From positions 114,260 to 178,259 of the IMG/VR virus record IMGVR_UViG_3300017987_000006: a stretch of 64,000 nt of DNA; one strand, written 5' to 3'. Below are positions 1 through 64,000 of the stretch, piece by piece. Each line of letters begins with the position of its first letter. Positions within the stretch are counted from its first letter, which is position 1. Below the pieces are notes generated by a model. The model saw only the letters and a program-made list of their open reading frames with translations, was not told where the DNA came from and made no database searches. The position numbers were made by a program, and so were the translations under genes. The DNA is from a virus.

Positions 1-2
1 CT

Positions 3-461
3 GATCGGAAACGTGATACGCATCTCTTCCTTATCGAACCCCACCTCGTATTCTTGCAGCACCTTCTTATCGAAGCCGGCATCCACCAAATCTACCGGGT
101 GATAGTCGAAGATTCCCAGGAGCCCCTCGTTCAGCACCATCTGCTCACGAATCGGATCGGACCTGCCAATCTTCTCGTCTTTTCTGGTGCGCTTGGTAAG
201 CTCTGGGCCGGCGCGATCCATGATGACGGCTCTCAGCTTTCTGGGCGCTCCAATTTCCTTCAGGAAGGTGTACAGAGATCCCTTGATCTGACAGCCGTGA
301 CAGATGAACATTCCAGTCTCGGTGGACATGTAGAACGCACCCTCCGTCTTCTCGACGTGGAACGGGCACGCGCCATAAATGTTCCGCCCATCGCTAGTGG
401 TCTTCCACCACTTCAAGTACCGTGTGCCTACATCCTCAATCAGCTTCTTCAGATCGCTCAT
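3..461 (-). CDS. DNA primase, N-terminal part (CHC2 zinc finger); runs off the window start
   Basis: Not in the ORF track; manual translation from ATG 461: MSDLKKLIEDVG...GACPFHVEKTEGAFYMSTETGMFICHGCQ... CPFH/CxxC zinc-binding motif of DnaG-type primases; overlaps the end of the helicase gene. Confidence 0.8.
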   Translation of the reverse strand, partial: MSDLKKLIEDVGTRYLKWWKTTSDGRNIYGACPFHVEKTEGAFYMSTETGMFICHGCQIKGSLYTFLKEIGAPRKLRAVIMDRAGPELTKRTRKDEKIGRSDPIREQMVLNEGLLGIFDYHPVDLVDAGFDKKVLQEYEVGFDKEEMRITFPI

Positions 462-1914
462 CTTCCTTCTCTTTCTCAAGGCTGAGTTGGCGGCCTCTTT
501 GCTTGAAGGCGCGCTCTTCTTCCTTGGCTTGAGCAATTTCTTCAGCTCGGAAACGTGCGAGTACTTGCCGATGTGACTCGAAGATCTGAGTCATCTGAAA
601 TTTGACGGCAGGGACGGCCACAAGCTCGAACCCAGCCATTTTGATCTCTCTCGCTCCAGAAATGATTACCGATAGGAGTGTGTCTCCGTCATCGCTCTCA
701 GTTTTGATCACACGTAGGGCCAGATCACACGCCTGAGCGAAGGCGTCACTGTATGCGATCTCCGCCATCGTAGACCCTTTGGTTTCCTCCCCAAGCCGGT
801 TGGCCTGGGAAGTCGCCAGCAAAGGGATCTTGTACTCGCGGGCTATCTCTTTCAGTCCGTAGGCGATCTCGCCCTTGTCCTGGTACATCACGCCCGATCC
901 CTTCTTGACAGCCTGGATCAAGTAAACGGAATCGGCGCATACGATGTCCGGCTCGAACTCCTCGATCTTGGCCCGCAGCTCCATCAATCCGCTCGCGGAG
1001 CTATTGCCCCACCCGCTGGTGAACAGCACAGACCGATTACGGTTCTTCTGCTTGAAGATCCGTGTCTCCTCCTCCTTCAGGTGCTGCACCGTGTCGACCA
1101 GCGTGGCCTCGTCCTCAGCAGACAGCTTTCCATTGCGAAAGGCCTGGTAGTCTACTCCGATCATGCGTGCCACGAAACGTGTCCGTAGCTGCTGCGGTGC
1201 CATCTCCTTGGTGAAGACAAGGACGCGACAATTGTGGTGAAGGTAACACTCCACGGCCACGTCCATGAGCAACCACGTCTTTAGGCTCTTCGGCCTGCCG
1301 TACAGCAGGATGAACTCCGTGTTCAGCATGCCCCTGGTCTGTTCGTTCAACGGGTGAAACTGCTGACCCGTCTTCTTTGAGACCTTTGGCTTGCCGCTCT
1401 TCGTGTGGTACCCCCACCCCATCGGGTATGGAATACCCAGATACCCAAGTTGATCTTTCGCCTGGTAGTACTCTCGCAGGATGTCACCGCTGGAGTCCGC
1501 GAGGATTTCATCGTCTCCGACCTCGCTGCCGGCGGCTATGGACTTCGCATCCTGGTACATGCACTGGACGGCCCCTCGCGGGTCATCCTCGTACATGTCC
1601 TTGATCTTATCGTTGATCTCTTCCACCCTCCCCCGGACCCATTCGTCCCGAACCTCCTGACACAGGGCCTCGATGGTCATGTGCTCTGGAGGGTCCGGGA
1701 GGTCGAGTGTGGGGTACTGGTTCAATACCATGTCCAGGGTCGGAACTGAGTTCCTGGTCTTCTTACCCTGAAAGTAGTCGATCAAGTAGTTGTAGAGAAG
1801 CCGCCCGTCATCGGTGCGGAACATCTCATACCTGATCCCCTCGTGCATCATGGTCTTCATGCCGCCGGTCTCGATGACCTTCGACAGAAGGAGAAGCTCG
1901 TAGTGACTTGCCAA
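436..1914 (-). CDS. DnaB-like replicative helicase
   Basis: Walker A-like LLYGRPKSLKT, Walker B IVCADSVY, SQANR and AYSDAFAQ motifs; adjacent to primase; AGGAGG before TTG start. Confidence 0.85.
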   Translation of the reverse strand: MASHYELLLLSKVIETGGMKTMMHEGIRYEMFRTDDGRLLYNYLIDYFQGKKTRNSVPTLDMVLNQYPTLDLPDPPEHMTIEALCQEVRDEWVRGRVEEINDKIKDMYEDDPRGAVQCMYQDAKSIAAGSEVGDDEILADSSGDILREYYQAKDQLGYLGIPYPMGWGYHTKSGKPKVSKKTGQQFHPLNEQTRGMLNTEFILLYGRPKSLKTWLLMDVAVECYLHHNCRVLVFTKEMAPQQLRTRFVARMIGVDYQAFRNGKLSAEDEATLVDTVQHLKEEETRIFKQKNRNRSVLFTSGWGNSSASGLMELRAKIEEFEPDIVCADSVYLIQAVKKGSGVMYQDKGEIAYGLKEIAREYKIPLLATSQANRLGEETKGSTMAEIAYSDAFAQACDLALRVIKTESDDGDTLLSVIISGAREIKMAGFELVAVPAVKFQMTQIFESHRQVLARFRAEEIAQAKEEERAFKQRGRQLSLEKEKEDERSEEAD

Positions 1915-1923
1915 CGGCTCCTC

Positions 1924-2247
1924 CTATGCGGGGCTCAGGTATTCGATTTTCCCTTTGTTGTAGACCCGGGGAGTTCCGTCCACCTCTACACCGAGGGTGT
2001 AGCGATCGGTGTAGAGCAGCTTCCCGACGATCGGCTCTGACAGAGAGTCCGGTAGGAATTCTACCTCCCTGCCGATCCAGCCCTTCACCCGGCTGTGCCA
2101 GTTGTCGTCCACCTGGAGGATGTCCCGCAGCTTGTGGACCACGACCTTCAACTGCGAGACCGACTCCCTCAGATTTTTGAACTCGTTGTAGAAGTGCCCG
2201 ATGTTGATCTTGGGCGGCCTTCTCTTCTGACCATTATTCTCGGTCAT
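1924..2247 (-). CDS. Small protein with C-terminal Sm/Hfq-like domain
   Basis: IVGKLLYTDRYTLGVEVDGTPRVYNKGKIEYLSP follows the Hfq pattern G-x3-FD-x-Y/F...YKHAI-x2-I-x-P; AAGGAGG RBS. Confidence 0.55.
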   Translation of the reverse strand: MTENNGQKRRPPKINIGHFYNEFKNLRESVSQLKVVVHKLRDILQVDDNWHSRVKGWIGREVEFLPDSLSEPIVGKLLYTDRYTLGVEVDGTPRVYNKGKIEYLSPA

Positions 2248-2258
2248 GCTGCACCTCC

Positions 2259-3389
2259 TTACGCGGCGCGAGCCATGTACTCTCCAGCCAGCTGCTCCAG
2301 CTCGAACCGCTTGTCCATGTCCTTTTCCTCTTGCGAAGCTCGGGAGATGGCTTGGAAGATGCCGTAGCGGTTGTGCAGGGGCTCGATGGCGAAGACCTCC
2401 TTGGCTCGGTCCTGGAATGTCTGCGTTGTCTTCTTCCGGTTCAGGAACTTCAGCATCTCAGCTTCGGGATCTTCCACGGGTTGGTCCTGCAGCGCAACCA
2501 TCATCTTCTGGTTCTTGGAGATGACGGTCGGGAGCTTGCTGAGAGAATCGTCCAGCAGCGTGTCGATGGCGTCATCGCTGATGCCGCGGTGCATCCGGTA
2601 GAGGATGCGACCATCTGACACCGTCACGATGGCACCGTTCAAGCAGACCAACCTGAACGTTGAGGCGTCGATCGTGACGGCCGTGTACCCCACCTCAGAG
2701 TTACGCAGGTGGAATCCTTGGTGGACGATGTCGTTCTCCGGCAGCAGGCCCTCAGCTTCGGCCGCGTTGTAGAAGCGGCGCACCTGCTCGTTGGGATGGT
2801 TCCTGTCGATAGGTCCCAGGTTGGTCTCTTTCGTCACTACCGTGTAGTGGCTGGACTTGTCGCAGTGAAAGCCCGTGCCGAATCGGTTCTTCATGAACCG
2901 CATCTCGTTGGTGTTGATCCGCTTGTTGCGGCTCATCCGGTCGAAGATTCGAACATCGTCGATGGCCGAGTACGTTGGGCTCAGGATGGCCCTGACGAAC
3001 CCGTTCGCGTCGCCGTTGCCGGGGTCGTCCTTGTCGTACCGACGCGCTCTGATCTTTCTCGTATCGTGGGTGCGGGAAAACCGTCGGTGCAGCTCCTGCT
3101 GGATCTCCTCTGCCTTGATGTGCTCCGGGTCGAACCACTTGCCCCAGTTCACGCCCAGAATCGATCCGAGCTGGCGTTGCGCCCAGTCGGTCATCGAGAG
3201 GCGGCCCAGCTTTGGGACTTCCATGTGAACGCTCGGGAAAACCGTGTTTCCATCGGGGACGATGCGAACGTCCTCCAGGTCGACAACCTTGTCCTCGTAG
3301 TTGCGCTCGTGCAAGCGGGTGATCATGTTGAACACCGCGCTAAACTTGAGCATCTTCTTCCGCTTCATCAGCAAGTCCTGTGGGTTCAT
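2259..3389 (-). CDS. DUF932-family protein
   Basis: GFHLRNSEVGYTAVTIDASTFRLVCLNGAI motif typical of DUF932/DUF945 proteins; ATG 3389 chosen as likely start. Confidence 0.7.
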   Translation of the reverse strand: MNPQDLLMKRKKMLKFSAVFNMITRLHERNYEDKVVDLEDVRIVPDGNTVFPSVHMEVPKLGRLSMTDWAQRQLGSILGVNWGKWFDPEHIKAEEIQQELHRRFSRTHDTRKIRARRYDKDDPGNGDANGFVRAILSPTYSAIDDVRIFDRMSRNKRINTNEMRFMKNRFGTGFHCDKSSHYTVVTKETNLGPIDRNHPNEQVRRFYNAAEAEGLLPENDIVHQGFHLRNSEVGYTAVTIDASTFRLVCLNGAIVTVSDGRILYRMHRGISDDAIDTLLDDSLSKLPTVISKNQKMMVALQDQPVEDPEAEMLKFLNRKKTTQTFQDRAKEVFAIEPLHNRYGIFQAISRASQEEKDMDKRFELEQLAGEYMARAA

Positions 3390-3669
3390 GAAGGCCCTCT
3401 TTTTTTCCTTCGGCCGTGGCCGGTTGTTGGTTGAAAATTGTTGCTGCCACATCACTCTCAAGCAGATCGATGAACTTGGTCATCGCCTCCTGCGTCTCCT
3501 TGCTTGCTACTTCGTGCGCCGACATCTTGATCGCCCCGTATGGGGTGGACGTCTTCGTGTCCAGGTACTGTGCTGTCAGCTTGATCGTCACACCGATGCC
3601 CGTCCTGTTCAGCTCTGCGCTGACGATGGAGACAGCATCAAACCGAGGACTCCCTTCGATCTTCTTCAC
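3340..3669 (-). CDS. Hypothetical protein
   Basis: 109 aa ORF in operon, GTG start overlapping upstream stop. Confidence 0.6.
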   Translation of the reverse strand: MKKIEGSPRFDAVSIVSAELNRTGIGVTIKLTAQYLDTKTSTPYGAIKMSAHEVASKETQEAMTKFIDLLESDVAATIFNQQPATAEGKKEGLHEPTGLADEAEEDAQV

Positions 3670-4007
3670 TTCTTCTTTCCTTCCAGGTATTCACGCAGAT
3701 ACTTGTTCAGGTTTCGTGCGAGGAACTTGTGCGCTAGGTGCGCAGCACTCTCGTTGGCCACTTCAATCTCCGCTACGGACTGTCCACACGACAGCTTGAT
3801 GAAGCATGTCGATTCGATGGACATCCCCTTGTCTTCTCCGAGCCTCCAAGGTTTGACGCCCAGCGTGACACCGACTTCGGCCGGGCCGGGGGAGATGTCG
3901 AAGTGCTCCCAGTCCGTCTTCCGATCATCTAGGACAACCTCTCCGTTCTTCTTGACCGTTGTGTGCTGCTGCGCTGGTCCAAGTTGCCGCCGCTTGAACT
4001 TTCTCAT
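3666..4007 (-). CDS. Hypothetical protein
   Basis: ATGA overlap with upstream gene; phage-like codon usage. Confidence 0.6.
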   Translation of the reverse strand: MRKFKRRQLGPAQQHTTVKKNGEVVLDDRKTDWEHFDISPGPAEVGVTLGVKPWRLGEDKGMSIESTCFIKLSCGQSVAEIEVANESAAHLAHKFLARNLNKYLREYLEGKKK

Positions 4008-4468
4008 AGCACCAGCGCCTTCGGGCATCCTGCGATGAGCGAGAGCGTCGGCGGCTTCTCGCTGTAGGCTTTGAAGGCCTTGTCACGGTCCAGCTCGCCC
4101 TGCCGGATCATTTGATCGAGCCTCTCCTCATCCACAAGGTACGTGACCTTCTCCGTCAAGAAGTGCTGAGAGATCCTAGCCGGAAACAGCCGTGCCAGCT
4201 CGGTCCCATCCCAGACCTGGGTACGCTTCTTGAGTGCCCCCAGCGGCCCGATGATGAGCTTCTTCTTGTCCGAGTTCTTCAGCTCCGCCTTGATGGAGGT
4301 CGTTGCCTCCTTGAGCGAGACGTTGTAGTCGTCCACGAGAGAGCGCAGCTCGTCCATGAAGTCGTCGTTGTCATCCATGAACTCGTGCAGCGCGTCTCGT
4401 GCTTTCTCGAAACGCTTGACCGCCCCTTTGGCGGTCTCGGCTCTACGCCGATTCGGTCGTTTTCTCAT
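4004..4468 (-). CDS. Hypothetical protein (helical N-terminus)
   Basis: ATG 4468 with AAGGAGG RBS, ATGA overlap with UDG stop. Confidence 0.65.
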   Translation of the reverse strand: MRKRPNRRRAETAKGAVKRFEKARDALHEFMDDNDDFMDELRSLVDDYNVSLKEATTSIKAELKNSDKKKLIIGPLGALKKRTQVWDGTELARLFPARISQHFLTEKVTYLVDEERLDQMIRQGELDRDKAFKAYSEKPPTLSLIAGCPKALVL

Positions 4469-5232
4469 GTGAGCAGTCCTCCTTGCACTAGAAACATATC
4501 GCGCATTTTGTATCCTCGATCGGGCATGGGAGTGTCCCAGTATACCTGCCGAAGTTTGTCTAGCAGGTAGGCCGCGCGCCTCCACGCAACCAGGGCCTGG
4601 CCCCATACTCCTATCTTTCTCTTGTCCCCGCTCCGCGCGAGAAAAGCGGGGTGATACATCGACATCACCGGGTAGGTGACGTCGGTCGCCTTGCCGCGGA
4701 TAACGCAGTGCTGCACCTGTCCTTGGACGTTCCGCATCGTGACTGAGCGCTGACCCGTCACCTCGAGCACGGCGGGCTTACCCATCGCCACTACCAACAG
4801 TGGATCAATCTCGTACAGGACCTCCTCCCAGAACGGCCGACAAGCAGCCCGCTCCTTACTGGACGGGTCCCTGTTCTCTTCTCGCTTACGACCAGATCTC
4901 TCATCGGTGGAGATGGAGAACGGACGACACTGGACAATGTTCATCACGAACACGCTTCTGCGATCTATCTTCACGGCCTCCAGGTACTCATTGAGGATGT
5001 CTCCCGAAGGTCCTATGAAGGGAGCGCCTTCGAGATCTTCTTCCTCCCCCGGGCCGATGCCGATGATGACCATGTCCGCATCGACGTTTCCATCCGGCAT
5101 TACGATTCTTCCAGCAGTGCCGTCCGTTTTGAGTTTCTTTTGCTCTCGCAGCTCTCCAAGTCCGCACTTTGTACACCCGCGCCATTTCCTAAAAATGGAG
5201 AGCACCCTCTGCTCTCTTTCGGTTGGGCTCAT
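4465..5232 (-). CDS. Uracil-DNA glycosylase, family 4 (Fe-S)
   Basis: CTKCGL, GIGPGEEEDLEGAPFIGPSG, NIVQCRP, YHPA motifs. Confidence 0.9.
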   Translation of the reverse strand: MSPTEREQRVLSIFRKWRGCTKCGLGELREQKKLKTDGTAGRIVMPDGNVDADMVIIGIGPGEEEDLEGAPFIGPSGDILNEYLEAVKIDRRSVFVMNIVQCRPFSISTDERSGRKREENRDPSSKERAACRPFWEEVLYEIDPLLVVAMGKPAVLEVTGQRSVTMRNVQGQVQHCVIRGKATDVTYPVMSMYHPAFLARSGDKRKIGVWGQALVAWRRAAYLLDKLRQVYWDTPMPDRGYKMRDMFLVQGGLLT

Positions 5233-7091
5233 TCTTGGTCTCTCCGAGGCTTGAGCGTTTTGAATTCATACGGGCCGCCTTCATCCGACGGCCAGCGCCT
5301 CAGCTGCAGCTTCAGTTTGTTGCACATCCTGTGGAAGAGATAGATATAGACATCGTCGTAGATCACCACGAGCGGATTCTTCATCCCTTCGTGGTGGCGA
5401 TACCCCTGGATCCGCCCCATCCCCTGCTGCAGCGCGTTCTTTCCTCCTTCCGGGTGTTGTGAGCCGAATGGCGTCATCCAGAACAACGTGTCCAGGCTGT
5501 CTTCGTCGATGGCCTCCATCACCAGCTGGTGTGTTCCAAAGATCAGCTGCTTCGTTCGGAGCGCTTCCCACCTCTCTTTCACCTTCACTGAGCCTGTGCA
5601 GATACCTGTTGAATATCCCTCCTCCAAGAACTTGGCGTGCATCAGACGAAGGTGGTCTACGCTGTGACTCAGCGCCAGCACCTTTCGTCCTGCCGCGATA
5701 GCATCTCGCAGGTCTTTGGCGATGTACTCGTTGCGTTCTTCCATCCTGCCGACGTATGATCGCAGCAGTCCTATGTTGGGCTTTCCGGCCTTGTCGATGA
5801 CGTACTCGTTGTAGTCTGCTGGGGATATCTGAAATAGCGTTTGACGGAAACGGATGTCTGTGGGGACGTCCTGTGACAGGTCTTTGTGGAATGGTTCGCC
5901 GAGGTGGTAGTTGTAGACCACCTCGGTGCCGTCTTCGCGGTTCACCGTAGCGCTGAGCCCGAACCTCCGACCGCAGAACATTGTCGCGGTGATACAGAAG
6001 TACGGGGCCGCTAAATGATGACAGTTGTGGACTACTACATTGGACGAGCTTACTTGGTAGGTAGGGGTTCCGCCGATTTGGAGATTGTATACAAGACCGT
6101 TTGGACAACGTCCTCCAAATGTTCCATCGGGCGTAGAGTCTACCCGCCGGACAGCCTTCACCTTTTGCTTCTGCGCAGAGCACAGCACCGTGTCATCGCT
6201 GCTTAAAGCCAAAGCAGGGACCCACCCTCTGGCGGTCCAGAACGGGTGCTTTGGCGTACAAACGATCTCTACTCCGTCTATGAGGACAGAGACCAGTGCG
6301 TGTGGACGCGATACGAAGATCCTTTCAATAGGCCGCTTCGAGAACAATCCCATGTGTTCATCAAACGACCAAACTAGATCTCCCACTCTTCGCCTCTCTA
6401 TTGGCACACCATCAACCAGAGTCCCGGCTACAAAGCACTCATCCCATATGATAGTCCCAAACCATCTACGCATCTCTGGAGTTACCTGATCGGCATACTT
6501 TGCCAGTGTGTGCAGCGTGGCGACAACGATTGGCCGTTTCCAAGTCCACCTGCTGGGACTCCCACGGATCAATCCGATTCCGCCATCGAACTCCAAAAAT
6601 TCCCTGATCTTCTCTTCCCACTGATCAAGTATCGTCGTCTGGTTTACGATGACTAGGGCGTTGTGCCCGAAGTGGGCGATGGCGTGCAACGCGATTGTTG
6701 TTTTTCCTTTCCCACAATTTAGGTTCAGCAGCCCGTTGTCCGCCTTGATGAATGCGGCGAACGCTTTGCGCTGCGTGTCCTTGTCCGGCTGCAGCTTGTC
6801 CAGGACGACGTTGCTCTTGAACACCGCCCGCGGGAAATTCCCTGGCGTGATGTCTACGATGGGGAATGTCAGCTGGCCGTACGTGTCGGGAGGAACATAC
6901 TCTCGCGGCACAGCGATGTGGTGTGGGCTGTCCTCCCAGAGCTGAAGGAACTCCATCCCCTCTTCTCCGCTGACCTCGAACTCCAAACTGGCCTTGATCG
7001 ATATCGTGTTGACGTGCTTCTTAGGAAGCCACATCCGTGTCCCCAGGTACGCCCTTTCGGGGTCCCTGACGATGAATTTGAAACCTTCCAT
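5229..7091 (-). CDS. Superfamily II DNA helicase (DExH) containing a mini-intein
   Basis: Walker A NCGKGKT, motif II DE|intein|CH, SATVNREDG, QGMGRIQ motif VI; ATG 7091 with GGAGG (alternative TTG 7163). Confidence 0.85.
   Translation of the reverse strand: MEGFKFIVRDPERAYLGTRMWLPKKHVNTISIKASLEFEVSGEEGMEFLQLWEDSPHHIAVPREYVPPDTYGQLTFPIVDITPGNFPRAVFKSNVVLDKLQPDKDTQRKAFAAFIKADNGLLNLNCGKGKTTIALHAIAHFGHNALVIVNQTTILDQWEEKIREFLEFDGGIGLIRGSPSRWTWKRPIVVATLHTLAKYADQVTPEMRRWFGTIIWDECFVAGTLVDGVPIERRRVGDLVWSFDEHMGLFSKRPIERIFVSRPHALVSVLIDGVEIVCTPKHPFWTARGWVPALALSSDDTVLCSAQKQKVKAVRRVDSTPDGTFGGRCPNGLVYNLQIGGTPTYQVSSSNVVVHNCHHLAAPYFCITATMFCGRRFGLSATVNREDGTEVVYNYHLGEPFHKDLSQDVPTDIRFRQTLFQISPADYNEYVIDKAGKPNIGLLRSYVGRMEERNEYIAKDLRDAIAAGRKVLALSHSVDHLRLMHAKFLEEGYSTGICTGSVKVKERWEALRTKQLIFGTHQLVMEAIDEDSLDTLFWMTPFGSQHPEGGKNALQQGMGRIQGYRHHEGMKNPLVVIYDDVYIYLFHRMCNKLKLQLRRWPSDEGGPYEFKTLKPRRDQE
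6024..6437 (-). mobile_element. Mini-intein (138 aa, no endonuclease) in helicase motif II
   Basis: Begins CFVAGTLV, block B CTPKHPF, block F VYNLQI, ends VVHN followed by Cys+1; removal restores DECHH. Confidence 0.9.
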
Positions 7092-7173
7092 CCGGCCTCC
7101 AGGTGCTCTCCCCAGGTCTGGAGAATACTCCCCAGGTCTGGGGAGAGCTATCCGTTCTTCCAAGTCCCTGAAA

Positions 7174-7515
7174 TTAGAAGCGCCACCAGCTGAAGAAGTC
7201 CTCGATCTCTCTACCGGCCTCCCTACATGCTCCTGTAGCGATCATGCAGAACAGGTGCTTCGCCGGGCTCCTTCCTTCTGGGATCTCCCGCGGTCGCTCG
7301 ATATTATCGTATCTGCGTCTGGAATGCTCCATCCTGGGTTCACTCCGCTGTACCGGAATGCTTGTTCCTCGTCTCTTCTCTCGGACCTTTTCGCCGCACG
7401 ACCTGAAATAGTCACACCGCTGACAGTCGTAGGACCCGGGATCAAAATACTGGTCCCTACCGTAGCAGTCCAGCTCCCTCTCGGCCGGGTATCGATCGCT
7501 GTATCTCAGTCCCAT
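7174..7515 (-). CDS. Cys-rich hypothetical protein (possible Zn-binding)
   Basis: CYG...CQRCDYFRSC; AGGAGG RBS; GGTATAAG motif 38 nt upstream. Confidence 0.65.
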   Translation of the reverse strand: MGLRYSDRYPAERELDCYGRDQYFDPGSYDCQRCDYFRSCGEKVREKRRGTSIPVQRSEPRMEHSRRRYDNIERPREIPEGRSPAKHLFCMIATGACREAGREIEDFFSWWRF

Positions 7516-7552
7516 TCTTCCTCCTAGAAGTAGTTGATTCAGTGTCGGAAGC

Positions 7553-7561
7553 CTTATACCG
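7553..7561 (-). promoter_or_regulatory. GGTATAAG-class promoter motif
   Basis: CGGTATAAG on minus strand; one of about 12 copies, nearly all just upstream of non-structural genes or ncRNA candidates. Confidence 0.7.
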
Positions 7562-7586
7562 ACATTTTCTAGTTTCTTTTGGCTTC

Positions 7587-7616
7587 TTGACGTTTTAGAT
7601 CTAGGGCGGTTAGGAT
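7587..7616 (+). promoter_or_regulatory. Sigma70-like promoter
   Basis: TTGACG-18 nt-TAGGAT upstream of 7649. Confidence 0.55.
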
Positions 7617-7648
7617 GTAGGGCATCGCCTCAGACCAGGAGCTTTAGA

Positions 7649-8881
7649 ATGATCAACGCCCTGCTGGATATGTACGACGACCCCTCCGGCATCGTTCTCA
7701 AAGAGAAGGTCGCTTCGCTGGAGGATGTACCGGAGTTTATCAAGCAGGCTGAGCGCCTGGACCGAGAGACGCTGGACAAGCTACCTGATGACGTCTTCGC
7801 CCTGGTCATGCTGGACAGCGGAGACAAGATGCGTAAGTACGCCTGCACCGACAAGGGAAACACCGCCCTCTCAGTGCTCTACTTCATGGAGACCAAGAAC
7901 AACCTTCCGGCGGAGGCTCAGAAGACAGCGGCGAAGAATCTGATGGAGGCCTGTCGATGGTACAGCATGGAGCCCCCCGCCGAACTTGAGAAGACCGCCC
8001 TTCTCGGCCCGGCGATGGGAGCAGTAACCCTTGGCATGGGGGCAATGGAAGGCAACCGCCGATACAAGCAGCGCAAGGCGGCGCTTCAGCAGGGTGCAAC
8101 GGGGTCGCAGATCATGAAGATGAGCGAGATGGGAGCCAACATCATGCCCAAGACCAAGGTACCTGAGAAGACGGCCTCCCTGAAGCCCCACGTCGACATC
8201 ACGGGCAAGCACCCACCGCAGCAAGTAACCCAGGAGACCGGAAGGTTCTACGCGCTCACCAAGGAGGGTGGGGCCCGATACCCAATCGACACCATGGGTC
8301 AAGTCCAGAAGGCGATCACGTATTTCGAGAAGTACGCCGAGCGCTTCACACCTCCTGATCGCCACCTCTTCTGTGCGAACGTGTCTCGGAGGGCGGACGA
8401 GCTCGGCGTACCCGTGACTGAGAAGATCGCCAAGTACGGAGCGTCCACCATGGCCCAGGATGCCCCCGTAGCGATTTATCAGCGCCAGAGGATGTTCCGT
8501 GAGGGGACCAGCGAGCACGGCCTACTGCAAGAGATGCGCGAGAAGTGTGCCTCGATCAAGCCCGAGTTCCTGGCGGTCACGCTGGAGAACTTTGATAAGC
8601 AGGCGGGGCTGGACAGGCTGTGGGACAACGGTCTGCCAGATCCGTACTACTCGATCTTCGGTGTGGAGAAGCGAGCTGAGTACAGCTTCACCACCGCGAA
8701 CGACACGATCAACGAAACACGCTTGAAACGCTGCGCCAAGGAGTGTAAGAAGCAGGTCCAAGATCTGTTCAACGAGGATGTGGCGGAGGAATTTTCCAAG
8801 GACCCGGTGCAGATTTTCGATTCCCTTCCCCTGGACCAAAAGCGTATTATCATGCGACTGGCATCCCAGGTCGAAGAATAA
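7649..8881 (+). CDS. Putative virion (head) protein with two F-A-L...K/R-Y-x modules and K-x-A sites
   Basis: LPDDVFAL...RKYAC and FYAL...RYPIDT...AITYF modules; ELEKTA, EKTAS, EKRA; first gene of the structural cluster. Confidence 0.5.
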   Translation: MINALLDMYDDPSGIVLKEKVASLEDVPEFIKQAERLDRETLDKLPDDVFALVMLDSGDKMRKYACTDKGNTALSVLYFMETKNNLPAEAQKTAAKNLMEACRWYSMEPPAELEKTALLGPAMGAVTLGMGAMEGNRRYKQRKAALQQGATGSQIMKMSEMGANIMPKTKVPEKTASLKPHVDITGKHPPQQVTQETGRFYALTKEGGARYPIDTMGQVQKAITYFEKYAERFTPPDRHLFCANVSRRADELGVPVTEKIAKYGASTMAQDAPVAIYQRQRMFREGTSEHGLLQEMREKCASIKPEFLAVTLENFDKQAGLDRLWDNGLPDPYYSIFGVEKRAEYSFTTANDTINETRLKRCAKECKKQVQDLFNEDVAEEFSKDPVQIFDSLPLDQKRIIMRLASQVEE

Positions 8882-8894
8882 AGGAGAGATCACG

Positions 8895-9641
8895 ATGACA
8901 AAAGAGAGCAAGGCATTCGGTACGCAGCGCGCCAACAAGCAGCACCTCGTGCTGGGTAAGGGCGGCGTGGCTGGTGAGGTCGCAGATCTCCGCCGCGACG
9001 TGGAAGAGGGCTTTCAGAACAACGAGGAGCGCGCGGGCTTCCCCGAGGTCGACTGGGTCGATGGCGGCGCGATGTCCGTGGACGGCGGAGACGACTTCGT
9101 CATCAAGGGATCGAACCTGCTGCAAGATCAGGAGTTCGACTCGGTGACGCTGGGCACCGGCAACGCGGCCGTCACCTTCTCGGCGTTGAAGCCGGGCGAG
9201 GGCAGCGGGCTCTCCGTAGTCATCGAGCAGGGTGTTGGGGCTCTGGCGGTCGATCTGACAGACGGGCTTCTGACCGTCACGCTCGCCGCGGCGAACAGTA
9301 CGGCCACCGAGGTAGCTGCGGCCGTCAACGCCGACTCCGATTGTATCGGGGTGATCCTGGCCGTCGCCGGTGGAACCGGTGCGGATGACGTCGTGGTAGC
9401 GACCGAGACCGAGTTGACCGGCGGCGTCGGCACCTACGCCGAGAACAAGGTCCTCATCTCTGGCGTGGAGGCGCTGCCGAAGCAGGAGGCCGACTCGTGG
9501 GGCGACGACTCGATCACCGTGAAGACGCCAGATCTGACGGCTGAGACCGATGCTCGAGCGGAGGGCGACCTGGCCACCATCCGTGTTATGGTGGACGGTA
9601 AGCTGTCGCTTCAGGCGACCATGGCGCTGGGCGCGGCATAA
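8895..9641 (+). CDS. Putative virion structural protein (beta-rich, Ig-like)
   Basis: ATG 8895 with AAGGAG; acidic Gly/Ala/Thr-rich; NSTATEVAAAVN segment resembles sheath-type insertion domains. Confidence 0.5.
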   Translation: MTKESKAFGTQRANKQHLVLGKGGVAGEVADLRRDVEEGFQNNEERAGFPEVDWVDGGAMSVDGGDDFVIKGSNLLQDQEFDSVTLGTGNAAVTFSALKPGEGSGLSVVIEQGVGALAVDLTDGLLTVTLAAANSTATEVAAAVNADSDCIGVILAVAGGTGADDVVVATETELTGGVGTYAENKVLISGVEALPKQEADSWGDDSITVKTPDLTAETDARAEGDLATIRVMVDGKLSLQATMALGAA

Positions 9642-9653
9642 CAGCGAGATCTG

Positions 9654-10460
9654 GTGTCCCGGGACTACGAAGCTGAGCTCCGGGAGGTCCTGGAAAAGAC
9701 GGGTCAGTCAGCCGGCATCACCAACACGACGGACGAGTCGGCCGAACACGTCGAAACCACGTCTCCGGAGACAGAGCACACGGAGGCGGAGAAGGTTGTT
9801 GTTACGCCCTTCTCCGCCGCCAAGCTCTTTGTGCACCACGACACACATCCTCTGGTCTTGGACATCAAGCTGATGGATCAGTATGGGCTCTCGTGGTTCG
9901 AGTGGGAGCCCACGACGTTGTGGCGAGAGATCATGGACGATTTTCGGACGCCCTCGATCTCGGACCACGTCAAGAGCAAGATCCAAGCCCTACGTACGAC
10001 GCACATCACAGATAAGGCGTTCGCGAAGTGGGAGACGTTCTCCGTCATCACGCAGGCACTGAACAACAACATTCCAGACTTCGAGATCATGCGGAGGCCC
10101 ACCATCTCCCAGCTGTTTGCGGCAGTGGACATGATGACTATGGTTCGCAACGATGTCCCGTTCAGCGAGGAGATCGAGTACTGGTGCGGGGCCGCACTGC
10201 TGGATGCGGGGGTGGTGTGTGCCCCCCAGCCCATCGCTTTCTGCCAAGACGCAATCCTGGAGATTCAGGAAGAATTGGGAGTAGAGGTTGACCCAGCTCC
10301 CGTAAAGGAGAAATATAGACTATTGCTGTCTGTCCCCGCGGAGGAGGTGGAGCTCAGGGAGAACCCGGTGGACATCCAGGTGATGAAGCTGATCATTGCC
10401 AGGGACTACCTTTCTTTGCGTCGCGGCCAGATGAAAGAACAGCTGAGGGCCCTACGATGA
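9654..10460 (+). CDS. Hypothetical phage protein
   Basis: 268 aa, GTG start, within structural operon. Confidence 0.6.
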   Translation: MSRDYEAELREVLEKTGQSAGITNTTDESAEHVETTSPETEHTEAEKVVVTPFSAAKLFVHHDTHPLVLDIKLMDQYGLSWFEWEPTTLWREIMDDFRTPSISDHVKSKIQALRTTHITDKAFAKWETFSVITQALNNNIPDFEIMRRPTISQLFAAVDMMTMVRNDVPFSEEIEYWCGAALLDAGVVCAPQPIAFCQDAILEIQEELGVEVDPAPVKEKYRLLLSVPAEEVELRENPVDIQVMKLIIARDYLSLRRGQMKEQLRALR

Positions 10461-11338
10461 ATGCATACAAGACCCTGGCCTTTGTAGACGAGCTGGAGAA
10501 GCTGGCCCTCGCACCTTCGTTGGTCCAGCGGGCCCTACGGTCTGGTGTCGGCCGTGCTGTCGTCAGCAACGTCCCGAAGGTCTGGGGCTCTGGTTTCGGG
10601 CGCGCGGCAGCGGGAGCCCTGCCTGGGGCGGCCATAGGTGCTGTGGCAGACCCGCAGGACAGTGTTCGGGGGGCAGTCCTGGGCGGTCTTGCTGGAGCTG
10701 GAGCTGGCTATGCATCACCCCTGCTCACGGCTGGGGGTCGCGCTCGTGCTAGAGAGGCCCTGAAGCAGTGGGGCAGGGAACAGAAGCACTCCTTCGTTGG
10801 TGGTGAACTCCCCATCAAAAAAAGCATGAAGCCGGAAGAAATCGCGAAACTTCGATCTGCGGAGAAGGCCGGGCTGACTAGTCTGCCGGGCGTAGTCAAG
10901 GGGATGGCAAAGAGGCCGCTACAGACGATGAAGGCTGGTTGGCAACACGCTGGAGGTCTGGGCAAGGCTATGATCGTGGGGGATGTGGCGCTGCAGGCTC
11001 CGGGCCTTGTAGACCCAACCACCCCAGAAGGAACGGGGGAGAAGGCCCTGCGGATGCTCGGAGGGACAGCAGGATTTCTTGCCGGAGGAAAGCTGCCGAT
11101 GTTGGCTAGCCTGGCCCCCATGGCCGGGCTGGCGTACCTCGGCGGGAAGGCTGGTCGCGGGATCGATGTGTTGACAGGCGAGAGAGCAAAGAAAAAGAAG
11201 ATGATGACTGCGGCGCAGCAGGCCGAAGCCGACAAGTTTTTGCGGGTCAGGCCTACTACTGCTCTCGCTCAGCGGGAGGCGCGGAAACTCGTCCCGGCCG
11301 GGTACATCCCGGCTGGGTACGGACCGGGGGTTGTCTGA
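10457..11338 (+). CDS. Putative internal virion protein (AFVDELEKLA motif, glycine zippers)
   Basis: N-terminal LAFVDELEKLA; GAxxGAxxG hydrophobic repeats; basic. Confidence 0.55.
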   Translation: MNAYKTLAFVDELEKLALAPSLVQRALRSGVGRAVVSNVPKVWGSGFGRAAAGALPGAAIGAVADPQDSVRGAVLGGLAGAGAGYASPLLTAGGRARAREALKQWGREQKHSFVGGELPIKKSMKPEEIAKLRSAEKAGLTSLPGVVKGMAKRPLQTMKAGWQHAGGLGKAMIVGDVALQAPGLVDPTTPEGTGEKALRMLGGTAGFLAGGKLPMLASLAPMAGLAYLGGKAGRGIDVLTGERAKKKKMMTAAQQAEADKFLRVRPTTALAQREARKLVPAGYIPAGYGPGVV

Positions 11339-14300
11339 TGGACCTCGGAACAGTTGGCGCTACACGCTTCTCCAGATCTCGCGGCAGGATAACTGGATCT
11401 GGAACCAGCGGCATCAGCTATCCGAGCCCGTTCTTCGATATCGGGCATACGTACCTGCCCACCACCGTCAAGCAGATGTTCAGGTGGTGTCGGTACTACT
11501 TTTTAGTTCACCCGCTGATCAACTCGATCATCTTCAAGATGGCCCAGTATCCGATCACGGACCTGGTCTATCACACCGACGATCCGCACTTGAAGGACCG
11601 GTGGAGGGAGATCTTCGAGGACGTTCTCAAGTACCGCTGCTTCCAGATGGAGATCGGTCTCGACTTCAACACGTACGGCAACGGGTTTGTCTCAATGTTC
11701 TTTCCGTTCCGGAAGATCATTGAGTGCACGAACTGTCATAACAGCGAGGCCGCAAAGGACGCCAGGTACTACTTCCGCAACTTCCAGTTCTATTGGAAGT
11801 GCCCACGCTGTGGGCACCACGGGCCGACCAAGGTCTATGATCGGTACATCAAGTCGACGCGGGGAATCCGCCTCTTGAGGTGGAACCCGGAGGACATCGA
11901 CGTTCGATACAACGATCTGAACGGCCAGTACACCTACTTCTACGACATTCCCGTGAAGTTGAAGAACGACATCATCATGGGGCGGAGACATATCGTGGAG
12001 GAGGTGCCGCAGGTCTTCATCGAAGCGCTTCGACGGAAGAAGGCTATCGTCTTCAACAACGACAACATCTACCACTTCCGACGCCCGACACTGGCTGGCA
12101 AAGATCGAGGGTGGGGAATCCCATTGATCTTGCCGGTGCTGAAGGACGCCTTCTACCTGCAAATACTGAAAAAATCTCAAGAATGTGTGTCTTTAACCAG
12201 CGAGCTGGAGACATCGGGCGGGCTGGTGCAGGCGGACGATGTTAGGGTTGGGGACCTCGTGAGAACTCATACGGGCGCGTGGAAATCCGTGGAGAAGAAG
12301 TGGTATCGGGACGCCCGAGAAGAAGAGGTCGGCAGGAAGATCACTCTCACGAGTCTTCGTGGGTATCCGACAACGTATTCTCCACAACATCCAATCTTTA
12401 CGATCCGCAGAAACGGGATTAATAGACGGACGGACACGAGAGAAGCTCCACGCTCCTCAATAATTTTGAGCAGGCCGCATCTTTATGAGGAGGTCCTTTG
12501 TCCGGCAGAGTAGTTGGGTATCGGGGAGTACGTCCTCTATCCGCGGTATCTCCCCGTGCAGGAGACAACCTACGTTGACGTTGCTTTAAGGACCGGGTTG
12601 GTGAGTACTGACGGGTTCGTCTATAGTGGGTGCTGTGAGGACACCGCTGTCGCTTTCGAATCTTTGGAGCGGGGAGAAAGGGTACCACACGACAACCCGG
12701 GGCGAGTAGCGAAGAGGGCGATTCGTGATGGGCGCACTCCGAAGAGAATGCCCAGGATCATTCCCATGACGGACGACCTGGCTTACATCCTCGGTTGGTA
12801 TGCTGGTGATGGGAGCTGCAATGCCAGAAGTGTATTTTTCAGCCTTGGGAAAGGGGATGATTCCCTTTCTCTCATCGGGGCTATTCAGCGAGAGTTCGGG
12901 GTTACACCCACCGTGGAGGAGGGAAAATCTGTGAACACGGTGGTACTGTCCGACGTCATCGTACGTCATTTGATCAAGGGCCTAGTACCCGGGACAGCTC
13001 GACATAAAAAAGCCCCAGAAGAGGTGCTCAACGCCCCAAACAGCATGAAACTTTCATACCTGCGTGGGTTGTGGGAGGCAGACGGGTCAGCAGGCGAAAA
13101 GAGTATATGCATCACCTCCACCAGTCGAAACCAAGCATATGACGTATATAGGATCGCGATCCATGTTGGCTGTATCGCTTCCATCGGAAAATCGAAGCCG
13201 AGCGTTAGCGTAATTGATGGAAGAGAGGTACGAAGCAAAGGATCGTACAATGTGACCGTATGCAATGCGTCGGCCGATCGTCTGCGTTCTTTGTGGGAGT
13301 GCGGGGAGGGCCCTGATATTACATCAGGGAAAAGCGGGTTCTTTTGGGGTGACTACTTTGCCACCAGGATCTGCGCAATTGAAGAGGTTGAGGAGGCACA
13401 GTATATAGACTTCAAGGTAGCCGATGACACCACGTTCTGTGTCCCGGGTACGGCCACAAAGAATAGCATTGCGCTCGATCATATCGTCCCACTTCGCGTG
13501 ATGTTCCCGCAGACCGGCTCGGCAACCGCCGACCCATTCTCGATGGTCAACCTCTCGGAATGGAAAGATCAAATCGCTGAGGAGATTCAGCGTTGGAGGC
13601 TCGATAATAACTACATTCCGATCCTCCCGCTCCCCATCGGTAATCAGACCATCGGAGGCGATGGTCGGGCGTTGTTGCTCGGGCAAGAGATCAGAGTGTG
13701 GTCGGAGCAGATCGTCACCGGGCTGGGGATCCCAATCGAGCTCATCTTCGGCGGCCTGTCCTACAGCGGTAGCAATGTATCGCTGCGTATGCTCGAGAAC
13801 ATGTTCATCAACTATATGCACGATCATATCGACCTGACGAAGTGGGTGGTGCGTAAGATCTCTTCTTACATGGACTGGCCATCGATAACGATCAAGTTCA
13901 AGCCGTTCAAGATGGCGGACGACTTGCAGCGTAAGGCGTTCAACCTGCAGCTCTCCCAGGTCGGAAAAATCTCTGACGATTCCCTGCTGTCTGATGCAGA
14001 TTTCGATCCGGACCACGAGGACAAACAGATCGAGAACGAGACCAACCGGCGAGCGGAGGCACAGAAAAAGGCCAGGCTGGCGCAGGCCGAGATCGAAGGC
14101 GCGAGTCAAATGATCATGATGCGCTATCAGATGAAGGCGCAGCAAGAACAGATGCAGATGCAGATGCAGGGAGCTCCGGCTCCCGGGGAGCCGGGAGCAG
14201 AGGCGCACGGCGTCGCGGAGGAGAGTGGGATGCAGCCGCAGCAGCCCCCGCCAGAGCAAGGTGGACCTGGGACTGCTCCGCTTCCTCAACAGATGATGGC

Positions 14301-14652
14301 TGCGCAGGCGCTGCCACCAATTCCGGCCCAGGCCCGCGCCGAGCTACCGCCAGCAATGTCGGAGATGGAGTCACCGCTGAACATGGCGCAGCAAGTGGGT
14401 CAGGTTAATCAAGACCAGGCTGGCCAGATGAACGTGGATCTCATAGCGCAAGCTCAGATGGTGGCGGGGCAGCTGATGCGGATGGACGAGAACAGCCGGA
14501 CGATGGTGCTGATGAACTTGAGACAGCAGTCGCCTGAGTTCTACCAGGTCGTGTTGGGGCTAATGCAGAGCATGGTGGCCGGCGGCCCCACCGCAGAACC
14601 GCCGCCCGAGCAGCAGGCTCCACAGCGGGGCCGCGAGGCCGCCGCAGTCTAG
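11338..14652 (+). CDS. Portal protein with LAGLIDADG intein; in-frame TAG at 12511-12513 inside the intein
   Basis: ORFs 11338-12513 and 12514-14652 are in one frame; portal-like segments (RLLRWNPEDI, IYHFRRPTLAG..GWGIPLI, IALDHIVPLR, GIPIELIFGG); Q/M/P-rich tail. Confidence 0.75.
12184..13464 (+). mobile_element. Intein with homing endonuclease in portal gene
   Basis: Starts CVSLTSEL, block B YSPQHPIF, LGWYAGDGS and LRGLWEADGS motifs, ends TATKN then Ser+1; codon usage differs from flanks. Confidence 0.85.
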
Positions 14653-15191
14653 GTCAGGCTGACTCGTTTCAAGGTCGGCCATGACGGTATCTTCTCCTCC
14701 TCGTCTTCTTCAACTCCTGGATCTGGGAAATCGTCCTCAAACCCTAACAGCCTGGTGAGCGCCCAACCGTCGTATTCACGGACCCGCATCTCTAAACAAT
14801 CAGAGCACATGTTGATACGTAATACTCTGGAGCGACCATCAAAGAACTCCTGGATATCTTCGCACCAGACCGTGTCCGGCCCGTGAATCTCGAATCTTCC
14901 GGCCTCAATCTCGTAACAAGACTCCTCTCCGATGAGGTCCTCGGGGCAAAACCCGCAGTCTGTGTGATCGTCCCCAACCTCTTCGAACCCAAGACCGATC
15001 TCCTCCAAACACCCCAGGTGCGCCCATCTTACGTCTTCCCCGTCTTGGTAACACCTGGGATGAAAGTACCATTCATTATGCTTGCGGCTTCGTCGAAGCC
15101 TCCCCACGCGGATGCAAAAGGCTTCAACGTCCAGGCCGATCTTATTTTCGCATATAACGCAGCTTGGGCTTTCGTCTCGTTCTCTTCCCAT
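14649..15191 (-). CDS. Cys-rich acidic hypothetical protein
   Basis: CVIC, CGFC and CSDC pairs; GGAGG RBS. Confidence 0.6.
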   Translation of the reverse strand: MGRERDESPSCVICENKIGLDVEAFCIRVGRLRRSRKHNEWYFHPRCYQDGEDVRWAHLGCLEEIGLGFEEVGDDHTDCGFCPEDLIGEESCYEIEAGRFEIHGPDTVWCEDIQEFFDGRSRVLRINMCSDCLEMRVREYDGWALTRLLGFEDDFPDPGVEEDEEEKIPSWPTLKRVSLT

Positions 15192-15297
15192 CCTGGTCCT
15201 CCTTCGCCTTCTTTAGTTTTCTGACGACGCTTCTCAGCGTTTCATGGAGTGCCATGAGAAGACCCACAACAAAACCACTTTCGAACATCTCTCGCAT
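15142..15297 (-). CDS. Small basic hypothetical protein (51 aa)
   Basis: Manual translation MREMFESGFVVGLLMAL...RYMRK; start overlaps upstream stop. Confidence 0.35.
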   Translation of the reverse strand: MREMFESGFVVGLLMALHETLRSVVRKLKKAKEDQDGKRTRRKPKLRYMRK

Positions 15298-15428
15298 CAG
15301 TCATCCTCGTCGTCTGCATCTTCATTCTTGTCTTCGTCATCTTCGGCCTGCCCGCTATTCGGATCTAGCGCATCATCCAACCAGTCCTCCGCCTCTTTGA
15401 GCTGTGATTGATCTTCGTCTTCGGGCAT
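15297..15428 (-). CDS. Very acidic 43-aa peptide
   Basis: AGGAG RBS; MPEDEDQSQLKEAEDWLDDALDPNSGQAEDDEDKNEDADDEDD; promoter motif 40 nt upstream. Confidence 0.55.
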   Translation of the reverse strand: MPEDEDQSQLKEAEDWLDDALDPNSGQAEDDEDKNEDADDEDD

Positions 15429-15467
15429 GGTTTCTCCTGTGTAAAAGTTACTGACCATCTTAGTCTT

Positions 15468-15476
15468 CTTATATCG
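15468..15476 (-). promoter_or_regulatory. GGTATAAG-class promoter variant (CGATATAAG)
   Basis: Back-to-back with the RNAP sigma70 promoter. Confidence 0.5.
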
Positions 15477-15491
15477 ACGAATTCGATTGTT

Positions 15492-15520
15492 TTGACTCGC
15501 AAAATGTGGGCTGCTATGAT
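15492..15520 (+). promoter_or_regulatory. Sigma70-like promoter of the RNAP gene
   Basis: TTGACT-17 nt-TATGAT with extended -10 TG. Confidence 0.75.
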
Positions 15521-15547
15521 CTTCGTCGTATACACAGGAGTCATCTA

Positions 15548-18500
15548 ATGGCGAGGCTCGCACCTGAAGAGGGGTTCGCCCTCCTCAAAGACCAGGTAGC
15601 GGAGACTGTCAAGGAGATCTTCCCGATCAAGGGAACCAAACACACTCTCCGCCTGGACGACATCGAAGTCAAAGACAACAAGGACATCGAGGACATCCGC
15701 TCCCAAAAGAAGGCGCGGCTAGAAGGCCGCACCTGGTCCGTTCCGGTCAACGGTAAGTTGTCTCTCGTTGATAACAAGACCGGGAAGGTGGTCGATCGGC
15801 GGACTCAGAGGATCATGAGCTTGCCCAAGGTGACCAACAGGCACTCCTACATCGTGGATGGTCAGGAGTACCAGATGGACAACCAGTGGCAGCTCAAGCC
15901 CGGCGTCTATTCCAGGCGTGATGAGAGGGGCGAGCTGGAGTCCATGTTCAACCTGAAGGGTAAGCACGCCTTCAAGGTGAAGTTCGACCCAAAGACAGCC
16001 AAGTTCTCCATGCTCAAGGGGACCACCAACGTTCCGCTCTACCCCATTATGCGCGAGCTCGGGGTGACGGACGAGGACCTCGAAAAGTCGTGGGGCAAGC
16101 AGATCTTGCAGTCCAACAAGGTCAAGTCTTCAGACGCTGCGCTCGAGCGGTTCTACAAAGCCGTAAACAGAGAAAAGCCCTCGGACCCGCGCCAGGCCAG
16201 GGAGTTTTTGCAGGAGTTCATGGACGGGGCGAAGATGGACCCCGACGTCGCCCGCATCACGTTGGGCGATAAGCATGACACTGTCGGCGGAAAGACGATC
16301 CAGCTCGCCTCGCAGAAGCTGTTGGGCATCAGCCGCGGTGACGTGAAACCAGATGCACGCGACAGCCTGATGTTCAAGAACTTCCGCTCGACAGAGGACT
16401 TCGCACGCGAAGCGCTTCAGACCAGGAGTGGAGAGATCTTACGGCGCGTCGGAAATAACCTGGACCGGAAAGGAAAGATCCAGGAGATCGTCGGGCCGGA
16501 CATTTTCAACCGTCCCATCAATGCGCTGTTCAAGAAGGCCAACCTGTCCAACCGACCAGACCAGACCAACCCGCTAGAAATGATCTCCGGAGCGATGAAG
16601 ACGACGATCATGGGTGAGGGTGGTATCACGAGCGAGCATAAGATCACTGAGGATGCAAAGCTCATCGATCCTTCCCACCTCGGTTTTCTCGATCCGATCC
16701 ATACTCCTGAATCGGCGCGAACAGGCGTGTCGTTGCATCTTCCTCTTGGGGCGCGAAAGAAGGGGAACAAGCTCGTCACCAAGATGTACAACATCAAGAC
16801 GGGTAAGATGGAGGATGTCGATCCCGAGACGGCGTACAACGCCAATATCGTCTTGCCAGATCAGGTGAAGTGGAGGGATGGAAAGCCCGTCCCAATCGGC
16901 AAGACCGTCAAGTTCAGCGGCCAGGAAAACGAAATCACAACGGGCAGTATGAAGGGGGCGGACTACGTAATGCCGGCCCCGGCACAGCTCTTCTCTGTCG
17001 CCTCCAATATGATCCCCTTCCTTCAGAACGACTCCGGGAACAGGGCAACGTACGCCAGCAAGCAGATGGAGCAGGCCATCCCACTGAAGCATCGAGAGTC
17101 TCCGTTGGTGCAGACCGTCATCGCCGCAGGGAAGAAAGAGACCAGCCTCAACAAGTTCATGGGGAAGATCAATTCCCATACGACTCCAATTGATGGAGAG
17201 GTTGTGCAGGTCAAAAGCGATAGCGTGGTGATCAAGGGAGCGGACGGGAAGCGCAAGGAGGTTCAGACTTACGACCACTTCCCGTTGAATGACGACAAGA
17301 GCTTCTTGCACTCGACGCCGCTGGTGAAGGTTGGCGATAAGGTCAAGAAGGGGCAGACCGTAGCCGACACGAATTTTACCAAAAAGGGAGATCTGGCACT
17401 CGGATCGAACTTGACGACGGCGTATGTCCCGTTCCACGGGTACAACTACGAAGATGGTGTGGTGATCTCCGAGTCCGGGGCGAAGCAGCTCACGAGCGAG
17501 CACATGCACCGTAAGGGCCTGGACGTCGGCAAGGAGCACACGCTCAGCAAGGACGCGTTCCTCAAGCACTACGGGATGACGCTCAAAAAAGACCAAGCTG
17601 ACAAGCTGGACGACGCGGGCGTGATCAAAAAGGGACAGAGGGTTGGTCCGGGAGACACCCTGGTAGCGGCCTTGCGGCATCGGGAAGAGACGGACGAGGA
17701 CAAGATCCGTAGGCGGATGCACAAGTCGTTGGTCAAACCATACGACAACGTCTCCGTCACCTGGGACAACGATCATCCAGGCGTCGTGACGAACGTGGTG
17801 AAGCGAGGCAAACGCGCAGAGGTTCATGTCAGGACTGAGGAGCCGGCGGAAATCGGCGATAAGATCAGCGGCAGGCATGGGGACAAGGGCATTATCACCC
17901 GCATCGTCCCAGATCACGAGATGCCCACAACCAAGGACGGGAAGCGTGTTCATCTGGCGCTGAACCCGGCGGGGGTTGCTGGACGTATCAATTTGGGACA
18001 GGTCCTTGAGGCAGCGGCCGGGAAGATCGCCGAGAAGACTGGAAAGCCATACCGCGTGCAGAATTTTGACGGCACTGAGGATATGACCGAGCGTGTCCAG
18101 AAAGAGCTCAAAGAGCACGGTCTGTCCGACAAGGAAGAGCTCATCGACCCCAAGACCGGCAAGACGATGGGGAGGGCTTTGGTGGGGCCGCGGTACATGC
18201 ACAAGCTTAGACACCAGGTCGGAAAGAAGCTCGTAGCCCGTGCTGGAGGACCGGACTACGCCTACGATATGAATCGCATTCCGAAGCGTGGCGGTCCGCA
18301 CGGGGCGCAGGCGTTGGACTCTTTGGGGGTCTACGCGATGTTGGCTTCCGGAGCCAAGGCGAATCTTCGTGAGATGCAGACTTACAAGAGCAACGCGGAG
18401 AACAACGATGAGCTGTGGTCTGCGGTTCAGACTGGAGATCCACTCCCAGCTCCCAGGCCCTCATTCGCCTACAACAAGTTCGTCGGCATGCTCAAGACTA

Positions 18501-21500
18501 TCGGCGTCAACACGGTCAAGCAAGGCAACACACTGAACCTGATGCCGCTGACGGACAAGCAAGTCAGGGAGATGAGTGAGGGTAGGACGATCAAGGACGC
18601 CGGGAAGATGGTCCTCGGGAAGAACCTCAAAGAGGAGAAGGGAGGCATCTTCGATAAGGACGCGACGGGCGGGCTGAACGGGACCAAGTGGTCCCATATC
18701 GAGCTGCCCGAGCGGATGCCGAATCCGATCTTCGAGAAGGCCATTGTCAGCCTCACCGGCATCAAGAAAAAAGATCTCGGCGCGCTGATGGACGGCAGCA
18801 AGGCCCTCAACACCAAGACGGGTCAGTTCACGTCGCCGGAGGAAGGGGTCTCGGCGGGAAAGGCTGTCGAGCACCTGCTGAAAAAGATCGATGTGGACGC
18901 GGAGCTCGCCTCCGCACAAAAGCAGATCCAAAACCCAAGCCTGAAAGGAGACAGGCTGGACAAGGTTAACAAGAAGATCAAATATCTGCGCTCGTTGAAG
19001 AAGCTGGGAATGACGCCGACGGAGGCGTACATGACCAAGACCGTGCCTGTCCTCCCGCCATCCATGCGTCCTCTGGCCGTGCGCCCCAACGGAGAGCTCG
19101 GTGTCGAAGATCTGAATGGGATGTACAAAGGTCTTGGCATCGCCATCAACAAGATGAAGGATGCCAGCCCGCTGCAGCTACCGGAAAAGATCAACAAGAG
19201 ACGAGCGGCGATCTATGATGCGATGAAGGGTCTGGCCGGGACTGGGGGGTACCTCAACCGAGACTACCGCGGGGTACTCGACATCATCGCCGGGAAGAAA
19301 GCGCAGGGTCCGGAGGGAAAGCCTGGGAGTCCGCGGGAGAGTTACTTCCAGTCCAAGTTGATCAAACGGAAGCAAGATCTGTCGATGCGGTCCACCATCA
19401 TCCCCGAGCCTGAGCTCGGCCTGGATGAGGTTGGGATCCCTCGCAAGGCTGCGATGGAAATGTACAAGCCGTTCATCGTCAGGGAGTTGGGGAACTTTGC
19501 TGGGCTGAGCCCACTGGCGGCGCAGCAAGCCATCAAGGACAGGGACCCGCTGGCCGCGCGTGCGCTGGAACGTGTGGTCAAAGAACGTCCGGTGATGTTG
19601 AAGCGCGATCCGGTCCTCCATAAGTACGGAGTACAAGCATTCAAGCCGGTGCTCACTAGCGGCAAGGCGATCAAGATCCATCCCCTGGTGACTGGCGGAT
19701 TCAACGCCGACTTTGACGGCAATTGTGTTGACGGCTGCTCCGAATTGGTGATAAGGTGTTCTGGTCTTGCGAGGGAGCACTTTATGAAATTCGGAGCAGA
19801 GTCTTTGACAGTGGCGAGAGATCCTGCGCTTGGGATCAATGCCGACCGTATTATGATCAAGAACTTTCCACGGGAGGAAGAACCACACAGGTACGATCGA
19901 AATGGCGCTGCCGTCTACCGTGTCCCGGACGGATTGCAGGTCCTTTCGTACGATCACTTCTTGGGTGAGTCGACGTTCGAGGACGTCACTGAGCTAACCA
20001 TCGAGGAGGACTGTCCTGTAGTCGAAGTGCGTTATGCGTCTGGACACAAGGTTACTGCTTCTACTAATGAGTCTTTGTGTGTCTATGACCACGAGACGGG
20101 AATGCTGCGCAAGGCACGGCCGGAGGAATCTGTAGGGGCACTAAGCCCTGTCATCTCGTCTCCTCCCGGTGATAAGCACGACAAGTTTTTCGGGTGGATG
20201 GTAGGCGCTTTTGTGTCTGATGGATTCTTCACCAACGGGCGCATCGGAATCACCAAAGTCGATGACGAGTTCCGCTCAACGTTTGGGGATGCTCTAAGAA
20301 CGTTCGGCGATGTGTACGCAAGCAACACATACCGCAGAGAAAAAAAGGCACCGACCGATTTCTCAGAGCATAGCGTCAAAGATCACTACACCGTGGGGGG
20401 AGAGATCAAAGACCTGTTCATGAGGTGCTACACCGTAGAGTACAGATCTTATCTACGGGATGGAACGCGGAGCGGCGAATTAAAGAATAAGCGGGCAGCA
20501 CTATACAAGCGCCTACCACAGGACATCGGCGACTATTCCAGAGATGCCTTGCTCGGTGTATTGTCCGGCTTGTTGGATGGGGATGGGACACTTTCCTGGA
20601 GCAGGTCTAAAACGAAGGAGCAGTTCCTGGCTTCGTATTCCACCAGCTCCCACCAGCTGATGGAAGACGTCCGATATTTGTGTCACTTGCTAAATGTTCG
20701 CTGCTCTGTGTCACCAGTCTACCCCCGTGCGAATAGGGCGCAGAGGCACATCAACTATGTCATCTCATTCAGCACCGTAGATATTGAGAAGCTGGCTGGG
20801 GAGTTGCGCCTCGCTGCTTACTCGGATACGTTGATCAAACTGGCAGCGAACCCGCTGTCCAAGGATGATCGGGACGTGGTTCCTGTGCCGATATCGATCT
20901 TACGCGGCATGATCAGTAAGAAGAGTGTGGTGTTCAAAAAAGACCCAAAGCTCTGTAGATCGCTGGCTACGTTGGCGTCAAAAAATAAGAGACGTCCGAG
21001 GGTCTCCAGAGACACGGCGCTCAGAATGGTCCCCTATCTGAATTTGGAAAACGCACTGGAAGCATATTGGTCATCCTTAGTGAAATCTGATGTCCGATGG
21101 TCTTACGTGAAAGAAGTCGAAGATAAGGGAAAGACGACCGTATACGATTTGGTCGTGCCTACTACCAAGATCTTCGCGGTCAATGGTGGGCTGGTGGTGT
21201 GGGACACCATGGCGGCATTCGTTCCTCTGACCTCCGAGGCGGTGGACGAGGCGCGGAAGATGTATCCATCCAGGAACCTTTTCAGTCCCGCTACCGGAAG
21301 CTTGATGTACAAGCCGACGAAGGAGAGTCAACTTGGGCTCTACAAGCTGACCCAGCAGGGCAAGCGGACGGACAAGGCGTTCAAGACCGTGGCCGAAGCT
21401 GCGAGGGCTGCCTCAGCAGGATCCGTGGGGATGACTGATGTGGTCAAGATTGGCGGACAGCAGACCACCATTGGGCGCGCTCTGGTAGCCAACGCGCTAC

Positions 21501-23248
21501 CTCAATCCATGCGCGGCGGTGTGATGAGCGGGAAGACCCCACTGGACGGGAAGGGGCAGACGGAGCTGCTGACTCGCTTGGCGAAAGATCACAAGGGGTC
21601 ATTCGGCGAAGTCGTCAACAAGATCAAAGACCTCGGAAACAGCTACGCCACGCAGACCGCTTCTTCGCTTGGCCTCGAAGATCTCCGCGCCGACAAGAAG
21701 CTGCGGGACCGCATCCTAAAGTCCGCGGACGCCAAGGTGAAGGAGATCATGTCGGGGAAGGGGACGAAGGAGCAAAAGCAGAAGAAGGCGATCCAGATCT
21801 ACGACAAAGCATCGGAGGCAATGATCAAGGCTGCCGAAATCGACCACGCCAAAAACCCTACTGAGCTATTTCAAATGTTGAAGGCGGGGATCAAACCGCA
21901 GATGGGCGCGTACCGTCAAATCACCATGGCTCCGATGCTGATGATGAACGCCAAGGGCAAGGTCATTCCAGATCCAATCCGCAAGTCCTACTCTGAGGGC
22001 ATCGATGTGGGCGACTACTGGACGCAGATGTCCGGGGCGCGCAAGGGCGTTGTACAGAAGGTCCAGTCTGTCCAGGAGCCTGGGTACTTTACCAAGCAGG
22101 TAATCAACTCGGTGATGAACAACGCCATCGGGGAGCAGGACTGCGGGACCAAGAAGGGGATCACACTCCCTATAGAAGAGCGCGACGTGCTAGATCGATA
22201 CCTGGCAAAGGACACCAAGTCAGGACGCAAGACCTTCAAGGCAGGGACCTTGATCACTCCCGGTGTTCGCGACAGTCTCAGGAACAACCGCGTCGGCCGT
22301 GTCGTCGTTCGTTCTCCGCTCCGATGTGAGCACAGCGGAACGGGGATTTGTGCTCGGTGTTATGGTAACGATGAGGATGGGGCTCCCCCACCCACCGGCC
22401 GGAACGTCGGCATCATCAGCGCCCAAGCCATCGGCGAGCGGGCAACTCAGCTCGCCATGCGGACCTTCCACGAAGGCGGGGTGGCCCCTGTCGGCGCGGC
22501 GGGGAAGCAGAAGGCCGCACTGACGGACGAGTTCAACCGGGTGCAGCAGCTCGTTCAGATGCACCAGAACATCCCTGGGTCTGCTCCTCTCAGCTCAGTC
22601 AACGGGAGGATAACCAAGATCCAAAAAGATCCTGCTGGCGGGAGCAACGTGTTCATCTCGGCGGGAGATAAAGAAGTACGCCACTATGTCCCACAAAACC
22701 GGGGCGAGCCGCTGACGTTTGTGGGGGACAGGGCCAGAAAGCTGACGCGTGGTATGCAGATCCAAAAGGGTGCTCCCCTCTCGGCCGGTCCGATAAACCC
22801 GAACGAGCTGTTGCCCCTGGCGGGAGTGAACAAGGTGCAGGGATACCTGGCCGGACAGATGTACGATCTGTACAAGCAGCAGGGGATACGTCGGAGGAAC
22901 ATCGAGACCGTCGTCAAGAGTATGACGAACCTGACCAAGGTTTCTGACCCGGGCGGACAGTCGGACTTCATTCGAGGCGACTTCGCCCCTACGTCCAAGC
23001 TCCAAGCGCTCAACAAGAAGCTGGTCGCGCAGGGAAAGAAGCCTATCGCACACAGGCCGGTGTTGAAGGGGGTCAAAACGTTGCCGCTCGACATGCAGAC
23101 AGACTGGATGGCAAGATTGAACCATGAGCAGCTTGCTGGTACAGTCGTCGATGCGGCGAACCAAGGATGGAGCAGCAATATCCACGGAGAGCATCCGATC
23201 CCAGCGCTTGCCTACGCAGCTGAATTCGGAAAGAAGAAACCATACTAG
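15548..23248 (+). CDS. Multisubunit-type RNA polymerase, beta and beta' fused in one chain, with intein
   Basis: Beta motifs GFLDPIHTPE, GYNYEDG, GDKISGRHGDKG, KLRHQV; beta' motifs KRDPVLH, NADFDG, RSPLRC...CARCYG, AQAIGERATQLAMRTFH; ATG 15548 with AGGAG. Confidence 0.95.
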   Translation: MARLAPEEGFALLKDQVAETVKEIFPIKGTKHTLRLDDIEVKDNKDIEDIRSQKKARLEGRTWSVPVNGKLSLVDNKTGKVVDRRTQRIMSLPKVTNRHSYIVDGQEYQMDNQWQLKPGVYSRRDERGELESMFNLKGKHAFKVKFDPKTAKFSMLKGTTNVPLYPIMRELGVTDEDLEKSWGKQILQSNKVKSSDAALERFYKAVNREKPSDPRQAREFLQEFMDGAKMDPDVARITLGDKHDTVGGKTIQLASQKLLGISRGDVKPDARDSLMFKNFRSTEDFAREALQTRSGEILRRVGNNLDRKGKIQEIVGPDIFNRPINALFKKANLSNRPDQTNPLEMISGAMKTTIMGEGGITSEHKITEDAKLIDPSHLGFLDPIHTPESARTGVSLHLPLGARKKGNKLVTKMYNIKTGKMEDVDPETAYNANIVLPDQVKWRDGKPVPIGKTVKFSGQENEITTGSMKGADYVMPAPAQLFSVASNMIPFLQNDSGNRATYASKQMEQAIPLKHRESPLVQTVIAAGKKETSLNKFMGKINSHTTPIDGEVVQVKSDSVVIKGADGKRKEVQTYDHFPLNDDKSFLHSTPLVKVGDKVKKGQTVADTNFTKKGDLALGSNLTTAYVPFHGYNYEDGVVISESGAKQLTSEHMHRKGLDVGKEHTLSKDAFLKHYGMTLKKDQADKLDDAGVIKKGQRVGPGDTLVAALRHREETDEDKIRRRMHKSLVKPYDNVSVTWDNDHPGVVTNVVKRGKRAEVHVRTEEPAEIGDKISGRHGDKGIITRIVPDHEMPTTKDGKRVHLALNPAGVAGRINLGQVLEAAAGKIAEKTGKPYRVQNFDGTEDMTERVQKELKEHGLSDKEELIDPKTGKTMGRALVGPRYMHKLRHQVGKKLVARAGGPDYAYDMNRIPKRGGPHGAQALDSLGVYAMLASGAKANLREMQTYKSNAENNDELWSAVQTGDPLPAPRPSFAYNKFVGMLKTIGVNTVKQGNTLNLMPLTDKQVREMSEGRTIKDAGKMVLGKNLKEEKGGIFDKDATGGLNGTKWSHIELPERMPNPIFEKAIVSLTGIKKKDLGALMDGSKALNTKTGQFTSPEEGVSAGKAVEHLLKKIDVDAELASAQKQIQNPSLKGDRLDKVNKKIKYLRSLKKLGMTPTEAYMTKTVPVLPPSMRPLAVRPNGELGVEDLNGMYKGLGIAINKMKDASPLQLPEKINKRRAAIYDAMKGLAGTGGYLNRDYRGVLDIIAGKKAQGPEGKPGSPRESYFQSKLIKRKQDLSMRSTIIPEPELGLDEVGIPRKAAMEMYKPFIVRELGNFAGLSPLAAQQAIKDRDPLAARALERVVKERPVMLKRDPVLHKYGVQAFKPVLTSGKAIKIHPLVTGGFNADFDGNCVDGCSELVIRCSGLAREHFMKFGAESLTVARDPALGINADRIMIKNFPREEEPHRYDRNGAAVYRVPDGLQVLSYDHFLGESTFEDVTELTIEEDCPVVEVRYASGHKVTASTNESLCVYDHETGMLRKARPEESVGALSPVISSPPGDKHDKFFGWMVGAFVSDGFFTNGRIGITKVDDEFRSTFGDALRTFGDVYASNTYRREKKAPTDFSEHSVKDHYTVGGEIKDLFMRCYTVEYRSYLRDGTRSGELKNKRAALYKRLPQDIGDYSRDALLGVLSGLLDGDGTLSWSRSKTKEQFLASYSTSSHQLMEDVRYLCHLLNVRCSVSPVYPRANRAQRHINYVISFSTVDIEKLAGELRLAAYSDTLIKLAANPLSKDDRDVVPVPISILRGMISKKSVVFKKDPKLCRSLATLASKNKRRPRVSRDTALRMVPYLNLENALEAYWSSLVKSDVRWSYVKEVEDKGKTTVYDLVVPTTKIFAVNGGLVVWDTMAAFVPLTSEAVDEARKMYPSRNLFSPATGSLMYKPTKESQLGLYKLTQQGKRTDKAFKTVAEAARAASAGSVGMTDVVKIGGQQTTIGRALVANALPQSMRGGVMSGKTPLDGKGQTELLTRLAKDHKGSFGEVVNKIKDLGNSYATQTASSLGLEDLRADKKLRDRILKSADAKVKEIMSGKGTKEQKQKKAIQIYDKASEAMIKAAEIDHAKNPTELFQMLKAGIKPQMGAYRQITMAPMLMMNAKGKVIPDPIRKSYSEGIDVGDYWTQMSGARKGVVQKVQSVQEPGYFTKQVINSVMNNAIGEQDCGTKKGITLPIEERDVLDRYLAKDTKSGRKTFKAGTLITPGVRDSLRNNRVGRVVVRSPLRCEHSGTGICARCYGNDEDGAPPPTGRNVGIISAQAIGERATQLAMRTFHEGGVAPVGAAGKQKAALTDEFNRVQQLVQMHQNIPGSAPLSSVNGRITKIQKDPAGGSNVFISAGDKEVRHYVPQNRGEPLTFVGDRARKLTRGMQIQKGAPLSAGPINPNELLPLAGVNKVQGYLAGQMYDLYKQQGIRRRNIETVVKSMTNLTKVSDPGGQSDFIRGDFAPTSKLQALNKKLVAQGKKPIAHRPVLKGVKTLPLDMQTDWMARLNHEQLAGTVVDAANQGWSSNIHGEHPIPALAYAAEFGKKKPY
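19724..21205 (+). mobile_element. Atypical intein with LAGLIDADG endonuclease in the RNAP active-site motif
   Basis: CVDG block A, VGAFVSDG and LSGLLDGDG motifs, VYDLVVP block F, ends VVWD then Thr; preceded by DFDGN; lower GC than flanks. Confidence 0.85.
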
Positions 23249-23257
23249 GAGACCGAG

Positions 23258-23638
23258 ATGAATCAAGAACACATGACCAAGATGGCGACGGCGTTCCTCA
23301 GCGAGCTGTCAGAAATCGAGAAGCAGGGCTTTGCCCCGCTCCGCTTCCTGGCCGGTGGTGTGCGCCGACTTGGGGTCGGCATGGCCAACGTTGGCCGGCA
23401 GGGTGGATTCCTCGGTGCCATTGGAGGAGCAGGGGCTCGCCGCGCTGGGGGGGTAAGCAGACACATCAAGCAGATCTATCGATCTGGCGCAAAGCCCGTC
23501 GCAGTGAAAGGCGTCGAAGGCGGTGGCAATATGTTCGGCGGGCTGAAGGCCCTCGCTCGATCACCATACGGCCAGATGGCAGCAGTCCCGGCGTTGGCCG
23601 CGGGCGGGCTGTACGCCGGCAAGAAGCTGTTGGGGTGA
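23258..23638 (+). CDS. Putative internal virion protein (AFLSELSEIEKQG, Gly-rich)
   Basis: Shared N-terminal motif; GGAG RBS. Confidence 0.55.
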   Translation: MNQEHMTKMATAFLSELSEIEKQGFAPLRFLAGGVRRLGVGMANVGRQGGFLGAIGGAGARRAGGVSRHIKQIYRSGAKPVAVKGVEGGGNMFGGLKALARSPYGQMAAVPALAAGGLYAGKKLLG

Positions 23639-23641
23639 TTT

Positions 23642-24868
23642 GTGGCGGAGGTTCTCGGTCCCCCCCGCATGGTGAGTACTGACAACTCACCGACCACGGC
23701 AGAACACGGACCCGCGTGGATCCATAAAGCCGCCGTCACCAATGTCAACCTACGTAACTGGACTGTCGATGTACTGACCGAGCAGGACAACGAATACCAC
23801 ACCGAACTGCAGGTGGCCTCTCCGTACTTCCACACAGAGAACGGGGAGGGTATCTATGCAATGCCCGAGGTCGGATCGATTTGTCTACTGGCAAAGCTGT
23901 CTGACGAAGCCACCCCATTCATCCTTGCGTTTTTGGGATCGTTTGAACTCGAGGGAGCACAACTCGACAATCTCACAGACCGGGCTGGGGAAGCGGCGAA
24001 CGCTGAGGAGGAGACGGGGACGACGCCGACCACTTCAATGTCGACGGGGGCCGGGCAGACGACGAACTCAGCTTCGGCCAGAGGAGGCAGGCCGTTTCTG
24101 AATCCCGGGGACATCATGCTTCGTACCCGGGACAAAAACTTCATCGTGCTGAAACGCGGTGGAGTAATCCAGATTGGCTCTACCCCGACATGTCAGACGG
24201 TCTACGTCCCCATCCTCAACTGCCTCCGCCAGTTTTGTGAAAACTACGAGATGATAACGCCCGGCGGGCTAACCACCTGGGCCGTTCAACGCCAGCAGAA
24301 TGACCCGGCCGGTCTCGCTCCTATCTTGTATCGAATGACGATCAGAGACAAGGCTCAGAATGATAAGGCTGACGTCCAGATTAAGGTGGGTCACATCTCG
24401 GATACGGTGCGATACGAGATGGAGATCGCTCCGCAGGGAATCCAGGTCAATGATGGTGCTGTTACTGGATCTAAGCTGAAGATGACCATTGATGTGAACG
24501 GGAATCAGACGTTCACGATGGAGGGAAGCCTCAGCTATACCATCCAAGGCGGCAGGAGCTACACAGTCCAAGGTACGGATACACTCAGCGTGACAGGCGC
24601 TAGATCGGTCGAGGCGAACAGCATTCAGGAACGATCAAGGACTACACACACGCTGAATGCGCTATCGAGCTTGGAGGACATAACGGGAACAAAGACGATT
24701 AAGGCGGCCATGGTCATGCTCGGAAAAGCCCCGTCGGAACCAGCTGTGCTGGGCGTCAAACTGTTGACGTGGCTGGCAAGCCATACGCATCCTGCACCAA
24801 GGGCCCCATCTGAGCAGGCACCACAACTGGCCACAATACTCTCTTCTAAGGTAGTGTTGACACCATGA
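23642..24868 (+). CDS. Baseplate hub/central spike (gp5/VgrG-like)
   Basis: OB-fold-like N-terminus (VASPYFH..GEGIYAMPEVGS) and C-terminal beta-repeat (YTIQGGRSYTVQGTDTLSVTG). Confidence 0.65.
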   Translation: MAEVLGPPRMVSTDNSPTTAEHGPAWIHKAAVTNVNLRNWTVDVLTEQDNEYHTELQVASPYFHTENGEGIYAMPEVGSICLLAKLSDEATPFILAFLGSFELEGAQLDNLTDRAGEAANAEEETGTTPTTSMSTGAGQTTNSASARGGRPFLNPGDIMLRTRDKNFIVLKRGGVIQIGSTPTCQTVYVPILNCLRQFCENYEMITPGGLTTWAVQRQQNDPAGLAPILYRMTIRDKAQNDKADVQIKVGHISDTVRYEMEIAPQGIQVNDGAVTGSKLKMTIDVNGNQTFTMEGSLSYTIQGGRSYTVQGTDTLSVTGARSVEANSIQERSRTTHTLNALSSLEDITGTKTIKAAMVMLGKAPSEPAVLGVKLLTWLASHTHPAPRAPSEQAPQLATILSSKVVLTP

Positions 24869-25224
24869 AGGTATCACAGCAGGGCCTGGAGGACGCGCTA
24901 AAGAAGTATCTCCAGGAGCTCGAGCCGGTGGCCAAGAGCGTGGCCACGAAGAACGAGGTGAAGCAAGAGCCTCGGCAGGGAGGTGGGACGGATGTATCTG
25001 TCGTGCAGACCAAGGGTGACGTGTATATGGACAGGCAGAACGCCACGGCACTGGCAAAATCTATTGCCAAATCGGTGCATGAACATGTAGTAGGATACAT
25101 GGACGACCCAATGGTGACGAAGCTCAACGAGCTGATAGCGCAGTACAATCAGCTCAGATCTGACTTCGTCACGGGCGGGGGATCGACGACATCAACAGCC
25201 GTAGACCAGATTCCCACGAGCTGA
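24865..25224 (+). CDS. Hypothetical structural protein
   Basis: ATGA-coupled to spike gene. Confidence 0.55.
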   Translation: MKVSQQGLEDALKKYLQELEPVAKSVATKNEVKQEPRQGGGTDVSVVQTKGDVYMDRQNATALAKSIAKSVHEHVVGYMDDPMVTKLNELIAQYNQLRSDFVTGGGSTTSTAVDQIPTS

Positions 25225-25226
25225 TC

Positions 25227-25255
25227 GTGACAAACCGGCGCGGAAGTTGTAGACT
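25227..25255 (+). promoter_or_regulatory. Sigma70-like promoter
   Basis: GTGACA-17 nt-TAGACT upstream of 25277. Confidence 0.55.
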
Positions 25256-25276
25256 CGCGCCTAGGAGATAGGAACA

Positions 25277-27283
25277 ATGGAACTTTTCCTGGATGATCCA
25301 AATGGCCTACCCAAGTTTGCTGCGGCCTTTACCAGGCTGTCCGAGAACCCGGACGAGTGGCAGGCGGAAATCGTCAACGAGCTGTTTCGTCAGGCCCCGT
25401 ACGCCGGTGAGTTCACGGCCAAGGTCATCATGAACGAACTGGACCCGGAACGTAGGTATGGGATGGGAGCCGTCGAGCTGAAGACCCGCCAGGCCGTGGG
25501 CCCCCAGGACCACTCTGTCCCGGAGTATGTCCAGGGCGTGAACAAGGTGTTGATCCCGGTTGTTATCAAGGAGGGCAAACTTTCCCCTCTGGACGTCTTC
25601 CTGAGCAGCGGCAAAGCTATGCCACTGACCGAGCACCGCCTCCGCAAGGCCATGTTCCGGCCACAGCTGTTCGAGGCCGTGGCCAAACGGCCAGGCGACC
25701 AGGACATGATGAACACGCTGTTCCCACCGTACCGTTCGGGGGGATTCGGCCTGGGCGGGAACAGCCGCGTGGGCACGATGGAGCAGGGCAAGACCGCCTC
25801 GGCAAACATCCCGCTCGTGGACGCAATCCACAACACCATCAAGGAGGCGGACGTAAAGCGTGTGGAAGATCAACTCAACGCTGACCCTACGCTGCAAGCC
25901 GCCATCCTCAGAAACGAGGCGACCGCGGGCTTCATGGCAAAGCTGGCGCGACCACGTAAAGCTCTGTCGGACAGGCAGCTGACCAAGATAGCGATGGGGC
26001 TCGTTCGGCCGAAGGTGATCCAGGTATCCAAGTCGCGCGGCGGGTTCATGATTAAGACCGCCGCGCCAGACACTCTCGCCCCAGAGGAAAACGAGGTCAC
26101 CCGTCCGGATGCGGAGTCCATCGTCGGCAAGGACGTCGTCAAGAACGTTGAGCGGGACGGGACCGTTACTATCTCCACCGACCCGGTCGTCCGCGACTCG
26201 TTGTCCGATGCTAAGATCAAGGTCGTCGATGAGTTCGGCGAGTATAAGGTCAGGACCAAGGACGGCAAGGAGCTCGTGGGGTGGGTCTTTCCACGCTGCG
26301 TCGATCTGGGGGGCGTCAACCTGGCGCTTGCCATCTTCTCCAACGGGTCCCAGTCAGGTGTGCAGGAGAACATCGCCGCCAGCCCGGTAGGCAAGGGCAC
26401 AAATCTGATCGATGGCGAGCCGGAGGGATTCGGTTGTTTCTACCTGGCACGCCAGGGTGGGGCCGTGGCCATCGTCCCGATGGACATCAAGGGGCACGGC
26501 GTTGGGCCGGATGGAACAGACGAGTTTCAGGTTTCCACGATGTTGGGCGACGCTGCTCGCATCCGCAAGGTGGAAGGGCTGAACAAGGTCGCAGAGATCG
26601 GAGACGGGGTCTACGGCATTCCCCAAGACTGCGGGTGGCTGCCACTCAGGAACATGACCAAGCTGGCCGATAGTGCCGACGAGTTCACCAAGACGGCGCA
26701 GGTGCGCGGCTCGCTAGATCGGATCGAGGTGATGTACGATCAGTCTGGCGTTTACAGCATGCGTGGCAAGCCGATGGAGAAGTTGGCCAGCGCTGGGGTC
26801 CGACACCAGTACGTCGACCAAGATCAGACCGTGTTTAACATGGCACTTCTGGGGGTCCATCCATCCACAGCAAAAGAAAAGCTCGCGGAGGCCCGCAAGG
26901 CTTCGCGATGGTGTTCAATCGAAGGAGTGAGGCCGGTCACTCTAGCATCTGAGAAGTACGCTGCGGCGAAGGCGGAGGCCCGCACGTTCATCGAGAACAT
27001 GCCTCGTATCAAGTCCCTGCTACTGAAGGAAGCAGCGGCCTTGGACGATCCCATGTCGGTAGACAAAGTGCTGTCGGTAGGGTTCCTGAACCCAGAGAAC
27101 ATCAGCACCTTCGTATCCTACCTGCCCGAGTTCGAGGACGTACTCAGCAAGCTCAGCGAGCTGTTGATCGCTTCAAGGCTCGGTCTGTCGACAGTGGACA
27201 CTGGGGCTCTCGAGCGCGTCGTGCAGCACTTGGATAAGGTGACTGGCGGGCTCAGAGAGTTAAACCAGCATCCACAGGCATGA
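25277..27283 (+). CDS. Putative virion structural protein (668 aa, several K-x-A sites)
   Basis: AGGAG RBS; GKTAS, TKIAM, TKTAQ, EKLAS, LKEAA. Confidence 0.6.
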   Translation: MELFLDDPNGLPKFAAAFTRLSENPDEWQAEIVNELFRQAPYAGEFTAKVIMNELDPERRYGMGAVELKTRQAVGPQDHSVPEYVQGVNKVLIPVVIKEGKLSPLDVFLSSGKAMPLTEHRLRKAMFRPQLFEAVAKRPGDQDMMNTLFPPYRSGGFGLGGNSRVGTMEQGKTASANIPLVDAIHNTIKEADVKRVEDQLNADPTLQAAILRNEATAGFMAKLARPRKALSDRQLTKIAMGLVRPKVIQVSKSRGGFMIKTAAPDTLAPEENEVTRPDAESIVGKDVVKNVERDGTVTISTDPVVRDSLSDAKIKVVDEFGEYKVRTKDGKELVGWVFPRCVDLGGVNLALAIFSNGSQSGVQENIAASPVGKGTNLIDGEPEGFGCFYLARQGGAVAIVPMDIKGHGVGPDGTDEFQVSTMLGDAARIRKVEGLNKVAEIGDGVYGIPQDCGWLPLRNMTKLADSADEFTKTAQVRGSLDRIEVMYDQSGVYSMRGKPMEKLASAGVRHQYVDQDQTVFNMALLGVHPSTAKEKLAEARKASRWCSIEGVRPVTLASEKYAAAKAEARTFIENMPRIKSLLLKEAAALDDPMSVDKVLSVGFLNPENISTFVSYLPEFEDVLSKLSELLIASRLGLSTVDTGALERVVQHLDKVTGGLRELNQHPQA

Positions 27284-28155
27284 TTGAAGAGTACCGTAGC
27301 CCCAGCGAGTTCTTCATCCGCTTCTTGTTCTCGGCACAAGAAGATCCGGACGTGGATGAAGTGCGGGCCAAGTTGATCAACTTGGGTCTGGACTGTGTCG
27401 ATATATCCTACCTCGAGTCTCTGTCACAGACGATGGAGCCCAGGCCCGACGATTATCAGCCGGACAATCCACGCCACCGACCGACCAGGGAGTATTTGAA
27501 GAAGCATAAGATCTACGACATGTGGAATCCAACGCCGGCCGTCAAGGAGGCTCAGCTCATCCTCCTCGACGTTTTTTTACGTGAGAAGCTCGAGCCGATG
27601 CTTCTGTCCAGCATGCCTCATCACCAGATAGCCAACCGGTTGCGGAAGTACACCGCCATTGCATTGTCCGAACAGGGTGTCCTGGCCTACGCACACTACT
27701 TTTGGAACCGCTCATTGATGCCGCAGTCTCTTTGGGTTGACTACCTAAAGCGCCGCTTTGGGAACTCCTACGTTCAAGGCGTGCAGACCCCCCGCGACTT
27801 GGCCTCAAAACACATGCCGTGGGTGGTGAACATCTCTGGTCCGTATGGTACGTTCAACACGGCCGAAGCATCGGCCAGGATCGGACAGATCGCATTCAAG
27901 CACGCCCTGGAGCTGGAGCACGAGAAGGCCACGGTCGAGACGACGATGGCGCTCAAAAACTGTATGATCACTATCGAGAAAGCAGACGTAATCATGCGCC
28001 GCAGCGAGGTTGCACTGCGCGACGTGTTGCGGCAGTTCCAGCGGTTCCGTGTGAAGCTGGCTGACGCGAAGATCGTACCCATTCAACAGCTGACGGATGG
28101 GAACTACAGTAAGTCCGGAGAGGGTACGGACACGGACAACGAGGAAGACTTCTGA
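27280..28155 (+). CDS. Hypothetical protein, possible terminase small subunit
   Basis: Helical with acidic tail, upstream of TerL; function inferred from position only. Confidence 0.4.
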   Translation: MIEEYRSPSEFFIRFLFSAQEDPDVDEVRAKLINLGLDCVDISYLESLSQTMEPRPDDYQPDNPRHRPTREYLKKHKIYDMWNPTPAVKEAQLILLDVFLREKLEPMLLSSMPHHQIANRLRKYTAIALSEQGVLAYAHYFWNRSLMPQSLWVDYLKRRFGNSYVQGVQTPRDLASKHMPWVVNISGPYGTFNTAEASARIGQIAFKHALELEHEKATVETTMALKNCMITIEKADVIMRRSEVALRDVLRQFQRFRVKLADAKIVPIQQLTDGNYSKSGEGTDTDNEEDF

Positions 28156-28168
28156 TCAGGAGGCTAAG

Positions 28169-28681
28169 GTGAATGATCTACCGAGACCAGCTTTCAGTAC
28201 TGTGGCTGAAATCGACAACGGCATTGACGTAGTAGGCAACGCTTCGGATACCACGGTGGAGAACGTGGAAAAGGCGGTCCCCGCGTGGACGCTCGTGTCT
28301 GACAGCAACATCGCCTGCGTCCGGTACCTCAAGTCGGGGGACGATTTGATCTACTGCATCTTTCGTGGAGCCGAGGTTCCTGAACGCTTCTGGGGAACGG
28401 GGGAGTTCGGGCTGTGCGTGTTGAGCGCCGTAGAAAGTAGTTGGCCGTACGACGACCCGAAGGTCGAGTTCATCCCGGCGCTATTTCGAGAAGAGGGCGT
28501 GGCTGACGATCCCCGCAGCGGTCCAGCGAAATATCCGGACTACTTCTACGGCGGGTACAGAGTGGAGGTGAAGAACGCGTTGAAGAAGCCGGTGTTGACG
28601 GAGGAGAAGATCGAGAAGCTGTCAGTCCGACTGGAGGAGGCAGCAGACGCCGCCATAGCTAAATGGTCGAACGGGAGCTAA
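28169..28681 (+). CDS. Hypothetical protein
   Basis: GTG 28169 with AGGAGG. Confidence 0.6.
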   Translation: MNDLPRPAFSTVAEIDNGIDVVGNASDTTVENVEKAVPAWTLVSDSNIACVRYLKSGDDLIYCIFRGAEVPERFWGTGEFGLCVLSAVESSWPYDDPKVEFIPALFREEGVADDPRSGPAKYPDYFYGGYRVEVKNALKKPVLTEEKIEKLSVRLEEAADAAIAKWSNGS

Positions 28682-29026
28682 AGGGGGGTGCGGCCCGCAG
28701 GCCGCCCACCATTGATCGACAAAGACGCACCGAGGCACAACATCCGCCTCGAATGGATGCGCGCTTTGCATCCTTCAGTGCGTCCTTGCCGAGCAGGCAT
28801 GTAGGCACTAAGTTGATCCAGCAAGGAGAAAACACCGTTGGTGTAAAACGCTCGGACGCGTTGGTACAGTCGTCCGTAGGACCGGTGCCCAATGAGCGAG
28901 GCGAACGACTCGGATGATGAACGTCGCTCGAACTTCAACTAGAGACGAACGTCTCGCTACGGCTGGTGAGGCCGCCTCCCTCTGTAGGGCCGGCAGGGAG
29001 GTGGAAACGCTAAGCGTGTTTCCATC
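28682..29026 (-). ncRNA. Candidate ~350-nt structured non-coding RNA
   Basis: GGTATAAG promoter at 29033-29041, many stems (15-bp stem 28716-28730/28778-28792 with G-U pairs valid only on the minus strand), terminal c(UGCG)g hairpin followed by CCCCUUU. Confidence 0.55.
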
Positions 29027-29032
29027 AAAGAC

Positions 29033-29041
29033 CTTATACCG
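29033..29041 (-). promoter_or_regulatory. GGTATAAG-class promoter motif
   Basis: CGGTATAAG pointing into the 28.7-29.0 kb intergenic region. Confidence 0.65.
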
Positions 29042-29059
29042 AACAATGGACCATTATTG

Positions 29060-30937
29060 ATGCTTGTCGACCTTGCCAAAAAACGCCGTATCGAGGCCAA
29101 CAGGATCGTCCCTGTGTCTTATGTGGCCCAGGTCGGGGCCGATGGTAAGACCTACTCTGAGCCGTACCTCGATTACGCTGACGGCCCAGATGGAGAATAC
29201 GGGGCCGGGGAAGAGGAGTACTACGACTTCGATGATGAGCCTCGTGACCCAACCGCAGAGGAGTTCGCGGCAGGTAACTTTATCTACAATGTGTCCCCGT
29301 CCGAGTTCACAGAGACGGCAATCAAGATCGCTACCAGCGGCAAGGCGTCTAACTTCTCCTTCACCGAGCGCCCCTACCTGGCCCGCATCTACAACACTAA
29401 CTCCCCGAGAACATTACTAAAATTCGCGCGACAGACTGAAAAGAGCACGACGCTCGGCAACAAAATGATCTGCTACGCCTGTTTGATCAACCACTTTCGG
29501 GCGCTCTATGTAGCGCCGTCGGCGGAGCAGGCCAAGACGTTTTCCAATGACCGTATCGCAGATGTGATCAATCTGTCTCCGTTAGTCAAGGCGTACACCA
29601 ACACATATCTGACCAACGCAGTCTTCCAGAAGAAGTTCATCAACTACTCCAACATCCGACTCCGTTACGCCTACTTAACGGCCGACCGTGTGAGAGGAAT
29701 CCCTGCGGACAAGATCGATATTGACGAGCTGCAGGACATCCTGGTCGACAACATTCCCGTCATCGAGGAGTGTGCATCGCACTCGGAGTGGAAGATCTTC
29801 ACCTATTCCGGGACGCCCAAGTCGCTTGACAACACCATCGAGCACTACTGGTCAAACTTCTCCACGCAGAACGAGTGGGTCGTTCCCTGTGATCGTCACG
29901 GTACGCCAAATAATCCTTCGTCGTGGCACTGGAATATTTTAGACGAGGACAACATCGGCAAGGATGGACTCGTCTGCGACAGGTGCCACGAGCCCATCGA
30001 CCCGAACCATCCGATGGCGCAGTGGGCCGCCATGCAGCCGATGACGGACGCCAACAAGGACAAGGTTACCTACGAGGGGTACCGCATTCCTCAGATCATG
30101 GTGCCGTGGATCTTGAACAAAAAGGACGGCTGGGCAAGCGTCCTGGAGAGACAGGAGCGGTACAGCCGGCAGAAGTTCTACAACGAGGTCCTAGGTATCA
30201 GCTATGATTCAGGAACACGTCCCATTACCAAGGCACAGCTCAAAGCGTGCTGTAGGCCGGAGATTAGACCTGGAGACTACGAGCACTTCAGGTCTGTCAC
30301 CGCGGGAACTGAGGTCTTCGCTGGATTGGATTGGGGTACGGGAGAGCAATCCTACACAGTGATCTCCCTTGGCGCATACATGGGAACTGGCAACTTTACG
30401 ATCTTTTGGATCCATCGCTTCACCGGAAAAGACCTGGAGCCTCCGGCACAGCTAGATCGTATCTGTACGATCTTAACCCAGTTCAATGTCAAGCTGTGTG
30501 GCTGTGACTACGGCGGCGGGTTTGATCGCAACGATCACCTCATCAGAGCCTTTGGCCCGCAGAAGGTGTTCAAGTTTCAATACAACAATAACCAAAAGAA
30601 GGGGAAGGTGTACTGGGAGGAACGCCTGCGAAGATTCGCTGTGCACCGCACAGAGGTGATGAGCGATGTATTCGGGGCGCTGGTAAGGAAGCAGATCGAC
30701 CTGCCGAACTGGGATGACTTCATAGAGCCGTACGGTCAGGACATCTTGAATATCTTCAGCGAGTACAATGAGACGACCAGGATGACCAAGTTCAACCACG
30801 CGCCGGGAACGACGGACGATTCGTTCCACTCGATCTTGTACTGCTTCCTCGCCTCTATGATCAGATTCCCGCGCCCAGACATTATGGCCGAGATGCAGGA
30901 CACAGGGGAAGACGACTATCCAAAGCGGAGGCGGTAG
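29060..30937 (+). CDS. Terminase large subunit (lambda GpA-like)
   Basis: RPYL..IY, ARQTEKST Walker A, IDIDELQD Walker B, SGTPKS, CxxH/CxxC, GLDWG RNase H-fold nuclease motif. Confidence 0.9.
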   Translation: MLVDLAKKRRIEANRIVPVSYVAQVGADGKTYSEPYLDYADGPDGEYGAGEEEYYDFDDEPRDPTAEEFAAGNFIYNVSPSEFTETAIKIATSGKASNFSFTERPYLARIYNTNSPRTLLKFARQTEKSTTLGNKMICYACLINHFRALYVAPSAEQAKTFSNDRIADVINLSPLVKAYTNTYLTNAVFQKKFINYSNIRLRYAYLTADRVRGIPADKIDIDELQDILVDNIPVIEECASHSEWKIFTYSGTPKSLDNTIEHYWSNFSTQNEWVVPCDRHGTPNNPSSWHWNILDEDNIGKDGLVCDRCHEPIDPNHPMAQWAAMQPMTDANKDKVTYEGYRIPQIMVPWILNKKDGWASVLERQERYSRQKFYNEVLGISYDSGTRPITKAQLKACCRPEIRPGDYEHFRSVTAGTEVFAGLDWGTGEQSYTVISLGAYMGTGNFTIFWIHRFTGKDLEPPAQLDRICTILTQFNVKLCGCDYGGGFDRNDHLIRAFGPQKVFKFQYNNNQKKGKVYWEERLRRFAVHRTEVMSDVFGALVRKQIDLPNWDDFIEPYGQDILNIFSEYNETTRMTKFNHAPGTTDDSFHSILYCFLASMIRFPRPDIMAEMQDTGEDDYPKRRR

Positions 30938-30966
30938 AGCTAAGGGGGTTTCTACGCCCCCCAACG

Positions 30967-30984
30967 CCCCCGCCGAAGCGGGGG
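30967..30984 (-). terminator. c(UUCG)g hairpin at 3' end of a minus-strand gene, between convergent genes
   Basis: CCCCCGC-TTCG-GCGGGGG on minus strand; no U tract. Confidence 0.5.
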
Positions 30985-30989
30985 ACGCT

Positions 30990-31364
30990 CTAGCCGAGCC
31001 ACTTCTCGGCGAACCTCGTGACGAGTCTGGTGCGCTCCCAGCCCGCCATCCTGCTGATTCCTTCGAGGGCGAACGCGCCGCCTCCGGCGAAGCCGGCGAC
31101 AGCCGCGATGGCCGTCAGCTTCGACTTCTTGTTCCCGCCCCACAGGGCAGACAGGATCTCACTGAACCCCTCCGGCTGCTGGCCGACGAGGAACCAGGCC
31201 TCGATCTTCCGGTAGTCCTTCTCGGACAACTTCGCCTTGGCCTCTTTGAGGAGGGAGTTTACGGTGATCTCCTCCTCCTCCAGCCCCTTTAGCACCTCGG
31301 GGAACTCCTCGACCATCTGCTCCAGCAGCGGCTTCTGATTTTTTCGCTCTTTCCTGGTGGGCAT
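30990..31364 (-). CDS. Small protein with C-terminal hydrophobic segment
   Basis: AAGGAG RBS; LTAIAAVAGFAGGGAFAL; GGGATAAG promoter variant at 31408-31415. Confidence 0.6.
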   Translation of the reverse strand: MPTRKERKNQKPLLEQMVEEFPEVLKGLEEEEITVNSLLKEAKAKLSEKDYRKIEAWFLVGQQPEGFSEILSALWGGNKKSKLTAIAAVAGFAGGGAFALEGISRMAGWERTRLVTRFAEKWLG

Positions 31365-31408
31365 GCCTCTTCTCCTTGTTAAAGTTTTGGGATTCCCAGA
31401 CACTATTC

Positions 31409-32185
31409 TTATCCCAGTTTTTTGATCCGATTTGCACCAGATGGGTGTTGGATCTCAGAGGCGATGTAGCGATCTAGGGAATCCTCGGACTCTCCGAAGG
31501 AGGCGATGTGGCGCATTCGTACTGGCCCCACCCTTGCTGCGTGATTCTCCGATAGGATGAGCGCTGCTCTGGACAGGCTCTTGCGAGCTTTCTCAAGTAC
31601 GCGGTACGCCTGCTGCTGCTCTGGGTTGCCGGAGAAACCCTTGCGGCGGCGGAGGGCGGACATGAGGCCCAGGCAGAGCTCGTGGAATGGGTGCCACGGC
31701 TCGTGGTCCTGGGTGGGGCCGACCATCCTCTCCAACTCTATCTCGCTGAGCTGCAGAAAGACGTCTGCCCAGTCCCGCATCTTATCAAGGGGGACCTGCG
31801 TTAGATCTATGTCGAGATAGTCCGCGGCCTCATCGTACAATTCTATCAGCTCAGCTGTGCTGGAATCACGAAGCCCGGAAACATTCAAATCGGCTACGCG
31901 CATGAGGAAGTCTAGCCGGTCTTCCATGCTCTGGAGTTTGACCTTTACTCCGTGAAGTAGATCCCACAGATCGGATAAGTTGAGCTTTTTCTGGCCCGCT
32001 TCTTTGAGAGCGCGCAGGTCTGCCTTTCTGATCCACCACTTTTTGCCGTGGCCTCTGATCTTGCGTACTCTCAAAATGCCTGCCGAGATGTAGTTCTCGA
32101 CAGTCCTGGTGGTCTTGTTCAAGAACTTGGCGGAATCGACCACAGTCAAGTACTCTTGGACACTTCCCATCGGTTTCCTCCACAT
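31409..32185 (-). CDS. Helix-turn-helix DNA-binding protein (excisionase/MerR-like N-terminus)
   Basis: YLTVVDSAKFLNKTTRTVENYISAGILRVRK...WWIRKADL. Confidence 0.7.
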   Translation of the reverse strand: MWRKPMGSVQEYLTVVDSAKFLNKTTRTVENYISAGILRVRKIRGHGKKWWIRKADLRALKEAGQKKLNLSDLWDLLHGVKVKLQSMEDRLDFLMRVADLNVSGLRDSSTAELIELYDEAADYLDIDLTQVPLDKMRDWADVFLQLSEIELERMVGPTQDHEPWHPFHELCLGLMSALRRRKGFSGNPEQQQAYRVLEKARKSLSRAALILSENHAARVGPVRMRHIASFGESEDSLDRYIASEIQHPSGANRIKKLG

Positions 32186-32228
32186 GCTACTCTCCATAAG
32201 TACCAACTGGACCGAATCGCGGCAAGAA

Positions 32229-32257
32229 TTGACCGATCTGTTTTTGGGGCGTAGTAT
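32229..32257 (+). promoter_or_regulatory. Sigma70-like promoter of the head/tail operon
   Basis: TTGACC-17 nt-TAGTAT upstream of 32278. Confidence 0.7.
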
Positions 32258-32277
32258 TTGCTCCTTGAGAGGTGAAC

Positions 32278-33438
32278 ATGCCAAGCACCAGGGATGAGGG
32301 CTCGATCCCCCAGGGTATTCTCGAGCAGGCGTCAGCCAAAAGTGTTGATCCCGCTCATCTTCAGTTTCTAGGCAAGCAGGCCGCCGCGCTCTACGCCGAA
32401 AACAAGACGAAGCTGTCCGAGGCCGTCGTCAACGTCATCGGTAGAGAGGACCTCGGCCCCGAACACACACGCCGTGTGTGCGAGTTCGCCAACCAAGCCG
32501 CCTTCCAGAACGAGTGGGAAAAGGGCGGCTCCGTGCGTAACATCGAGTTCGAGGGCGGGGTGGCAGATCCATCCGAGGTCTTGAAAGAGATGCACGATGG
32601 GGCCAGGGACGATGCCGTCCGCGTGAGCTCGGACTACGATGCTCCGCCCCCGGCACGTGAGCGGGCGGACAGCTCGGTGGAGAATGAGATCTTCGGCAAG
32701 TACGCGCAGGCCAGCGTGCATCCATCGGAGGTCCCCTCCGGCATGCCGGACCTGTACGCTCTGCGGACGTCAATCAATGGGGCACAAGATCACATCCACT
32801 CCAAGATCTCAGGCCTCGAGGTCACCAAGGAGGCCGTGGAACGCGACCTGGGCGATGAGGTCTGCAACGCGGTCTTGAATGGCTCCAGCCTGTACAAGAT
32901 CGGCAGCGCCTGGACGAACTACACCGATCGGCCGGAGGTTTTTGAGGATGCCATGTCCGTTTCGATCTCCAGGATGGCCGAGCGCGGCGTGACCAAGAAC
33001 ACTCAAGAGGTCGAGAAGCTGGCCTCCCCGTCCGCTGTCGGTACGCTCCCGAACCCGAAGCACCCCGTCATCTCCCGCTTCGTGGAGTTCGTGAAGATCG
33101 CTACGGAGCTACACAAGCTCAAGGGCGCTCAGGACGTCCTCAGTGAAAAGACAGTCGAGGTGAACGAGGCAATCAAAGAGGCGGAGGGAGGAAAGGGCGG
33201 GCTACTCAAGGGACTGTATGCCGCGGGGAAGGGCGCACACAAGGCGTACTGGGGAGCGGGCAAGAAGATGTCCCAGGAGATGGCCAAGGCTGGTATCGAG
33301 AGCCCGACGGCGCACCTGTTAGCGAAGGCTGCGCCCACCGCGGGGGCAGTGGTCGCTGGGAAGGCGGCGTACGATTCTCCAACCGGTCAGCGCATCCGGT
33401 GGAAGATCCAAGATGCGGAATACCAAGATGCGGAATAG
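32278..33438 (+). CDS. Putative head/internal virion protein
   Basis: RRVCEFANQAAF; GKQAA, GKYAQ, EKLAS, VKIAT, IKEAE. Confidence 0.6.
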   Translation: MPSTRDEGSIPQGILEQASAKSVDPAHLQFLGKQAAALYAENKTKLSEAVVNVIGREDLGPEHTRRVCEFANQAAFQNEWEKGGSVRNIEFEGGVADPSEVLKEMHDGARDDAVRVSSDYDAPPPARERADSSVENEIFGKYAQASVHPSEVPSGMPDLYALRTSINGAQDHIHSKISGLEVTKEAVERDLGDEVCNAVLNGSSLYKIGSAWTNYTDRPEVFEDAMSVSISRMAERGVTKNTQEVEKLASPSAVGTLPNPKHPVISRFVEFVKIATELHKLKGAQDVLSEKTVEVNEAIKEAEGGKGGLLKGLYAAGKGAHKAYWGAGKKMSQEMAKAGIESPTAHLLAKAAPTAGAVVAGKAAYDSPTGQRIRWKIQDAEYQDAE

Positions 33439-33447
33439 AGGCGAACC

Positions 33448-34044
33448 ATGGAAGACGACGTCAGGTCAGCCCTACGGGGCTTGAATGAAGAGCGGGCCAA
33501 GGTGGCCTCTACCAAGGCTGCCAGCCTGTGGCAGGGGTTCAAAGCCGCGCTCACTCCCGTGCTCAAGGACACTGCCGCTTCAGCCACAGCTGCGGCCGCC
33601 ATCACGGCAGCCGGATACGGGGCGAAGAAAGGCTTCGATGCCATCCACGAGCGTGTCATGAAGCCCCGGGCGTTTCGCACCATGGTGGAAGAAAATCCGT
33701 TCCTGAAGAAGAGGAACCAAAAAGACGTTCAGCGCACGTTCAACACGCTGTACGCGCTGAATCCGAAGATGGCGAAAGACCCGCTCATCGCCGGCGGGTT
33801 TGTCGGCAAGCATACCGAGCGAACCGAAGTCGAGGACATGGGAGCCTATGTCGATCCACGCTCGGCCTCTCTTATGGCCGACATCGGTGGACGTCGCAAG
33901 GAACCTGTCTTCGAGGCGTTCACCGCCAGGGCGGTAAAGCCGCGCGAGCCGAAAGAAGGACACTACTGGTCCAAACAACCGGTCCAGCCGGCGGGACCCA
34001 AGAAGGTCTTCATGACCAGGAACGATCGACGCGGCCGAAGGTAG
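33448..34044 (+). CDS. Putative internal virion protein
   Basis: KVASTKAAS; Ala-rich hydrophobic stretch. Confidence 0.55.
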   Translation: MEDDVRSALRGLNEERAKVASTKAASLWQGFKAALTPVLKDTAASATAAAAITAAGYGAKKGFDAIHERVMKPRAFRTMVEENPFLKKRNQKDVQRTFNTLYALNPKMAKDPLIAGGFVGKHTERTEVEDMGAYVDPRSASLMADIGGRRKEPVFEAFTARAVKPREPKEGHYWSKQPVQPAGPKKVFMTRNDRRGRR

Positions 34045-35916
34045 ATGAACTCGCTCCACCCATTGCTCGATAACGAGCCGGGCCTGATCAAAGTCTGTCA
34101 GTACCCGGCTATCGATGAGCACGGACAGCAGCTCGTCGAGTTCCTCCACCATCCAGACCAGCTGCACCACAGCTACATGGATAAGGTGGCGGCCCCGTTT
34201 CTTCCGGCAGTAAGGGAGTATATTGATCGGCTGAAGCCCGATGCGAACAGCATCTACGCTCTGGTCAACGCGCTTGGCGCGTACGAGTACTGGAGTAGCA
34301 ATACGAATGGCGACGCATTTGAAGAAGAGATGCTGATTCATCGTGGACCTGTTTGGGGATACGAAACGTTTCAGATTTATGCGCGGCCATTCATGCACCA
34401 CGCAAATAAGCAACCCAACGCTCGAGCCTTCGGGTCAGTGGAGCTGTCAGCGTGGAACCCCAACATGCACCGCATCGAGCTGGTCTGTCGCCTCGATCGT
34501 AAAGAAGCGGTGAAGGTAAACGCCACGCGCGTCATCGACAAGATCGATCACGGCGAGCTTCCTGAAACCAGCATGGGAACCAAAGTCCCCTACGATTTGT
34601 CATCCATAACCACAGACTGGGAGACCTACCGCAAGGCCCTGGCCACGTTTGATCCCGGCAGGCATAGGCATCCAGGCGTCGCCGCGTTGATCTATCATAA
34701 GACAGTGCGGCCGATCAGAGGTCTATCCATCACCAGGGACGACTACGACGAGTACTGCCAGAACAGGATGAACGAGATCTTACCGGATGGCCGGAAGGTC
34801 TTCGTCTACAACCCGTTCCCGCGATTCTTCGATATCTCCTTCGTCTTTATTGGCGCGGAGAAGCAGTCGAAGATGATGGCAAAGCTGGCCTCGGCCATGG
34901 GGCGGGCAATGATCGCCGTACCAGCCAACTACACCAGCACTGAGATAGATCAACCGAGAACTCATAAGGGGTTTGAGAAGGTGGCCGGGGTCGACTTCCA
35001 GCGATCTCGCGAGCGGCTCAGAAGCCTACGTGAAAAAAAGGCTTCCCAAAAGAAGCTCGCGGAGATTATAAAGGACGTCGTGCCTTCGCAATTCATGTCC
35101 AGAGCCGTTCCGATATTGGAGGATAGAGAGCCGGACTTGTCGCGAGAGGCACTTGATCGGATGTCGGAATGTTCACTGAACGAATCCTTGTCAACGCCCA
35201 CCATGATGGGAATCACGCTGAAGCCGCGGGAGTTTCAGCGTATCGTGGTCTGCCGCCTCGGGAGGGGGGACATGGCGGACAGGCTGGACCAGGAGGGGAA
35301 GATCTTCCGGGACGTGGACGATGTGGACAAATCGATCTCGATCGGACCGGGATTCATCAACAGGCTGTTGGCTGGCTTGTTGAAGGGATATGTGGGGGAC
35401 CGGAGCGCCTTTGGTCCGCCTTTGGCGCGCCGTATGATGCGGATTACCATTGTGGGCAAGCCGGCAGCAGACGAGTCTCCAGCGGAAGAACTGGAAGACA
35501 AGTTGCTAGACAAGGTCGCGGCTGCTTATAATGGCTATCGTGAGCAGGTGATCGAGAAGATCGCCGAGATGAGCAACGAACTTGAGCGGTACCCAGACGT
35601 AAAAGCTGAGGTACTCGGAAGGGACGAGACGGACATATTCGCTGGCCGGGAAAAGCTCGCTGCCGGGATCAACCCCAAGTTGTTGGTGGGGGCGATTCCG
35701 GCCACGTACCTTCTCTCGGCGCTGGCACGCAGAAAGGTCAGAAGCTCGGCGTGGACGGGCAAAGCCCCTGGGCTCCTCACGGAGTTCTTGGGCGACCATC
35801 CACACCTTGCGGCGACCGCGGTTGGTTTGACAGCACTGAAGGCGTCCGGATCGAAGATCCCTGACAAGATACTGAAAGGAGCACTCGACCTCGGAAAGAG
35901 GTTAGCCACAGGTTGA
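34045..35916 (+). CDS. Putative prohead maturation protease with C-terminal extension
   Basis: NTNGDAF, PFMHHANK (His), TSMG (Ser), FFDISFV pattern of phage head serine proteases; upstream of scaffold-like and capsid genes. Confidence 0.6.
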   Translation: MNSLHPLLDNEPGLIKVCQYPAIDEHGQQLVEFLHHPDQLHHSYMDKVAAPFLPAVREYIDRLKPDANSIYALVNALGAYEYWSSNTNGDAFEEEMLIHRGPVWGYETFQIYARPFMHHANKQPNARAFGSVELSAWNPNMHRIELVCRLDRKEAVKVNATRVIDKIDHGELPETSMGTKVPYDLSSITTDWETYRKALATFDPGRHRHPGVAALIYHKTVRPIRGLSITRDDYDEYCQNRMNEILPDGRKVFVYNPFPRFFDISFVFIGAEKQSKMMAKLASAMGRAMIAVPANYTSTEIDQPRTHKGFEKVAGVDFQRSRERLRSLREKKASQKKLAEIIKDVVPSQFMSRAVPILEDREPDLSREALDRMSECSLNESLSTPTMMGITLKPREFQRIVVCRLGRGDMADRLDQEGKIFRDVDDVDKSISIGPGFINRLLAGLLKGYVGDRSAFGPPLARRMMRITIVGKPAADESPAEELEDKLLDKVAAAYNGYREQVIEKIAEMSNELERYPDVKAEVLGRDETDIFAGREKLAAGINPKLLVGAIPATYLLSALARRKVRSSAWTGKAPGLLTEFLGDHPHLAATAVGLTALKASGSKIPDKILKGALDLGKRLATG

Positions 35917-35994
35917 CGTGAGAGGCTTCGTACCTTGATGACTTCGTCGCCGTTTGGAGAAGTAACAGACATCTGATCCAACAGGAGAAAGAAA

Positions 35995-36795
35995 ATGAAC
36001 GAATTCCTGGCCGAACTGTACGGCACGAACGAAATCATCAATGACGAGCCCGATCTCGAGAAGACCGCCGCGGAGGAGTTTCTGGTGAAGCTGGCCGCGG
36101 AGGAGGGCGTGGACCTGGACGATCTGAGCGACGAGCAGATCGGCGAGCTGCTCGAGGGCATCGAGGGCGAGATGGGCAAGCAGGCTTCGGCCGAGACCGA
36201 TGTCGAAGACGAGGCCCAGGAGAAGCTGGCCGAGGCCGACTTCATGGGTCGCGCGATGGCGCACGCCTACGTGAACGAGCTGGCCGAGATCGAGAAGCAG
36301 GCCGGGCTGGCCAGCCACCTGTCGAATGTCGTCAAGGAGAAGGGCGTCGGAGAAGCCATCAAGGAGCTGGGGCGCAGCCAGAAGCAAGCGCTGGTATCCG
36401 GTGCCCGCTCCGGTAAGGCCTTGGTCACCGGCAAGCTCCCAGACAAAGCCGCTAAAAGAGGCGGAAAGTATCTGGGTGTTGGCATCAAGCGCCGCAAGGA
36501 TGAAGGGGTGCGGGGCATGGCACTCCGCGCTCTCGGTCGTTCGGCTCAAACGGCAGCCCCGACCTTAGCAGCCGGTACAGCAGGGATCGGCGCTGCAGGA
36601 TACGGCTTGTCCAGCATGGGCAAGAACAAGAAGGCGTCCGATGAGGACTTCGAGCAGCTCGCGCAGCAGCGCGCCTATGAGATGCTCGAAGAAGCCGGCT
36701 ACGACGTCGAGAAGCAGGCTGAGGCTGACACCGCAGCGGCCATCGATGCGCGGGCGCTCGAGATGCTCGAGGCCGCGGGTTACCCCGTCGAGTAG
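35995..36795 (+). CDS. Acidic scaffold-like/internal head protein
   Basis: EKTAAEEF, ADFMGRAMAHAYVNELAEIEKQA; strong codon bias. Confidence 0.55.
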   Translation: MNEFLAELYGTNEIINDEPDLEKTAAEEFLVKLAAEEGVDLDDLSDEQIGELLEGIEGEMGKQASAETDVEDEAQEKLAEADFMGRAMAHAYVNELAEIEKQAGLASHLSNVVKEKGVGEAIKELGRSQKQALVSGARSGKALVTGKLPDKAAKRGGKYLGVGIKRRKDEGVRGMALRALGRSAQTAAPTLAAGTAGIGAAGYGLSSMGKNKKASDEDFEQLAQQRAYEMLEEAGYDVEKQAEADTAAAIDARALEMLEAAGYPVE

Positions 36796-36838
36796 CACCT
36801 GATCGTGGGGGGCCTGCGGGTCCCCCGCGGTTAGTGCT
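36794..36838 (+). terminator. Long hairpin with c(UGCG)g loop (processing, stabilising or terminator element)
   Basis: AGCA-C-CTGAT-CGTGGGGGGCC[TGCG]GGTCCCCCGCG-GTTAG-TGCT. Confidence 0.5.
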
Positions 36839-36852
36839 CTTGGTCTTGGACT

Positions 36853-37104
36853 GTGGACCCGGCTGTGCTTACAGCGTTCTATGACGAGCTCGAGAAGATT
36901 GGGGCGGACGAGTCTGCGCCGAAGAAGACGTTCGAGTTCAAGCCTCCGGTCGCGCCACAACAGCTCAAGCCCAAGAGCATTAACCCAAGGACGAGAACTG
37001 GATCGGGCATGGGTTACACCAGGTCCAATGTGGAGGCCCCGGGAACGGACGTGTCGATAACGATGCAACAGAAGACGTTACCGCCACCATCGGCCCGGGC
37101 ATAA
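36853..37104 (+). CDS. Small DELEKI-motif protein
   Basis: LTAFYDELEKIGA. Confidence 0.6.
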   Translation: MDPAVLTAFYDELEKIGADESAPKKTFEFKPPVAPQQLKPKSINPRTRTGSGMGYTRSNVEAPGTDVSITMQQKTLPPPSARA

Positions 37105-37117
37105 AAAGGAGAACGAC

Positions 37118-38218
37118 ATGCGTCTTACCCTGCAGGAAATGATCTCTGGGGCTATCGCGGAGGCCACCGAGAGGGAGAAGCTGGCGCAGGCCGGCGAGGA
37201 AGTCTCCGAGGAGGAGAAGAAAAAGGCCGAGGAGAAGAAAAAGGCCGAGGAGGCCAAAAAGGCGGCAATGGAGGGAGAGCCGAAGGAGAGCGCGGGGTAC
37301 AAGTGCGCGTCGGTCTCCACCGAGCTGGTGGAGAAGTTGGCCTCGGCCCAGGAGTACATCAACTCCAACCTGTCCGCCGTCGAGTGGGACAAGGTAGCGG
37401 TCGGTGAGGGCCTCGGGACACAGGCTGGCAATGCCCCGGCCCCGCAGGTTGGCCCGGGCACCGGCCCCGGATCGGACCTGCAGACCAACATGGAGTCCCC
37501 CGTGGCGGGACTCCAGTCGACCCAGACGGGTCAGGCGAAGAACAACCAGCCCGAGCCTGATGGCGCTACCGACAATGCGTCCAAGGCGGATGGTCAGACC
37601 AACGCCGCCACGGCGATGCAGACCGACATGACCGATGTGCCTGGGGGCACCGGCATGCAGCCCCAGCTGCAGGAGAAGTCCGCGGCTGTGAAGCGGGCGC
37701 GTGCCCTGTGGAGCCGTGTCAAGACGGCGGCGGACGCGGAGAACCCCGCGAAGATCGACGCGGGCAGCGAGCCGCTCGAGAACCCCAACGCCTCGGCTTC
37801 GGAGGAGGGTGTCCCCTCTCAGCCGGCGGCGGCGACCAGTCAAAGCAAGATGGTGGCTTCTAACGAGGCGGCCACCAACTACACCAAAGGAGATGCGAAG
37901 GCGGAGCCCAAAAAGCAGATGGGTGAGGTGATCACCGAGCCAGCCCAGAAGAAGTCAACGGATCCGGTCCTTCAGGAGAACCTGGCGGCAACCTCTCAGG
38001 CGGGTGTGAAGATCGCAGCCGTCAAGGCGGCGGCACGCCGGGCATATCTGCGCAAGATCGCGCAGGCCGGGGAAGCGGAAGATGCGACTCCGGAAGAGAA
38101 GGAAAAGGCCCAGAAGCTCAAGGAAGCTCTGGCCAAGAAGCAGGCCGAAGGTAAGGAGAAGGAGAGTCAGATGATGCCTCCGACTCCGATGCCGTCGCCC
38201 ACCACCCCCATGATGTAA
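37118..38218 (+). CDS. Putative scaffolding/internal head protein (low complexity)
   Basis: AGGAG RBS; E/K/A-rich; many K-x-A sites. Confidence 0.55.
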   Translation: MRLTLQEMISGAIAEATEREKLAQAGEEVSEEEKKKAEEKKKAEEAKKAAMEGEPKESAGYKCASVSTELVEKLASAQEYINSNLSAVEWDKVAVGEGLGTQAGNAPAPQVGPGTGPGSDLQTNMESPVAGLQSTQTGQAKNNQPEPDGATDNASKADGQTNAATAMQTDMTDVPGGTGMQPQLQEKSAAVKRARALWSRVKTAADAENPAKIDAGSEPLENPNASASEEGVPSQPAAATSQSKMVASNEAATNYTKGDAKAEPKKQMGEVITEPAQKKSTDPVLQENLAATSQAGVKIAAVKAAARRAYLRKIAQAGEAEDATPEEKEKAQKLKEALAKKQAEGKEKESQMMPPTPMPSPTTPMM

Positions 38219-38236
38219 CCGGGAAGGAGATCAACG

Positions 38237-38623
38237 ATGGAGAAGATCAGTTCACAGAAGGTCGCAGCCGTCATGGCCACCATCCCGGGCGTCTTGCGGT
38301 CTCTCGCCAAGGAGCGCGACGAGCTCCTGGAGAAGAACGCAGCTCTGCAGAGCAAGGTCGTCGACTATGAGCGTCGAGCTCGAGTAGACGGTCTGGCCAA
38401 GATGGCCTCGGACAAGCATCTCGATTCGCTCGGGGAGACCCACGAGGAGAAGATCGCGACGATCGAGACCGCCATCGAGCAGGGCAAATCCCTGGATGTC
38501 ATGGAGGAGGCCGTGAAGATGTCGGCCGCCCACATGTCACTCGGGGAGGTGAGCGGGGACGAAATCTCCGCAGGTGGTGGCGACTCGCAGCTGGAGGCCT
38601 ATCTTCGCGGCGAGATCGACTGA
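38237..38623 (+). CDS. Putative scaffold protein (coiled coil)
   Basis: Coiled coil, acidic C-terminus, just upstream of capsid genes. Confidence 0.5.
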   Translation: MEKISSQKVAAVMATIPGVLRSLAKERDELLEKNAALQSKVVDYERRARVDGLAKMASDKHLDSLGETHEEKIATIETAIEQGKSLDVMEEAVKMSAAHMSLGEVSGDEISAGGGDSQLEAYLRGEID

Positions 38624-38675
38624 AGACGGAAGGGCACAAAACGAACGTTGACACAAACTCAGAAGGAGAAGGCAA

Positions 38676-39134
38676 ATGGCAGTTGAGAACTTCAGGCTCC
38701 ACTCTCCCGTAGAGAAGCTGGAGCGCCGAGACATGCCGCTGGCCGACACCACGCTGACCAACCCCAACAACGCGAACCCGCTGCTGATGGGGGAGTTCAT
38801 GGAGCTCGACTCGACCAACCCGAAGAAGGTCGTGAGGGCGTCCGGGGACTACCTCTGCTGGGCGCTGTTCTCGGAGAGGGGTCGGACGGACGTGCAGGCG
38901 GCGCGGAAGGTCCCCCTGTTGTACATGGGGACCTACGAAGCAGACACCCTGATCTTCGACGACACGGCTCTGACCCACGGGGCGGCGCTGATGGTGACGG
39001 ACGTGACCATCGCCACCCTGACCAAGTCGGGCCTGAAGCTGCACGGCGGCGGCACCGAGCTGATCGTGGGATACGTCATGCGTCTCCCGTCGGTCAACGG
39101 CGACAAGCTCCGCTTCATGCAGACGCTGGTGTAA
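38676..39134 (+). CDS. Putative head decoration/cement protein
   Basis: 152 aa immediately before MCP, extreme GC3 bias. Confidence 0.55.
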   Translation: MAVENFRLHSPVEKLERRDMPLADTTLTNPNNANPLLMGEFMELDSTNPKKVVRASGDYLCWALFSERGRTDVQAARKVPLLYMGTYEADTLIFDDTALTHGAALMVTDVTIATLTKSGLKLHGGGTELIVGYVMRLPSVNGDKLRFMQTLV

Positions 39135-39146
39135 AGGAGGAGAACG

Positions 39147-40274
39147 ATGTCAGCACAAGCACAAGCGATCACCGAACTCTTCTCCCAGCGACTCGAGTCC
39201 ACCGAAGGCCGCGAGAAGATCGCCGAGTACGGCGGCAACTACATCCGCGACCGTCTGCGCGAGGTCAGCTTTGCGCGGAAGGTCATCCCCACCCAACCCG
39301 TCACCCGCACCGACTGCCAGCGCAGCGTGAACCACGACACGCTGGTGAAGATCGTCGATGTGGAGCCCAAGAGCCGCGCGATGGCGATGACCTTCCGGGG
39401 TCAGCCTTCCGCGAATCTGATCAGCGCGCCGCGCGCCGAGATCCCCTTCCTGACGATCAGCTCGGAGAAGTTCGAGAAGTTCGAGCAGGAGCTCCTGGCC
39501 TACGAGATGCCGATCACCAAGGTGATCGAGGACAACTCGGTCAAGGACATCCAGGAGATCGAGGACCGCGAGTTCCTGATCCACATCGAGGCCGCCGTGC
39601 AGGCGCTGCAGGCCGAGGCCAACAGTGCCGCCACCGCACCCGCCCTCAACGCCACCGCCCTGCAGGGCGCGACGCCGCCGGTGGAGTTCTCGGTGCGCAA
39701 GGGCGAGCTCGCCCGCGCTTCGACCACCGACACCGCCGTGCCGCTGCCGCTGCAGCGTCCGGACATCGTCCAGCTGTACAAGCTGCTCGACGGCAACCGC
39801 CTCCGCGCCGAGATGACCCTGTTGACCGAGGTCGACTGGGACGACATCCTGATGTGGACGGTGGAGGACTTCGGCGATCGGATCCAGAGCGAGACCACGA
39901 CCGACGGGTACAAGTACAACACCCTGCTCGGCCGTGCCTACGTGCGGACGATCAAGACCGATCTCCTGCGCCCCGGCAACCTGTACACCTTCACCAAGCC
40001 GGAGTTCTTCGGGCGTTTCTACGTCCTGAACAACACGAAGTTCTACATCGACAAGATCGCGAACCTGATCACCTGGCAGAGCTGGGAGGACATCGCGATC
40101 GGCATCGTGAACATCGCGGCCGTCCGGAAGGTGGAGCTCTATAGTGGTGACGCCACCGTGAACGACACCGACAGCATCCTCTCTTCGGTCATCCCGTCGG
40201 ACGAGGAGGACCTCGGTGCCGTGAACAACCGCGTCGCGGAGGGTCTGCACTACCCGGCGGTGGAGCAGTTCTAG
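39147..40274 (+). CDS. Major capsid protein
   Basis: 375 aa, strongest codon bias in the window, AAGGAGG RBS; IRDRLREVSFARKVIP...KIVDVEP...IQEIEDREF pattern; position in head module. Confidence 0.75.
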   Translation: MSAQAQAITELFSQRLESTEGREKIAEYGGNYIRDRLREVSFARKVIPTQPVTRTDCQRSVNHDTLVKIVDVEPKSRAMAMTFRGQPSANLISAPRAEIPFLTISSEKFEKFEQELLAYEMPITKVIEDNSVKDIQEIEDREFLIHIEAAVQALQAEANSAATAPALNATALQGATPPVEFSVRKGELARASTTDTAVPLPLQRPDIVQLYKLLDGNRLRAEMTLLTEVDWDDILMWTVEDFGDRIQSETTTDGYKYNTLLGRAYVRTIKTDLLRPGNLYTFTKPEFFGRFYVLNNTKFYIDKIANLITWQSWEDIAIGIVNIAAVRKVELYSGDATVNDTDSILSSVIPSDEEDLGAVNNRVAEGLHYPAVEQF

Positions 40275-40289
40275 CGCACTCAACCCCAC

Positions 40290-40315
40290 GGGAGGGGGAG
40301 GAGTCTCCCCCTCCC
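40290..40315 (+). terminator. 11-bp GC hairpin after MCP
   Basis: GGGAGGGGGAG-GAGT-CTCCCCCTCCC, no U tract. Confidence 0.5.
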
Positions 40316-40423
40316 TTCCCCAGCTACTTGGTCGGTCGTGCCCGCGATCCCCTGGCTGGTGAAAAGATGCTTCTCATGGAGCTCAACAATCGGGTACGAT
40401 AACCTGTCACGGAGGGAACTCAT

Positions 40424-41158
40424 ATGACAGATGAACAAGTCCAGACCGAACAGGAAGATCTGGATAAACAAATCCCTGCTGAGCAGGAAGCTCTGAAGGT
40501 TCCCGTCCGCGATGGGCGGGCCGCCGGTGCTTTAAAGCCCGGAAACCACTACATCATCAAAAACGTGGTGCGCCGCGTCCAGTCTCGTCTGAGGCGGTAT
40601 GCGGGTCCGACCAGACTCAAGTTCAAACAGTTTGTGGCGGGCCGTCGCCTGCTGCGGAACCAGAGCATGCCGCTCGACGCGGAGACTTTCGGAAAGTACT
40701 CCAAGGAGATCTTGGAGGGCGTCCGTGCGGGCGCGCTCGAGGTCATCGATCCAGACGGGTGGCGGTACTTTGCTGATGTCCACGGTTCAGTAAGCCGGTC
40801 TCGTGGAATGGAGGTCGTCTCGCTGGAGCCAAAGAAGGCACAGGCGGGAGAGCCTCCGCATCCGCCACCGGCCGAGCCCACGGGAGATGTGGATGCTCCA
40901 AATCCACCGACCACGGGAGAGGCCCCGTTGGAAGAGACTGATACTGCAGAGGAAACCGTCTCGGGGGAGGTAGAGCCGGACGACTTGACCGAGTTGCCCG
41001 GTGTTGGCTCAGGCCGCGCCAAGAAGCTCGTGGAAGCAGGTGTAGTCAGCTTCTCTCAGATCGCCGCAATGGAGCCGGAGTCACTGGCCGAGCTCCTGGG
41101 CGTGACGGAGGAGGTGGCCGAGAACATCATCGAGGCTGCCGACCAGGAGGAGGTGTGA
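40424..41158 (+). CDS. Protein with C-terminal helix-hairpin-helix domain
   Basis: DDLTELPGVGSGRAKKLVEAGVVSFSQIA. Confidence 0.7.
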   Translation: MTDEQVQTEQEDLDKQIPAEQEALKVPVRDGRAAGALKPGNHYIIKNVVRRVQSRLRRYAGPTRLKFKQFVAGRRLLRNQSMPLDAETFGKYSKEILEGVRAGALEVIDPDGWRYFADVHGSVSRSRGMEVVSLEPKKAQAGEPPHPPPAEPTGDVDAPNPPTTGEAPLEETDTAEETVSGEVEPDDLTELPGVGSGRAKKLVEAGVVSFSQIAAMEPESLAELLGVTEEVAENIIEAADQEEV

Positions 41159-41159
41159 G

Positions 41160-41594
41160 ATGGCCAAGGTCCCCGTCAAGAACACTTTCACCAAGGCGAT
41201 CCGTATCGGTCATGACGTCATCCAGCGTAAGCAGGTGATGTCGATCGAGGAAACCCTGCTCTACTCTCCGCGGGTTCAACGGCTCAAAGAGTCTGGGAAG
41301 CTGGATTTTCCCTACTATCCCCTGGAGAAGGCCCAGACCGAGGGCCAAAATCAAAATCCCGCGTCGGGGGTTGGCGGCGAGGTCGTGGAGGTCGTGGAAG
41401 TCGTGGAAGAGGACAATCTGAAGGTGCTCCCGCACATCGGAGACAGCCGTGCTGCCAAGCTCGAGTCCGTGGGCATTGAGAGCTTCGCGGATCTAGCATC
41501 AATGGATGCCGGGGTGCTGGACGGTCTGTTGGAAATCACCCACAGCCAGGCGGAGGAGATAATCGCCGCCGCGAAGGAGCTGCTGGGTGGCTGA
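41160..41594 (+). CDS. Protein with C-terminal helix-hairpin-helix domain (similar to upstream gene)
   Basis: DNLKVLPHIGDSRAAKLESVGIESFADLA. Confidence 0.7.
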   Translation: MAKVPVKNTFTKAIRIGHDVIQRKQVMSIEETLLYSPRVQRLKESGKLDFPYYPLEKAQTEGQNQNPASGVGGEVVEVVEVVEEDNLKVLPHIGDSRAAKLESVGIESFADLASMDAGVLDGLLEITHSQAEEIIAAAKELLGG

Positions 41595-42102
41595 ACTCCA
41601 GGGCATGGGGGACATCCCTGGTCTATCTGACGAGTTCAACGGGTTCATCCACATGATGCGCCTGTGGATGCGAGATCATCCACAACTCAACCGATTGATC
41701 AGGGGCGTCGAACACTCGAACAGGTTGATCGCCTGGGCGGTACTGGACTTCGTATCCGATTTCAACCAGACCCCTCCTCCGCTTGGCTTGTACTCACTCG
41801 AGCAGCTGTTGCGTCTCGGGTATACAAGTCTGGCGCGGAGGGGGACGGCCATCGCCCTGTTCGAATCCACCTCTGTTCTGCAGATCAGAAACCAGCTCAA
41901 CTTTTCGGATGGCGGGATCAATGTTGCAGTGTCGGACAAAGCCCCCCAGCTTCAGTCCTGGCTTGCCATGTTCCAGAGCAAGTACGAGCAGGATAAGACG
42001 AAGATCAAGATCTCACTCAACATCCACTCGATCTTGGGCGAGTTCGGTCAGCACAGTGAATACGCGCTGATCAATTCATTTTACGGCGCTCTATTCACGT
42101 AG
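41587..42102 (+). CDS. Putative head-tail adaptor (neck) protein
   Basis: RDHPQLNRLI, SDFNQTPP, NFSDGG; size and position after capsid genes. Confidence 0.55.
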   Translation: MAELQGMGDIPGLSDEFNGFIHMMRLWMRDHPQLNRLIRGVEHSNRLIAWAVLDFVSDFNQTPPPLGLYSLEQLLRLGYTSLARRGTAIALFESTSVLQIRNQLNFSDGGINVAVSDKAPQLQSWLAMFQSKYEQDKTKIKISLNIHSILGEFGQHSEYALINSFYGALFT

Positions 42103-42111
42103 GAGAAGCCG

Positions 42112-42552
42112 ATGCTTTACGTCAGAGAGTTTGGATCACGAAAAGAGTTGGAGCTTTTCATCCAGGACAAAATCTTGGGAGGGAAGGTCTTTCCGGCCCT
42201 GGGGGACAACATCAACGTCAGAGCCAAGACCTTGACGTTCACCACGCCCCTGGTAACCATCACCTTCCCCGATACCTCAGCGTTCGAGACGGCGACTCCG
42301 GCGGAGATCCAGGCGGAGGCGGACAGCCAATCTTCAGGACGACTCTCGTTGGTGAAGGCTCCGGCCGGGCCTGCCGGGAACTTCCTTTTTGCGCTGCTCA
42401 CCGATGGCAACGTCTTCACCGGAGGAACGGCGGCGGCCGTCCTTGGGCTTGCCGCGGGAACAGTCGGGGCAAATAAGCTCGCAGTGGCCGATGTGGTCAA
42501 CGTCTACTACGTGGAGAAGTCCGCGCAGTACGGCATCGTCTACGACGCGTAG
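42112..42552 (+). CDS. Hypothetical structural protein
   Basis: AGGAG RBS, within structural operon. Confidence 0.55.
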   Translation: MLYVREFGSRKELELFIQDKILGGKVFPALGDNINVRAKTLTFTTPLVTITFPDTSAFETATPAEIQAEADSQSSGRLSLVKAPAGPAGNFLFALLTDGNVFTGGTAAAVLGLAAGTVGANKLAVADVVNVYYVEKSAQYGIVYDA

Positions 42553-42566
42553 GAGGACCAAATCCC

Positions 42567-44657
42567 ATGGACAAGCTCTCAAGATACCTCAGCGCCGAAG
42601 AGACCCACGATATCCCGTGGGCGAAAGCCTCGGCGTTCTTTCTCACCATCAAAGAGCAGACCAAGGAGGCCGAGTCGCCGTCCCGATCTCTGACGCCTGA
42701 ACAGAGAGCGCGCATCAATCGCGCCGCATTCGCTCAGGACGCACAGCAGGCAAAGTACAAAGGGCTGATGTCTGGTATCCGCTCGTCTGCAGCCGCGGAC
42801 GTGCGAGAGGCGGAGAAGACCAAGCGGCAACGCGGGAAGCGTGTTGGCGGTGAGGTCGGGACCGTCGGCGGGGCCGCCGCGGGGTACATGGCTGGCCGCA
42901 AGGCTGGCATCGCCGGTAAGATCGGTGGAACGGCCATTGGGGCGCTGATGGGCCGCGGCTTGGGGAAGACGGTAGGGGAGGAGATCGATCGGAAGCGGAC
43001 GATCAAAAAGTACAACAAAGAATCGGCGAGCCCAGGCACCAACAAAAAGGCTGAGATGGAGAAGTGGACCACCAAAACCGCCTCCATCTCTCGCGTCCGG
43101 GAAATGTGGAAGCTGGCCGATGGGATTCCCGAGGGCGAGGCCCTTCCTGGCGGCGCGGACAACGAGCCTGTCGTTGTCGAACCTGAAGTGGCGAGTGAGG
43201 CCAAGCCCAGCACGATGGCCGAGGAGAAGATGACGCCCGACGTGCTGGAGCGACAACGCGCCGAGCAGCTCCTGGCCGAAGAAGCCATGGCAGATCAAAT
43301 GTCCGAGGTGAACGAGGCCGAGTACTACCGCCAGGTCGCTCAGGAGGCGATGCAGGGTCTGGAAGAGATGCAGGCGATGTTGCAGCAGACGCAGGCTGCG
43401 GCCGAACAAGCGGGACAGCAGGCGCAGATGTCCCAGATGCAGGCAGATCAAGCTGTGCAGCAGGCGACGCAGCAGAGCCAAGATCAGGCCATGCAGAACC
43501 AGCAGCTCACCGCGCAGTTGGAGGCACAGTCACAGGAGCTCGCTGGCAGTAAGCAGGCGATCATGCAGATGCGGCAGGCCATGCAGAACTACCGCGAGCA
43601 TCTACAGGACTTGGCGCTGCAAGATCCAACGGCCGCTGCTGGTCCGTCTCCAGAGGAGCAGGGGATGATGGAGCAGGAAGCCGCAGCGCGGGAGGAGGCC
43701 CAGGCCGCAGAGGCAGGTGCCGGAGCCCCAATGAGCGGCGAGTCCGCCAAGCAGGTGGAGGAAGCGCAGCAGGCACAGGAGGAGGCTGGTAAGCAGACGG
43801 CTCAGGCTGAGCGGGCTACGGCTAAAGACCAGGCCAAGCAGGAGGCGAAGGACGCGGGTGTGACGGTGAACGTCGGCGGTCAAACCAAGACGGCCTTTTC
43901 CAGGGAGGATGCGTTACTCGCCGTAGTGCTTCATGATCTGAGGCGTGGGAAGGCGATCGGAGCAACGAAAGCCCAACAAAAAAGGGAGTACCGCCAGCTC
44001 AAAAAGAGGGGGAAGGTCATAAGTGGGCCGGGGAGACCGGCAGTGGTGGCCCTGAGACAAAAGACGGCGGCCGACAAATCCACGAAGCGGAATGCAGCCA
44101 TCGCAGCTGGAATCGCCGGGACGGCGATCGGAGGCGGGCTCTTGCTGCGGAAGGCCGCGAAGAGCGGAAAGCTGAGAGAGCTTATCGCGCGGACCACCAA
44201 CAGGGCCAAGAAGACCGGAGATGTTCACCAGAGCAACATGAAGAAGTTGGAGGAGCTGACCGATCGTACCGGGAAGGTGAGAGACGAGCTCAAGGACCTC
44301 AACGCCTGGATGAGCAAGCAGGCCGATTGGTCCTCGCGTGCCGTCGGAGCAGGCATCGGAGCCGCCGGGGCCGCCGGGCTGCAGAGCGCATCCGACAGAG
44401 TGGGTCCGAAAGGGATCTCAGAGAAGGAGCGCATCCTGCGCGCCAAGCTCCGCCACTACCAGCAGAAAAAGGACAAGGGGGCTCTGGACAAGTACAAGGT
44501 CGTGATGACCAGAGCGCTGGCCGACACGGCAAAGATCAACCGTGAAGATCCACGCGCGGCCGCGGTGATAGCGGCGCTGGGTGGTGCGACAGCGGGAGCA
44601 GCTGCAGCTCCTGCGGTGGCTCGTCTAGGCAAGCGCATTCTAAGGAGAGGGAGATGA
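42567..44657 (+). CDS. Putative internal/ejection protein (glycine zippers, Q-rich coiled coil, K-x-A sites)
   Basis: GGAAAGY..G..AG and GAGIGAAG segments; long Q/A/E heptad region. Confidence 0.55.
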   Translation: MDKLSRYLSAEETHDIPWAKASAFFLTIKEQTKEAESPSRSLTPEQRARINRAAFAQDAQQAKYKGLMSGIRSSAAADVREAEKTKRQRGKRVGGEVGTVGGAAAGYMAGRKAGIAGKIGGTAIGALMGRGLGKTVGEEIDRKRTIKKYNKESASPGTNKKAEMEKWTTKTASISRVREMWKLADGIPEGEALPGGADNEPVVVEPEVASEAKPSTMAEEKMTPDVLERQRAEQLLAEEAMADQMSEVNEAEYYRQVAQEAMQGLEEMQAMLQQTQAAAEQAGQQAQMSQMQADQAVQQATQQSQDQAMQNQQLTAQLEAQSQELAGSKQAIMQMRQAMQNYREHLQDLALQDPTAAAGPSPEEQGMMEQEAAAREEAQAAEAGAGAPMSGESAKQVEEAQQAQEEAGKQTAQAERATAKDQAKQEAKDAGVTVNVGGQTKTAFSREDALLAVVLHDLRRGKAIGATKAQQKREYRQLKKRGKVISGPGRPAVVALRQKTAADKSTKRNAAIAAGIAGTAIGGGLLLRKAAKSGKLRELIARTTNRAKKTGDVHQSNMKKLEELTDRTGKVRDELKDLNAWMSKQADWSSRAVGAGIGAAGAAGLQSASDRVGPKGISEKERILRAKLRHYQQKKDKGALDKYKVVMTRALADTAKINREDPRAAAVIAALGGATAGAAAAPAVARLGKRILRRGR

Positions 44658-45640
44658 ATCTCGATCAGTGGCTGAAGGAAGTCTACGATGAAGAGAACGT
44701 ATCCAAGGAAGCATCTGGTCTGGAGGCGATGCTAGACCAGATGAGCCTGGGAGATCTGCGCGACCTATCACTTGGCCGCACAACGCTCGAGAAGGTGGCG
44801 GCGAAGATGACGCAGACGAAGCGTGAGGCGTTGCCGTCTAAGTCGTTCGCCGTGCCTCAGAGCAAAGCGAAGAAGATAGGGGTGGCGGGGGAGATCAAGG
44901 GAGAGGCCAAGGGGAAGTACCCCATCCCGGACGTGAAGCATGCCCGCAACGCACTGGCCCGAGTTTCGCAGTTCGGCAGTCCAGCTGAGCGGGAAGCGGT
45001 GAGGAGCAAGGTCTACGGCAAGTTCCCGCATCTCAAGGCAGGATTCGAGCAGCGTCACGGGGAGAGCCCAACCTCGAAGGGGAACATCAAGAAGGTGGAG
45101 CAGGGCGGCATCGGCAAGTCTGCTGGCATGATGCGCCCGGACCAGCCGCGAGCCAAAGATCTGGTCAGCGGGCGCGGCCCGGAGGCCAGGGCAGCCAGGA
45201 TGGCCATTCGCGAGAAGCTGCGTGAGGGGTGCCCGGTTGGTGAGGAGATCGACAAGCAGCTTGGTATCAAGAAGGCCGCCTCGGCCCAGTTCGAGTTCAT
45301 GGACAAGGTCGCCAGGCATCTGGCCCACGTCCACACGGAGGAGGCGGAGAAGCTAGCGGTGGGGGGACGCGTGGGTAAGTTTCTGACGAAGCACAAGAAG
45401 GTTGGTTTGGGGGCCGTGGCCACAGCTCCCATCGCCTACATGGCGGGCGTGGCCAGCGGATACAAGCAGGGCAAGGGTATGGAGAAGCGCGACGAGTTCA
45501 CCTCCCCGGAAGCGCAGGCCAAGGCCAAAGTGATGAGCCGCGCGCTCAAGTCCACGAAGGGTGCTCCGCCGAACGTTCGCAAGGGCGCGGTCAAGGTCGT
45601 GGCCAAGGAGATGCGGAAAGCCGCAGCAGCCTTGAGGTAG
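44654..45640 (+). CDS. Virion protein with DUF6582-like module
   Basis: REALPSKSFAVP...KYPIPDVKHARNALARVSQFG...VYGKFPHL. Confidence 0.55.
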   Translation: MNLDQWLKEVYDEENVSKEASGLEAMLDQMSLGDLRDLSLGRTTLEKVAAKMTQTKREALPSKSFAVPQSKAKKIGVAGEIKGEAKGKYPIPDVKHARNALARVSQFGSPAEREAVRSKVYGKFPHLKAGFEQRHGESPTSKGNIKKVEQGGIGKSAGMMRPDQPRAKDLVSGRGPEARAARMAIREKLREGCPVGEEIDKQLGIKKAASAQFEFMDKVARHLAHVHTEEAEKLAVGGRVGKFLTKHKKVGLGAVATAPIAYMAGVASGYKQGKGMEKRDEFTSPEAQAKAKVMSRALKSTKGAPPNVRKGAVKVVAKEMRKAAAALR

Positions 45641-46543
45641 ATGCTCAACGTCGAGTTCCAGAACCTCCTCGTCCGGTCCTTCACATTGGACTGGCTCGAG
45701 CTAAGCTGGGAGATCAAGAACACCACCCTCGATCCCCACGACTTCGATTGGTCCGTCGAGCGTAGTGAGTCTCCGCTCGGGCCGTGGGACCCACTCACGG
45801 ACGCCTTCCAAGACCGGTACCAGTTCATAGATAACCGCGTGAACCTGGAGCACCGCTGGCGTCAGTTGTACTACCGCCTCAAGAGCGTCAGGAAGAACGA
45901 CGCGACCGATGTGGTCTACTCGGACGCCGCCACGCTCGCCGCAGATCCCGATTTGATCGCTCAGGAGATCCGCTTACTTGAGCAGACGGTCTTCAAGGAG
46001 TTCATCGGACGGACCTGCTGGTTGTTTCCCGTCCGCACCTTCGGTCAGTACTGTCCACATTGCATGGACGTGGGTAAGGGCGGGACGTATCGAAAGATCA
46101 GATCGAACTGCTTGACGTGTTATGACACGAAGTACGCTCGGGGCTACATGGACCCGATGGAACTGAGTGTTCAATTCGATCCTTCACCGAAGGCTCAGCA
46201 GGCTTTGGGGACCGGCGAGACGCAACAGTCGAATACCACAGCCAGAATGAGTTACTTCCCATTGGTGAAGCCAGGCGATATAATCGTAGAGCCTGAGAAC
46301 AGGCGGTGGAGGGTGGTAAAGGTCTCCTCCACCGAGCGACTGAGAGCGAAGGTCCACCATGAGATGACCCTACATGAGATCTCCAAGGGCGATATCGAGT
46401 TCGCGATGGAGATCGACGTAGGAGAGCTCAGGAACCTCGCACCCAGCCCGGAACGCAACTTCTCCAACCCCCAAAACCTGGAAGCCTTCGAGGACGAGGC
46501 GATAGCAGCGACGTTGGTGGCTTATGGATACGACAACGAGTAG
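45641..46543 (+). CDS. Putative neck/head-closure protein
   Basis: FN3-like N-terminus, CPHC/CLTC pairs, PLVKPGDIIVE..NRRWRV. Confidence 0.55.
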   Translation: MLNVEFQNLLVRSFTLDWLELSWEIKNTTLDPHDFDWSVERSESPLGPWDPLTDAFQDRYQFIDNRVNLEHRWRQLYYRLKSVRKNDATDVVYSDAATLAADPDLIAQEIRLLEQTVFKEFIGRTCWLFPVRTFGQYCPHCMDVGKGGTYRKIRSNCLTCYDTKYARGYMDPMELSVQFDPSPKAQQALGTGETQQSNTTARMSYFPLVKPGDIIVEPENRRWRVVKVSSTERLRAKVHHEMTLHEISKGDIEFAMEIDVGELRNLAPSPERNFSNPQNLEAFEDEAIAATLVAYGYDNE

Positions 46544-46895
46544 GGCGTTCTACGACGAGCTGGAAAAGATTTCCTCTTCCTCTGGTGAAGATCTCCGAGA
46601 CCCAAGCGGGGGGCGCGTTACCAAACAGAAGCTGAAGGGCCTGGTTCGTTATGGTGGGGCCGGAGCGCTGGGGGCTGGTGTTGGTTACGGCGTCGGCAAG
46701 ACGGTGGGCGGCAAGCTGGAAGGCAGTCTCGTTCGCGGCGGGATGCAAATCGGCAAGGCCAGAGCGCTGAGATATGCGCTTCCCATACTGGCTGCTACTG
46801 GTGCAGGATTGGGGTTGGCCCGGATGAGTCTCAGCAACAAGATGAAGAGGAAGATCTTAGAGGATGAGCGTCGCGTCAGCAAGCGTACCCCCTAG
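46524..46895 (+). CDS. Small DELEKI-motif protein with glycine zipper
   Basis: RAFYDELEKISS; GGAGALGAGVGYG. Confidence 0.6.
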   Translation: MDTTTSRAFYDELEKISSSSGEDLRDPSGGRVTKQKLKGLVRYGGAGALGAGVGYGVGKTVGGKLEGSLVRGGMQIGKARALRYALPILAATGAGLGLARMSLSNKMKRKILEDERRVSKRTP

Positions 46896-47643
46896 CACCG
46901 CTTACACTCCCAGCTGGGCGGAGAATCCCGTCCTGCAGCTGCGGAAGACGGTGCTCGGCTTCTTACAAGGTCTATTCGAAGAGGCTGAAGTTTCCTGCTT
47001 TCGCTGGCACGAGAGTTTGGAGGACACAGAAATCGTCATCACAGACGAGTTTCCGCTGAAGCTGGATGTCGTGGGTAAGCGCCCGGCCATCACGCTGGTC
47101 CGGGGCGCGATGTCGTGGAACAAGACATCCATCGGGGAGATGCTCTCCCTGAACATGGCTAACGATCAAAAGAAGCGGTCCGATTTAGTCAGCGGGACTA
47201 TCTCCATCAACTGCTGTGCCCGCGATGATCTGGAGAGCGAGTACATTGCGCTGATCGTCGCGCGGCATCTGTGGATATTGGGCCCACTGCTTCAAAAAGG
47301 CACGCCGATCCATGAGATCGGACGTGGGGTGCAACTCGGCTCGCCCAGTCCTGCCGGAGCGATCGTGGTGGGGGATACTGAGGGGGAGTGGATCAATACA
47401 CCCGTCACGACCCCTTATTTCATTCAGGAAACAAACTCCGTGCAGCCGCTAGGCCAGCAGCTGCTGCGGAGACTGTCGTTAAGACTTGGAGTTCGCGGAG
47501 GAGCCCAGGTTGGTAACACCCCCGTCAGATATCAGGCCAGGCAGACTGGTCTGCGACAGCCGACGATCAGGGGGAGACCTATTCGAAATGTCTCGTTCGA
47601 GCAAACGCTCGTGGTAACAGATGAGGAGAATCCAAATGGCTAA
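46864..47643 (+). CDS. Putative tail completion/terminator protein
   Basis: Directly before sheath; RPAITLVRG pattern. Confidence 0.5.
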   Translation: MSVASASVPPSTAYTPSWAENPVLQLRKTVLGFLQGLFEEAEVSCFRWHESLEDTEIVITDEFPLKLDVVGKRPAITLVRGAMSWNKTSIGEMLSLNMANDQKKRSDLVSGTISINCCARDDLESEYIALIVARHLWILGPLLQKGTPIHEIGRGVQLGSPSPAGAIVVGDTEGEWINTPVTTPYFIQETNSVQPLGQQLLRRLSLRLGVRGGAQVGNTPVRYQARQTGLRQPTIRGRPIRNVSFEQTLVVTDEENPNG

Positions 47644-50600
47644 CGAAGAACTCCTTCGCCCAGGAATGTCCGTAATCCAGCAGTTTCGGACGATCACCCC
47701 CACGATCGTTCAGCCGACGCTGGTTCCCTGTGTCGTGGGCCCGTGCTTCCAGGTCGTCGAGGCATTGGAGACCGACGCAACCGGCAACTCCGTGGTGAAC
47801 ACGGACGCCGTGCCTTCGGTTCCGCCCATCATCACCTCGATCTCGGCTGAGGACTACACCGGCCTGGACGGACTCACCCTGAAGGTCAGCGTGAACAACG
47901 GCCCCGAGCAGGAGGTCACCCTCTCCGACCCGACCGCGGCTGGTCTGACGGCAGATCAGGTCAAGAGCCAGATCTTGGCCACGAGCGGCATCAGCGGCTG
48001 GGCGGCATACACCGTGACCCGTGGCTCGAGCACCTACCTGCAGCTCCGCGGGAACAACTCCGGTGACGGTCAGTCTCTTCAGATCTTGGATGGCACGGCA
48101 AACGCCCAGCTGGGGCTGCCGGACTTCTTCGAGGCGACTGGTTTCTCGTCCTACGCGCAGGACAAGCGGTTCATCGCGCAAGACAACTTCCCGGACCCGC
48201 GGGACAACATGGACGAGCTCGACATCGATGAGGACTCGATCAGAGTCTTCATCAACACCGGCTCGGCGCTGCAGGAGGTCAAGAGGGACGAAACCTTTCT
48301 ACGCAACGGCTGGACCGCGTGGATCTTGGGCACGGCCATCTCGTTCCAGACTTCGAGCTTGAAGGACAAGGACCTCGAGGTAACGTTCGCGGTTGGTGGA
48401 ACCGAGCAAACCATCACCTTCGACGGCGACTACCAGGCTGTTGATGGAACGTTGGTCGTGCCGGCCGGCGTCTACGCCGACCCCGGCACCGACACCATCG
48501 ACATCCAGAAGAACAGCGATACGGCCGTGACCGTGACTTTCGCCAGCCCGGCGGACATCGATGCAGCGGTAACAGCGATCAACGCGGCGTGGGCAGCGAC
48601 CTATACCGGTGAGGACGTCTGCTACCGCGCCGACGCGGACGGATCGGCCAACCCAGCCGGCACCTACATTGCCTTCCAAGTTGGCGGCGCGACCGCGACC
48701 GGTGACTACGTGAAGGTCATCGAACCGGGCAGCGGCGACGCCTTCAGCGACATCGGCTTTACCTCCGCGCAAGGAGCGGTCGGTTCTTCGCTGGTCTACT
48801 TCATCAACACCACCTTGAGCTCTCCGACTGACTACCCGGCGGCGGTTGACGGCGGCAGCGATAAGCTGAAGCTATACTCCTACGACGGGTACATCAAGGT
48901 GGGTGATGGGGACGCCAACGCTACGCTCGGGCTGACCGATGACGAGGTGCAGTACGCGCTGGAGGGCGTGGATGATGGAGACGGGGACAGCACCTCACCG
49001 ATCGTCAGAATCCACAACGAGGACTTCACGCTCGATCCGACCAGTGCCTCGTTGACTGGGACCGGCGATCTGTCAGGCGACAACCAGGTCCACAAGCTGA
49101 CCTTCCAGCTCGCCATCGATGGCGAGCCGATGCAGGAGGTCGAGTTCAACGGCGGGCCGATCGTCCCGGCCAACCCCTACGCAGACCCCGGCACCGACAG
49201 CTTGGGCCTGATTGTGAACGGCACCCCGGTGGTGGTCACATTCGCCAGCCCGGCCGACATCGACGCTGCGGTGACTGCGATCAACACCGCCACCAGCCCC
49301 GTGGTCGTGGCCTACCGCTCTTTGAGCACGGGTGTAGCCGATGCAGCCGGAACCTACATCGCCTTCCAGGTGGGCGGCAGCACGGACGCTGGCGGTTCGA
49401 TCATCATCGACTACAGCGCCAGCACGGGCAACGCCTGGACGGATATCGGCTTTACCGGGACGTCTGACATCTACCAGACCCTCACCTCGGCCGAGATCGA
49501 GACCGCCATCGAGAACACGATGGGCACCGGGACGGCGGCCATCAGTTCTGACAACCTGGTGTTGAGCTCGGCCGAGACCGGGGTCGAGTCCAAGATCGAG
49601 ATCGGCCAGGGGACGGCCAACACCTTGCTGGGCTTCACCTCCGGCTACGTCACCAACGGCCGGGGGTTCAAGCCCAAGGCCGGGGACTACCTGTACGCCG
49701 ATGGCGAACTTCTGGGTATCATCGCTCAGGTCTCGCCAGGAGCGGTAGCTACGGACCTGCGGTTGGACAGAGAGCTGACCTACACCACACTGCTCAAGAA
49801 GAACTGGTACATCCAGGCCAAGAACATCGCAGATCCACAGCCTGCCGATCGCCCCACTCCGGACTTGGTCGTGGACCTGGCGGGTGACATCACGATCAAG
49901 CACGACATCCTCCGCGACACCCGTGGGGACGCTGTGGAGCTGGCAAGCGATCAGCTGATCGTGGCCTACGATGCGCTGCGGCTGGATGTTACACCCAAGG
50001 CTGATAACCCCGCGCTGCTGACCTTCGAGGGGACGGACGAGCTCGAGACGTCACTCGAGCCATTGAACACGGACAACCCCCTGGGCCTGGGTCTGTTCTT
50101 CGCGCTGCTGAATGCGCCAGGCGTGACGGTCAGCGGTATCGGTGTGAGTGCCACCAGCGCGGACTCGCCCAACGGAACACTAGCAGCCTACACCGAGGCG
50201 GCGACGTTCCTGGAGAGCCAGGAGGTCTACGCCATCGCTCCGCTGACGCACGATGGCGACATCCACTCGATGTGGCAGACCCACGTCAACAACATGTCCG
50301 ACCCGGACGCCCGCGGAGAACGCATCGTCGTGATCAACCCGGAGATGCCAGACCGAAACCTGGACACTCTGGTGGCCAGCGGGACGGACGCGGACAGCAC
50401 GGGCGTGACCAACGAGCTTGATACCAAGCTGTCTAACCTGGCCGCGCTGTTGCTCGCCGCCGGAGTCGACCCCACCGGGACCATCGAGGTGGACGATGGA
50501 GTCTACCTGGACATCGCCTCGGACTCCAGCAAGTACAGCATCTCAGCTGTGAGTGGGACCAAGATCACCATCCGGGTGACCTTCGCGCCTGGGGAAAACG

Positions 50601-51346
50601 ACGACAGCTACTACAGCTCGTCCAACCTTTCCTCCTCGCTGATCTCGGAGTCCTTCTCCATCAAGATCCGCGGCGCGGAGCTGCTGACCTCGGAGAACCT
50701 ACCGGATTACGCGGCCATTGCCTCGACCTACGCCGACCTGGGCACCGCCTACGGCGATCGACGAGTGTACATGACCGCTCCGGATCAGGCCGGAGCCACC
50801 ATCGATGGGCTCGAGCAGCTGATCGATGCGTTCTACGTGAACGCGGCCATCGCAGGCATGATCGGGCAGCAGCCTCCGCAGCAGGGATTCACCAACTTCC
50901 CGATCTCCGGGTTCACACGCATTGTAGGGTCGAACGACAAGTTCAGCGAGACCCAGATGAACGTGGGTGCGGGCGGCGGCACCTACTGGATCATCCAGGA
51001 GGTGGTCAACGGACCCCTGACGTGCCGTCACCAGTTGTCTACTGACACGAGCTCCATCGAGAAGCGGGAGCTGTCGATCACCAAGGTGGTGGACTACGTC
51101 GCGAAGTTCATGCGGGCAGGCCTGCGTAACTTCATCGGCAAGTTCAACATCACCCAGGGCTTCCTGGACACCCTATCGACCGTCATCCAGGGGCAGTTGA
51201 CCTTCTTGACGGAGAACGGAGTGATCATCGGTGGGGACCTGAACAACATCGTCCAGGACACCACTGAGCCTGACACGGTGCTGATCGATGTCACGTTGGA
51301 TGTCCCCTATCCGTGCAACTACATCAGGCTCGTGTTGACCATTTGA
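47636..51346 (+). CDS. Contractile tail sheath protein with large insertion domains
   Basis: ATG 47636 with GAGGAG; C-terminal sheath motifs TCRHQLSTD...RELSITKVVDYVAK, DVPYPCNYI; acidic. Confidence 0.85.
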   Translation: MANEELLRPGMSVIQQFRTITPTIVQPTLVPCVVGPCFQVVEALETDATGNSVVNTDAVPSVPPIITSISAEDYTGLDGLTLKVSVNNGPEQEVTLSDPTAAGLTADQVKSQILATSGISGWAAYTVTRGSSTYLQLRGNNSGDGQSLQILDGTANAQLGLPDFFEATGFSSYAQDKRFIAQDNFPDPRDNMDELDIDEDSIRVFINTGSALQEVKRDETFLRNGWTAWILGTAISFQTSSLKDKDLEVTFAVGGTEQTITFDGDYQAVDGTLVVPAGVYADPGTDTIDIQKNSDTAVTVTFASPADIDAAVTAINAAWAATYTGEDVCYRADADGSANPAGTYIAFQVGGATATGDYVKVIEPGSGDAFSDIGFTSAQGAVGSSLVYFINTTLSSPTDYPAAVDGGSDKLKLYSYDGYIKVGDGDANATLGLTDDEVQYALEGVDDGDGDSTSPIVRIHNEDFTLDPTSASLTGTGDLSGDNQVHKLTFQLAIDGEPMQEVEFNGGPIVPANPYADPGTDSLGLIVNGTPVVVTFASPADIDAAVTAINTATSPVVVAYRSLSTGVADAAGTYIAFQVGGSTDAGGSIIIDYSASTGNAWTDIGFTGTSDIYQTLTSAEIETAIENTMGTGTAAISSDNLVLSSAETGVESKIEIGQGTANTLLGFTSGYVTNGRGFKPKAGDYLYADGELLGIIAQVSPGAVATDLRLDRELTYTTLLKKNWYIQAKNIADPQPADRPTPDLVVDLAGDITIKHDILRDTRGDAVELASDQLIVAYDALRLDVTPKADNPALLTFEGTDELETSLEPLNTDNPLGLGLFFALLNAPGVTVSGIGVSATSADSPNGTLAAYTEAATFLESQEVYAIAPLTHDGDIHSMWQTHVNNMSDPDARGERIVVINPEMPDRNLDTLVASGTDADSTGVTNELDTKLSNLAALLLAAGVDPTGTIEVDDGVYLDIASDSSKYSISAVSGTKITIRVTFAPGENDDSYYSSSNLSSSLISESFSIKIRGAELLTSENLPDYAAIASTYADLGTAYGDRRVYMTAPDQAGATIDGLEQLIDAFYVNAAIAGMIGQQPPQQGFTNFPISGFTRIVGSNDKFSETQMNVGAGGGTYWIIQEVVNGPLTCRHQLSTDTSSIEKRELSITKVVDYVAKFMRAGLRNFIGKFNITQGFLDTLSTVIQGQLTFLTENGVIIGGDLNNIVQDTTEPDTVLIDVTLDVPYPCNYIRLVLTI

Positions 51347-51392
51347 CGTGAGCAAAGAGGGCCACCCCTCTTTTTAGCTAAGGAGCAGAGAC

Positions 51393-52103
51393 ATGACTCA
51401 GTTCAGCGAATGGAGACCATACGAGCGCTACGTGCAGTCTGGGCTCGCAGATGGTCAGTTCCTGTCCGCGGCCTTCACCGTGCTGGCAGCGGGGCCTCCC
51501 AGGTTGGCCAACGTCGGCGGGGCGACCGTCACGGCTGGTGCATTGGCGGGAGCGGGAGCGGACCAGATCGTGATGCCGATTGGCATCATGCAGAACCTCA
51601 ACCTGTCCCACAACCGGCAGTTCAGTCAGATCTTCGAGATCGGCTCGGAGCGAAGCTACTTCATCAGCGGCCGGACCATCGGCCAGCTGACGCTGGCGCG
51701 CGTGATGTATCACGGACCCAGCCTCCTGCGGATGCTCTACGCCTACTACGAAGATCTCATCCCGCCGAACACGGTGAGCGCGGTCTTCGCCAATGCTGGC
51801 AGCGCCACCGTGGCCAACCCGCACGATGTCAAGATCCCACCCGGCTACGAGAACTTCTTTGTCAACTTGGCGAGTGATCTGTTCAACCAGCCCATCGGGA
51901 TCTTGTTGTACGTCCGGGATAGCAACGAGGACACAGTCGGGGCGGTCTACATGGAGAACTGCTATGTGCCGAACCACACCTGGGCCACGGACGCCCAGGG
52001 CGTGATGATCCAGGAAAACGCAGGCATGCAGTTCGAGCGGGCCGTGCCCGTCGCCGTCAGCGCCCTGAGCCTCATCACCGGCACCACCGGGGCCATCTTC
52101 TAG
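51393..52103 (+). CDS. Tail tube protein
   Basis: Follows sheath; IGIMQNLNLSHNRQFSQIFEIGS, YMENCYV. Confidence 0.7.
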   Translation: MTQFSEWRPYERYVQSGLADGQFLSAAFTVLAAGPPRLANVGGATVTAGALAGAGADQIVMPIGIMQNLNLSHNRQFSQIFEIGSERSYFISGRTIGQLTLARVMYHGPSLLRMLYAYYEDLIPPNTVSAVFANAGSATVANPHDVKIPPGYENFFVNLASDLFNQPIGILLYVRDSNEDTVGAVYMENCYVPNHTWATDAQGVMIQENAGMQFERAVPVAVSALSLITGTTGAIF

Positions 52104-52112
52104 GAGCCGCCA

Positions 52113-52760
52113 ATGAGGGGTCGACGCCTTGTGCCGGCTGGCGGAGAGCCGGCACACATCTTCGCCAAGGTAGCCCACGCCCGGGCCCACCATGAGACGT
52201 CCATCAGCGCCATCAACTCGGTCATGCGGAAGCTAGCGCGGCAGCAGGCCGCATCAGCACCCGAGGCTCCGGAACCCCTGGGAGAGTACGCTGGGTACGC
52301 CCCAGGTGGCCAGTTTGAGGCGGAACCGACATCGGTAGTACCTTCGGTCCAGTCTCCGGAAAGTCCGCTCTCAGAGCCTCTCAGGCCGTCTCACGGCCTC
52401 GGTCGTGATGACTTGCCGGTGCGGGCCGAGGCCCTGCTGGAAGGTCTCCACGAGGGGATGCTGGAGTCAGCGGAAGAGTCAGAAAAATCGGCTGTTTATA
52501 GACAACCAACTCCTCCGCCCCCTCTTAGACCTCGGGTGCTCCGGAAAAAGCCCATCAGCGCGGCGGCCAGAGCTGCCGCAGCACCCATTCGGGGAGTACT
52601 GAAGCGGCTGGTTCCTGGGGCCTTGTTAGCCTCGGCTGCTTATGGGCTCTACAAGGGAGTTCCGGCGGCGGCTAGGTTCGCCAAGCAGCAGGGGGCACGC
52701 CCGATGGCTTACAACTATGGGCTCAGCCAGCACCCGTACGGGTACTCTTCGGAGGGATAG
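52113..52760 (+). CDS. Hypothetical protein (Pro-rich)
   Basis: AGGAG RBS; last gene of the operon. Confidence 0.55.
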   Translation: MRGRRLVPAGGEPAHIFAKVAHARAHHETSISAINSVMRKLARQQAASAPEAPEPLGEYAGYAPGGQFEAEPTSVVPSVQSPESPLSEPLRPSHGLGRDDLPVRAEALLEGLHEGMLESAEESEKSAVYRQPTPPPPLRPRVLRKKPISAAARAAAAPIRGVLKRLVPGALLASAAYGLYKGVPAAARFAKQQGARPMAYNYGLSQHPYGYSSEG

Positions 52761-52830
52761 TTTCCGGTTGCTTCTTACCTCGGTTACCTCCGCTCTCCGG
52801 CTTAGGCCGGCGTGGTAAAGAGGCACAGTG

Positions 52831-52868
52831 TCCCGGTCAGGACCGGCCCCCTGACCGGGATTTTTTTC
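52831..52868 (+). terminator. Intrinsic terminator ending the structural operon
   Basis: TCCCGGTCAG/CTGACCGGGA 10-bp stem then TTTTTTT. Confidence 0.85.
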
Positions 52869-52894
52869 TTTGGAGTGTAGGATGTGGCTACTTG

Positions 52895-53410
52895 CTAGCG
52901 GCCTTTTTTCGTCCAGTTGAACGCGTCTGTGATGGACGAAGGAAGGTCAGACTGCAGATCAGATGGTCCGGCAGGGTACAAGCCTTCACTATCTTCTTGC
53001 CCACTTTCAACTTCATCAAGTACGGGCAATCGTTCACTGTCGGCTGCCGGCACATGCTCATGGGCTCCTCCGTGGTCTTCGTACTGGATCGTGATGTCAT
53101 CCAGCATCTCCTCATCTGGTGTGGACAAACTGTGGATAGGTTTCCGGCCGGATAAGATCTGTGCAGCCAGCTCTTGGTGCTCTGGTGTTGCCCAAGAGGC
53201 ATGTAAGGCTTCAGCAAGCACGGATAGATCTGTGCCAAAGGTATCGAGGTAAAGCGACCGATGCCGGGATGGTGATTTGTTCACAGACTTATCCCCAGGT
53301 ACATTGACGATGAGTGGAGGGCATGGAGGAAGCGGAGCTCCCACCACTTCATCGTGGCGGAGCGGCGGGTCCTCCACGTCATACGGCGCTGGGTATTTAA
53401 ATCGTGGCAT
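52895..53410 (-). CDS. Hypothetical acidic protein
   Basis: 171 aa, ATG, overlaps RHH gene end. Confidence 0.55.
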   Translation of the reverse strand: MPRFKYPAPYDVEDPPLRHDEVVGAPLPPCPPLIVNVPGDKSVNKSPSRHRSLYLDTFGTDLSVLAEALHASWATPEHQELAAQILSGRKPIHSLSTPDEEMLDDITIQYEDHGGAHEHVPAADSERLPVLDEVESGQEDSEGLYPAGPSDLQSDLPSSITDAFNWTKKGR

Positions 53411-53588
53411 GCCAAACCCTCGCGAGCTCTTCTTCGTAGTCCATTTGTCGCTGGATCAGGGCGCGGATGATGTCCGAGCACCCAATGTTTTCCCGAAACT
53501 TTTGAGACATCATATTACACTTCTTGTAGAGGAACTCACGTTGTTCTTTCCGCATGCGGACAGTGATCGTACAAACCTTGTTCTTCAT
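53397..53588 (-). CDS. Ribbon-helix-helix (CopG/Arc-like) DNA-binding protein
   Basis: TITVRMRKEQREFL...CSDIIRALI; ATG 53588 with GAGG. Confidence 0.7.
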   Translation of the reverse strand: MKNKVCTITVRMRKEQREFLYKKCNMMSQKFRENIGCSDIIRALIQRQMDYEEELARVWHATI

Positions 53589-53610
53589 GTAGATTTCCTC
53601 GTTCACAGCT

Positions 53611-53715
53611 AAAAAGTGATCGGGGAGGTTGCCCAGAAAGGAGATTGATCCCCGATCACTAACTTCCGCAGGGGGGCCGTGCTTGGGGGGGAGCAAGCAG
53701 GCCCACTGCTTCCGT
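53611..53715 (-). ncRNA. Candidate small RNA or attenuator leader
   Basis: Promoter motif 53723-53731; two hairpins, the second a perfect 12-bp stem AGTGATCGGGGA/TCCCCGATCACT followed by U tract. Confidence 0.45.
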
Positions 53716-53757
53716 CACCTTTCTTATACCATAACGATCGCCGGTTTTTAAGGTTCG

Positions 53758-53786
53758 TTGACCGCTTCCAAACAGCGCGTTATGCT
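53758..53786 (+). promoter_or_regulatory. Sigma70-like promoter
   Basis: TTGACC-17 nt-TATGCT upstream of lipoprotein gene. Confidence 0.65.
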
Positions 53787-53828
53787 CCGTCAACAACGCA
53801 GAAAAGGCACGTTGAAAGGAGCCAACAA

Positions 53829-54398
53829 ATGAAACGCTTTTTGATCACGATGATGGTGGGCGTCTGTCTGGGGATGATGCTCCCCGGCTTGACGGCTTGC
53901 CCAAACCCAGAGACCGGAAAGATCGATCCATACCTCACAGCACGAACCATCATCCTACAAGCAAACACAGCTCTCGGACTCGCAGACGGAATCTTCGGCC
54001 AGTGGTACCTGGGCAAGATGCTCACCGACCAAGACATCGCGAACAAAACAAAATTGATCTATGAGAAAACCAAAACCGGGGTGGCCAACGGGCTACAGAT
54101 CGCTTTGAACGGAGTGGCTATCGCTGAGCAGGCCAAGAAAGATCCGAACATCCAGCTACTGATGGGAGAAGCCGACAAAGCCTGGCAGAACCTACGCAAG
54201 TTCTTGACAGATCTACTGGCAAAACAGGAGGACGCGAAGCTGGTCACACTGGCCGACGCACCAAAGAAAGAGCCTCCTACATCTGCACCAGTCACTAAGG
54301 ACGATCCAAAAGCGCCACCGAAAGTGGCTGTCAAAACGTCGGCCATCACGGTGAAGGTCGACGCCCTCAAGAACCTCCCAAAGACCCTCTTGCCATAG
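53829..54398 (+). CDS. Lipoprotein
   Basis: MKRFLITMMVGVCLGMMLPGLTA-C: basic n-region, hydrophobic h-region, LTAC lipobox; AAGGAG RBS. Confidence 0.75.
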   Translation: MKRFLITMMVGVCLGMMLPGLTACPNPETGKIDPYLTARTIILQANTALGLADGIFGQWYLGKMLTDQDIANKTKLIYEKTKTGVANGLQIALNGVAIAEQAKKDPNIQLLMGEADKAWQNLRKFLTDLLAKQEDAKLVTLADAPKKEPPTSAPVTKDDPKAPPKVAVKTSAITVKVDALKNLPKTLLP

Positions 54399-54426
54399 CT
54401 AAGGGGGACTCGATCCCCCCAGTTGA

Positions 54427-54633
54427 TCAACCGACGTACTGACGGTCGATCTCTTCGATCTGTCGATCTATAGTTTCAATCTCATCAACCTCTCGTTCTA
54501 AGTCTCTGATCTCCCTGAGGACGCGCTTCCTTAATCTTTGGCCGATTTCTTGTCCACAATCATCGAGAAAGATTTTGGACTGTTCGATCATTTCTTGTAG
54601 CACAGAAACAACGCCGTTGAGTCTCTCGCTCAT
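54427..54633 (-). CDS. Small coiled-coil hypothetical protein
   Basis: GAGGAG RBS; GGGTATAAG at 54662-54670. Confidence 0.65.
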   Translation of the reverse strand: MSERLNGVVSVLQEMIEQSKIFLDDCGQEIGQRLRKRVLREIRDLEREVDEIETIDRQIEEIDRQYVG

Positions 54634-54789
54634 TTAGATCTCCTCTCTGGTTTGTACAATTCTTATACCCAGAAGAGGGATCAATTTCAGTGAGCTAAGA
54701 AAGGCCCCCGCAACGGTGTGCCTGCTCCGCGGCAGGGGCCTTAGAGAATCAAAGGTACCAACTCTAATCCTCCAAAGCCCTTATACCGC

Positions 54790-55320
54790 TTACGTGTCGT
54801 CCTCTTGCATCTGGGCCGGGGGCTGCTGCGCGTTCCTCTTGATTATGGACCAGCTCTTGGGACGCTTGAACGATCTCGGCAAACGCTTGGGAGGCGGAGA
54901 AGCCGTAGGAGGGGCCGGTGCGGGCTCGAGCTTCTCCAGCTTCTTCTCGAACTTCTTCGTCAGTTCCTCGATGGTCCTGGATGTTCCTGAACCAGATGTC
55001 GCCCGGCGGGAGGCAAGAGCGAACCCAATGAAGAGCGCACGCACGCTGTCGGCATCTGCCTTGGCCGCGTTCAGCTCATTGCGAAACCGGAACTCGAGGT
55101 TACCCAGCTGCCTGTTGAAGTGATCTTCGATCTTCCCCAGGTCCCTGTTCAGATCATCCAGCTTCTTGACGAGCTCCTGGTGAGCAGCCCTGGACGCCTT
55201 CTCTGGGGCCTTTGATCGTGTCTCGATCAACGCCGTCACTGAGGCGATCAATGCTGCCAGCCCGCCCAGGAACGATCCAATCTGGACCCACTTTGACTTA
55301 GGTTTTCCGTTGATCGTCAT
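54790..55320 (-). CDS. Membrane-anchored coiled-coil protein
   Basis: ATG 55320 with AGGAGG; TM WVQIGSFLGGLAALIASVTALI, heptads, Pro-rich linker. Confidence 0.65.
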   Translation of the reverse strand: MTINGKPKSKWVQIGSFLGGLAALIASVTALIETRSKAPEKASRAAHQELVKKLDDLNRDLGKIEDHFNRQLGNLEFRFRNELNAAKADADSVRALFIGFALASRRATSGSGTSRTIEELTKKFEKKLEKLEPAPAPPTASPPPKRLPRSFKRPKSWSIIKRNAQQPPAQMQEDDT

Positions 55321-55417
55321 GTAAACCTCCTGAATCCTGAGATTATCGATGATCAACTGGACGATCAACTATTTTTTGGTCAGCCGGAGGGCCAGGCCCC
55401 TATGTTCTGGGAGGCGG

Positions 55418-55520
55418 TTTTGAAAAAGTAGTAACTTTGAAAAAAATCCTGTGTCATATGTATATGTCCGACATATGTATATGTAGATTTAAAAAAAATT
55501 ATTCTTTTTTTCTTAATAGG
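55418..55520. repeat. AT-rich intergenic island with direct repeats
   Basis: CATATGTATATGT x2 (55455-55467, 55472-55484), TTTGAAAAA x2, A/T runs. Confidence 0.75.
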
Positions 55521-55572
55521 GGTTCCCAGACATATGGACCCCACCCCAAAAACGGGGTGGGGGGCATGATCG

Positions 55573-55797
55573 TTATTGATCTACCTCTATCCTTCTCAGG
55601 ACGTGGTAGATCGCATCGAGGTCTTTTCCATTGATCGGCCAGTCTAACTTCCCCAGGAACTCCGCGGCCCGTTCATCGGGTCTGACCTGCAGGGTGCGCT
55701 TCCCAGGTATTTTCAACAGCAGGGTTCCGTCACCCATGTCCTTTACCCAGGCCCCCAGGCGGCGTGCGTTCTGCATGAACTCCTTATTGATGCTCAT
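55573..55797 (-). CDS. Small hypothetical protein
   Basis: AGGAG RBS; CGGTATAAG at 55825-55833; 10-bp hairpin CCCCCACCCC/GGGGTGGGGG downstream. Confidence 0.65.
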   Translation of the reverse strand: MSINKEFMQNARRLGAWVKDMGDGTLLLKIPGKRTLQVRPDERAAEFLGKLDWPINGKDLDAIYHVLRRIEVDQ

Positions 55798-55919
55798 TTG
55801 ATCTCCTTTTTGGGTTGTACTTTTCTTATACCGATTTATGAGGAAATTCGGATCAGATCGTGGTATAGGATCTCTGCTTTCGTTGGGGAATTACCCCCGA
55901 CACAACATAGGAGGAAGAA

Positions 55920-56120
55920 GTGGCCAAGAAGAAGCAGAAAGAGATCCCAGCACTGGTGCGCGTCAGCAGCATGAAGGAGTACATCAAGGGGGCGGCGGAC
56001 GTGAACGTGTCCGGAGAGCTCGTCGAGGCGGTGAACGGGAAGCTGGCAGAGGTGCTTGCGGATGCCGTAGATCGGTGCCTTGGAAACAACCGCAAGACCG
56101 TTCGTCCGGTGGACCTGTAG
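55920..56120 (+). CDS. Bacterial-type histone-fold protein (66 aa)
   Basis: LVRVSSMKEYIK / VNVS / GELVEAVNGKLAEVLADAVDRC / RKTVRPVDL; AGGAGG RBS before GTG. Confidence 0.85.
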   Translation: MAKKKQKEIPALVRVSSMKEYIKGAADVNVSGELVEAVNGKLAEVLADAVDRCLGNNRKTVRPVDL

Positions 56121-56161
56121 GGCCCTTGCTAACCGGGGTCTGCCCGGGGTACACTCGGTCC

Positions 56162-56464
56162 ATGGATTTAGTAACCATCACCTCTATGCTCGATGAGCTG
56201 GAGAAGATTGCTATCTCTGGCCAGGTGCCCCGGGCACCCAAAGCGCCCAAGACTTCAGCACCACCTCCCCCGCCTGCTGCCCGCATGGCTCCCACGAAGA
56301 TGCCAAACCCGCCGTCGTTTGCTCCTCCAGCTCTTCCGCACTCCGGCGTTCCGGGGCAGCGGCATAGCGCGCTGGCGACGCAGAACACCCTCGGGAAACG
56401 TCTTCCACCAATCGATCCACGCGCGGCCGCGACGATGGTGAGGTATAAGGCCCCGGTTTACTAG
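56162..56464 (+). CDS. Small DELEKI-motif, Pro-rich protein
   Basis: MDLVTITSMLDELEKIA. Confidence 0.6.
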   Translation: MDLVTITSMLDELEKIAISGQVPRAPKAPKTSAPPPPPAARMAPTKMPNPPSFAPPALPHSGVPGQRHSALATQNTLGKRLPPIDPRAAATMVRYKAPVY

Positions 56465-56479
56465 GCCCAGGAGAACAAC

Positions 56480-57067
56480 ATGAAACCGCTATTCATCGTC
56501 CTGGAAGGGACAGATGGCGCTGGGAGCACGACCGCGTCGAAGCTCCTGGTCCAGACTTTGAACGACAAAGGCATCGAGTCCGTGTGGACAAAGGAGCCCT
56601 CAGACGGAACGATCGGAAGACACATCAGGAGAATCTTGAAGGGCGAGGAGATCGCAGATGAGGCGTCGATGTTTCCCATGTTCATGGCAGACCGCCACGA
56701 CCACATCGGAAATTTCATCCGCCCGGAGCTGGAACAGGGCAACACGGTGGTGTGTGATCGGTATGCCTACAGCACGTGGGTTTACCAGCAGGACAACTAC
56801 GGGATGGATGTGATTGAATTGATGCAGCGTCGCTGCCTACCGCCAAACTACACCTTCGTTCTGGAGTGTCCGGTGGAGGAGTGCATGAGGCGCATGGAGG
56901 GAAGGGACGTGATCGAGCGTTACGAGATCGAGGAGAAGCAACGGGAGTATGCCAAGCGCTACAAGCGTGTTCCTCCCATCGGATCTGAGCAGATCATTCA
57001 CCTGGACAGCTACGACTTGAACCCAGCTCAAATCGTGGACAAGATCCGCCGGGAGATCGGCTTGTGA
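56480..57067 (+). CDS. tmk: Thymidylate kinase
   Basis: VLEGTDGAGSTT P-loop, TKEP, FMADR, CDRYAYS motifs. Confidence 0.9.
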   Translation: MKPLFIVLEGTDGAGSTTASKLLVQTLNDKGIESVWTKEPSDGTIGRHIRRILKGEEIADEASMFPMFMADRHDHIGNFIRPELEQGNTVVCDRYAYSTWVYQQDNYGMDVIELMQRRCLPPNYTFVLECPVEECMRRMEGRDVIERYEIEEKQREYAKRYKRVPPIGSEQIIHLDSYDLNPAQIVDKIRREIGL

Positions 57068-57531
57068 GGGTCGGACTCATCGGGTGCGGCAAGGAGAAAT
57101 TAGATCACGCTGCACCCGCCAAGGACCTCTACGTTGGATCGTTCTTCAAGCTTTGCAAGCAGTGGATCTCCAAACCTGGTCGGGTAGACGAGTGGGCGAT
57201 CTTGAGCGCCAAGTATGGTCTGGTCCTGCCTGAGCAGGCCATCGAGCCGTACGATTGCACGCTCAACGGCGGGATGTACGCTGATTATAAAGCCCGGCAG
57301 TCGTGGGCGATCAGAACGAGCGGGGAGATAGTCAAGAGGTGGTGCGCGCAGAATACCGTGTTCATGATCTTGGCGGGGGCGAACTACCGCATGGCCGTGG
57401 AGTGGGTGCCGATGGTGGAGGATGTGATCCGGTGTTGGACCGACTGGAGGAGAGAGTCCGGCATGAGGAGGCCGCAGATGAGCATCGGCGTGATCAAGAA
57501 GTACCTCAAGAACGATGAGGGGTACTACTGA
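57064..57531 (+). CDS. DUF6884-like protein
   Basis: IGCGKEK..APAKDLY.GSFF, ILSAKYGLV, PYDCTL. Confidence 0.65.
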   Translation: MRVGLIGCGKEKLDHAAPAKDLYVGSFFKLCKQWISKPGRVDEWAILSAKYGLVLPEQAIEPYDCTLNGGMYADYKARQSWAIRTSGEIVKRWCAQNTVFMILAGANYRMAVEWVPMVEDVIRCWTDWRRESGMRRPQMSIGVIKKYLKNDEGYY

Positions 57532-58016
57532 TGGGACACGGGATACGACGCCAGCGTTGGCAGGTGCTGCCCAAGTCCGGTGCCCGAATTTGCTGCGTTC
57601 AGATCAACGATCACCAGTTCAACGACCAGGACTGGTGGAGAGAGTCTCTGCTTCTGTGGCAGGAGATCCCAGATCACTTGAGGGCGTTTAAGAAGAAGGA
57701 GTGGGATTTTGTGCTTGTGGTGCCGCTCAGTTCTGTACGAGACTGCTGGTGCGGCAACGACGGGATGCAGGCTTGGAGGTTGAAGAGGAACGGGTATGTC
57801 GTTCCAGATCGATGCCGACAGGAGGGCGGATGCCCAGAGATGTGGAACACCGAGGCGGACGTGTCCAGGAAAAAGGAACTGGAGATATCCAATCTGGAGG
57901 AGATCGAAGAATACGTGGTTCTAGATTACGGAAGAGACGTTCACAAATCCGCCTTCCCGGAGGCAAGATCCCAAAATCTACTTCCGACTTCTTGTCCGCC
58001 ATTAAGACGGCAGTGA
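57531..58016 (+). CDS. Hypothetical protein
   Basis: Start coupled to upstream stop; Trp/Cys-rich. Confidence 0.45.
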   Translation: MGHGIRRQRWQVLPKSGARICCVQINDHQFNDQDWWRESLLLWQEIPDHLRAFKKKEWDFVLVVPLSSVRDCWCGNDGMQAWRLKRNGYVVPDRCRQEGGCPEMWNTEADVSRKKELEISNLEEIEEYVVLDYGRDVHKSAFPEARSQNLLPTSCPPLRRQ

Positions 58017-58147
58017 ACACGTACAACAGGGGCCTGGAGCAGCTAAAAGGAGACAGCATGTTCGATCTTGAGCACCAGATAGATCTGGCGCGGAGCTGCG
58101 TGTTCGAGATCGATGAGGTGCTGTCCCGGTGGAGGATTTGGCGAAAG

Positions 58148-58510
58148 CTAGTACGTGATGTACAATTCAATCGATGAGCGGATAATCCTGATCAACTCAT
58201 TGCGACACATGGGCGCGCGTTTCCTTAGTATCTGATCTACTTTCTTGTCGGTCGCACATAGGTAGATGCCCGGCTCCTCGCGTGTTCTCCAGAAGTAGGA
58301 CAGGGAGATCCCGCCATGGTACTGGTCTGGTCCGTCTACGATTACGATTACCCTCCCGAACTTCTTGCGGTACCAGGCCGCCGCGATGAAGACTTCCCCG
58401 CCCGTGTTGATTTCACAGGCCAGTGTTGGCCAGGGCCCGTGACAGGTGTGCAGCCAGTTCAAACGCCCGCCTCTTGGAACGCCGTTAATCTCCTTGATCG
58501 TCGTTGGCAT
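58148..58510 (-). CDS. Hypothetical protein
   Basis: ATG 58510 overlapping upstream gene end. Confidence 0.45.
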   Translation of the reverse strand: MPTTIKEINGVPRGGRLNWLHTCHGPWPTLACEINTGGEVFIAAAWYRKKFGRVIVIVDGPDQYHGGISLSYFWRTREEPGIYLCATDKKVDQILRKRAPMCRNELIRIIRSSIELYITY

Positions 58511-58799
58511 TGAGGTGCTCCTCGATGGCGTTCTTCTCTTCGTCCGTCGCCGCCAAAAGCTCGGCGAGCTTGAGTATGCAGGCGTGGTCACCAGCAGCAG
58601 CGCCTTTGGCGATCTCTGCGGCGATCATGGACTGCGCCTCCCAGGCACGAATATCAGATCTGGAGAAGATCCCTTTTTGGTGGAGTAGGTTGATGAGCGA
58701 GACGATCTGGCCGGAGACGATGGCACCCTTTTCTAGTTCGCGTTGCTCTTCGGCTTCCATGATCTCTTGGAAGTCCTGTCTGAGCTGATCATTTTCCAC
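58485..58799 (-). CDS. Hypothetical protein (104 aa)
   Basis: GTG 58799 with AAGGAG; CGGTATAAG at 58822-58830. Confidence 0.6.
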   Translation of the reverse strand: MENDQLRQDFQEIMEAEEQRELEKGAIVSGQIVSLINLLHQKGIFSRSDIRAWEAQSMIAAEIAKGAAAGDHACILKLAELLAATDEEKNAIEEHLNANDDQGD

Positions 58800-58914
58800 G
58801 TAAACTCCTTTCGTTGAATAGCTTATACCGAATTCTCGACGATTTGTGTTGACAATAACTCTGAGTGTGATCTTCTTCGAAAGATCGCTCAAGCCAAAAA
58901 ACGGAGGTAACAGA

Positions 58915-59406
58915 ATGAATATCAAACTGACAAAGATCGAGATGAAGATTCTTGCCGCCCTGAAGGGCGGGAAGAACAACGCCCGCGGCATTTCCGCCCT
59001 CGTCTTCGGCAAGAAGGAGGAGAATATCAAGCAGGGAGAGGTAAGGGACGTGCGCAACGGCCTGCGGAAGATCGTCAACCGACGGCTGGTGGACAATGCG
59101 GAGCGGGGTATGTACGCGCTGACCGCGACCGGAAAGAAAGCCGCCAAGTCCGGAGCCGGCGTTGTCGAGGCTATCAGTAAGACCACCAAGTCCAAGTCCA
59201 AGAAGACCACCAAGTCCAAGTCCAAGGCTAAGGCCAAGACCAAGACCGCCAAGAAGGCCAAGACCGCCATCGAGGTGGTGGACAAGACCACCAGCAAGCC
59301 TGCAGCCAAGAAGGCGAATGGTAACGGGAACGGGACCGCCCGCAAGGGGATGCCGACCTTCAAGCGGCGCAACCTCTCCAAGCCCTACACGAGGCAGGGG
59401 CAGTAG
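58915..59406 (+). CDS. Winged-helix protein with Lys/Ala/Ser/Thr-rich tail (linker histone H1-like architecture)
   Basis: LTKIEMKILAAL...VRNGLRKIVNRRLV..AERGMYALT wHTH pattern, then KTTKSKSK x2, KAKAKTKTAKKAK; GGAGG RBS; TTGACA at 58849. Confidence 0.7.
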   Translation: MNIKLTKIEMKILAALKGGKNNARGISALVFGKKEENIKQGEVRDVRNGLRKIVNRRLVDNAERGMYALTATGKKAAKSGAGVVEAISKTTKSKSKKTTKSKSKAKAKTKTAKKAKTAIEVVDKTTSKPAAKKANGNGNGTARKGMPTFKRRNLSKPYTRQGQ

Positions 59407-59655
59407 ATGCCGGACTGCATCGGTCGGGCCGCCAGGGACTTCTTCCAGCTGTCGATCTACGATGCGCAGAACGATCACGTGGTGACGCTGCAGCTGAAGC
59501 GACACAGCGGAATGACCCCTGGAGATCTGGCCCAGCTCCAAAACTTCCTGTGGTGTCAGATCGGGCAGGCCATTCGAGATGATGCAGATCTCAGGCGCAG
59601 GCTGGAGATCGGTGGAGTTCGGGTGCTGTTGAACGCCCCGGAACGTGGTAACTAG
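59407..59655 (+). CDS. Hypothetical protein
   Basis: 82 aa, abuts upstream stop. Confidence 0.5.
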   Translation: MPDCIGRAARDFFQLSIYDAQNDHVVTLQLKRHSGMTPGDLAQLQNFLWCQIGQAIRDDADLRRRLEIGGVRVLLNAPERGN

Positions 59656-59663
59656 GGTGCAGT

Positions 59664-60239
59664 ATGTGGTTGGCCGTTGTGCTGAAGCTGTTCATGCCCG
59701 GGTCGGAGCAGTACGCCGCGGACATTGAAAAACAGGCCAAACGTTACAAGTTTGATCCACTCCTCGTTGCGGCTGTGGTCTTCAAAGAGTCGGGATTCAA
59801 GAAGGACTCCTGTTACAAGGGATCGCACGGGTTGATGCAAATCCAACTCCGCCCAAGATCATGTGAGGGATCGATGGCCCGGGCCATAGAGTTGGGTTTG
59901 TATCAACCGTCCAAGAACATCGAGCGTGGTGTGCGGATGATGGCGACGTGGCGCAGGTGGTGGCGCAAGTACCACAAGGACGATGGGTACCACTGGTTGC
60001 TACACTACAACCGCGGATTTGGATCGTGTCCTGATGGGAAGAAGTACTGTCCGACTGTTGAGAGAAGGCCCACTTCCGCGGGAAGCGGGTATGCAGACAG
60101 GGTGTTGAAAATATATCGCAGGCTAAAGAAGATCAGGGTCAGGCCCTCGCCGACCCGAAGGCCGGCGAGGGATTTGGGAGGCGTTGTGGACGCTACTTCT
60201 TCGCTTTCAGTTTCTCGGCGATGTCGGGGTTCTGCTTGA
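59664..60239 (+). CDS. Lytic transglycosylase (SLT domain)
   Basis: LVAAVVFKESGF (catalytic Glu), GLMQI, NIERG, HYNRG. Confidence 0.85.
   Translation: MWLAVVLKLFMPGSEQYAADIEKQAKRYKFDPLLVAAVVFKESGFKKDSCYKGSHGLMQIQLRPRSCEGSMARAIELGLYQPSKNIERGVRMMATWRRWWRKYHKDDGYHWLLHYNRGFGSCPDGKKYCPTVERRPTSAGSGYADRVLKIYRRLKKIRVRPSPTRRPARDLGGVVDATSSLSVSRRCRGSA
60144..60171 (-). terminator. c(UUCG)g hairpin downstream of minus-strand gene 60193-60684
   Basis: CCCTCGCCGGCC-TTCG-GGTCGGCGAGGG on minus strand. Confidence 0.55.
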
Positions 60240-60684
60240 TGAACTCTCGCCTGTCAAAGGCAGGCGTGAAGTACCCGTCCTCCCAGACGTCGTACTTGAC
60301 TGGTACCGACTCGCCGATCTTGAAAACGCGTCGACCTAGGTTGACCGCCTCATTCTTGGCAGTCTTGCTGATCTTCTTCGGGTCGTGCACCTCGACCGAC
60401 AAGTCGTTGATCCTGATGGATTTGCGCCGGCCGTCGATGTCGAGGAAGTGGACCACCGCCATGAGCTTGTCGGGGAAGTCGTTGATCTTTCGTTTGAGAC
60501 CGAACATGTTCACCTCCTGGGCGCGGATGCCTGCCTTATATTCCCAGGAATGCCCTACGATCTCGCATGCCTGTGCAATCGTTCCGAGGTGTTTGATCTC
60601 CTTTCCTTTGAGAACCTTGTTTCTTTCGGTGTGAACATCGTCGGTGTCGATCGCGGCCATGTGTTGCTTGTTCAAAATTGCCAC
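60193..60684 (-). CDS. Hypothetical protein
   Basis: GTG with AGGAGG; CGGTATAAG at 60742-60750. Confidence 0.65.
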   Translation of the reverse strand: MAILNKQHMAAIDTDDVHTERNKVLKGKEIKHLGTIAQACEIVGHSWEYKAGIRAQEVNMFGLKRKINDFPDKLMAVVHFLDIDGRRKSIRINDLSVEVHDPKKISKTAKNEAVNLGRRVFKIGESVPVKYDVWEDGYFTPAFDRREFIKQNPDIAEKLKAKK

Positions 60685-60779
60685 TGTGTCCTCCTTTTGC
60701 GGTGTTCAAAAACAAACTGCGTGTGATTCCGGAACATGATCCTTATACCGATCAAATTGCAGAAATTCGGAGGTGAGAA

Positions 60780-61436
60780 ATGATCACGGTCGGCATAGAT
60801 GAGGCCGGAGTAGGTACGTGGGCCGGGCCGATGATCGTGGTCGGAGCGGCTTTTCGAGAGGACACCAAGTTCCCGGAGCTCGTGCGGGACAGTAAGAAGC
60901 TGAGCTGTGACCAACGCGAGGGCCTGGTGGACGATATCTACGATCTGGCGGAGTGGGTGATCATCAAACGCTTGACGGTGGACTACCTGAACGCTGTGGA
61001 GGAGGTCTGGCCGCAGTGGGACAAGGTGGTACGAGAGATCGTCGCACAGAGTAGGGAGTGGGAGGCGGATGAGATTATTGTGGACGGCCTGCGGATGGTT
61101 GATGGGTTGGGCGGCGTCATATACGAGCCAAAGGCTGACGACACATATCCAGAAGTCTCGGCCGCGAGCGTTGTGGCCAAATACGTACAGACTTGCGCGA
61201 TGGAAGATCTCCATCGCGATTATCCGGGGTACGGATTCAATAAACACCACGGCTACGGAACGAAGGAGCACAAAGATCGACTGGAGGAGTTGGGGCCGAC
61301 AAGAGGTCACCGCATTTTCTACAAGCCGATCAAGGTCGTGGTGGACAATCTACCAGTTGAAGATCGGCACGAGTTAAGGAGGCTCGCGTTGAAGAAGATT
61401 CAGATATATACCAGCATCATCGATCACAGGAGGTAA
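60780..61436 (+). CDS. rnhB: Ribonuclease HII
   Basis: GIDEAG, DSKKL, KAD..EVSAASVVAK, GYGT..H, HR motifs. Confidence 0.92.
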   Translation: MITVGIDEAGVGTWAGPMIVVGAAFREDTKFPELVRDSKKLSCDQREGLVDDIYDLAEWVIIKRLTVDYLNAVEEVWPQWDKVVREIVAQSREWEADEIIVDGLRMVDGLGGVIYEPKADDTYPEVSAASVVAKYVQTCAMEDLHRDYPGYGFNKHHGYGTKEHKDRLEELGPTRGHRIFYKPIKVVVDNLPVEDRHELRRLALKKIQIYTSIIDHRR

Positions 61437-61440
61437 CCAG

Positions 61441-61638
61441 GTGAATGTGAAGAAAGAAGAGAAGCGTCTGGCAAAACGGGCGCGGAAGATCGGCTTTGAT
61501 GTGGTGTGGTCCCCCGTGAATCAGGCATTCTTCATCAAGGAGATGCTCCCGCACGGGATCTACAAGATCAAAGGCATCAAGAGCGACAAGCAAGGAGTCG
61601 AGGAATGCCTCGAGCAGCTCGAGACCACGTTCAACTAG
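61441..61638 (+). CDS. Small hypothetical protein
   Basis: GTG with GGAGG. Confidence 0.55.
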   Translation: MNVKKEEKRLAKRARKIGFDVVWSPVNQAFFIKEMLPHGIYKIKGIKSDKQGVEECLEQLETTFN

Positions 61639-62075
61639 AGAAGGATCGTGTCGCGTTGGCGCAGATCACTGATGAGGTGGAGGAGGAGCTCAAGAGGGAA
61701 GAGTTGGTGTGTGTAGAACGTCCACCGACGCGCCGGTGTGTGTCCTACAACAGGTATCCTCGACCGGAAACACATACGGTATGTATGGTGTGCCACGCTC
61801 CATGCTGCACGAAGATGATTGTGGTGTTGGAGCGTAGTGAGGAGGAAAAGTATCCGGTGGAGTATGTTCGCGACTACAAGAGGCCGCGAGCCCGCGCAAG
61901 GCTAAAGAGGAGATCTGACGGTTCCTGCATCTATTTCAACAAGAAAACTGCTCGGTGTGCGCGTTATGGGTCTCGGCCGCTGGCCTGCAGGCAGTTCTTT
62001 TGCGGCCGCGGTGTCCCTTTTGAGGATAGGGTCTGGTTGGACTTGGGGGGAGAACCGGAGGTGGGGGGTGGGTGA
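61605..62075 (+). CDS. YkgJ-family cysteine-cluster (Zn/Fe-S) protein
   Basis: CMVCHAPCC...CIYF...C..Y..RPLACRQFFC. Confidence 0.75.
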   Translation: MPRAARDHVQLEKDRVALAQITDEVEEELKREELVCVERPPTRRCVSYNRYPRPETHTVCMVCHAPCCTKMIVVLERSEEEKYPVEYVRDYKRPRARARLKRRSDGSCIYFNKKTARCARYGSRPLACRQFFCGRGVPFEDRVWLDLGGEPEVGGG

Positions 62076-63999
62076 TAAAGCAGAGACGATGGTCGCCGAG
62101 GTGAAGAGCATACGGTACGAGCGGGGGACGTTTCGTATTGTGAGTGTCGAGACTGAATGTATGCAGCGGGAGACGGTACTCGGTGATATCGAGGGTGTGG
62201 CGGTGGACATGGTATACGAGTTTTCTGGGCAGTGGAAAAAGCACCAGGTATACGGGAGGCAGTTTCGCGCCGTGACCGCGGTACCTGTTCGACCTACCAG
62301 CTCCTTCGGCGTACTAGATTTTTTGGAGCAGTTGCCTCAAATAGGTCCGGAGAGGTCGCTTTTGGTGATGGAGCACTTCGACAACGACTACAAAGAAGTG
62401 TTCCGGGTCATAGAAGAAGAACCAGAGAAACTCGTTGTGATCAAGGGGATTACCGCCGAGCGCGCAGCGGAGATAAAGATCCAGTTCGAAGTGCTGAAGA
62501 AGTTCAAGGACGACATCATTCTGTTGAAGGGCCTGGGGGTTACTGACCGCCAATGCCGCATCATCATTGAGCATGCGAAATTTCTTGGTAGAACCATCGA
62601 AGAGATCTTGGAGGAAGACCCGTACCAATTTGTCCGCGTACGTGGTCTGAGCTTCGGGGCGGCAGATAAGATCGCCCTGGGTTACGGGATAGACTCTGAC
62701 GATCCCAGGAGAGTGGACGCCGTGTTAGAACACGTTCTCGAGTGTGCGACAACGTCCGGACACTGCTTTTTGGATTACATTCTCCTGCGCTCGGAAACGT
62801 TGGACTACGGCATTGGTGGTGAGACAGCAGAAGAGGGGATAGAACGTCTTTGGGGTGCTGGTCGGCTGGTAGTGGAGCAGGATCACGTGTACCTTGGCAG
62901 GTTGTATAGGAGTGAGGTCGGAGTCAGTGAGGCCCTTCATCGGCTGTCCTATCAACATGACCTTGATGTGGACGAGGTCATGGAGGAGCGTGTAGAAGGT
63001 TGGGCGATCGAGCTCCACAAAGATCAACTCACTGCGGTCAGGAATGCACTGGTTAACAATGTGTCAATTATCACCGGAGGTCCTGGTACTGGGAAGACCA
63101 CGTGCTTGCGGAAGATTGTATCCGCGTTGGGCGGTATAGGCATCCGCAACAACATGGTGTTCTGCTGCGCTCCTACGGGAAAAGCAGCCATCCGAATGAA
63201 ACAGCAGTCCGGGATAGACGCTAAGACGATTCACAGGTTGCTGGAGGTAGACGCAGAGACGGGCTCGTTCGTGAAGAACGCTGAAAATCCTTTGTATTGC
63301 AGCGCGGTCATTGTGGATGAGGCATCCATGGTAGACATTGGGTTGATGGCGTCTCTCCTGAGGGCGATGAGTAGCAACACGCGGTTGATCTTGATCGGAG
63401 ACGTAGACCAGCTTCCGGCCGTCGGCCCAGGAAACGTTTTGAACGATTTGATCTCTTCCGGGAAGATTGAAACAACGCGACTGACAAAGGTGTTTAGGCA
63501 GTCCGAGCATTCTTGGATCTCCGAGAACGCCTCCGCGATCAAGAACGGAGAAATGCCAAACCTGGACGATGATGACAGCGAGGACTTCTTCTTCAAGGAA
63601 TGTAACTCGGCCGCGGATATACCGGACGTCATGGTGGATTTGGTCGGCGAGCTGCGGTCTTCTGGGGTTCTGAAGGACGACATTCAGGTGTTGTGTCCGC
63701 AGAAAAAGAAAGTGATCGGCACAGAGAACTTGAACGAGTTGTTTCAGGAGACGTTTAATCCTCATGAGGACGATAAGCCGTGGTGGTACGCGGCGCAGGG
63801 GCGTATCTACTTGAGGGACAGAGTCATCCACACCATCAACAACTATCAGCTGATGGTGATGAATGGGGAGATTGGGTCTGTGCGGCTGAAGGATGGGGGA
63901 CTGGACCTTGGGTACCTACAGGTGGACTACGGAGACAGGAACGTTGATTATGATGTGCTCAACCTTTACGAACTAAGGTTGGCCTACGCCTTGACGGTG
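62068..63999 (+). CDS. recD2: RecD2-like SF1B helicase; runs off the window end
   Basis: Not in the ORF track; manual translation: GQWKKHQVYGRQF, DPYQF..GLSFGAADKIA, TGGPGTGKTT, PTGKAA, VDEASM, GDVDQLP, VFRQ, LAYALTV. Confidence 0.9.
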   Translation, partial: MGDKAETMVAEVKSIRYERGTFRIVSVETECMQRETVLGDIEGVAVDMVYEFSGQWKKHQVYGRQFRAVTAVPVRPTSSFGVLDFLEQLPQIGPERSLLVMEHFDNDYKEVFRVIEEEPEKLVVIKGITAERAAEIKIQFEVLKKFKDDIILLKGLGVTDRQCRIIIEHAKFLGRTIEEILEEDPYQFVRVRGLSFGAADKIALGYGIDSDDPRRVDAVLEHVLECATTSGHCFLDYILLRSETLDYGIGGETAEEGIERLWGAGRLVVEQDHVYLGRLYRSEVGVSEALHRLSYQHDLDVDEVMEERVEGWAIELHKDQLTAVRNALVNNVSIITGGPGTGKTTCLRKIVSALGGIGIRNNMVFCCAPTGKAAIRMKQQSGIDAKTIHRLLEVDAETGSFVKNAENPLYCSAVIVDEASMVDIGLMASLLRAMSSNTRLILIGDVDQLPAVGPGNVLNDLISSGKIETTRLTKVFRQSEHSWISENASAIKNGEMPNLDDDDSEDFFFKECNSAADIPDVMVDLVGELRSSGVLKDDIQVLCPQKKKVIGTENLNELFQETFNPHEDDKPWWYAAQGRIYLRDRVIHTINNYQLMVMNGEIGSVRLKDGGLDLGYLQVDYGDRNVDYDVLNLYELRLAYALTV

Positions 64000-64000
64000 C

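Follow-up and report, generated by a model that had tools for sequence, protein, structure and literature searches.

The multisubunit RNA polymerases described in phages (phiKZ, AR9, crAss-like phages and P23-45) are, to our knowledge, very divergent and belong to phages without a recognisable sigma factor, and the virion enzyme of N4 is a T7-like single-subunit polymerase that uses hairpin promoters. In a jumbo-phage survey of 2021, phages had a polymerase or a sigma factor but in no case the two together (PMC7824862), and most known phage-encoded sigma-family proteins act on the host core enzyme (PMC7598289, PMC7824862). In the Salmonella phage Arash (OQ632216), mass spectrometry of purified virions gave 3516 spectra for beta, the highest count among the virion proteins, 1210 for beta' and 467 for gp10; as the 116 proteins of the preparation include ribonucleotide reductases and helicases, carry-over of abundant proteins is possible, which its authors concede, and their paper makes no mention of promoters (PMC10585845). 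Here we describe a phage with a 178-kb, 57% GC genome whose sequence reveals a bacterial-like polymerase, a sigma factor of the sigma70 family and a candidate for their cognate promoter. The window referred to below is the whole 64-kb stretch of this genome that was analysed.

Two classes of promoter-like sites

The box GGTATAAG, which defines the first class (class A), is present in nine exact copies in the 64-kb window against 0.45 expected, a count that none of 100 shuffles reached. In the whole genome it occurs 13 times, with 12 copies intergenic, and it is the intergenic 8-mer with the strongest enrichment. All 13 copies are oriented toward a gene or a short structured RNA, and ten lie on the minus strand, which holds 23% of the genes (P = 7e-5). 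Three further sites in the window are one-mismatch variants, each keeping the downstream T/C then A/G. The sites are as follows, copies being exact unless given as variants:

7553-7560, minus strand: class A core, heading a long replication block in which the first gene (7174-7515) is followed by ResIII/DEAD and DnaB-like helicases
15468-15475, minus strand: class A variant GATATAAG, upstream of the small gene 15297-15428 and back-to-back with the promoter of the RNA polymerase gene
29033-29040, minus strand: class A, followed by a structured non-coding region (about 28682-29026; fold z = -2.0) beside the terminase gene
31408-31415, minus strand: class A variant GGGATAAG, 44 nt upstream of gene 30990-31364, T-1/G+1 kept
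53723-53730, minus strand: class A; behind it lies an RNA of about 105 nt, ending in a 12-bp hairpin and UUUUU (fold z = -3.0); the next gene is 53397-53588
54662-54669, minus strand: class A, 29 nt upstream of gene 54427-54633
54780-54787, minus strand: class A; the structured RNA behind it (54670-54773, about 75-100 nt) ends in a terminator-like hairpin and U-tract
55825-55832, minus strand: class A, 28 nt upstream of gene 55573-55797
55862-55869, plus strand: class A variant GGTATAGG, 51 nt upstream of a 66-aa histone-like gene (55920-56120), divergent from the 55825 site, T-1/G+1 kept; the least certain member of the class
56442-56449, plus strand: class A, 31 nt upstream of a thymidylate kinase gene (56480-57067; Pfam Thymidylate_kin, 133 bits)
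58822-58829, minus strand: class A, 22 nt upstream of the GTG start of ORF 58485-58799 (frame matched to the ORF list)
60742-60749, minus strand: class A, 58 nt upstream of gene 60193-60684

A sequence-only reading of the window had listed these sites, and all nine exact copies and three variants were recovered, with 56441 corrected to 56442 and the histone-like gene's variant falling at 55861/55862. Wherever a gene comes next, its start codon lies 22-58 nt away, much as that reading had it, and at 29033, 53723 and 54780 the box precedes structured non-coding RNA. The RNA behind the 54780 site had a fold z of -3.1, with none of 200 shuffles folding as well, whilst an Rfam search of the region behind the 29033 site returned no family match.

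Class A exhibits a two-part layout, in which an A-tract occupies -32 to -29 and (t/c)GGTATAAG lies at -14 to -7, with Y-1/R+1 at the putative start; the TATAA core is invariant, with A at -11. We compared this layout across four fully analysed genomes, namely the present phage, G001, Arash and the Vibrio phage D181. Y-1/R+1 falls on the sixth and seventh bases past the box in 12/13 copies here, 30/31 in Arash, 17/18 in D181 and 9/12 in G001, against a chance level of about 25%. The A-rich element is found in all four genomes (A frequency at -32 of 0.55-0.93), each of its positions carrying about 0.3-0.9 bit, and it stands in place of the TTGACA-like -35 that had correctly been reported as absent. 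Class A heads nearly all minus-strand blocks, with no other promoter upstream. A -10-region element at a fixed distance from a putative purine start, joined by a second upstream element at fixed spacing, is the arrangement of a bacterial-type two-part promoter, and GGTATAAG is very probably its -10-like core. No description of this box was found in the literature searched.

The second class comprises sigma70-like sites, which were scored with a matrix at a threshold of 10.5. Those in the window that concern us here are:

7587-7616, plus strand: TTGACG-18-TAGGAT, score 11.3, before gene 7649-8881, the first in the block leading to the portal
15492-15520, plus strand: TTGACT-17-TATGAT, score 15.3, the best in the genome, before the RNA polymerase gene
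25227-25255, plus strand: a weaker GTGACA-17-TAGACT, score below the 10.5 threshold, before gene 25277-27283
32229-32257, plus strand: TTGACC-17-TAGTAT, score 13.3, before the head/tail operon that runs from 32278 onward and includes the major capsid protein (39147-40274) and the sheath (47636-51346)
53758-53786, plus strand: TTGACC-17-TATGCT, score 12.2, before gene 53829-54398 and back-to-back with the class A site at 53723
55340-55368, minus strand: TTGATC-17-TAATCT, score 10.7, before gene 54790-55320, a site that breaks the strand rule

Eleven plus-strand sites score 10.5 or more and lie 6-86 nt ahead of a start codon, the density of high-scoring sites being 9-11 times higher in intergenic than in coding sequence, and 11 of 12 sites are co-oriented with plus-strand virion-block genes, a pattern that is alike in G001. 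The plus-strand class has the canonical sigma70 features (TTGACA-like -35, 16-18 nt spacer, TAnnnT -10, intergenic position, co-oriented gene), and its TTGACn-N17/18-TAnnnT promoters head the virion operons, those of the polymerase and sigma genes included. Four of the five plus-strand promoters proposed earlier thus stand, and the one at 25227 is weaker. The proposed partition of two promoter classes by gene module is borne out, with class A and sigma70-like sites split by strand at Fisher P = 5e-4. In the plus-strand block of small genes at 1-39 kb there are no more than two sites of class A and a single sigma70-like one, so that the two classes account for only part of the transcription programme.

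Polymerase, sigma factor and box in related phages

Two genes encode the candidate transcription machinery:

15548-23248, plus strand: RNA polymerase of bacterial type, beta and beta' in one chain of 2566 aa that includes a LAGLIDADG intein
62370-63113 of the genome, outside the 64-kb window: divergent FliA-like sigma factor, ortholog of Arash gp10

The polymerase (Pfam Rpb2_6, 209 bits; Rpb1 domains 2, 3 and 5; Intein_splicing; LAGLIDADG_3) is 27-30% identical to bacterial RpoB/RpoC and contains the only copy of beta in the genome, in which neither an alpha nor an omega subunit was found. Its gene lies within the virion module, between the portal and other virion genes in both the present phage and Arash, and behind a conserved sigma70-like promoter. 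In an alignment of the upstream region across relatives, the -35 (TTGAC/TTGCC) and -10 (TAnTCT) of this promoter are kept with a diverged spacer, and the reverse complement CTTATA(T/A/C)C of the 15468 class A site is kept in 6 of 7 relatives.

The sigma factor shares 30% identity with Arash gp10 (E = 1e-19), and its profile matches solved sigma factors (E = 6e-11). Pfam Sigma70_r3 scores above cut-off and r2 and r4 are weak, all curated sigma subfamily scores are far under their cut-offs, and the best NCBIfam match of Arash gp10 is FliA/WhiG. At its N-terminus is an E(L/M)EK leader, a feature enriched in the same place among virion-block proteins but missing from Arash gp10. The sequence-only reading missed this factor because the gene lies outside the window; with such a factor encoded, the phage enzyme is probably not sigma-less. 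The sigma is also found in G001, Arash and D181, and in 70 metagenomic clusters with contigs of up to ~180 kb, and all four fully analysed genomes encode both a bacterial-type beta/beta' polymerase and a divergent FliA-like sigma.

No more than 15 Arash proteins are shared with the present phage (E < 1e-5), yet Arash has 31 copies of GGTATAAG, 30 of them on the non-structural strand, against 2-3 per strand for controls. The top upstream 8-mer in D181 is GTTATAAG, and five closer IMG/VR relatives together hold 24 GGTATAAG copies against 7 for controls. Two orthologous genes keep the box, which is also footprinted upstream of the polymerase gene; for example, the G001 ortholog of the gene behind the 7553 site has GGTATAAG 53 nt upstream. 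Its retention in Arash, D181 and the IMG/VR relatives, together with polymerase and sigma and in different hosts, supports a box that is phage-specific rather than host-specific, and as distant Salmonella and Vibrio phages keep the same word, GGTATAAG is very probably a promoter, one that the phage's own polymerase and sigma probably read. The virion genes of Arash and D181 carry a different phage-specific box (CTAAAATA, CTAAAATAtag) without a -35, and most of their sigma70-like sites are on the strand of the non-structural genes, with a cluster in the tRNA/small-gene region of Arash. The earlier assignment of virion operons to host sigma70 therefore agrees with the TTGACn promoters of the present phage, but a host enzyme for late genes fails as a rule across the lineage.

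Candidate readers of the two classes

In the explanation that we favour, which taken as a whole we consider on balance likely, the A-tract and the box would together direct a start at the purine about 7 nt downstream, and would drive non-virion genes (replication helicases, thymidylate kinase and many small genes) plus a few short terminated RNAs. The specificity for GGTATAAG would come from the phage and not the host: the FliA-like sigma of the lineage probably supplies it, and a holoenzyme of this sigma and the phage single-chain polymerase is quite likely the reader. The chances are about even that polymerase and sigma arrive in the virion and act early, and they are similarly balanced for the host polymerase as reader of the virion operons, whose promoters fit an ordinary host primary-sigma holoenzyme, as do the ones ahead of the polymerase and sigma genes themselves. 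The inverted logic of the sequence-only reading, in which a packaged enzyme reads GGTATAAG early and the host enzyme reads late, is plausible from the Arash virion proteomics and by inference.

The phage sigma could instead redirect the host core to GGTATAAG, as do SPO1 gp28, T4 gp55 and phiEco32 gp36, leaving the phage polymerase to read something else or to work sigma-free. Redirection is the usual mode of known phage sigma-family proteins (PMC7598289, PMC7824862), the phage sigma is recognisably bacterial in type and the phage enzyme has no alpha or omega that we could find; however, sigma, polymerase and box are co-inherited in all four analysed genomes despite very different hosts and 30% identity, whilst a sigma forced to fit unrelated host cores would have less freedom to diverge. 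Both proteins were detected in Arash virions, no third promoter class for the phage polymerase was found here, and we consider this alternative unlikely.

A T7-like order, in which host polymerase acts first on the sigma70-like promoters, GGTATAAG becomes a middle class served by the phage holoenzyme once that is made and the polymerase in virion preparations is carry-over, would switch on the portal, capsid and tail operons ahead of the replication genes. The position of the polymerase and sigma genes behind sigma70-like promoters speaks for it, as do the early-looking cluster of such sites in Arash and the length of the Arash mass spectrometry list, with its metabolic enzymes. Yet beta tops the spectral counts, the sigma of the present phage's clade shares its leader with virion-block proteins and the polymerase gene sits amongst virion genes in both phages, all of which makes this order rather improbable.

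That the host primary-sigma holoenzyme, unaided, reads both classes, with GGTATAAG as a strong -10 variant, is very unlikely. TATAA agrees with five of the six -10 bases, in a sigma70-like geometry towards the putative start, but primary sigma needs T at -7, as is established and restated in PMC7598289, and in class A an invariant G takes the place of the T bound in the primary-sigma pocket, which argues against host sigma70. Unlike canonical primary-sigma promoters, class A has neither TTGACA at -36 to -31 nor a TG extended -10 (C/T then G at -15/-14), and the same 8-mer is fixed in Salmonella and Vibrio phages and in the present 57% GC phage, whereas host promoters are degenerate. Most improbable of all is a box that is no promoter but the operator of some DNA-binding protein of the phage, or a signal for processing or stability at the RNA level. 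An RNA element would share the strict orientation and 5' placement, but the box has conserved partners at set distances to either side (A-tract at -32, Y/R at +1), heads nearly every minus-strand block without another promoter upstream and precedes stand-alone hairpin-terminator units.

Extended to the lineage, the phage-holoenzyme reading becomes more tentative. We suggest, with somewhat less than even confidence, that the phages of a widespread lineage, ~170-190 kb in size, package a portable and nearly complete transcription system of bacterial type, with a beta-beta' enzyme (single-chain or two-gene) and a FliA-like sigma but without alpha, and start infection from a sigma-28-like GGTATAAG across host genera, the virion genes alone being left to host polymerase or to a second route specified by the phage. 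If true, no earlier phage multisubunit polymerase would have been shown to work with a true sigma70-family factor, and a packaged system would reverse the usual host-first order. As the components are readable from sequence and Arash grows on Salmonella in culture, three questions are directly testable: sigma recognition of the G at -7, the working of a core enzyme without alpha, and the use of one promoter in different hosts. Transcription units of this uncultured lineage can also be annotated with the help of the box, a practical marker, and promoter, polymerase and sigma may be of use as an orthogonal set.

Comparison with known transcription systems

Class A aligns in register with the promoters of sigma-28 (FliA/WhiG, group 3), which read (-36)TCTAAAG(-30) ... 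(-15)GCCGATAA(-8) (PMC12784957). Both have an A-rich -35 element, a G/C-rich extended -10 and A-11 T-10 A-9 A-8, and the phage sigma has regions 2, 3 and 4, with FliA/WhiG as the nearest curated family (for Arash gp10). However, class A has T rather than G at -12, GG rather than CC at -14/-13 and a conserved G at -7; as cGGTATAA(G) it departs from the -10 consensus GCCGATAA and shares only ATAA and the G/C-rich extension. The phage sigma falls far below every curated cut-off and its core enzyme is probably the phage's own. Class A thus appears to work like a sigma-28 promoter but is not one.

Arash and the Vibrio phages D181, D148 and D69 resemble the present phage in polymerase, sigma, terminase, portal-polymerase synteny and a G(G/T)TATAAG box on the non-structural strand. 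They differ in having only about 15 proteins in common with it and CTAAAATAtag rather than TTGAC-type promoters on virion genes, and Arash encodes beta and beta' in separate genes.

With the jumbo phages phiKZ and AR9 (PMC7598289) the present phage shares a short, conserved, computable AT-rich box near -10 upstream of non-structural operons, class A having the form of their ~10-nt box, and a multisubunit-type polymerase detected in virions (here, those of its relative Arash). Their enzymes are split into 4-5 very divergent subunits with no recognisable sigma (PMC7824862), whereas the present phage encodes one bacterial-like chain, a sigma70-family partner and one polymerase set in 178 kb; with a single fused beta-beta', one beta copy and a sigma, it does not have the split, sigma-less virion polymerase and second, non-virion polymerase of that type. 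The proposed order, with an injected enzyme first and host-type promoters on virion genes, recalls N4 and Thermus phage P23-45, but N4 uses a single-subunit enzyme with hairpin promoters and no sigma, and in P23-45, likewise with no sigma, enzyme and tape measure protein form a fusion (PMC10770324).

Genome setting and gene content

The record is complete at 178,259 bp and 57% GC, and the window is its final 64 kb. The terminal repeat of 123 bp is an assembly overlap; an open-reading frame at window 61957-64000 (+) reaches the record end and resumes at genome position 3 across this repeat, and its continuity identifies the record as a circularly closed assembly. The window plus strand holds the virion module and the minus strand is made up of helicases and small unknown genes. 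The principal features (window positions) are:

5229-7091, minus: helicase with a HINT domain
11338-14652, plus: portal region, identified from synteny with the cultured Salmonella phage Arash (OQ632216)
12766-14652, plus: ORF with a LAGLIDADG domain, whose Arash homolog is located in the portal region
15548-23248, plus: RNA polymerase, a single-chain beta-beta' of 2566 aa with a LAGLIDADG intein, directly after the portal region
29114-30937, plus: terminase
39147-40274, plus: major capsid protein
Virion module, plus: sheath-like protein of 1236 aa

Self-splicing or homing modules are present in three large genes, at 5229-7091 (-), 12766-14652 (+) and 15548-23248 (+). Across the whole genome beta occurs in a single copy and alpha was undetected. 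Few of the virion-block genes received a name from PHROGs or Pfam, and the small genes that follow class A sites received none; a 20 kb megablast against the phage collection returned no match. Outside the window, a 39-kb block (genome 1-39361, +) carries about 85 small plus-strand genes, for which it has just two class A sites, at 6908 and 34499, and a single sigma70-like site, at 13393; the block showed no further shared motif.

The class A box in this phage and its relatives

The core of class A, GGTATAAG, is the most enriched intergenic 8-mer of the genome, with 13 copies genome-wide (12 intergenic) and 9 in the window, where 0.45 are expected. Ten of the 13 lie on the minus strand, which holds only 23% of genes (P = 7e-5). 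The class A site coordinates listed in the sequence-only reading all proved correct, with one-mismatch variants of the box at 15468, 31408 and 55861. At nine sites the box stands 22-58 nt upstream of a start codon, and sites 29033, 53723 and 54780 are followed by a structured non-coding RNA, two of the three being terminated by a hairpin and U-tract (z about -3). Scanning the window against Rfam and for tRNAs gave no match, so these RNAs belong to no known family. Two short promoter-to-terminator units behind class A, at window 53589-53716 (-) (fold z = -3.0) and 54670-54773 (-) (z = -3.1), may represent small RNAs of the phage or else attenuators.

Protein searches recovered Arash and the Vibrio phages D181, D148 and D69, with the polymerase and terminase at about 30% identity; only 15 proteins are common to Arash and this genome. 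Arash contains 31 copies of GGTATAAG, 30 of them on the non-structural strand (controls 2-3 per strand), within an extended box GGTATAAG-taaagTGtaa. Its sole plus-strand copy, at L008:11588-11595 (+), sits 4 nt ahead of the gp9 ATG and shortly ahead of the sigma gene gp10; a sigma transcript made from it may be leaderless or self-driven. In D181, GTTATAAG ranks first among upstream 8-mers, and its 18 copies include 17 intergenic ones and, likewise, 17 on one strand. Closer still are eleven IMG/VR relatives (53-74% identity); five contigs of these relatives hold 24 copies of the class A box against 7 for controls. The relative G001 (149 kb) again shows it at the head of intergenic regions, those of two orthologous genes included. 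Upstream of the RNAP gene, the box complement, a TTGAC/TTGCC -35 and a TAnTCT -10 are kept in seven genomes whilst the spacers diverge (alignment A1).

Sites from four genomes (this phage, Arash, D181 and G001) were aligned on the box. A pyrimidine and a purine occupy the sixth and seventh bases past it in 12/13 sites here and, among the relatives, in 30/31 (Arash), 17/18 (D181) and 9/12 (G001). With the purine taken as the start, TATAAG spans -12 to -7. No TTGACA lies upstream of the aligned boxes, as the sequence-only reading had claimed for the sites it checked; all four genomes have instead an A-rich element peaking at -32 to -29. Class A is therefore a two-part promoter: an A-tract, about 14 nt, and (t/c)GGTATAAG. 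The G at -7 is invariant in the box, whereas primary sigma factors bind a T at -7 in a pocket (PMC7598289).

Sigma70-like sites and the virion operons

The division into two promoter classes holds, with a significant partition by strand (P = 5e-4). Sigma70-like sites (TTGACn-N17/18-TAnnnT) have an intergenic density 9-11 times their coding density, and of those upstream of a co-oriented gene 11/12 lie on the plus strand and precede operons of the virion block, those with the polymerase and sigma genes included; the pattern is repeated in G001. The plain whole-genome count of TTGAC...TAnnnT is no greater than in shuffles (10 vs 11), so it is intergenic concentration and conservation that support this class.

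The proposal that host sigma70 serves the virion operons agrees with these sites here and in G001, but not with Arash and D181, whose virion genes are preceded by another, phage-specific box that the two share, CTAAAATAtag, without a -35; the sigma70-like sites of Arash lie mostly on the non-structural strand. We therefore infer host sigma70 reading of virion operons for this clade at most. CTAAAATAtag resembles a late-promoter box and has only one copy in this genome, at 89260. Upstream of plus-strand virion genes (Arash L008-L015, D181 L017-L026) it often abuts the class A box complement.

A 449-aa protein encoded outside the window (L001:8461-9810 (+), genome coordinates) is some 60% identical over residues about 197-328 to region 3.2-4.2 of the primary sigma RpoD (87 bits to PDB 7ye1_F; Pfam Sigma70_r4 63 bits), and its N- and C-terminal parts have no match. 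The searches recovered a single further protein of this kind, with region 4 alone. Arash, D181 and G001 (the last only 85% complete) lack the 449-aa protein, and the presence of the TTGAC class in G001 speaks against it as the -35 reader of that class. It may act as a decoy towards the beta flap, -35 DNA or an anti-sigma. Its RpoD-like region 4 is about 60% identical to the primary sigmas of many Pseudomonadota and Deltaproteobacteria and is thus uninformative on the host.

The candidate reader of class A and known systems

An ortholog of Arash gp10 (annotated sigma factor) is encoded outside the window at genome 62370-63113, or about 62322-63113 in the comparison of N-termini (30% identity, E = 1e-19). 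Pfam places Sigma70_r3 above cut-off with r2 and r4 weak, and the profile of the ortholog matched solved sigma factors across regions 2-4; the best-scoring models for Arash gp10 are FliA/WhiG, yet far below their cut-offs. The family comprises 70 metagenomic clusters, with contigs reaching about 180 kb, and G001 and D181 also encode it; a related-locus search with the phage sigma as query returned no loci. In this clade the sigma N-terminus bears an E(L/M)EK leader, a motif that clusters near the start of virion-block proteins (E[LMI]EK: 11/17 occurrences within the first 45 residues). The conserved (L/M)EK(E)(A/G) leader of the family resembles the F-x-D-E-L-E-K-x-A motif found N-terminally in at least nine virion-block proteins (for example window 10457-11338, 23258-23638 and 36853-37104).

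In Arash virions, beta has the largest number of spectra of all proteins and beta' and gp10 are also abundant, in a list of 116 proteins for which the authors allow carry-over (PMC10585845). These data, the sigma leader and the fact that box, sigma and polymerase are inherited together in phages of different hosts favour a candidate phage holoenzyme as the reader of class A, which may be delivered along with the DNA. The interpretation in the sequence-only reading is partly supported: its inverted logic, a packaged phage polymerase on class A early and the host enzyme on virion operons late, is plausible. The observation of the box and sites is confirmed.

As a promoter class, A is specific to the phage and is predicted from sequence to serve the polymerase that the phage itself encodes, in this case together with a true member of the sigma family. 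A 2021 jumbo phage survey found polymerase or sigma, never both together (PMC7824862). In the papers searched, GGTATAAG is nowhere described as a promoter of a phage, and none of them studies transcription in Arash. Among known systems, sigma-28, phiKZ/AR9-type and N4/P23-45, none fits class A as a family. Sigma-28 promoters are the closest analogue in architecture, and class A is in register with their (-36)TCTAAAG(-30) and (-15)GCCGATAA(-8) (PMC12784957). The phiKZ/AR9-type early promoters share a computable AT-rich box at -10, theirs being read by a virion enzyme, and the N4 and P23-45 programmes are the closest analogues in the order of events.

Follow-up and report, generated by a model that had tools for sequence, protein, structure and literature searches.

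A single-chain beta-beta' RNA polymerase with an intein in its catalytic loop, and a candidate sigma partner, in an uncultured tailed phage

Can a phage run its transcription with a bacterial-type multisubunit RNA polymerase that is made as one polypeptide, and does it carry such an enzyme in its particles? The question is raised by a gene in the complete genome (178,259 bp) of an uncultured tailed phage. A stretch of 64,000 nucleotides of this genome (the window) was analysed; positions are those of the window unless stated otherwise.

Architecture of the beta-beta' fusion

A single open frame on the plus strand (15506–23248) covers the whole polymerase gene. The start was assigned to ATG 15548, since a ribosome-binding site read from the sequence (AGGAG, 15536–15540, plus strand) lies 7 nt before it and the homologues start with MARLxPEEGF; the gene thus occupies 15548–23248 (plus strand) and its product has 2,566 residues. 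Removal of an intein of 494 residues yields a beta-beta' fusion of 2,072 residues, in line with the figure of about 2070 in an earlier note on this DNA, and this fusion gene is the sole RNA polymerase gene in the complete genome. The product was matched by the Pfam models Rpb2_6 (1.5e-61), Rpb2_3 (3.5e-08), Rpb1_5 (4.1e-21) and Rpb1_2, with LAGLIDADG_3 and a sub-threshold Intein_splicing match located between the polymerase domains. A single polypeptide provides the complete catalytic core of a multisubunit RNA polymerase of the bacterial type; the single-chain enzyme with bacterial-like beta and beta' features that the note had described was recovered by Pfam, by PDB matches and by residue-level alignment.

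The domains were mapped by alignment with the rpoB/rpoC pairs of Salmonella, Acinetobacter and Staphylococcus. The beta module (residues 1 to ~994; 15548–18529, plus strand) was delimited by Pfam, phmmer and this alignment and comprises Rpb2_3, Rpb2_6 and the flap region; its top phmmer matches in the PDB are cyanobacterial, Thermus and other bacterial beta subunits (1e-85 to 1e-62). By the alignment, the module lacks segments corresponding to beta 4–31, 220–344, 395–419, 938–1049 and 1125–1178 (E. coli numbering). The beta C-terminus (...GVNTVKQGN) joins beta' directly at about beta' residue 18 (LNLMPLTDKQV...), so that the junction (...GVNTVKQGN / TLNLMPLTD...; 18500–18556, plus strand) has no linker and lies near the VNTV / NLMPLTD position named beforehand. 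The same junction is kept, in the alignment, across the family of relatives and in Salmonella phage Arash and Vibrio phage D69.

The N-terminal part of beta' (residues 995–1392; 18530–19723, plus strand) ends at the Mg-binding loop. It gave a phmmer match to beta' 142–464 in the PDB, and an AlphaFold2 model of residues 880–1392 (pLDDT 76.7) was matched by Foldseek to bacterial beta' N-halves (E ~1e-24). Within this part, at residues ~1040–1048, beta' 68–99 is deleted and TGGLNGTKW stands in its place; the N-terminal Cys4 zinc ribbon is indeed missing, as had been claimed, and the deletion is common to the window protein, five displayed family members, Arash and D69. The clamp helices (residues 1191–1225, equivalent to E. 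coli beta' 267–302 by residue mapping; 19118–19222, plus strand), which are the predicted docking site of sigma, are retained. The catalytic loop reads NADFDGN, with AAT at the position of the third Asp (19703–19723, plus strand; read from the sequence).

The C-terminal part of beta' (residues 1887–2566 and the stop codon; 21206–23248, plus strand) holds the bridge helix, the trigger loop and Rpb1_5, as assigned by Pfam, phmmer and alignment, and matched Thermus-type beta' in the PDB with an E-value of 1.9e-65. Bridge helix, trigger loop and clamp helices align with, and are conserved relative to, Salmonella and Staphylococcus. The alignment shows no counterpart of the E. coli trigger-loop insert 950–1130, and the C-terminal LKENVIxGxLIPAGTG segment, conserved in beta', is missing. 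The second zinc site was kept, again as claimed: Cys2199, Cys2260, Cys2268 and Cys2271 (22142–22360, plus strand) align with E. coli C814, C888, C895 and C898 and are invariant in 32 family members.

The description of the enzyme as streamlined and far shorter than that of E. coli holds in part. It is shorter, but the difference is mostly explained by blocks known to be lineage-specific inserts of E. coli (beta 220–344, 938–1049 and 1125–1178; beta' 950–1130), of which only beta 1125–1178 was shown here to be absent from Staphylococcus too; once these are discounted, the streamlining is modest.

An intein and an asparagine in the catalytic loop

The intein (residues 1393–1886, 494 residues; 19724–21205, plus strand) contains a LAGLIDADG homing endonuclease and interrupts the Mg-binding loop of beta'. 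Its boundaries were set by comparison with intein-free alleles. Cys1393 at position 1 and Thr1887 at +1 fit a canonical class 1 intein, whereas the intein ends in Trp-Asp, unlike the canonical His-Asn. Intein-free relatives carry xADFDGD in 93 of 93 cases, but the N-extein here ends in NADFDGN and not NADFDGD; canonical splicing (Cys1 to Asp1886, Thr+1) thus predicts NADFDGN-TM, a product in which the third Mg-binding Asp is absent. Substitutions in the Asp triad cripple the E. coli polymerase. A group I intron instead of an intein, which would restore NADFDGD, was considered and set aside: in diverged alleles the insert keeps the frame of both flanks through its 494 codons, intein end blocks are present, and the +1 residue is Thr or Cys in every intein-bearing allele with a readable C-terminal junction (at this position Ala or Gln is frequent in alleles without the intein).

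With the third catalytic Asp replaced by Asn and a degenerate intein, one reading is that the polymerase is catalytically dead or unable to mature and that the contig represents a defective variant. Besides NADFDGN at the N-extein end and Trp-Asp at the end of the intein, there is a nonsense codon in a second intein of this assembly. The portal gene (11338–14652, plus strand), the upstream neighbour of the polymerase gene and a homologue of Arash gp204 (tblastn to the Arash and D69 portals), is split by its own LAGLIDADG intein (LAGLIDADG_3) with an in-frame TAG at 12511–12513, and the premature stop raises the possibility of a defect or a miscall in this copy of the genome; in a relative (L013) the codon reads CAG (Gln). 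Recoding of TAG was rejected as the cause, since no suppressor tRNA was found and TAG serves as the stop codon in 60 of the 203 crude gene calls. What speaks against a dead enzyme is that the Asn is found beyond this genome: it occupies the third-Asp position in 13 of 13 alleles with the same intein type, at extein identities of 41–60%. The extein tree requires at least seven gains or losses of this intein type, which therefore spreads and persists in otherwise intact frames of 2,500 residues, and the phage has no other polymerase gene to fall back on. We accordingly give the defective-variant reading very little weight. In a working enzyme, removal of the intein would be required to produce the polymerase of ~2,072 residues, and the spliced product is presumably active. 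The intein-borne Asn-for-Asp allele bears on how a catalytic triad and protein splicing coexist.

Phylogeny and relation to known polymerases

A family search returned 1,127 matches; the best 120 are 41–73% identical to the window protein, and most of these 120 have 2,039–2,078 residues and lie on contigs of up to ~190 kb. The single-chain design is widespread and very common in metagenomes; a literature search turned up no description of it.

The PDB matches identify the enzyme as of bacterial, not archaeal or eukaryotic, type, which could point to a recent capture of a host rpoBC operon with fusion after the transfer. Natural rpoB-rpoC fusions, with beta and beta' translated as a single chain, occur in Helicobacter and Wolbachia and lend this idea some further support; these are normal cellular polymerases that have alpha, omega and the zinc ribbon. 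The identity of the window protein to bacterial beta and beta' subunits is, however, only 25–29%. The best rpoC among the matches listed from the genome collection reaches 42–47% identity over the most conserved 125 residues, compared with 72–82% within the family, and the best genome matches listed show no preference for any bacterial phylum. The earlier note had raised a position inside a host rpoBC clade; in a tree with 19 bacteria from 6 phyla (Helicobacter and Wolbachia left out), the family together with Arash and D69 falls on one side with 100% support, separated by ~1.75 changes per site from the 19 of 19 bacteria on the other. The phage family is not nested among the bacteria sampled in this tree. 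The junction and the zinc-ribbon deletion, moreover, are shared with the distant Arash/D69 clade. A recent host capture is, on these grounds, scarcely credible.

The closest described relative is the polymerase of Arash (gp206 and gp216, with sigma gp10; OQ632216, PMC10585845) and of the Vibrio phages D69, D148 and D181, in which beta' is split. These phages have the same linker-free junction, zinc-ribbon deletion and second zinc site, a polymerase gene after the portal gene, a homologous sigma and genomes of similar size (180–187 kb). On the tree, the Arash and D69 polymerases form the sister clade of the single-chain family, at an identity to the window protein of only 29–34%. The main difference is that their beta' is cut ~85 residues past the catalytic loop, giving proteins of 1,525 and 606 residues, whereas here there is one chain; Arash gp206 ends at residue 1969 of the window protein and gp216 starts at 1971. 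In Arash several genes separate the two polymerase parts, in place of the continuous frame found here. The catalytic loop of Arash and D69 reads AADYDGD and has no intein, in contrast to the intein-bearing NADFDGN of the window protein. A split intein in Arash and D69 was considered and rejected, as the extra ~110 residues of gp206 are ordinary beta' sequence past the catalytic loop. The Arash paper annotates the polymerase genes without an analysis of the enzyme (PMC10585845).

The locus had been said to recall the mReC lineage of metagenomic phages, a suggestion that the analysis did not support. There is a likeness, in that both are metagenomic tailed phages whose beta and beta' homologues are recognisable, bacterial-like and branch apart from the cellular enzymes, and relatives of the window protein occur in the same hypersaline metagenomes as mReC contigs, for example 3300017963 and 3300018080. 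In the mReC entries examined, though, the polymerases consist of two separate proteins (~1000+905 or ~1365+1005 residues), and often there are two sets per genome (Weinheimer and Aylward 2020, PMC7481178), as opposed to one set and one chain here. The paper also gives mReC phages a gp23-type capsid (PF07068 / VOG11186) and a terminase of PF03237 / VOG01069 (PMC7481178), whereas neither PF07068 nor PF03237 was matched here: the large terminase at 29057 has PF05876 as its only match, and the capsid candidate is not matched by any Pfam family. The mReC label was dropped because the Supplementary Data 2 entries examined are separate beta and beta' proteins of other lengths, with no ~2,060-residue fusion and no shared contig among them. 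The distinction was drawn on gene layout, protein lengths and capsid and terminase families, and we consider membership of the published mReC lineage unlikely.

Jumbo phages of the phiKZ-like and AR9/PBS2-like groups also encode two-barrel enzymes without alpha or omega, and package one polymerase set in the virion for early transcription (PMC7824862, PMC13282480). Their enzymes are made of four or five very divergent polypeptides in two paralogous sets and work with gp68 or gp226 instead of a sigma-70-family factor, whereas the phage studied here has a single set made up of one chain, clearly bacterial in its type of sequence, and a candidate partner of the sigma-70 type. The crAss-like gp66 and YonO resemble the window protein in combining two barrels in one phage polypeptide. 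They are described as having diverged too far to be found with standard models of beta and beta' and as missing most accessory domains (PMC7481178), unlike the window protein, which matches Pfam beta and beta' models with E-values down to 1e-61 and has kept the flap, clamp helices, bridge helix and trigger loop.

Sigma partner, promoter-like motif and virion

Which partners does the enzyme use? According to the earlier note the window lacks genes for alpha, omega and sigma, and this is correct. For alpha and omega the absence extends to the complete genome, in which PF01000, PF01193 and PF01192 gave no match (the same search was positive in 14 of 14 reference genomes); for sigma it does not, as sigma-like genes occur elsewhere in the genome. 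One of them, outside the window at genome positions 62322–63113, encodes a probable sigma-70-family protein of 263 residues, with a Sigma70_r3 score of 28.1 bits, above the Pfam cut-off, and scores for r2 (13.0) and r4 (13.2) below theirs. It is 28.6% identical over 84% of its length to the annotated Arash sigma (11916–12554), which we take from its position to be the virion-detected gp10. For this protein 58 homologues were found, and the contigs of five of these are equal in length to polymerase-bearing contigs.

A complex of this sigma with polymerase residues 1040–1392 was predicted with a score of 0.69, the best of three controls reaching 0.19; among solved complexes 58 of 80 attained that mark, among mismatched pairs 2 of 110. 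The runs agreed in at least 47% of contacts, the partner pLDDT was at least 68, and the predicted interface places sigma 49–97 on the clamp helices (polymerase residues 1191–1225). The pass may reflect likeness only, since sigma-core complexes have already been solved. Most likely, the polymerase functions as a holoenzyme with the phage's 263-residue sigma. Such an enzyme would operate without phage alpha and omega, the zinc ribbon and the C-terminal segment of beta', and with the clamp helices and flap retained; it may be independent of alpha altogether, or it could recruit alpha from the host.

The holoenzyme is expected to recognise promoters of the phage that have CTTATACC(G/C) as their core. 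Exact copies of this motif occur 7 times in the window, all on the plus strand, where 0.26 are expected and 0 of 100 shuffles reach 7. An initial k-mer scan, covering both strands of all intergenic DNA, found nothing, and the motif emerged only after upstream regions had been oriented by gene. In G000, a relative and Arash 10, 11 and 10 copies were counted, against 2, 0 and 1 for the reversed control. Arash, in which the same motif precedes the portal and beta'C genes, thus shares it with the present phage; D69 does not (3 copies versus 5 in the control), and exact copies are missing from most of the short relative loci. One copy, CTTATACCG (7553–7561, plus strand), is located 88 nt upstream of the gene at 7649. 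That gene is the first of a co-directional block running through the portal gene towards the polymerase gene. A one-mismatch copy, CTTATATCGA (15468–15477, plus strand), is found 71 nt upstream of the polymerase start codon; it could be due to chance, as the one-mismatch scan expects 1.47 matches. Most copies sit in the late/structural third of the genome, which leaves early transcription unexplained by the motif. The specificity of the enzyme for CTTATACC(G/C) promoters is our inference from these distributions.

That the polymerase is packaged, as had been proposed from its place among virion genes, is plausible by analogy. In Arash particles gp206 has 3,516 spectra, the most of any protein, gp216 has 1,210 and sigma gp10 has 467; the polymerase spectra exceed those of the major capsid protein and the coverage of sigma is 100% (PMC10585845). 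The portal synteny is conserved as well: the order portal gene, polymerase gene and four downstream genes is kept in relatives at 38–72% identity. With a single-chain polymerase and a sigma of its own, the phage probably operates a transcription enzyme of its own, which it perhaps also carries in the particle. The polymerase gene lies in the head module, between portal and terminase genes, with the one-mismatch motif copy upstream; the polymerase is probably produced late and packaged into virions, which would let phage transcription begin in the next infection without the host polymerase. Taken as a whole, a sigma-dependent holoenzyme of the sole polymerase that reads CTTATACC(G/C) promoters, is made late and is loaded into the virion is the explanation we favour, with moderate confidence.

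The polymerase might instead be functional without being a virion component, with the host polymerase reading the early genes, the phage enzyme and its sigma the middle and late ones, and the position beside the portal gene a matter of gene-order history only. Phages that make their own polymerase only after infection are well known, T7 being an example, most CTTATACC copies precede structural and late genes, and no capsid-loading leader was seen on reading the N-terminal sequence of the polymerase. The proteome of the Arash particles comprises 116 proteins, including ribonucleotide reductases, and its authors allow for carry-over of abundant proteins (PMC10585845). Carry-over sits uneasily, however, with polymerase spectra that outnumber those of the capsid protein and with a completely covered sigma; the place of the gene between portal and virion-type genes is kept among diverged relatives, and a sole polymerase that is expressed late suits packaging better than take-over of the host. 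We therefore regard the non-packaged enzyme as the less probable reading, though one to be taken seriously, and continue to favour the packaged holoenzyme.

In reviews, the multisubunit polymerases of phages are portrayed as fragmented, highly divergent and lacking sigma, and sigma-encoding large phages as having no polymerase (PMC7824862, PMC13282480). The present family unites a near-complete one-chain core of bacterial type with a probable sigma-70-type factor of its own, without alpha or omega, and its cultured relatives (Arash and the Vibrio phages) make the idea testable. If active alone, the enzyme would be the simplest sigma-dependent polymerase of cellular type, and of use in work on assembly and mechanism; how a beta-beta' fusion can replace the alpha platform would become visible, and phages would have a third way of transcribing independently of the host. 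The fullest version of the proposal is a self-contained, virion-delivered, one-chain, sigma-dependent polymerase without alpha or omega, with a promoter that phages infecting different hosts have in common and a non-canonical, Asn-bearing intein such that DxDxN works or splicing restores the Asp; we offer it tentatively, as an outcome that would surprise us somewhat.

The gene had also been placed between portal and baseplate genes. The portal assignment stands through homology to Arash gp204, directly upstream; on the downstream side, the baseplate assignment comes down to weak leads. Among 20 neighbouring proteins, PHROG and Pfam searches identified the portal (weak), terminase, capsid (weak), a helicase and a few weak tail matches. 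Four genes follow the polymerase gene (23258–27283, plus strand; 126, 408, 119 and 668 residues) in an order conserved in relatives, and they may encode a baseplate hub or wedge. The proteins of 126, 408 and 668 residues have no PHROG or Pfam match; for the last of these, an atlas search returned no usable feature match, and its structure matches rest on a poor model. The leads from the atlas are a Phage_base_V-like match for the 408-residue protein and a TssE/gp25-like N-terminus for the 668-residue protein.

The polymerase gene and its phage relatives

The polymerase gene lies in one uninterrupted open frame (15506-23248, + strand) within the window, which forms the final 64 kb of a 178,259-bp virus record with direct terminal repeats that is rated complete. 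The start codon is the ATG at 15548, with AGGAG 7 nt 5' of it, and the MARLxPEEGF N-terminus common to the polymerase and its homologues agrees with this assignment. The product as encoded has 2,566 residues. A Pfam search located the Rpb2_3 and Rpb2_6 (1.5e-61) domains of beta and, C-terminal to these, the Rpb1_2 and Rpb1_5 domains of beta', with a LAGLIDADG_3 domain and a sub-threshold Intein_splicing match amid them. With boundaries set from intein-free relatives, the intein spans residues 1393-1886 (Cys to Trp-Asp, Thr being next), leaving a polymerase of 2,072 residues.

A large protein collection yielded 1,127 matches. The best 120 of these were 41-73% identical to the window's protein; most are one continuous chain of 2,039-2,078 aa, their contigs reach about 190 kb in length, and one or more inteins occur in about a quarter. 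Among deposited phages, the best matches were Vibrio phages D181, D148 and D69 and Salmonella phage Arash (about 30-34% identity). Like the polymerase studied here, these have beta fused to beta', but their beta' is cut into a second gene about 85 residues past the catalytic loop; Arash thus has gp206 (1,525 aa) and gp216 (606 aa) where we find one chain. A gap of 4.8 kb separates the two genes in Arash (locus L001, 11926-16503 and 21274-23094), against just 0.6 kb in D69 (locus L002, 7962-12545 and 13184-15013); in D181 and D148 a homing endonuclease is annotated in the region of the split. The Arash genes had been annotated only (PMC10585845), and our literature search found no paper describing a single-chain beta-beta' phage design.

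The earlier note had likened the enzyme to the metagenomic mReC lineage. The mReC paper (PMC7481178) defines that lineage from contigs with separate matches to beta and beta' models and assigns these phages a PF03237 terminase and a capsid protein of gp23 type (PF07068). Each mReC row compared from its Supplementary Data 2 gives two different proteins (about 1000+905 or about 1365+1005 aa), often as two sets on one contig. Here the enzyme is one chain, the terminase matches PF05876 and the capsid candidate is without any Pfam match. Since the listed mReC enzymes consist of two proteins and the mReC capsid and terminase families are not matched here, the family falls outside mReC as described, set apart by gene layout and capsid/terminase families.

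Architecture and origin of the enzyme

We aligned the spliced polymerase with rpoB and rpoC from Salmonella, Acinetobacter and Staphylococcus, as well as with Arash, D69 and 14 relatives lacking an intein. From about its residue 18, beta' joins the beta C-terminus directly, without a linker; Arash, D69 and the five family members displayed all conserve this junction. Four absent blocks (E. coli numbering: beta 220-344, 938-1049 and 1125-1178; beta' 950-1130) are what we take to be known E. coli lineage-specific inserts; beta 1125-1178, the only one of the four compared with Staphylococcus, is absent there too. Also absent are beta 4-31, beta 395-419, beta' 10-27, the beta' zinc ribbon (68-99) and a conserved beta' C-terminal segment (around 1348-1382), while the enzyme retains its bridge helix, trigger loop, clamp helices and flap region as well as all four cysteines of the second zinc site. 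The residue-level comparison with the three bacterial pairs bears out the structural details of the earlier note; its description of the enzyme as streamlined holds for the zinc ribbon and two termini only and not for the rest of the shortness, the polymerase being about 200-300 residues, not 700, shorter than small bacterial enzymes. Residues 880-1392, modelled with AlphaFold2 (mean pLDDT 76.7; about 90 over 970-1380), matched only bacterial beta' N-terminal halves in Foldseek (E about 1e-24).

Judged from sequence comparison, recent capture of a host rpoBC is excluded by three results. The polymerase is 25-29% identical to bacterial beta and beta'. In a scan of prokaryotic genomes (one per species), the best 80 matches listed were all ordinary rpoC genes from many phyla, 42-47% identical over the most conserved 125 residues, versus 72-82% within the family. 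In a maximum-likelihood tree (36 rows, 2,014 columns, LG+G4), the family, Arash and D69 stand opposite 19 bacteria of 6 phyla across one branch (100% SH-aLRT, about 1.75 changes per site) and do not nest among them. The root is left unplaced, because the rows do not include archaeal, eukaryotic or mReC sequences.

The catalytic loop and its inteins

The N-extein ends in NADFDGN (Asn codon AAT). All 93 intein-free relatives have xADFDGD, and xADFDGN precedes Cys in 13/13 alleles with the window's intein type, for which a tree of the flanking extein requires at least 7 gains or losses. By this distribution, the Asn travels with the mobile intein and persists in intact genes. The +1 residue is Thr or Cys in every intein-bearing allele with a readable C-terminal junction and often Ala or Gln in intein-free alleles, which supports a canonical C-terminal junction. 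The mature enzyme would either function with Asn or have Asp restored, and we regard this residue, as read from the gene, as the main reason for caution over polymerase activity.

In two relatives (P0034 and P0043) this loop holds another type of intein and reads NADFNGD; Asn here replaces the triad's second Asp, making an Asn-Gly pair and a second instance of Asn for Asp beside an intein. A third insert type at the same site (P0013, P0056, P0090, P0096, P0104, P0118, P0121 and P0005) starts with Gln, Ala, Met or Asp, not Cys/Ser (NADFDGD-QQINxV...), and ends in Ser-Asn, then Thr; it resembles an intein that lacks the N-terminal nucleophile.

Sigma factor, promoter-like motif and possible packaging

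Alpha (PF01000, PF01193) and omega (PF01192) gave no match in the complete genome, which has a single beta'-like gene; all control genomes were positive in these searches. A sigma-like protein of 263 residues (genome 62322-63113) scored above the cut-off for Sigma70_r3, with weak Sigma70_r2 and r4 matches. Over 84% of its length it shares 28.6% identity with the annotated Arash sigma factor (11916-12554), which from its position is taken to be gp10, the one detected in virions. Five of its 58 homologues are on contigs equal in length to polymerase-bearing contigs. Two reviews describe phage multisubunit polymerases as without sigma homologues, and large phages encoding sigma as lacking polymerases (PMC7824862, PMC13282480).

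A predicted complex between this sigma and residues 1040-1392 of the polymerase scored 0.69, versus 0.19 for the best of 3 controls, passing a mark reached by 58/80 solved complexes and 2/110 mismatched pairs; the runs shared at least 47% of contacts, with partner pLDDT of at least 68. In the predicted interface, sigma 49-97 contacts the clamp helices (polymerase residues 1191-1225, equivalent to E. coli beta' 267-302). As sigma-core complexes are already solved, the modelled docking shows likeness, not proof of binding.

A 449-aa protein outside the window (G000:C1:8461-9810; L004:715-2064) has a long coiled coil and, after it, a strong match to sigma-70 region 4 (63 bits); this region reaches 49% identity with that of annotated sigma factors of temperate Klebsiella phages. 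It is without region 2 and may be a flap-binding decoy or competitor, not a sigma factor.

Seven copies of the promoter-like motif CTTATACC(G/C) are present in the window, all on the + strand and each preceding a gene (0.26 copies expected; 0/100 shuffles reach 7). One of them precedes the opening gene of the portal-leading block by 88 nt, and a one-mismatch copy is 71 nt 5' of the polymerase start codon. Whole records contain 10 copies in this phage (reversed control, 2), 11 in a 71%-identical relative (0), 10 in Arash (1) and 3 in D69 (5). Arash copies stand just before the portal and beta'C genes. That the motif is kept in Arash, whose proteins are about 30% identical to those of this phage, suggests to us that the phage's own holoenzyme reads it.

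A GTTTACAC element is found 5' of Arash motif copies, and two window sites resemble it. In the form GTT(T)GTAC / GTTTAC(A/T)C, it precedes the CTTATACC core at 2 window sites (54662-54670, 55825-55833) and 4/4 Arash sites (L001 9421, 9882, 19455, 21231), with a spacing of 4-5 nt, far tighter than a -35/-10 pair. One CTTATACCG copy (58822-58830) is within crude coding calls, where ORFs overlap on both strands and the gene calls may be wrong.

In Arash particles, gp206 is the top protein by spectra (3,516), and gp216 and the sigma factor, the latter with full coverage, rank close behind; the particle list comprises 116 proteins and the authors allow for carry-over (PMC10585845). Conservation of the polymerase gene's place, behind the portal and ahead of the terminase and capsid genes, fits a role as a putative virion component. 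A capsid-loading leader of the kind described for this phage is absent from the N-terminus of the polymerase. IMG/VR relatives keep the order portal, small opposite-strand gene, polymerase and four more genes. Two conserved genes 3' of the polymerase have no family match; as leads only, atlas comparisons relate the 408-aa product (23642-24868) to Phage_base_V (hub or spike) and give the 668-aa product (25277-27283) a TssE/gp25-like N-terminus. The portal gene (11338-14652) has its own LAGLIDADG intein, within which lies an in-frame TAG (12511-12513). TAG is a common stop in this genome, in which no suppressor tRNA was found; the codon is a nonsense variant, an assembly error or part of an unusual two-piece arrangement. 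In the relative at locus L013 the same position (1648-1650) is CAG (Gln).

Follow-up and report, generated by a model that had tools for sequence, protein, structure and literature searches.

An intein family in the Mg-binding motif of phage RNA polymerases is linked to an asparagine in place of the third catalytic aspartate

Few features of multisubunit RNA polymerases vary as little as the Asp triad of the DFDGD motif, and it is broken here in a large natural family. In the window, namely the whole analyzed stretch of 64,000 nucleotides from a phage genome, a fused β-β′ RNA polymerase gene of the multisubunit type occupies positions 15506 to 23248 of the plus strand (2580 codons with its intein and ~2086 without; Pfam Rpb2_6, E 1.5e-61, together with Rpb1_2, Rpb1_5, and Rpb2_3). 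Instead of the three-Asp motif of β′, this gene encodes DFDGN before the intein, and a third Asp follows only as the final residue of the intein, Asp494. The phage genome (178 kb) is complete and bounded by direct terminal repeats, and a PF00623 search across it detected this open reading frame as the sole β′-type gene; no second polymerase that would make the intein-bearing copy dispensable was found. Which residue, then, does the mature polymerase carry at the third position of its triad, and how might the intein leave?

The sequence-only reading had proposed the layout NADFDG-N-[C...W]-D-TM, and this arrangement of an intein in the polymerase Mg-binding loop was confirmed at positions 19703 to 21229 (all features on the plus strand). 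The N-extein ends in NADFDGN (19703-19723), where the gene has Asn for the third Asp of the Mg-binding triad; the codon of this Asn(-1), at 19721-19723, reads AAT in place of the catalytic GAY codon. The in-frame intein of 494 residues (Cys1 to Asp494; 19724-21205), which belongs to the family designated class I below, is supported by its sequence, its fold match, and its GC content (51.9%, against 57.5% and 58.6% in the exteins). Block A, CVDGCSELVIRCS (19724-19762), opens with the nucleophile Cys1 (codon 19724-19726), and block B, GHKVTASTNESLCV (20042-20083), contains Ser113 (B:7), Asn115 (B:9), Glu116 (B:10, normally His), and Ser117, so that the canonical Thr(B:7)-x-x-His(B:10) core is here Ser113-Thr-Asn115-Glu116. 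Block F, TTVYDLVVPTTKIFAV (21134-21181), provides Asp475 (F:4) and Lys482; judging from the Mtu RecA intein, we take the latter to stand at F:13, usually a His. Block G, NGGLVVWD (21182-21205), ends in Trp493 and Asp494 rather than in the canonical penultimate His and terminal Asn, and the C-extein begins with TMAAFVPL (21206-21229), of which Thr(+1) (codon 21206-21208) is the nucleophile.

An endonuclease had also been read from the letters, and this, too, held up. A LAGLIDADG_3 (PF14528) match in the insert scored 38.7 bits against a cut-off of 22.5, whereas the Pfam Intein_splicing match stayed below its own cut-off (28.3 vs 35.8 bits). The first LAGLIDADG motif, FFGWMVGAFVSDGFFT (20186-20233), contains Asp166, and its Gly157, Trp158, Gly161, Asp166, and Gly167 are each found in 91% or more of class I; the second, ALLGVLSGLLDGDGTL (20546-20593), contains Asp287 and lies where PF14528 spans insert residues 276-332, with Gly278, Gly282, and Asp287 conserved. 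The acidic residue is kept in both motifs (VSDG and LDGDG), and the predicted two-motif LAGLIDADG endonuclease looks intact. In an AlphaFold model of the insert (pLDDT 87.2), the fold is predicted to be a HINT domain combined with LAGLIDADG: Foldseek matched it to PI-PfuI (E 1e-18), the TliVMA intein (E 3e-17), and PI-SceI, and the endonuclease part also resembles the folds of I-DmoI, I-Tsp061I, and PI-PfuI. The insert has several features of a class 1 intein, namely an in-frame insertion absent from close homologs, a HINT fold, Cys1, and Thr(+1), but departs from that class in blocks B and G. Class 3 inteins, marked by a WCT motif, have a Cys nucleophile in block F and none at residue 1; here residue 1 is Cys and F:4 is Asp475 (131/131), not Cys.

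We use class I for the 131 distinct related inteins in our alignment and class II for their sister group of 20 members. The pattern at the window's junctions, for which homologs had been recommended as a check, is universal in class I, and DxDGNC occurs in 138 of the 271 collected proteins; at 19721 the codon is AAT and not GAC, so neither observation that might have spoken against the layout was made. Asn(-1), Cys1, Asn115, Asp475, and Asp494 are each invariant (131/131). The reported substitutions of His B:10 by Glu, of the penultimate His by Trp, and of the terminal Asn by Asp are likewise real and hold throughout the family: at residue 116, 119 of the 131 have Glu, six have Asp, and six have another residue, never His, and the penultimate residue is Tyr (61), Trp (59), or Phe (7). 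Residue +1 is Thr in 127 and Ser in four, and Lys482 is kept in 122. Apparent class I ends in His-Asn came from misalignment with further inteins that these proteins contain; class I in fact ends in IYD/T and IWD/T. Undescribed chemistry had been named as one possible meaning of these atypical residues; the residues stand, but alone they do not require it: inteins with a terminal Asp or Gln splice by cyclization, His G:6 is missing from ~5% of functional inteins, and splicing is known for one intein that lacks His B:10 (PMC4031507).

Class II inteins have Asp(-1), a Ser, Cys, or Thr as residue 1, Asp115 (20/20), and His116 (18/20), giving a Ser-x-Asp-His block B; they mostly have Trp at the position of Lys482, and their +1 residue is Thr (17), Cys (2), or Ser (1). 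The terminal Asp is common to both groups (131/131 and 20/20). Because Asn(-1) accompanies Asn115 in class I and Asp(-1) accompanies Asp115 in class II, residues -1 and B:9 always match, a perfect covariation (N/N vs D/D), and Asn(-1) is never combined with the His-containing class II centre. Class I forms a single clade (SH-aLRT 100) that is sister to a class II subclade; in the tree it arises once, from an ancestor with Asp(-1) within a grade of Asp(-1) inteins. Endonuclease-less mini class I inteins (~290 aa) retain the N/C and WD/T junctions, and this invariance of splice-site residues, extending to the mini versions, supports selection for splicing.

In these sequence comparisons, the Asn codon travels with the intein. 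Among relatives it is AAC in six distinct IMG/VR RNA polymerase loci and AAT in two, in addition to the AAT of the window. Intein-less homologs read NADFDGD[T/A/Q/S/K/E]M uninterrupted, with the Asp triad invariant in 46/46 and the +1 position occupied by Thr (28), Ala (10), Gln (4), Ser (2), Lys (1), or Glu (1). Proteins P0003 (Asn with intein) and P0069 (Asp, intein-less) are 92.8% identical over 2051 residues, and at the motif pairs of this type differ only in having DFDGN-intein-TM or DFDGD-TM; to account for class I, at least 13 changes must be placed on the extein tree. No compensating extein substitution recurred in the 250-residue flanks of 110 proteins, nor in eight full-length pairs of a class I allele and its nearest Asp-bearing relative. 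An intein-less DFDGN or DFNGD allele of the phage polymerase was found neither in IMG/VR nor in the JGI metagenomes, and because such alleles are absent from these scans, Asn appears not to be freely tolerated. The ADFDGNxM scan of IMG/VR gave six matches, none a polymerase (the one β′-like match is a 146-aa protein between terminase and portal), and the JGI scan gave 11, none of the phage-polymerase type, among them three ordinary bacterial rpoC genes and three plastid-like copies, two with in-frame stops.

A further lineage, class IV, has otherwise canonical inteins (Ser1...[H/R]N/T), and its host motif is always DFNGD (nine protein clusters and four IMG/VR loci). Its Asn sits at -3 relative to the splice junction, beyond the reach of splice chemistry, and thus suggests that there is a polymerase-level answer to an Asn in the triad. 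In cultured phages the class I intein had no match (intein tblastn and locus blastn against 50,697 phage records); the polymerase relatives in culture, namely those of Salmonella phage Arash and Vibrio phages D69, D148, and D181, are distant (~35-36% identity) and intein-less.

Where the protein is cut determines what is left. Excising C...WD leaves DFDGN-TM, and DFDGD-TM results only from removal of N-C...W; this arithmetic of the sequence-only reading is correct. A register-shifted excision of N-C...W would join Gly(-2) to the terminal Asp, which would become the polymerase's third Asp. The DNA difference from intein-less alleles is exactly the N-C...W codons, inserted between GGN and GAY, and none of the 151 class I and II inteins lacks the terminal Asp, while residue -1 is Asn in some and Asp in others. 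However, the two nucleophiles occupy precisely the canonical junction positions: every intein has one as residue 1, and the residue after the terminal Asp is Thr, Ser, or Cys in 151/151 inteins, whereas it is a non-nucleophile in 16 of 46 intein-less alleles. Moreover, no known chemistry cleaves Gly/Asn and Trp/Asp with these groups, and the DFNGD of class IV would be left unexplained, so we consider such a shift very improbable. Because the +1 residue is limited to Thr, Ser, or Cys only when the intein is present, the canonical N/C and D/T junctions are supported, and from these standard chemistry leaves DFDGN. That the gene is simply defective and does not splice, or that the Asn is an artefact of sequencing error, RNA-level removal, RNA editing, or recoding, seems to us scarcely credible. 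The 138 DxDGNC proteins come from many samples and use both Asn codons, which rules out a sequencing error or a lone odd allele; the splice-site residues are invariant even in the mini-inteins; and the intein-bearing gene is the only β′ gene detected in a complete genome. RNA-level removal, which had been offered as one possibility, gained no support, as the reading frame runs through without a break, the predicted fold is HINT, and Rfam, searched at E up to 1, gave no match in 19300-21600. Aragorn finds a single tRNA gene, tRNA-Met, in the 178-kb genome, which disposes of recoding by a phage tRNA, and TadA-type A-to-I editing is unlikely, as the bases flanking the Asn codon vary among relatives and there is no UACG site.

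With canonical junctions, an Asp could still be regained either during splicing or after it. The former we regard as possible, if doubtful: Asn(-1) would be converted in the course of splicing, so that the polymerase regains DFDGD. The amide nitrogen of Cys1, to which His B:10 is normally hydrogen-bonded, would here lose its proton to Glu116 at that site and attack the side-chain amide of Asn(-1), which Asn115 would orient; with the loss of ammonia, a succinimide would span the junction. An imide is an activated acyl donor, so Cys1 could open it without a catalytic His; alternatively, Cys1 itself might attack the amide of the side chain, in the manner of Cys/Glu/Lys amidases. Once the chain has passed to Thr(+1) and any leftover side-chain link has been hydrolyzed, residue -1 would be Asp. 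The HK97 capsid and pilin isopeptide bonds are established examples in which a Glu assists attack on the side-chain amide of Asn or Gln. Consistent with such a conversion, Asn(-1) is tied to Cys1, Asn115, Glu/Asp116, and Lys482 and shuns the His-containing centre; 93%-identical polymerases have either DFDGD or DFDGN with the intein, with no compensating change; and the scans of IMG/VR and the JGI metagenomes turned up no intein-less Asn allele. The block-B residues, His B:10 included, are located at the N-terminal scissile bond, and this His is normally within hydrogen-bond distance of the scissile amide nitrogen (PMC4031507), so a carboxylate at B:10 would be well placed as a base. Nevertheless, we infer this conversion in its entirety, and it is without precedent in inteins. 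Succinimide opening normally yields mostly isoAsp, the class IV Asn would be out of reach and need a separate explanation, and, given descent from an Asp(-1) ancestor, new chemistry could have evolved only in a lineage whose first Asn(-1) mutant was already viable. The latter route, on which the Asn of a canonically spliced DFDGN would undergo deamidation in the folded polymerase (spontaneously, with the aid of bound metal and neighboring carboxylates, or by a separate enzyme), so that the mature enzyme has Asp, is in our view unlikely. It would also cover class IV, where Gly follows the Asn, Asn-Gly being the dipeptide most prone to deamidation, and it agrees with the restriction of Asn to intein-bearing alleles. 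However, Asn-Thr in peptides deamidates over weeks and mainly to isoAsp, Mg2+ does little as a Lewis acid to promote amide hydrolysis, and cheap self-repair predicts intein-less Asn alleles, of which neither scan gave an example.

The reading that we favor, tentatively and at a probability of about 45%, is that of an active, mobile intein of class-1 type whose catalytic centre has been rewired; it would splice canonically and leave a polymerase that initially carries Asn and most likely keeps it. The analysis shows the anatomy, its conservation throughout the family, the covariation, the fold, and the tie between Asn and intein; the splicing itself, the order of its steps, and the identity of the final residue we infer as follows. 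The intein, inserted between the third Mg-triad ligand position and the following Thr, would (i) form a thioester through Cys1 at the Asn(-1)/Cys1 bond, (ii) pass the N-extein to Thr(+1), and (iii) be freed by cyclization of Asp494, as in known Asp- or Gln-terminated inteins, after which (iv) an O-to-N shift would give ...NADFDGN-TMAAFVPL.... Asn(-1) would be part of the co-evolved N-terminal catalytic centre of the intein, paired with B:9, with Glu replacing the near-universal block-B His; a single A-to-G reversion of the Asn codon would not be tolerated because Asn(-1) belongs to that centre. During endonuclease-driven homing, the Asn codon would spread with the intein by co-conversion of the flank. 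The retained Asn would ligate Mg-A through its side-chain oxygen, at a catalytic cost imposed on the phage by a selfish element. Against a retained Asn, an Asp-to-Asn change in two-metal polymerases usually costs orders of magnitude in rate. In the two-barrel polymerase QDE-1, replacement of the third Asp by Ala abolishes detectable activity (PMC9508822). Two further observations sit less easily with a retained Asn. The terminal residue is always Asp and never the usually better Asn, which would fit a second role for Asp494, and the intein-less alleles never depart from the Asp triad, with no compensating extein change recurring.

Among known systems, the best structural matches to the predicted insert fold are the class 1 inteins PI-PfuI (1dq3), TliVMA (7qss), and PI-SceI (1vde), each with a nested LAGLIDADG endonuclease. 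The insert shares with them a HINT domain split by a two-motif LAGLIDADG, Cys1, the F:4 Asp, a Thr(+1) nucleophile, and insertion into a strongly conserved catalytic site of an essential enzyme. It differs from them in having (i) Ser-x-Asn-Glu and not Thr-x-x-His in block B, (ii) a penultimate Trp or Tyr and not His, (iii) a terminal Asp and not Asn, and (iv) a -1 extein residue fixed as Asn though the host enzyme needs Asp. A non-Asn C-terminal residue able to cyclize is shared with the Asp- or Gln-ending inteins of Amitai, Dassa & Pietrokovski 2004, as cited in PMC1635734, and in the CIV RNR and Pab/Mma Pol II inteins such a residue resolves the branched intermediate (PMC4031507), as proposed here. 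While these known inteins are scattered cases, the terminal Asp is here invariant in 151 related inteins and lies exactly at the position of the host's own catalytic Asp, and class I also lacks both catalytic His residues. For the loss of His B:10, one functional intein, Tko CDC21-1, was known in 2014, and it uses a compensating residue (PMC4031507). That residue is a Lys outside the motifs, whereas here a Glu at B:10 itself is found in a family of >130 members and co-varies with residue -1. We know of no report of a catalytic Asp encoded as Asn at the PolD DP2 inteins. These Pol II inteins, in Pyrococcus abyssi and its relatives, also lie in the catalytic loop of a two-double-psi-barrel polymerase (PMC4996933), there an archaeal DNA polymerase and here a phage RNA polymerase. 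The inteins of eukaryotic and viral RNA polymerase second-largest subunits likewise occupy buried conserved sites near the active centre (PMC1635734), but they lie in the β/RPB2-like subunit with the host motif intact, and not in an altered β′ Mg-binding motif. In the literature searched, no paper mentions an intein together with the NADFDGD motif, and the two that mention inteins and DFDGD do not treat the present family.

In this family, His B:10, described as the most conserved intein residue, is lost together with the triad Asp, and the two changes are coupled. Natural controls exist in class II with its Asp(-1), in the 93%-identical intein-less alleles, and in the DFNGD of class IV, and a His-free, Glu-based N-terminal activation could interest intein engineers. 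Either the polymerase works without its third Asp or maturation re-creates it, and both outcomes would be new. If the Asn is kept, this would be a multisubunit-type RNA polymerase with an Asn ligand, and it would give a measure of the catalytic burden that an essential enzyme can bear from a homing element. If the Asp is re-created, the intein would chemically edit its host protein from Asn to Asp; a succinimide or thioester of Asn(-1) with Cys1, driven by Glu B:10 and Asn B:9, might conceivably activate the junction without His and leave Asp, although we would not expect it. Were this the case, both the protein-splicing chemistry and the form of genetic addiction would be new, as the host gene would depend on its intein because precise deletion would encode a dead DFDGN enzyme.

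The insert lies in a 2580-residue ORF for a fused β-β′ RNA polymerase (15506-23248, + strand; Pfam Rpb2_6, E 1.5e-61, Rpb1_2, Rpb1_5, and Rpb2_3), which is the single ORF matching the β′ domain PF00623 in the whole phage genome; the window is the final 64 kb of this complete, 178,259-bp record with direct terminal repeats. As the sequence-only reading had laid out, the frame reads NADFDG-N-C...GGLVVW-D-T-MAAFVPL, with Asn(-1), the last N-extein residue, encoded by AAT at 19721-19723, the intein (Cys1 to Asp494) at 19724-21205, and Thr(+1), the first C-extein residue, at 21206-21208, all on the + strand. The intein contains, on the same strand, block B (GHKVTASTNESLCV, 20042-20083), two LAGLIDADG motifs (20186-20233 and 20546-20593), block F (TTVYDLVVPTTKIFAV, 21134-21181), and block G (NGGLVVWD, 21182-21205). 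Its GC content is 51.9%, compared with 57.5% and 58.6% in the exteins. Pfam placed LAGLIDADG_3 over and Intein_splicing under the cut-off, and a structure model built on 29 sequences (mean pLDDT 87.2) best matched PI-PfuI (E 1e-18), the TliVMA intein, and PI-SceI. The insert is an intein with a predicted homing endonuclease.

For the family survey, 271 proteins were gathered by combining (i) a search of 5.8 billion proteins with the junction region as query, (ii) HMMER, run exhaustively over 1.84 billion cluster representatives with only the intein as query (534 matches, 129 of them below 1e-30), and (iii) an additional search aimed at class IV. A MAFFT alignment held 163 distinct inteins, all from one insertion site, in which four classes could be distinguished. 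The DFDGN junction pattern, which the sequence-only reading had proposed following in homologs, is a family trait: DxDGNC occurs in 138 of the 271 proteins, and far from being absent in homologs, Asn(-1) is present in all 131 class I sequences (the window intein included). Among distinct IMG/VR polymerase loci, this Asn is encoded by AAC in six and by AAT in two, the window also using AAT; therefore, conservation acts on the amino acid and not on the nucleotide.

Cys1, Asn115 of the block B Ser-x-Asn, Asp475, and the terminal Asp are likewise invariant in class I (131/131 each), and Lys482 is found in 122/131. Residue 116 is Glu in 119 sequences and otherwise Asp (6), Ala (3), Pro (2), or Gln (1); the penultimate residue is mostly Tyr (61) or Trp (59), with seven Phe, and the +1 residue is Thr (127) or Ser (4). 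The lack of a block B His and a penultimate His and the terminal Asp, flagged as atypical from the window alone, thus characterize the whole class. In contrast, the sister class II (20 sequences) carries Asp(-1) (20/20), Ser (15), Cys (4), or Thr (1) as residue 1, and a block B Ser-x-Asp115 (20/20)-His116 (18/20), together with a terminal Asp (20/20) and Thr, Cys, or Ser at +1. In this comparison, Glu in place of the His at B:10 (block B position 10) is restricted to the Asn class, and residue -1 is identical to B:9 throughout (Asn/Asn in 131, Asp/Asp in 20). Block B is known to line the N-terminal scissile bond (PMC4031507). The simplest reading of this covariation is that residue -1 and B:9 would be in direct, co-evolved contact, in which case one AAY-to-GAY change back to Asp would by itself abolish splicing. 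Class I mini-inteins of ∼290 aa (L013:6786-7661, - strand; P0042; P0071) have lost the endonuclease and retain N|C and VVWD|T, which fits continued selection for splicing once mobility was lost.

Two further classes occupy the site. The nine class III sequences (P0036, P0040, P0045, P0077, P0078, P0085, P0096, P0117, and P0118) read DFDGD, with the triad intact, followed by [D/Q]Q and hence no residue-1 nucleophile; they have a TDDDER block B, end in ILSN|TM, and may be class 2- or class 3-like inteins. Class IV inteins (NADFNGD|S...T[R/H]N|T) have Ser1 and the usual His-containing block B, and the second triad Asp, preceding a Gly, is encoded as Asn, with NADFNGD in every case seen. They were found in differing polymerase backgrounds, in nine protein clusters (P0066, P0074, and P0256-P0262) and four IMG/VR loci (L067:2097-2117, L106:2748-2768, L122, and L143).

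The polymerase gene seems to be a hot spot for inteins. Some homologs (e.g., P0010, P0015, P0036, P0045, and P0096) reach 2900-3990 aa, with room for several inteins, and carry additional Hint or LAGLIDADG Pfam domains. Many database proteins of 480-570 aa (P0125, P0144, P0170, P0178, P0184, and others) start a few residues within a class I intein and end ∼85 residues past it; they may reflect gene calls cut short on small contigs, or polymerases that are split at the intein. Distant cultured relatives (∼35-36% identity), Salmonella phage Arash (L035; OQ632216, gp206 and gp216) and Vibrio phage D69 (L036), have the same virion-module polymerase, intein-free, with the motifs ADYDGDALSM and ADYDGDAMSV. 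It is encoded there by two genes split ∼85 residues past the triad, with several genes intervening in Arash.

In the 46 intein-less alleles the motif is DFDGD without exception, and the next residue is Thr in 28, Ala in 10, Gln in 4, Ser in 2, Lys in 1, and Glu in 1. Throughout classes I and II, residue 1 is a nucleophile and the terminal Asp is followed by T, S, or C (151/151 inteins), whereas 16/46 intein-less alleles have a non-nucleophile there; this is the pattern expected for splicing at canonical N|C and D|T junctions. When the terminal residue is Asp, Gln, or Glu, inteins follow the standard pathway with cyclization of that residue, and the penultimate His is absent from ∼5% of functional inteins (PMC4031507); standard chemistry therefore yields DFDGN-TM. 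The sequence-only reading was right that canonical splicing leaves DFDGN; DFDGD would be regained by its alternative, in which N-C...W is excised, but this lacks a chemical route, runs against the nucleophile pattern, and leaves class IV, with its Asn at -3, unexplained. We consider such a register shift very improbable.

Class I forms one clade on the intein trees (FastTree, 163 rows; IQ-TREE LG+C20, 56 rows, SH-aLRT 100), and its sister group is a subclade of class II (support 95). When the tree is rooted on class III, an assumed outgroup, class I nests in an Asp(-1), Asp-terminated grade, as does class IV, on a long branch. On the extein-flank tree, class I is scattered, requiring at least 13 changes, and P0003 (Asn, with intein) is sister to P0069 (Asp, without intein), at 92.8% identity across 2051 residues; P0004 and P0049 form a similar pair. 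Thus, the Asn codon is distributed like a component of the mobile element, as would be expected from co-conversion during homing.

In the main rival reading, a Glu/Asn/Cys/Lys center would turn Asn(-1) into Asp during splicing, via a succinimide or a side-chain thioester. Neither DFDGN nor DFNGD was found in an intein-less allele of the phage polymerase, whether in the 46 intein-less proteins, IMG/VR, or JGI metagenome contigs, and recurrent change associated with the intein was seen at no extein position. The third Asp of QDE-1 binds metal A only, and replacing it with Ala leaves no detectable activity (PMC9508822). Together, these observations argue that Asn is costly. In the JGI contigs, DFDGNQM occurred only in three ordinary bacterial rpoC contigs (L157:3921-3958, L161, and L166), which read NADFDGNQMAVH and may represent either errors of assembly or rare variants that occur naturally, and in three plastid-like copies reading the same (L160, L162, and L163), the last two with in-frame stops within that stretch. 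Conversion would explain the absent intein-less Asn alleles, as well as the loss of His, the strict Asn(-1)-Cys1 link, and the invariance of the triad elsewhere. However, the class IV Asn at -3 is beyond the intein's reach, and descent of class I from an Asp(-1) ancestor means that the first mutant with Asn must already have been viable; both points argue that the polymerase itself somehow copes. We regard conversion as unlikely, though worth serious weight, and deamidation after splicing as distinctly less probable; a non-functional gene or an artefact ranks lowest of all.

In the literature searched, no paper combined "intein" with NADFDGD, and the two that combined "intein" and DFDGD do not describe this family. 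One of these two notes an intein site of PolD DP2 in the homologous catalytic loop (PMC4996933). Our preferred reading, held at a probability of about 0.45, is that the intein is active, homing, and of class-1 type, with a rewired, His-free N-terminal center that would require Asn at -1; canonical splicing would leave DFDGN. Most likely the Asn then serves as a metal ligand in a working polymerase, at a cost imposed by the selfish element.
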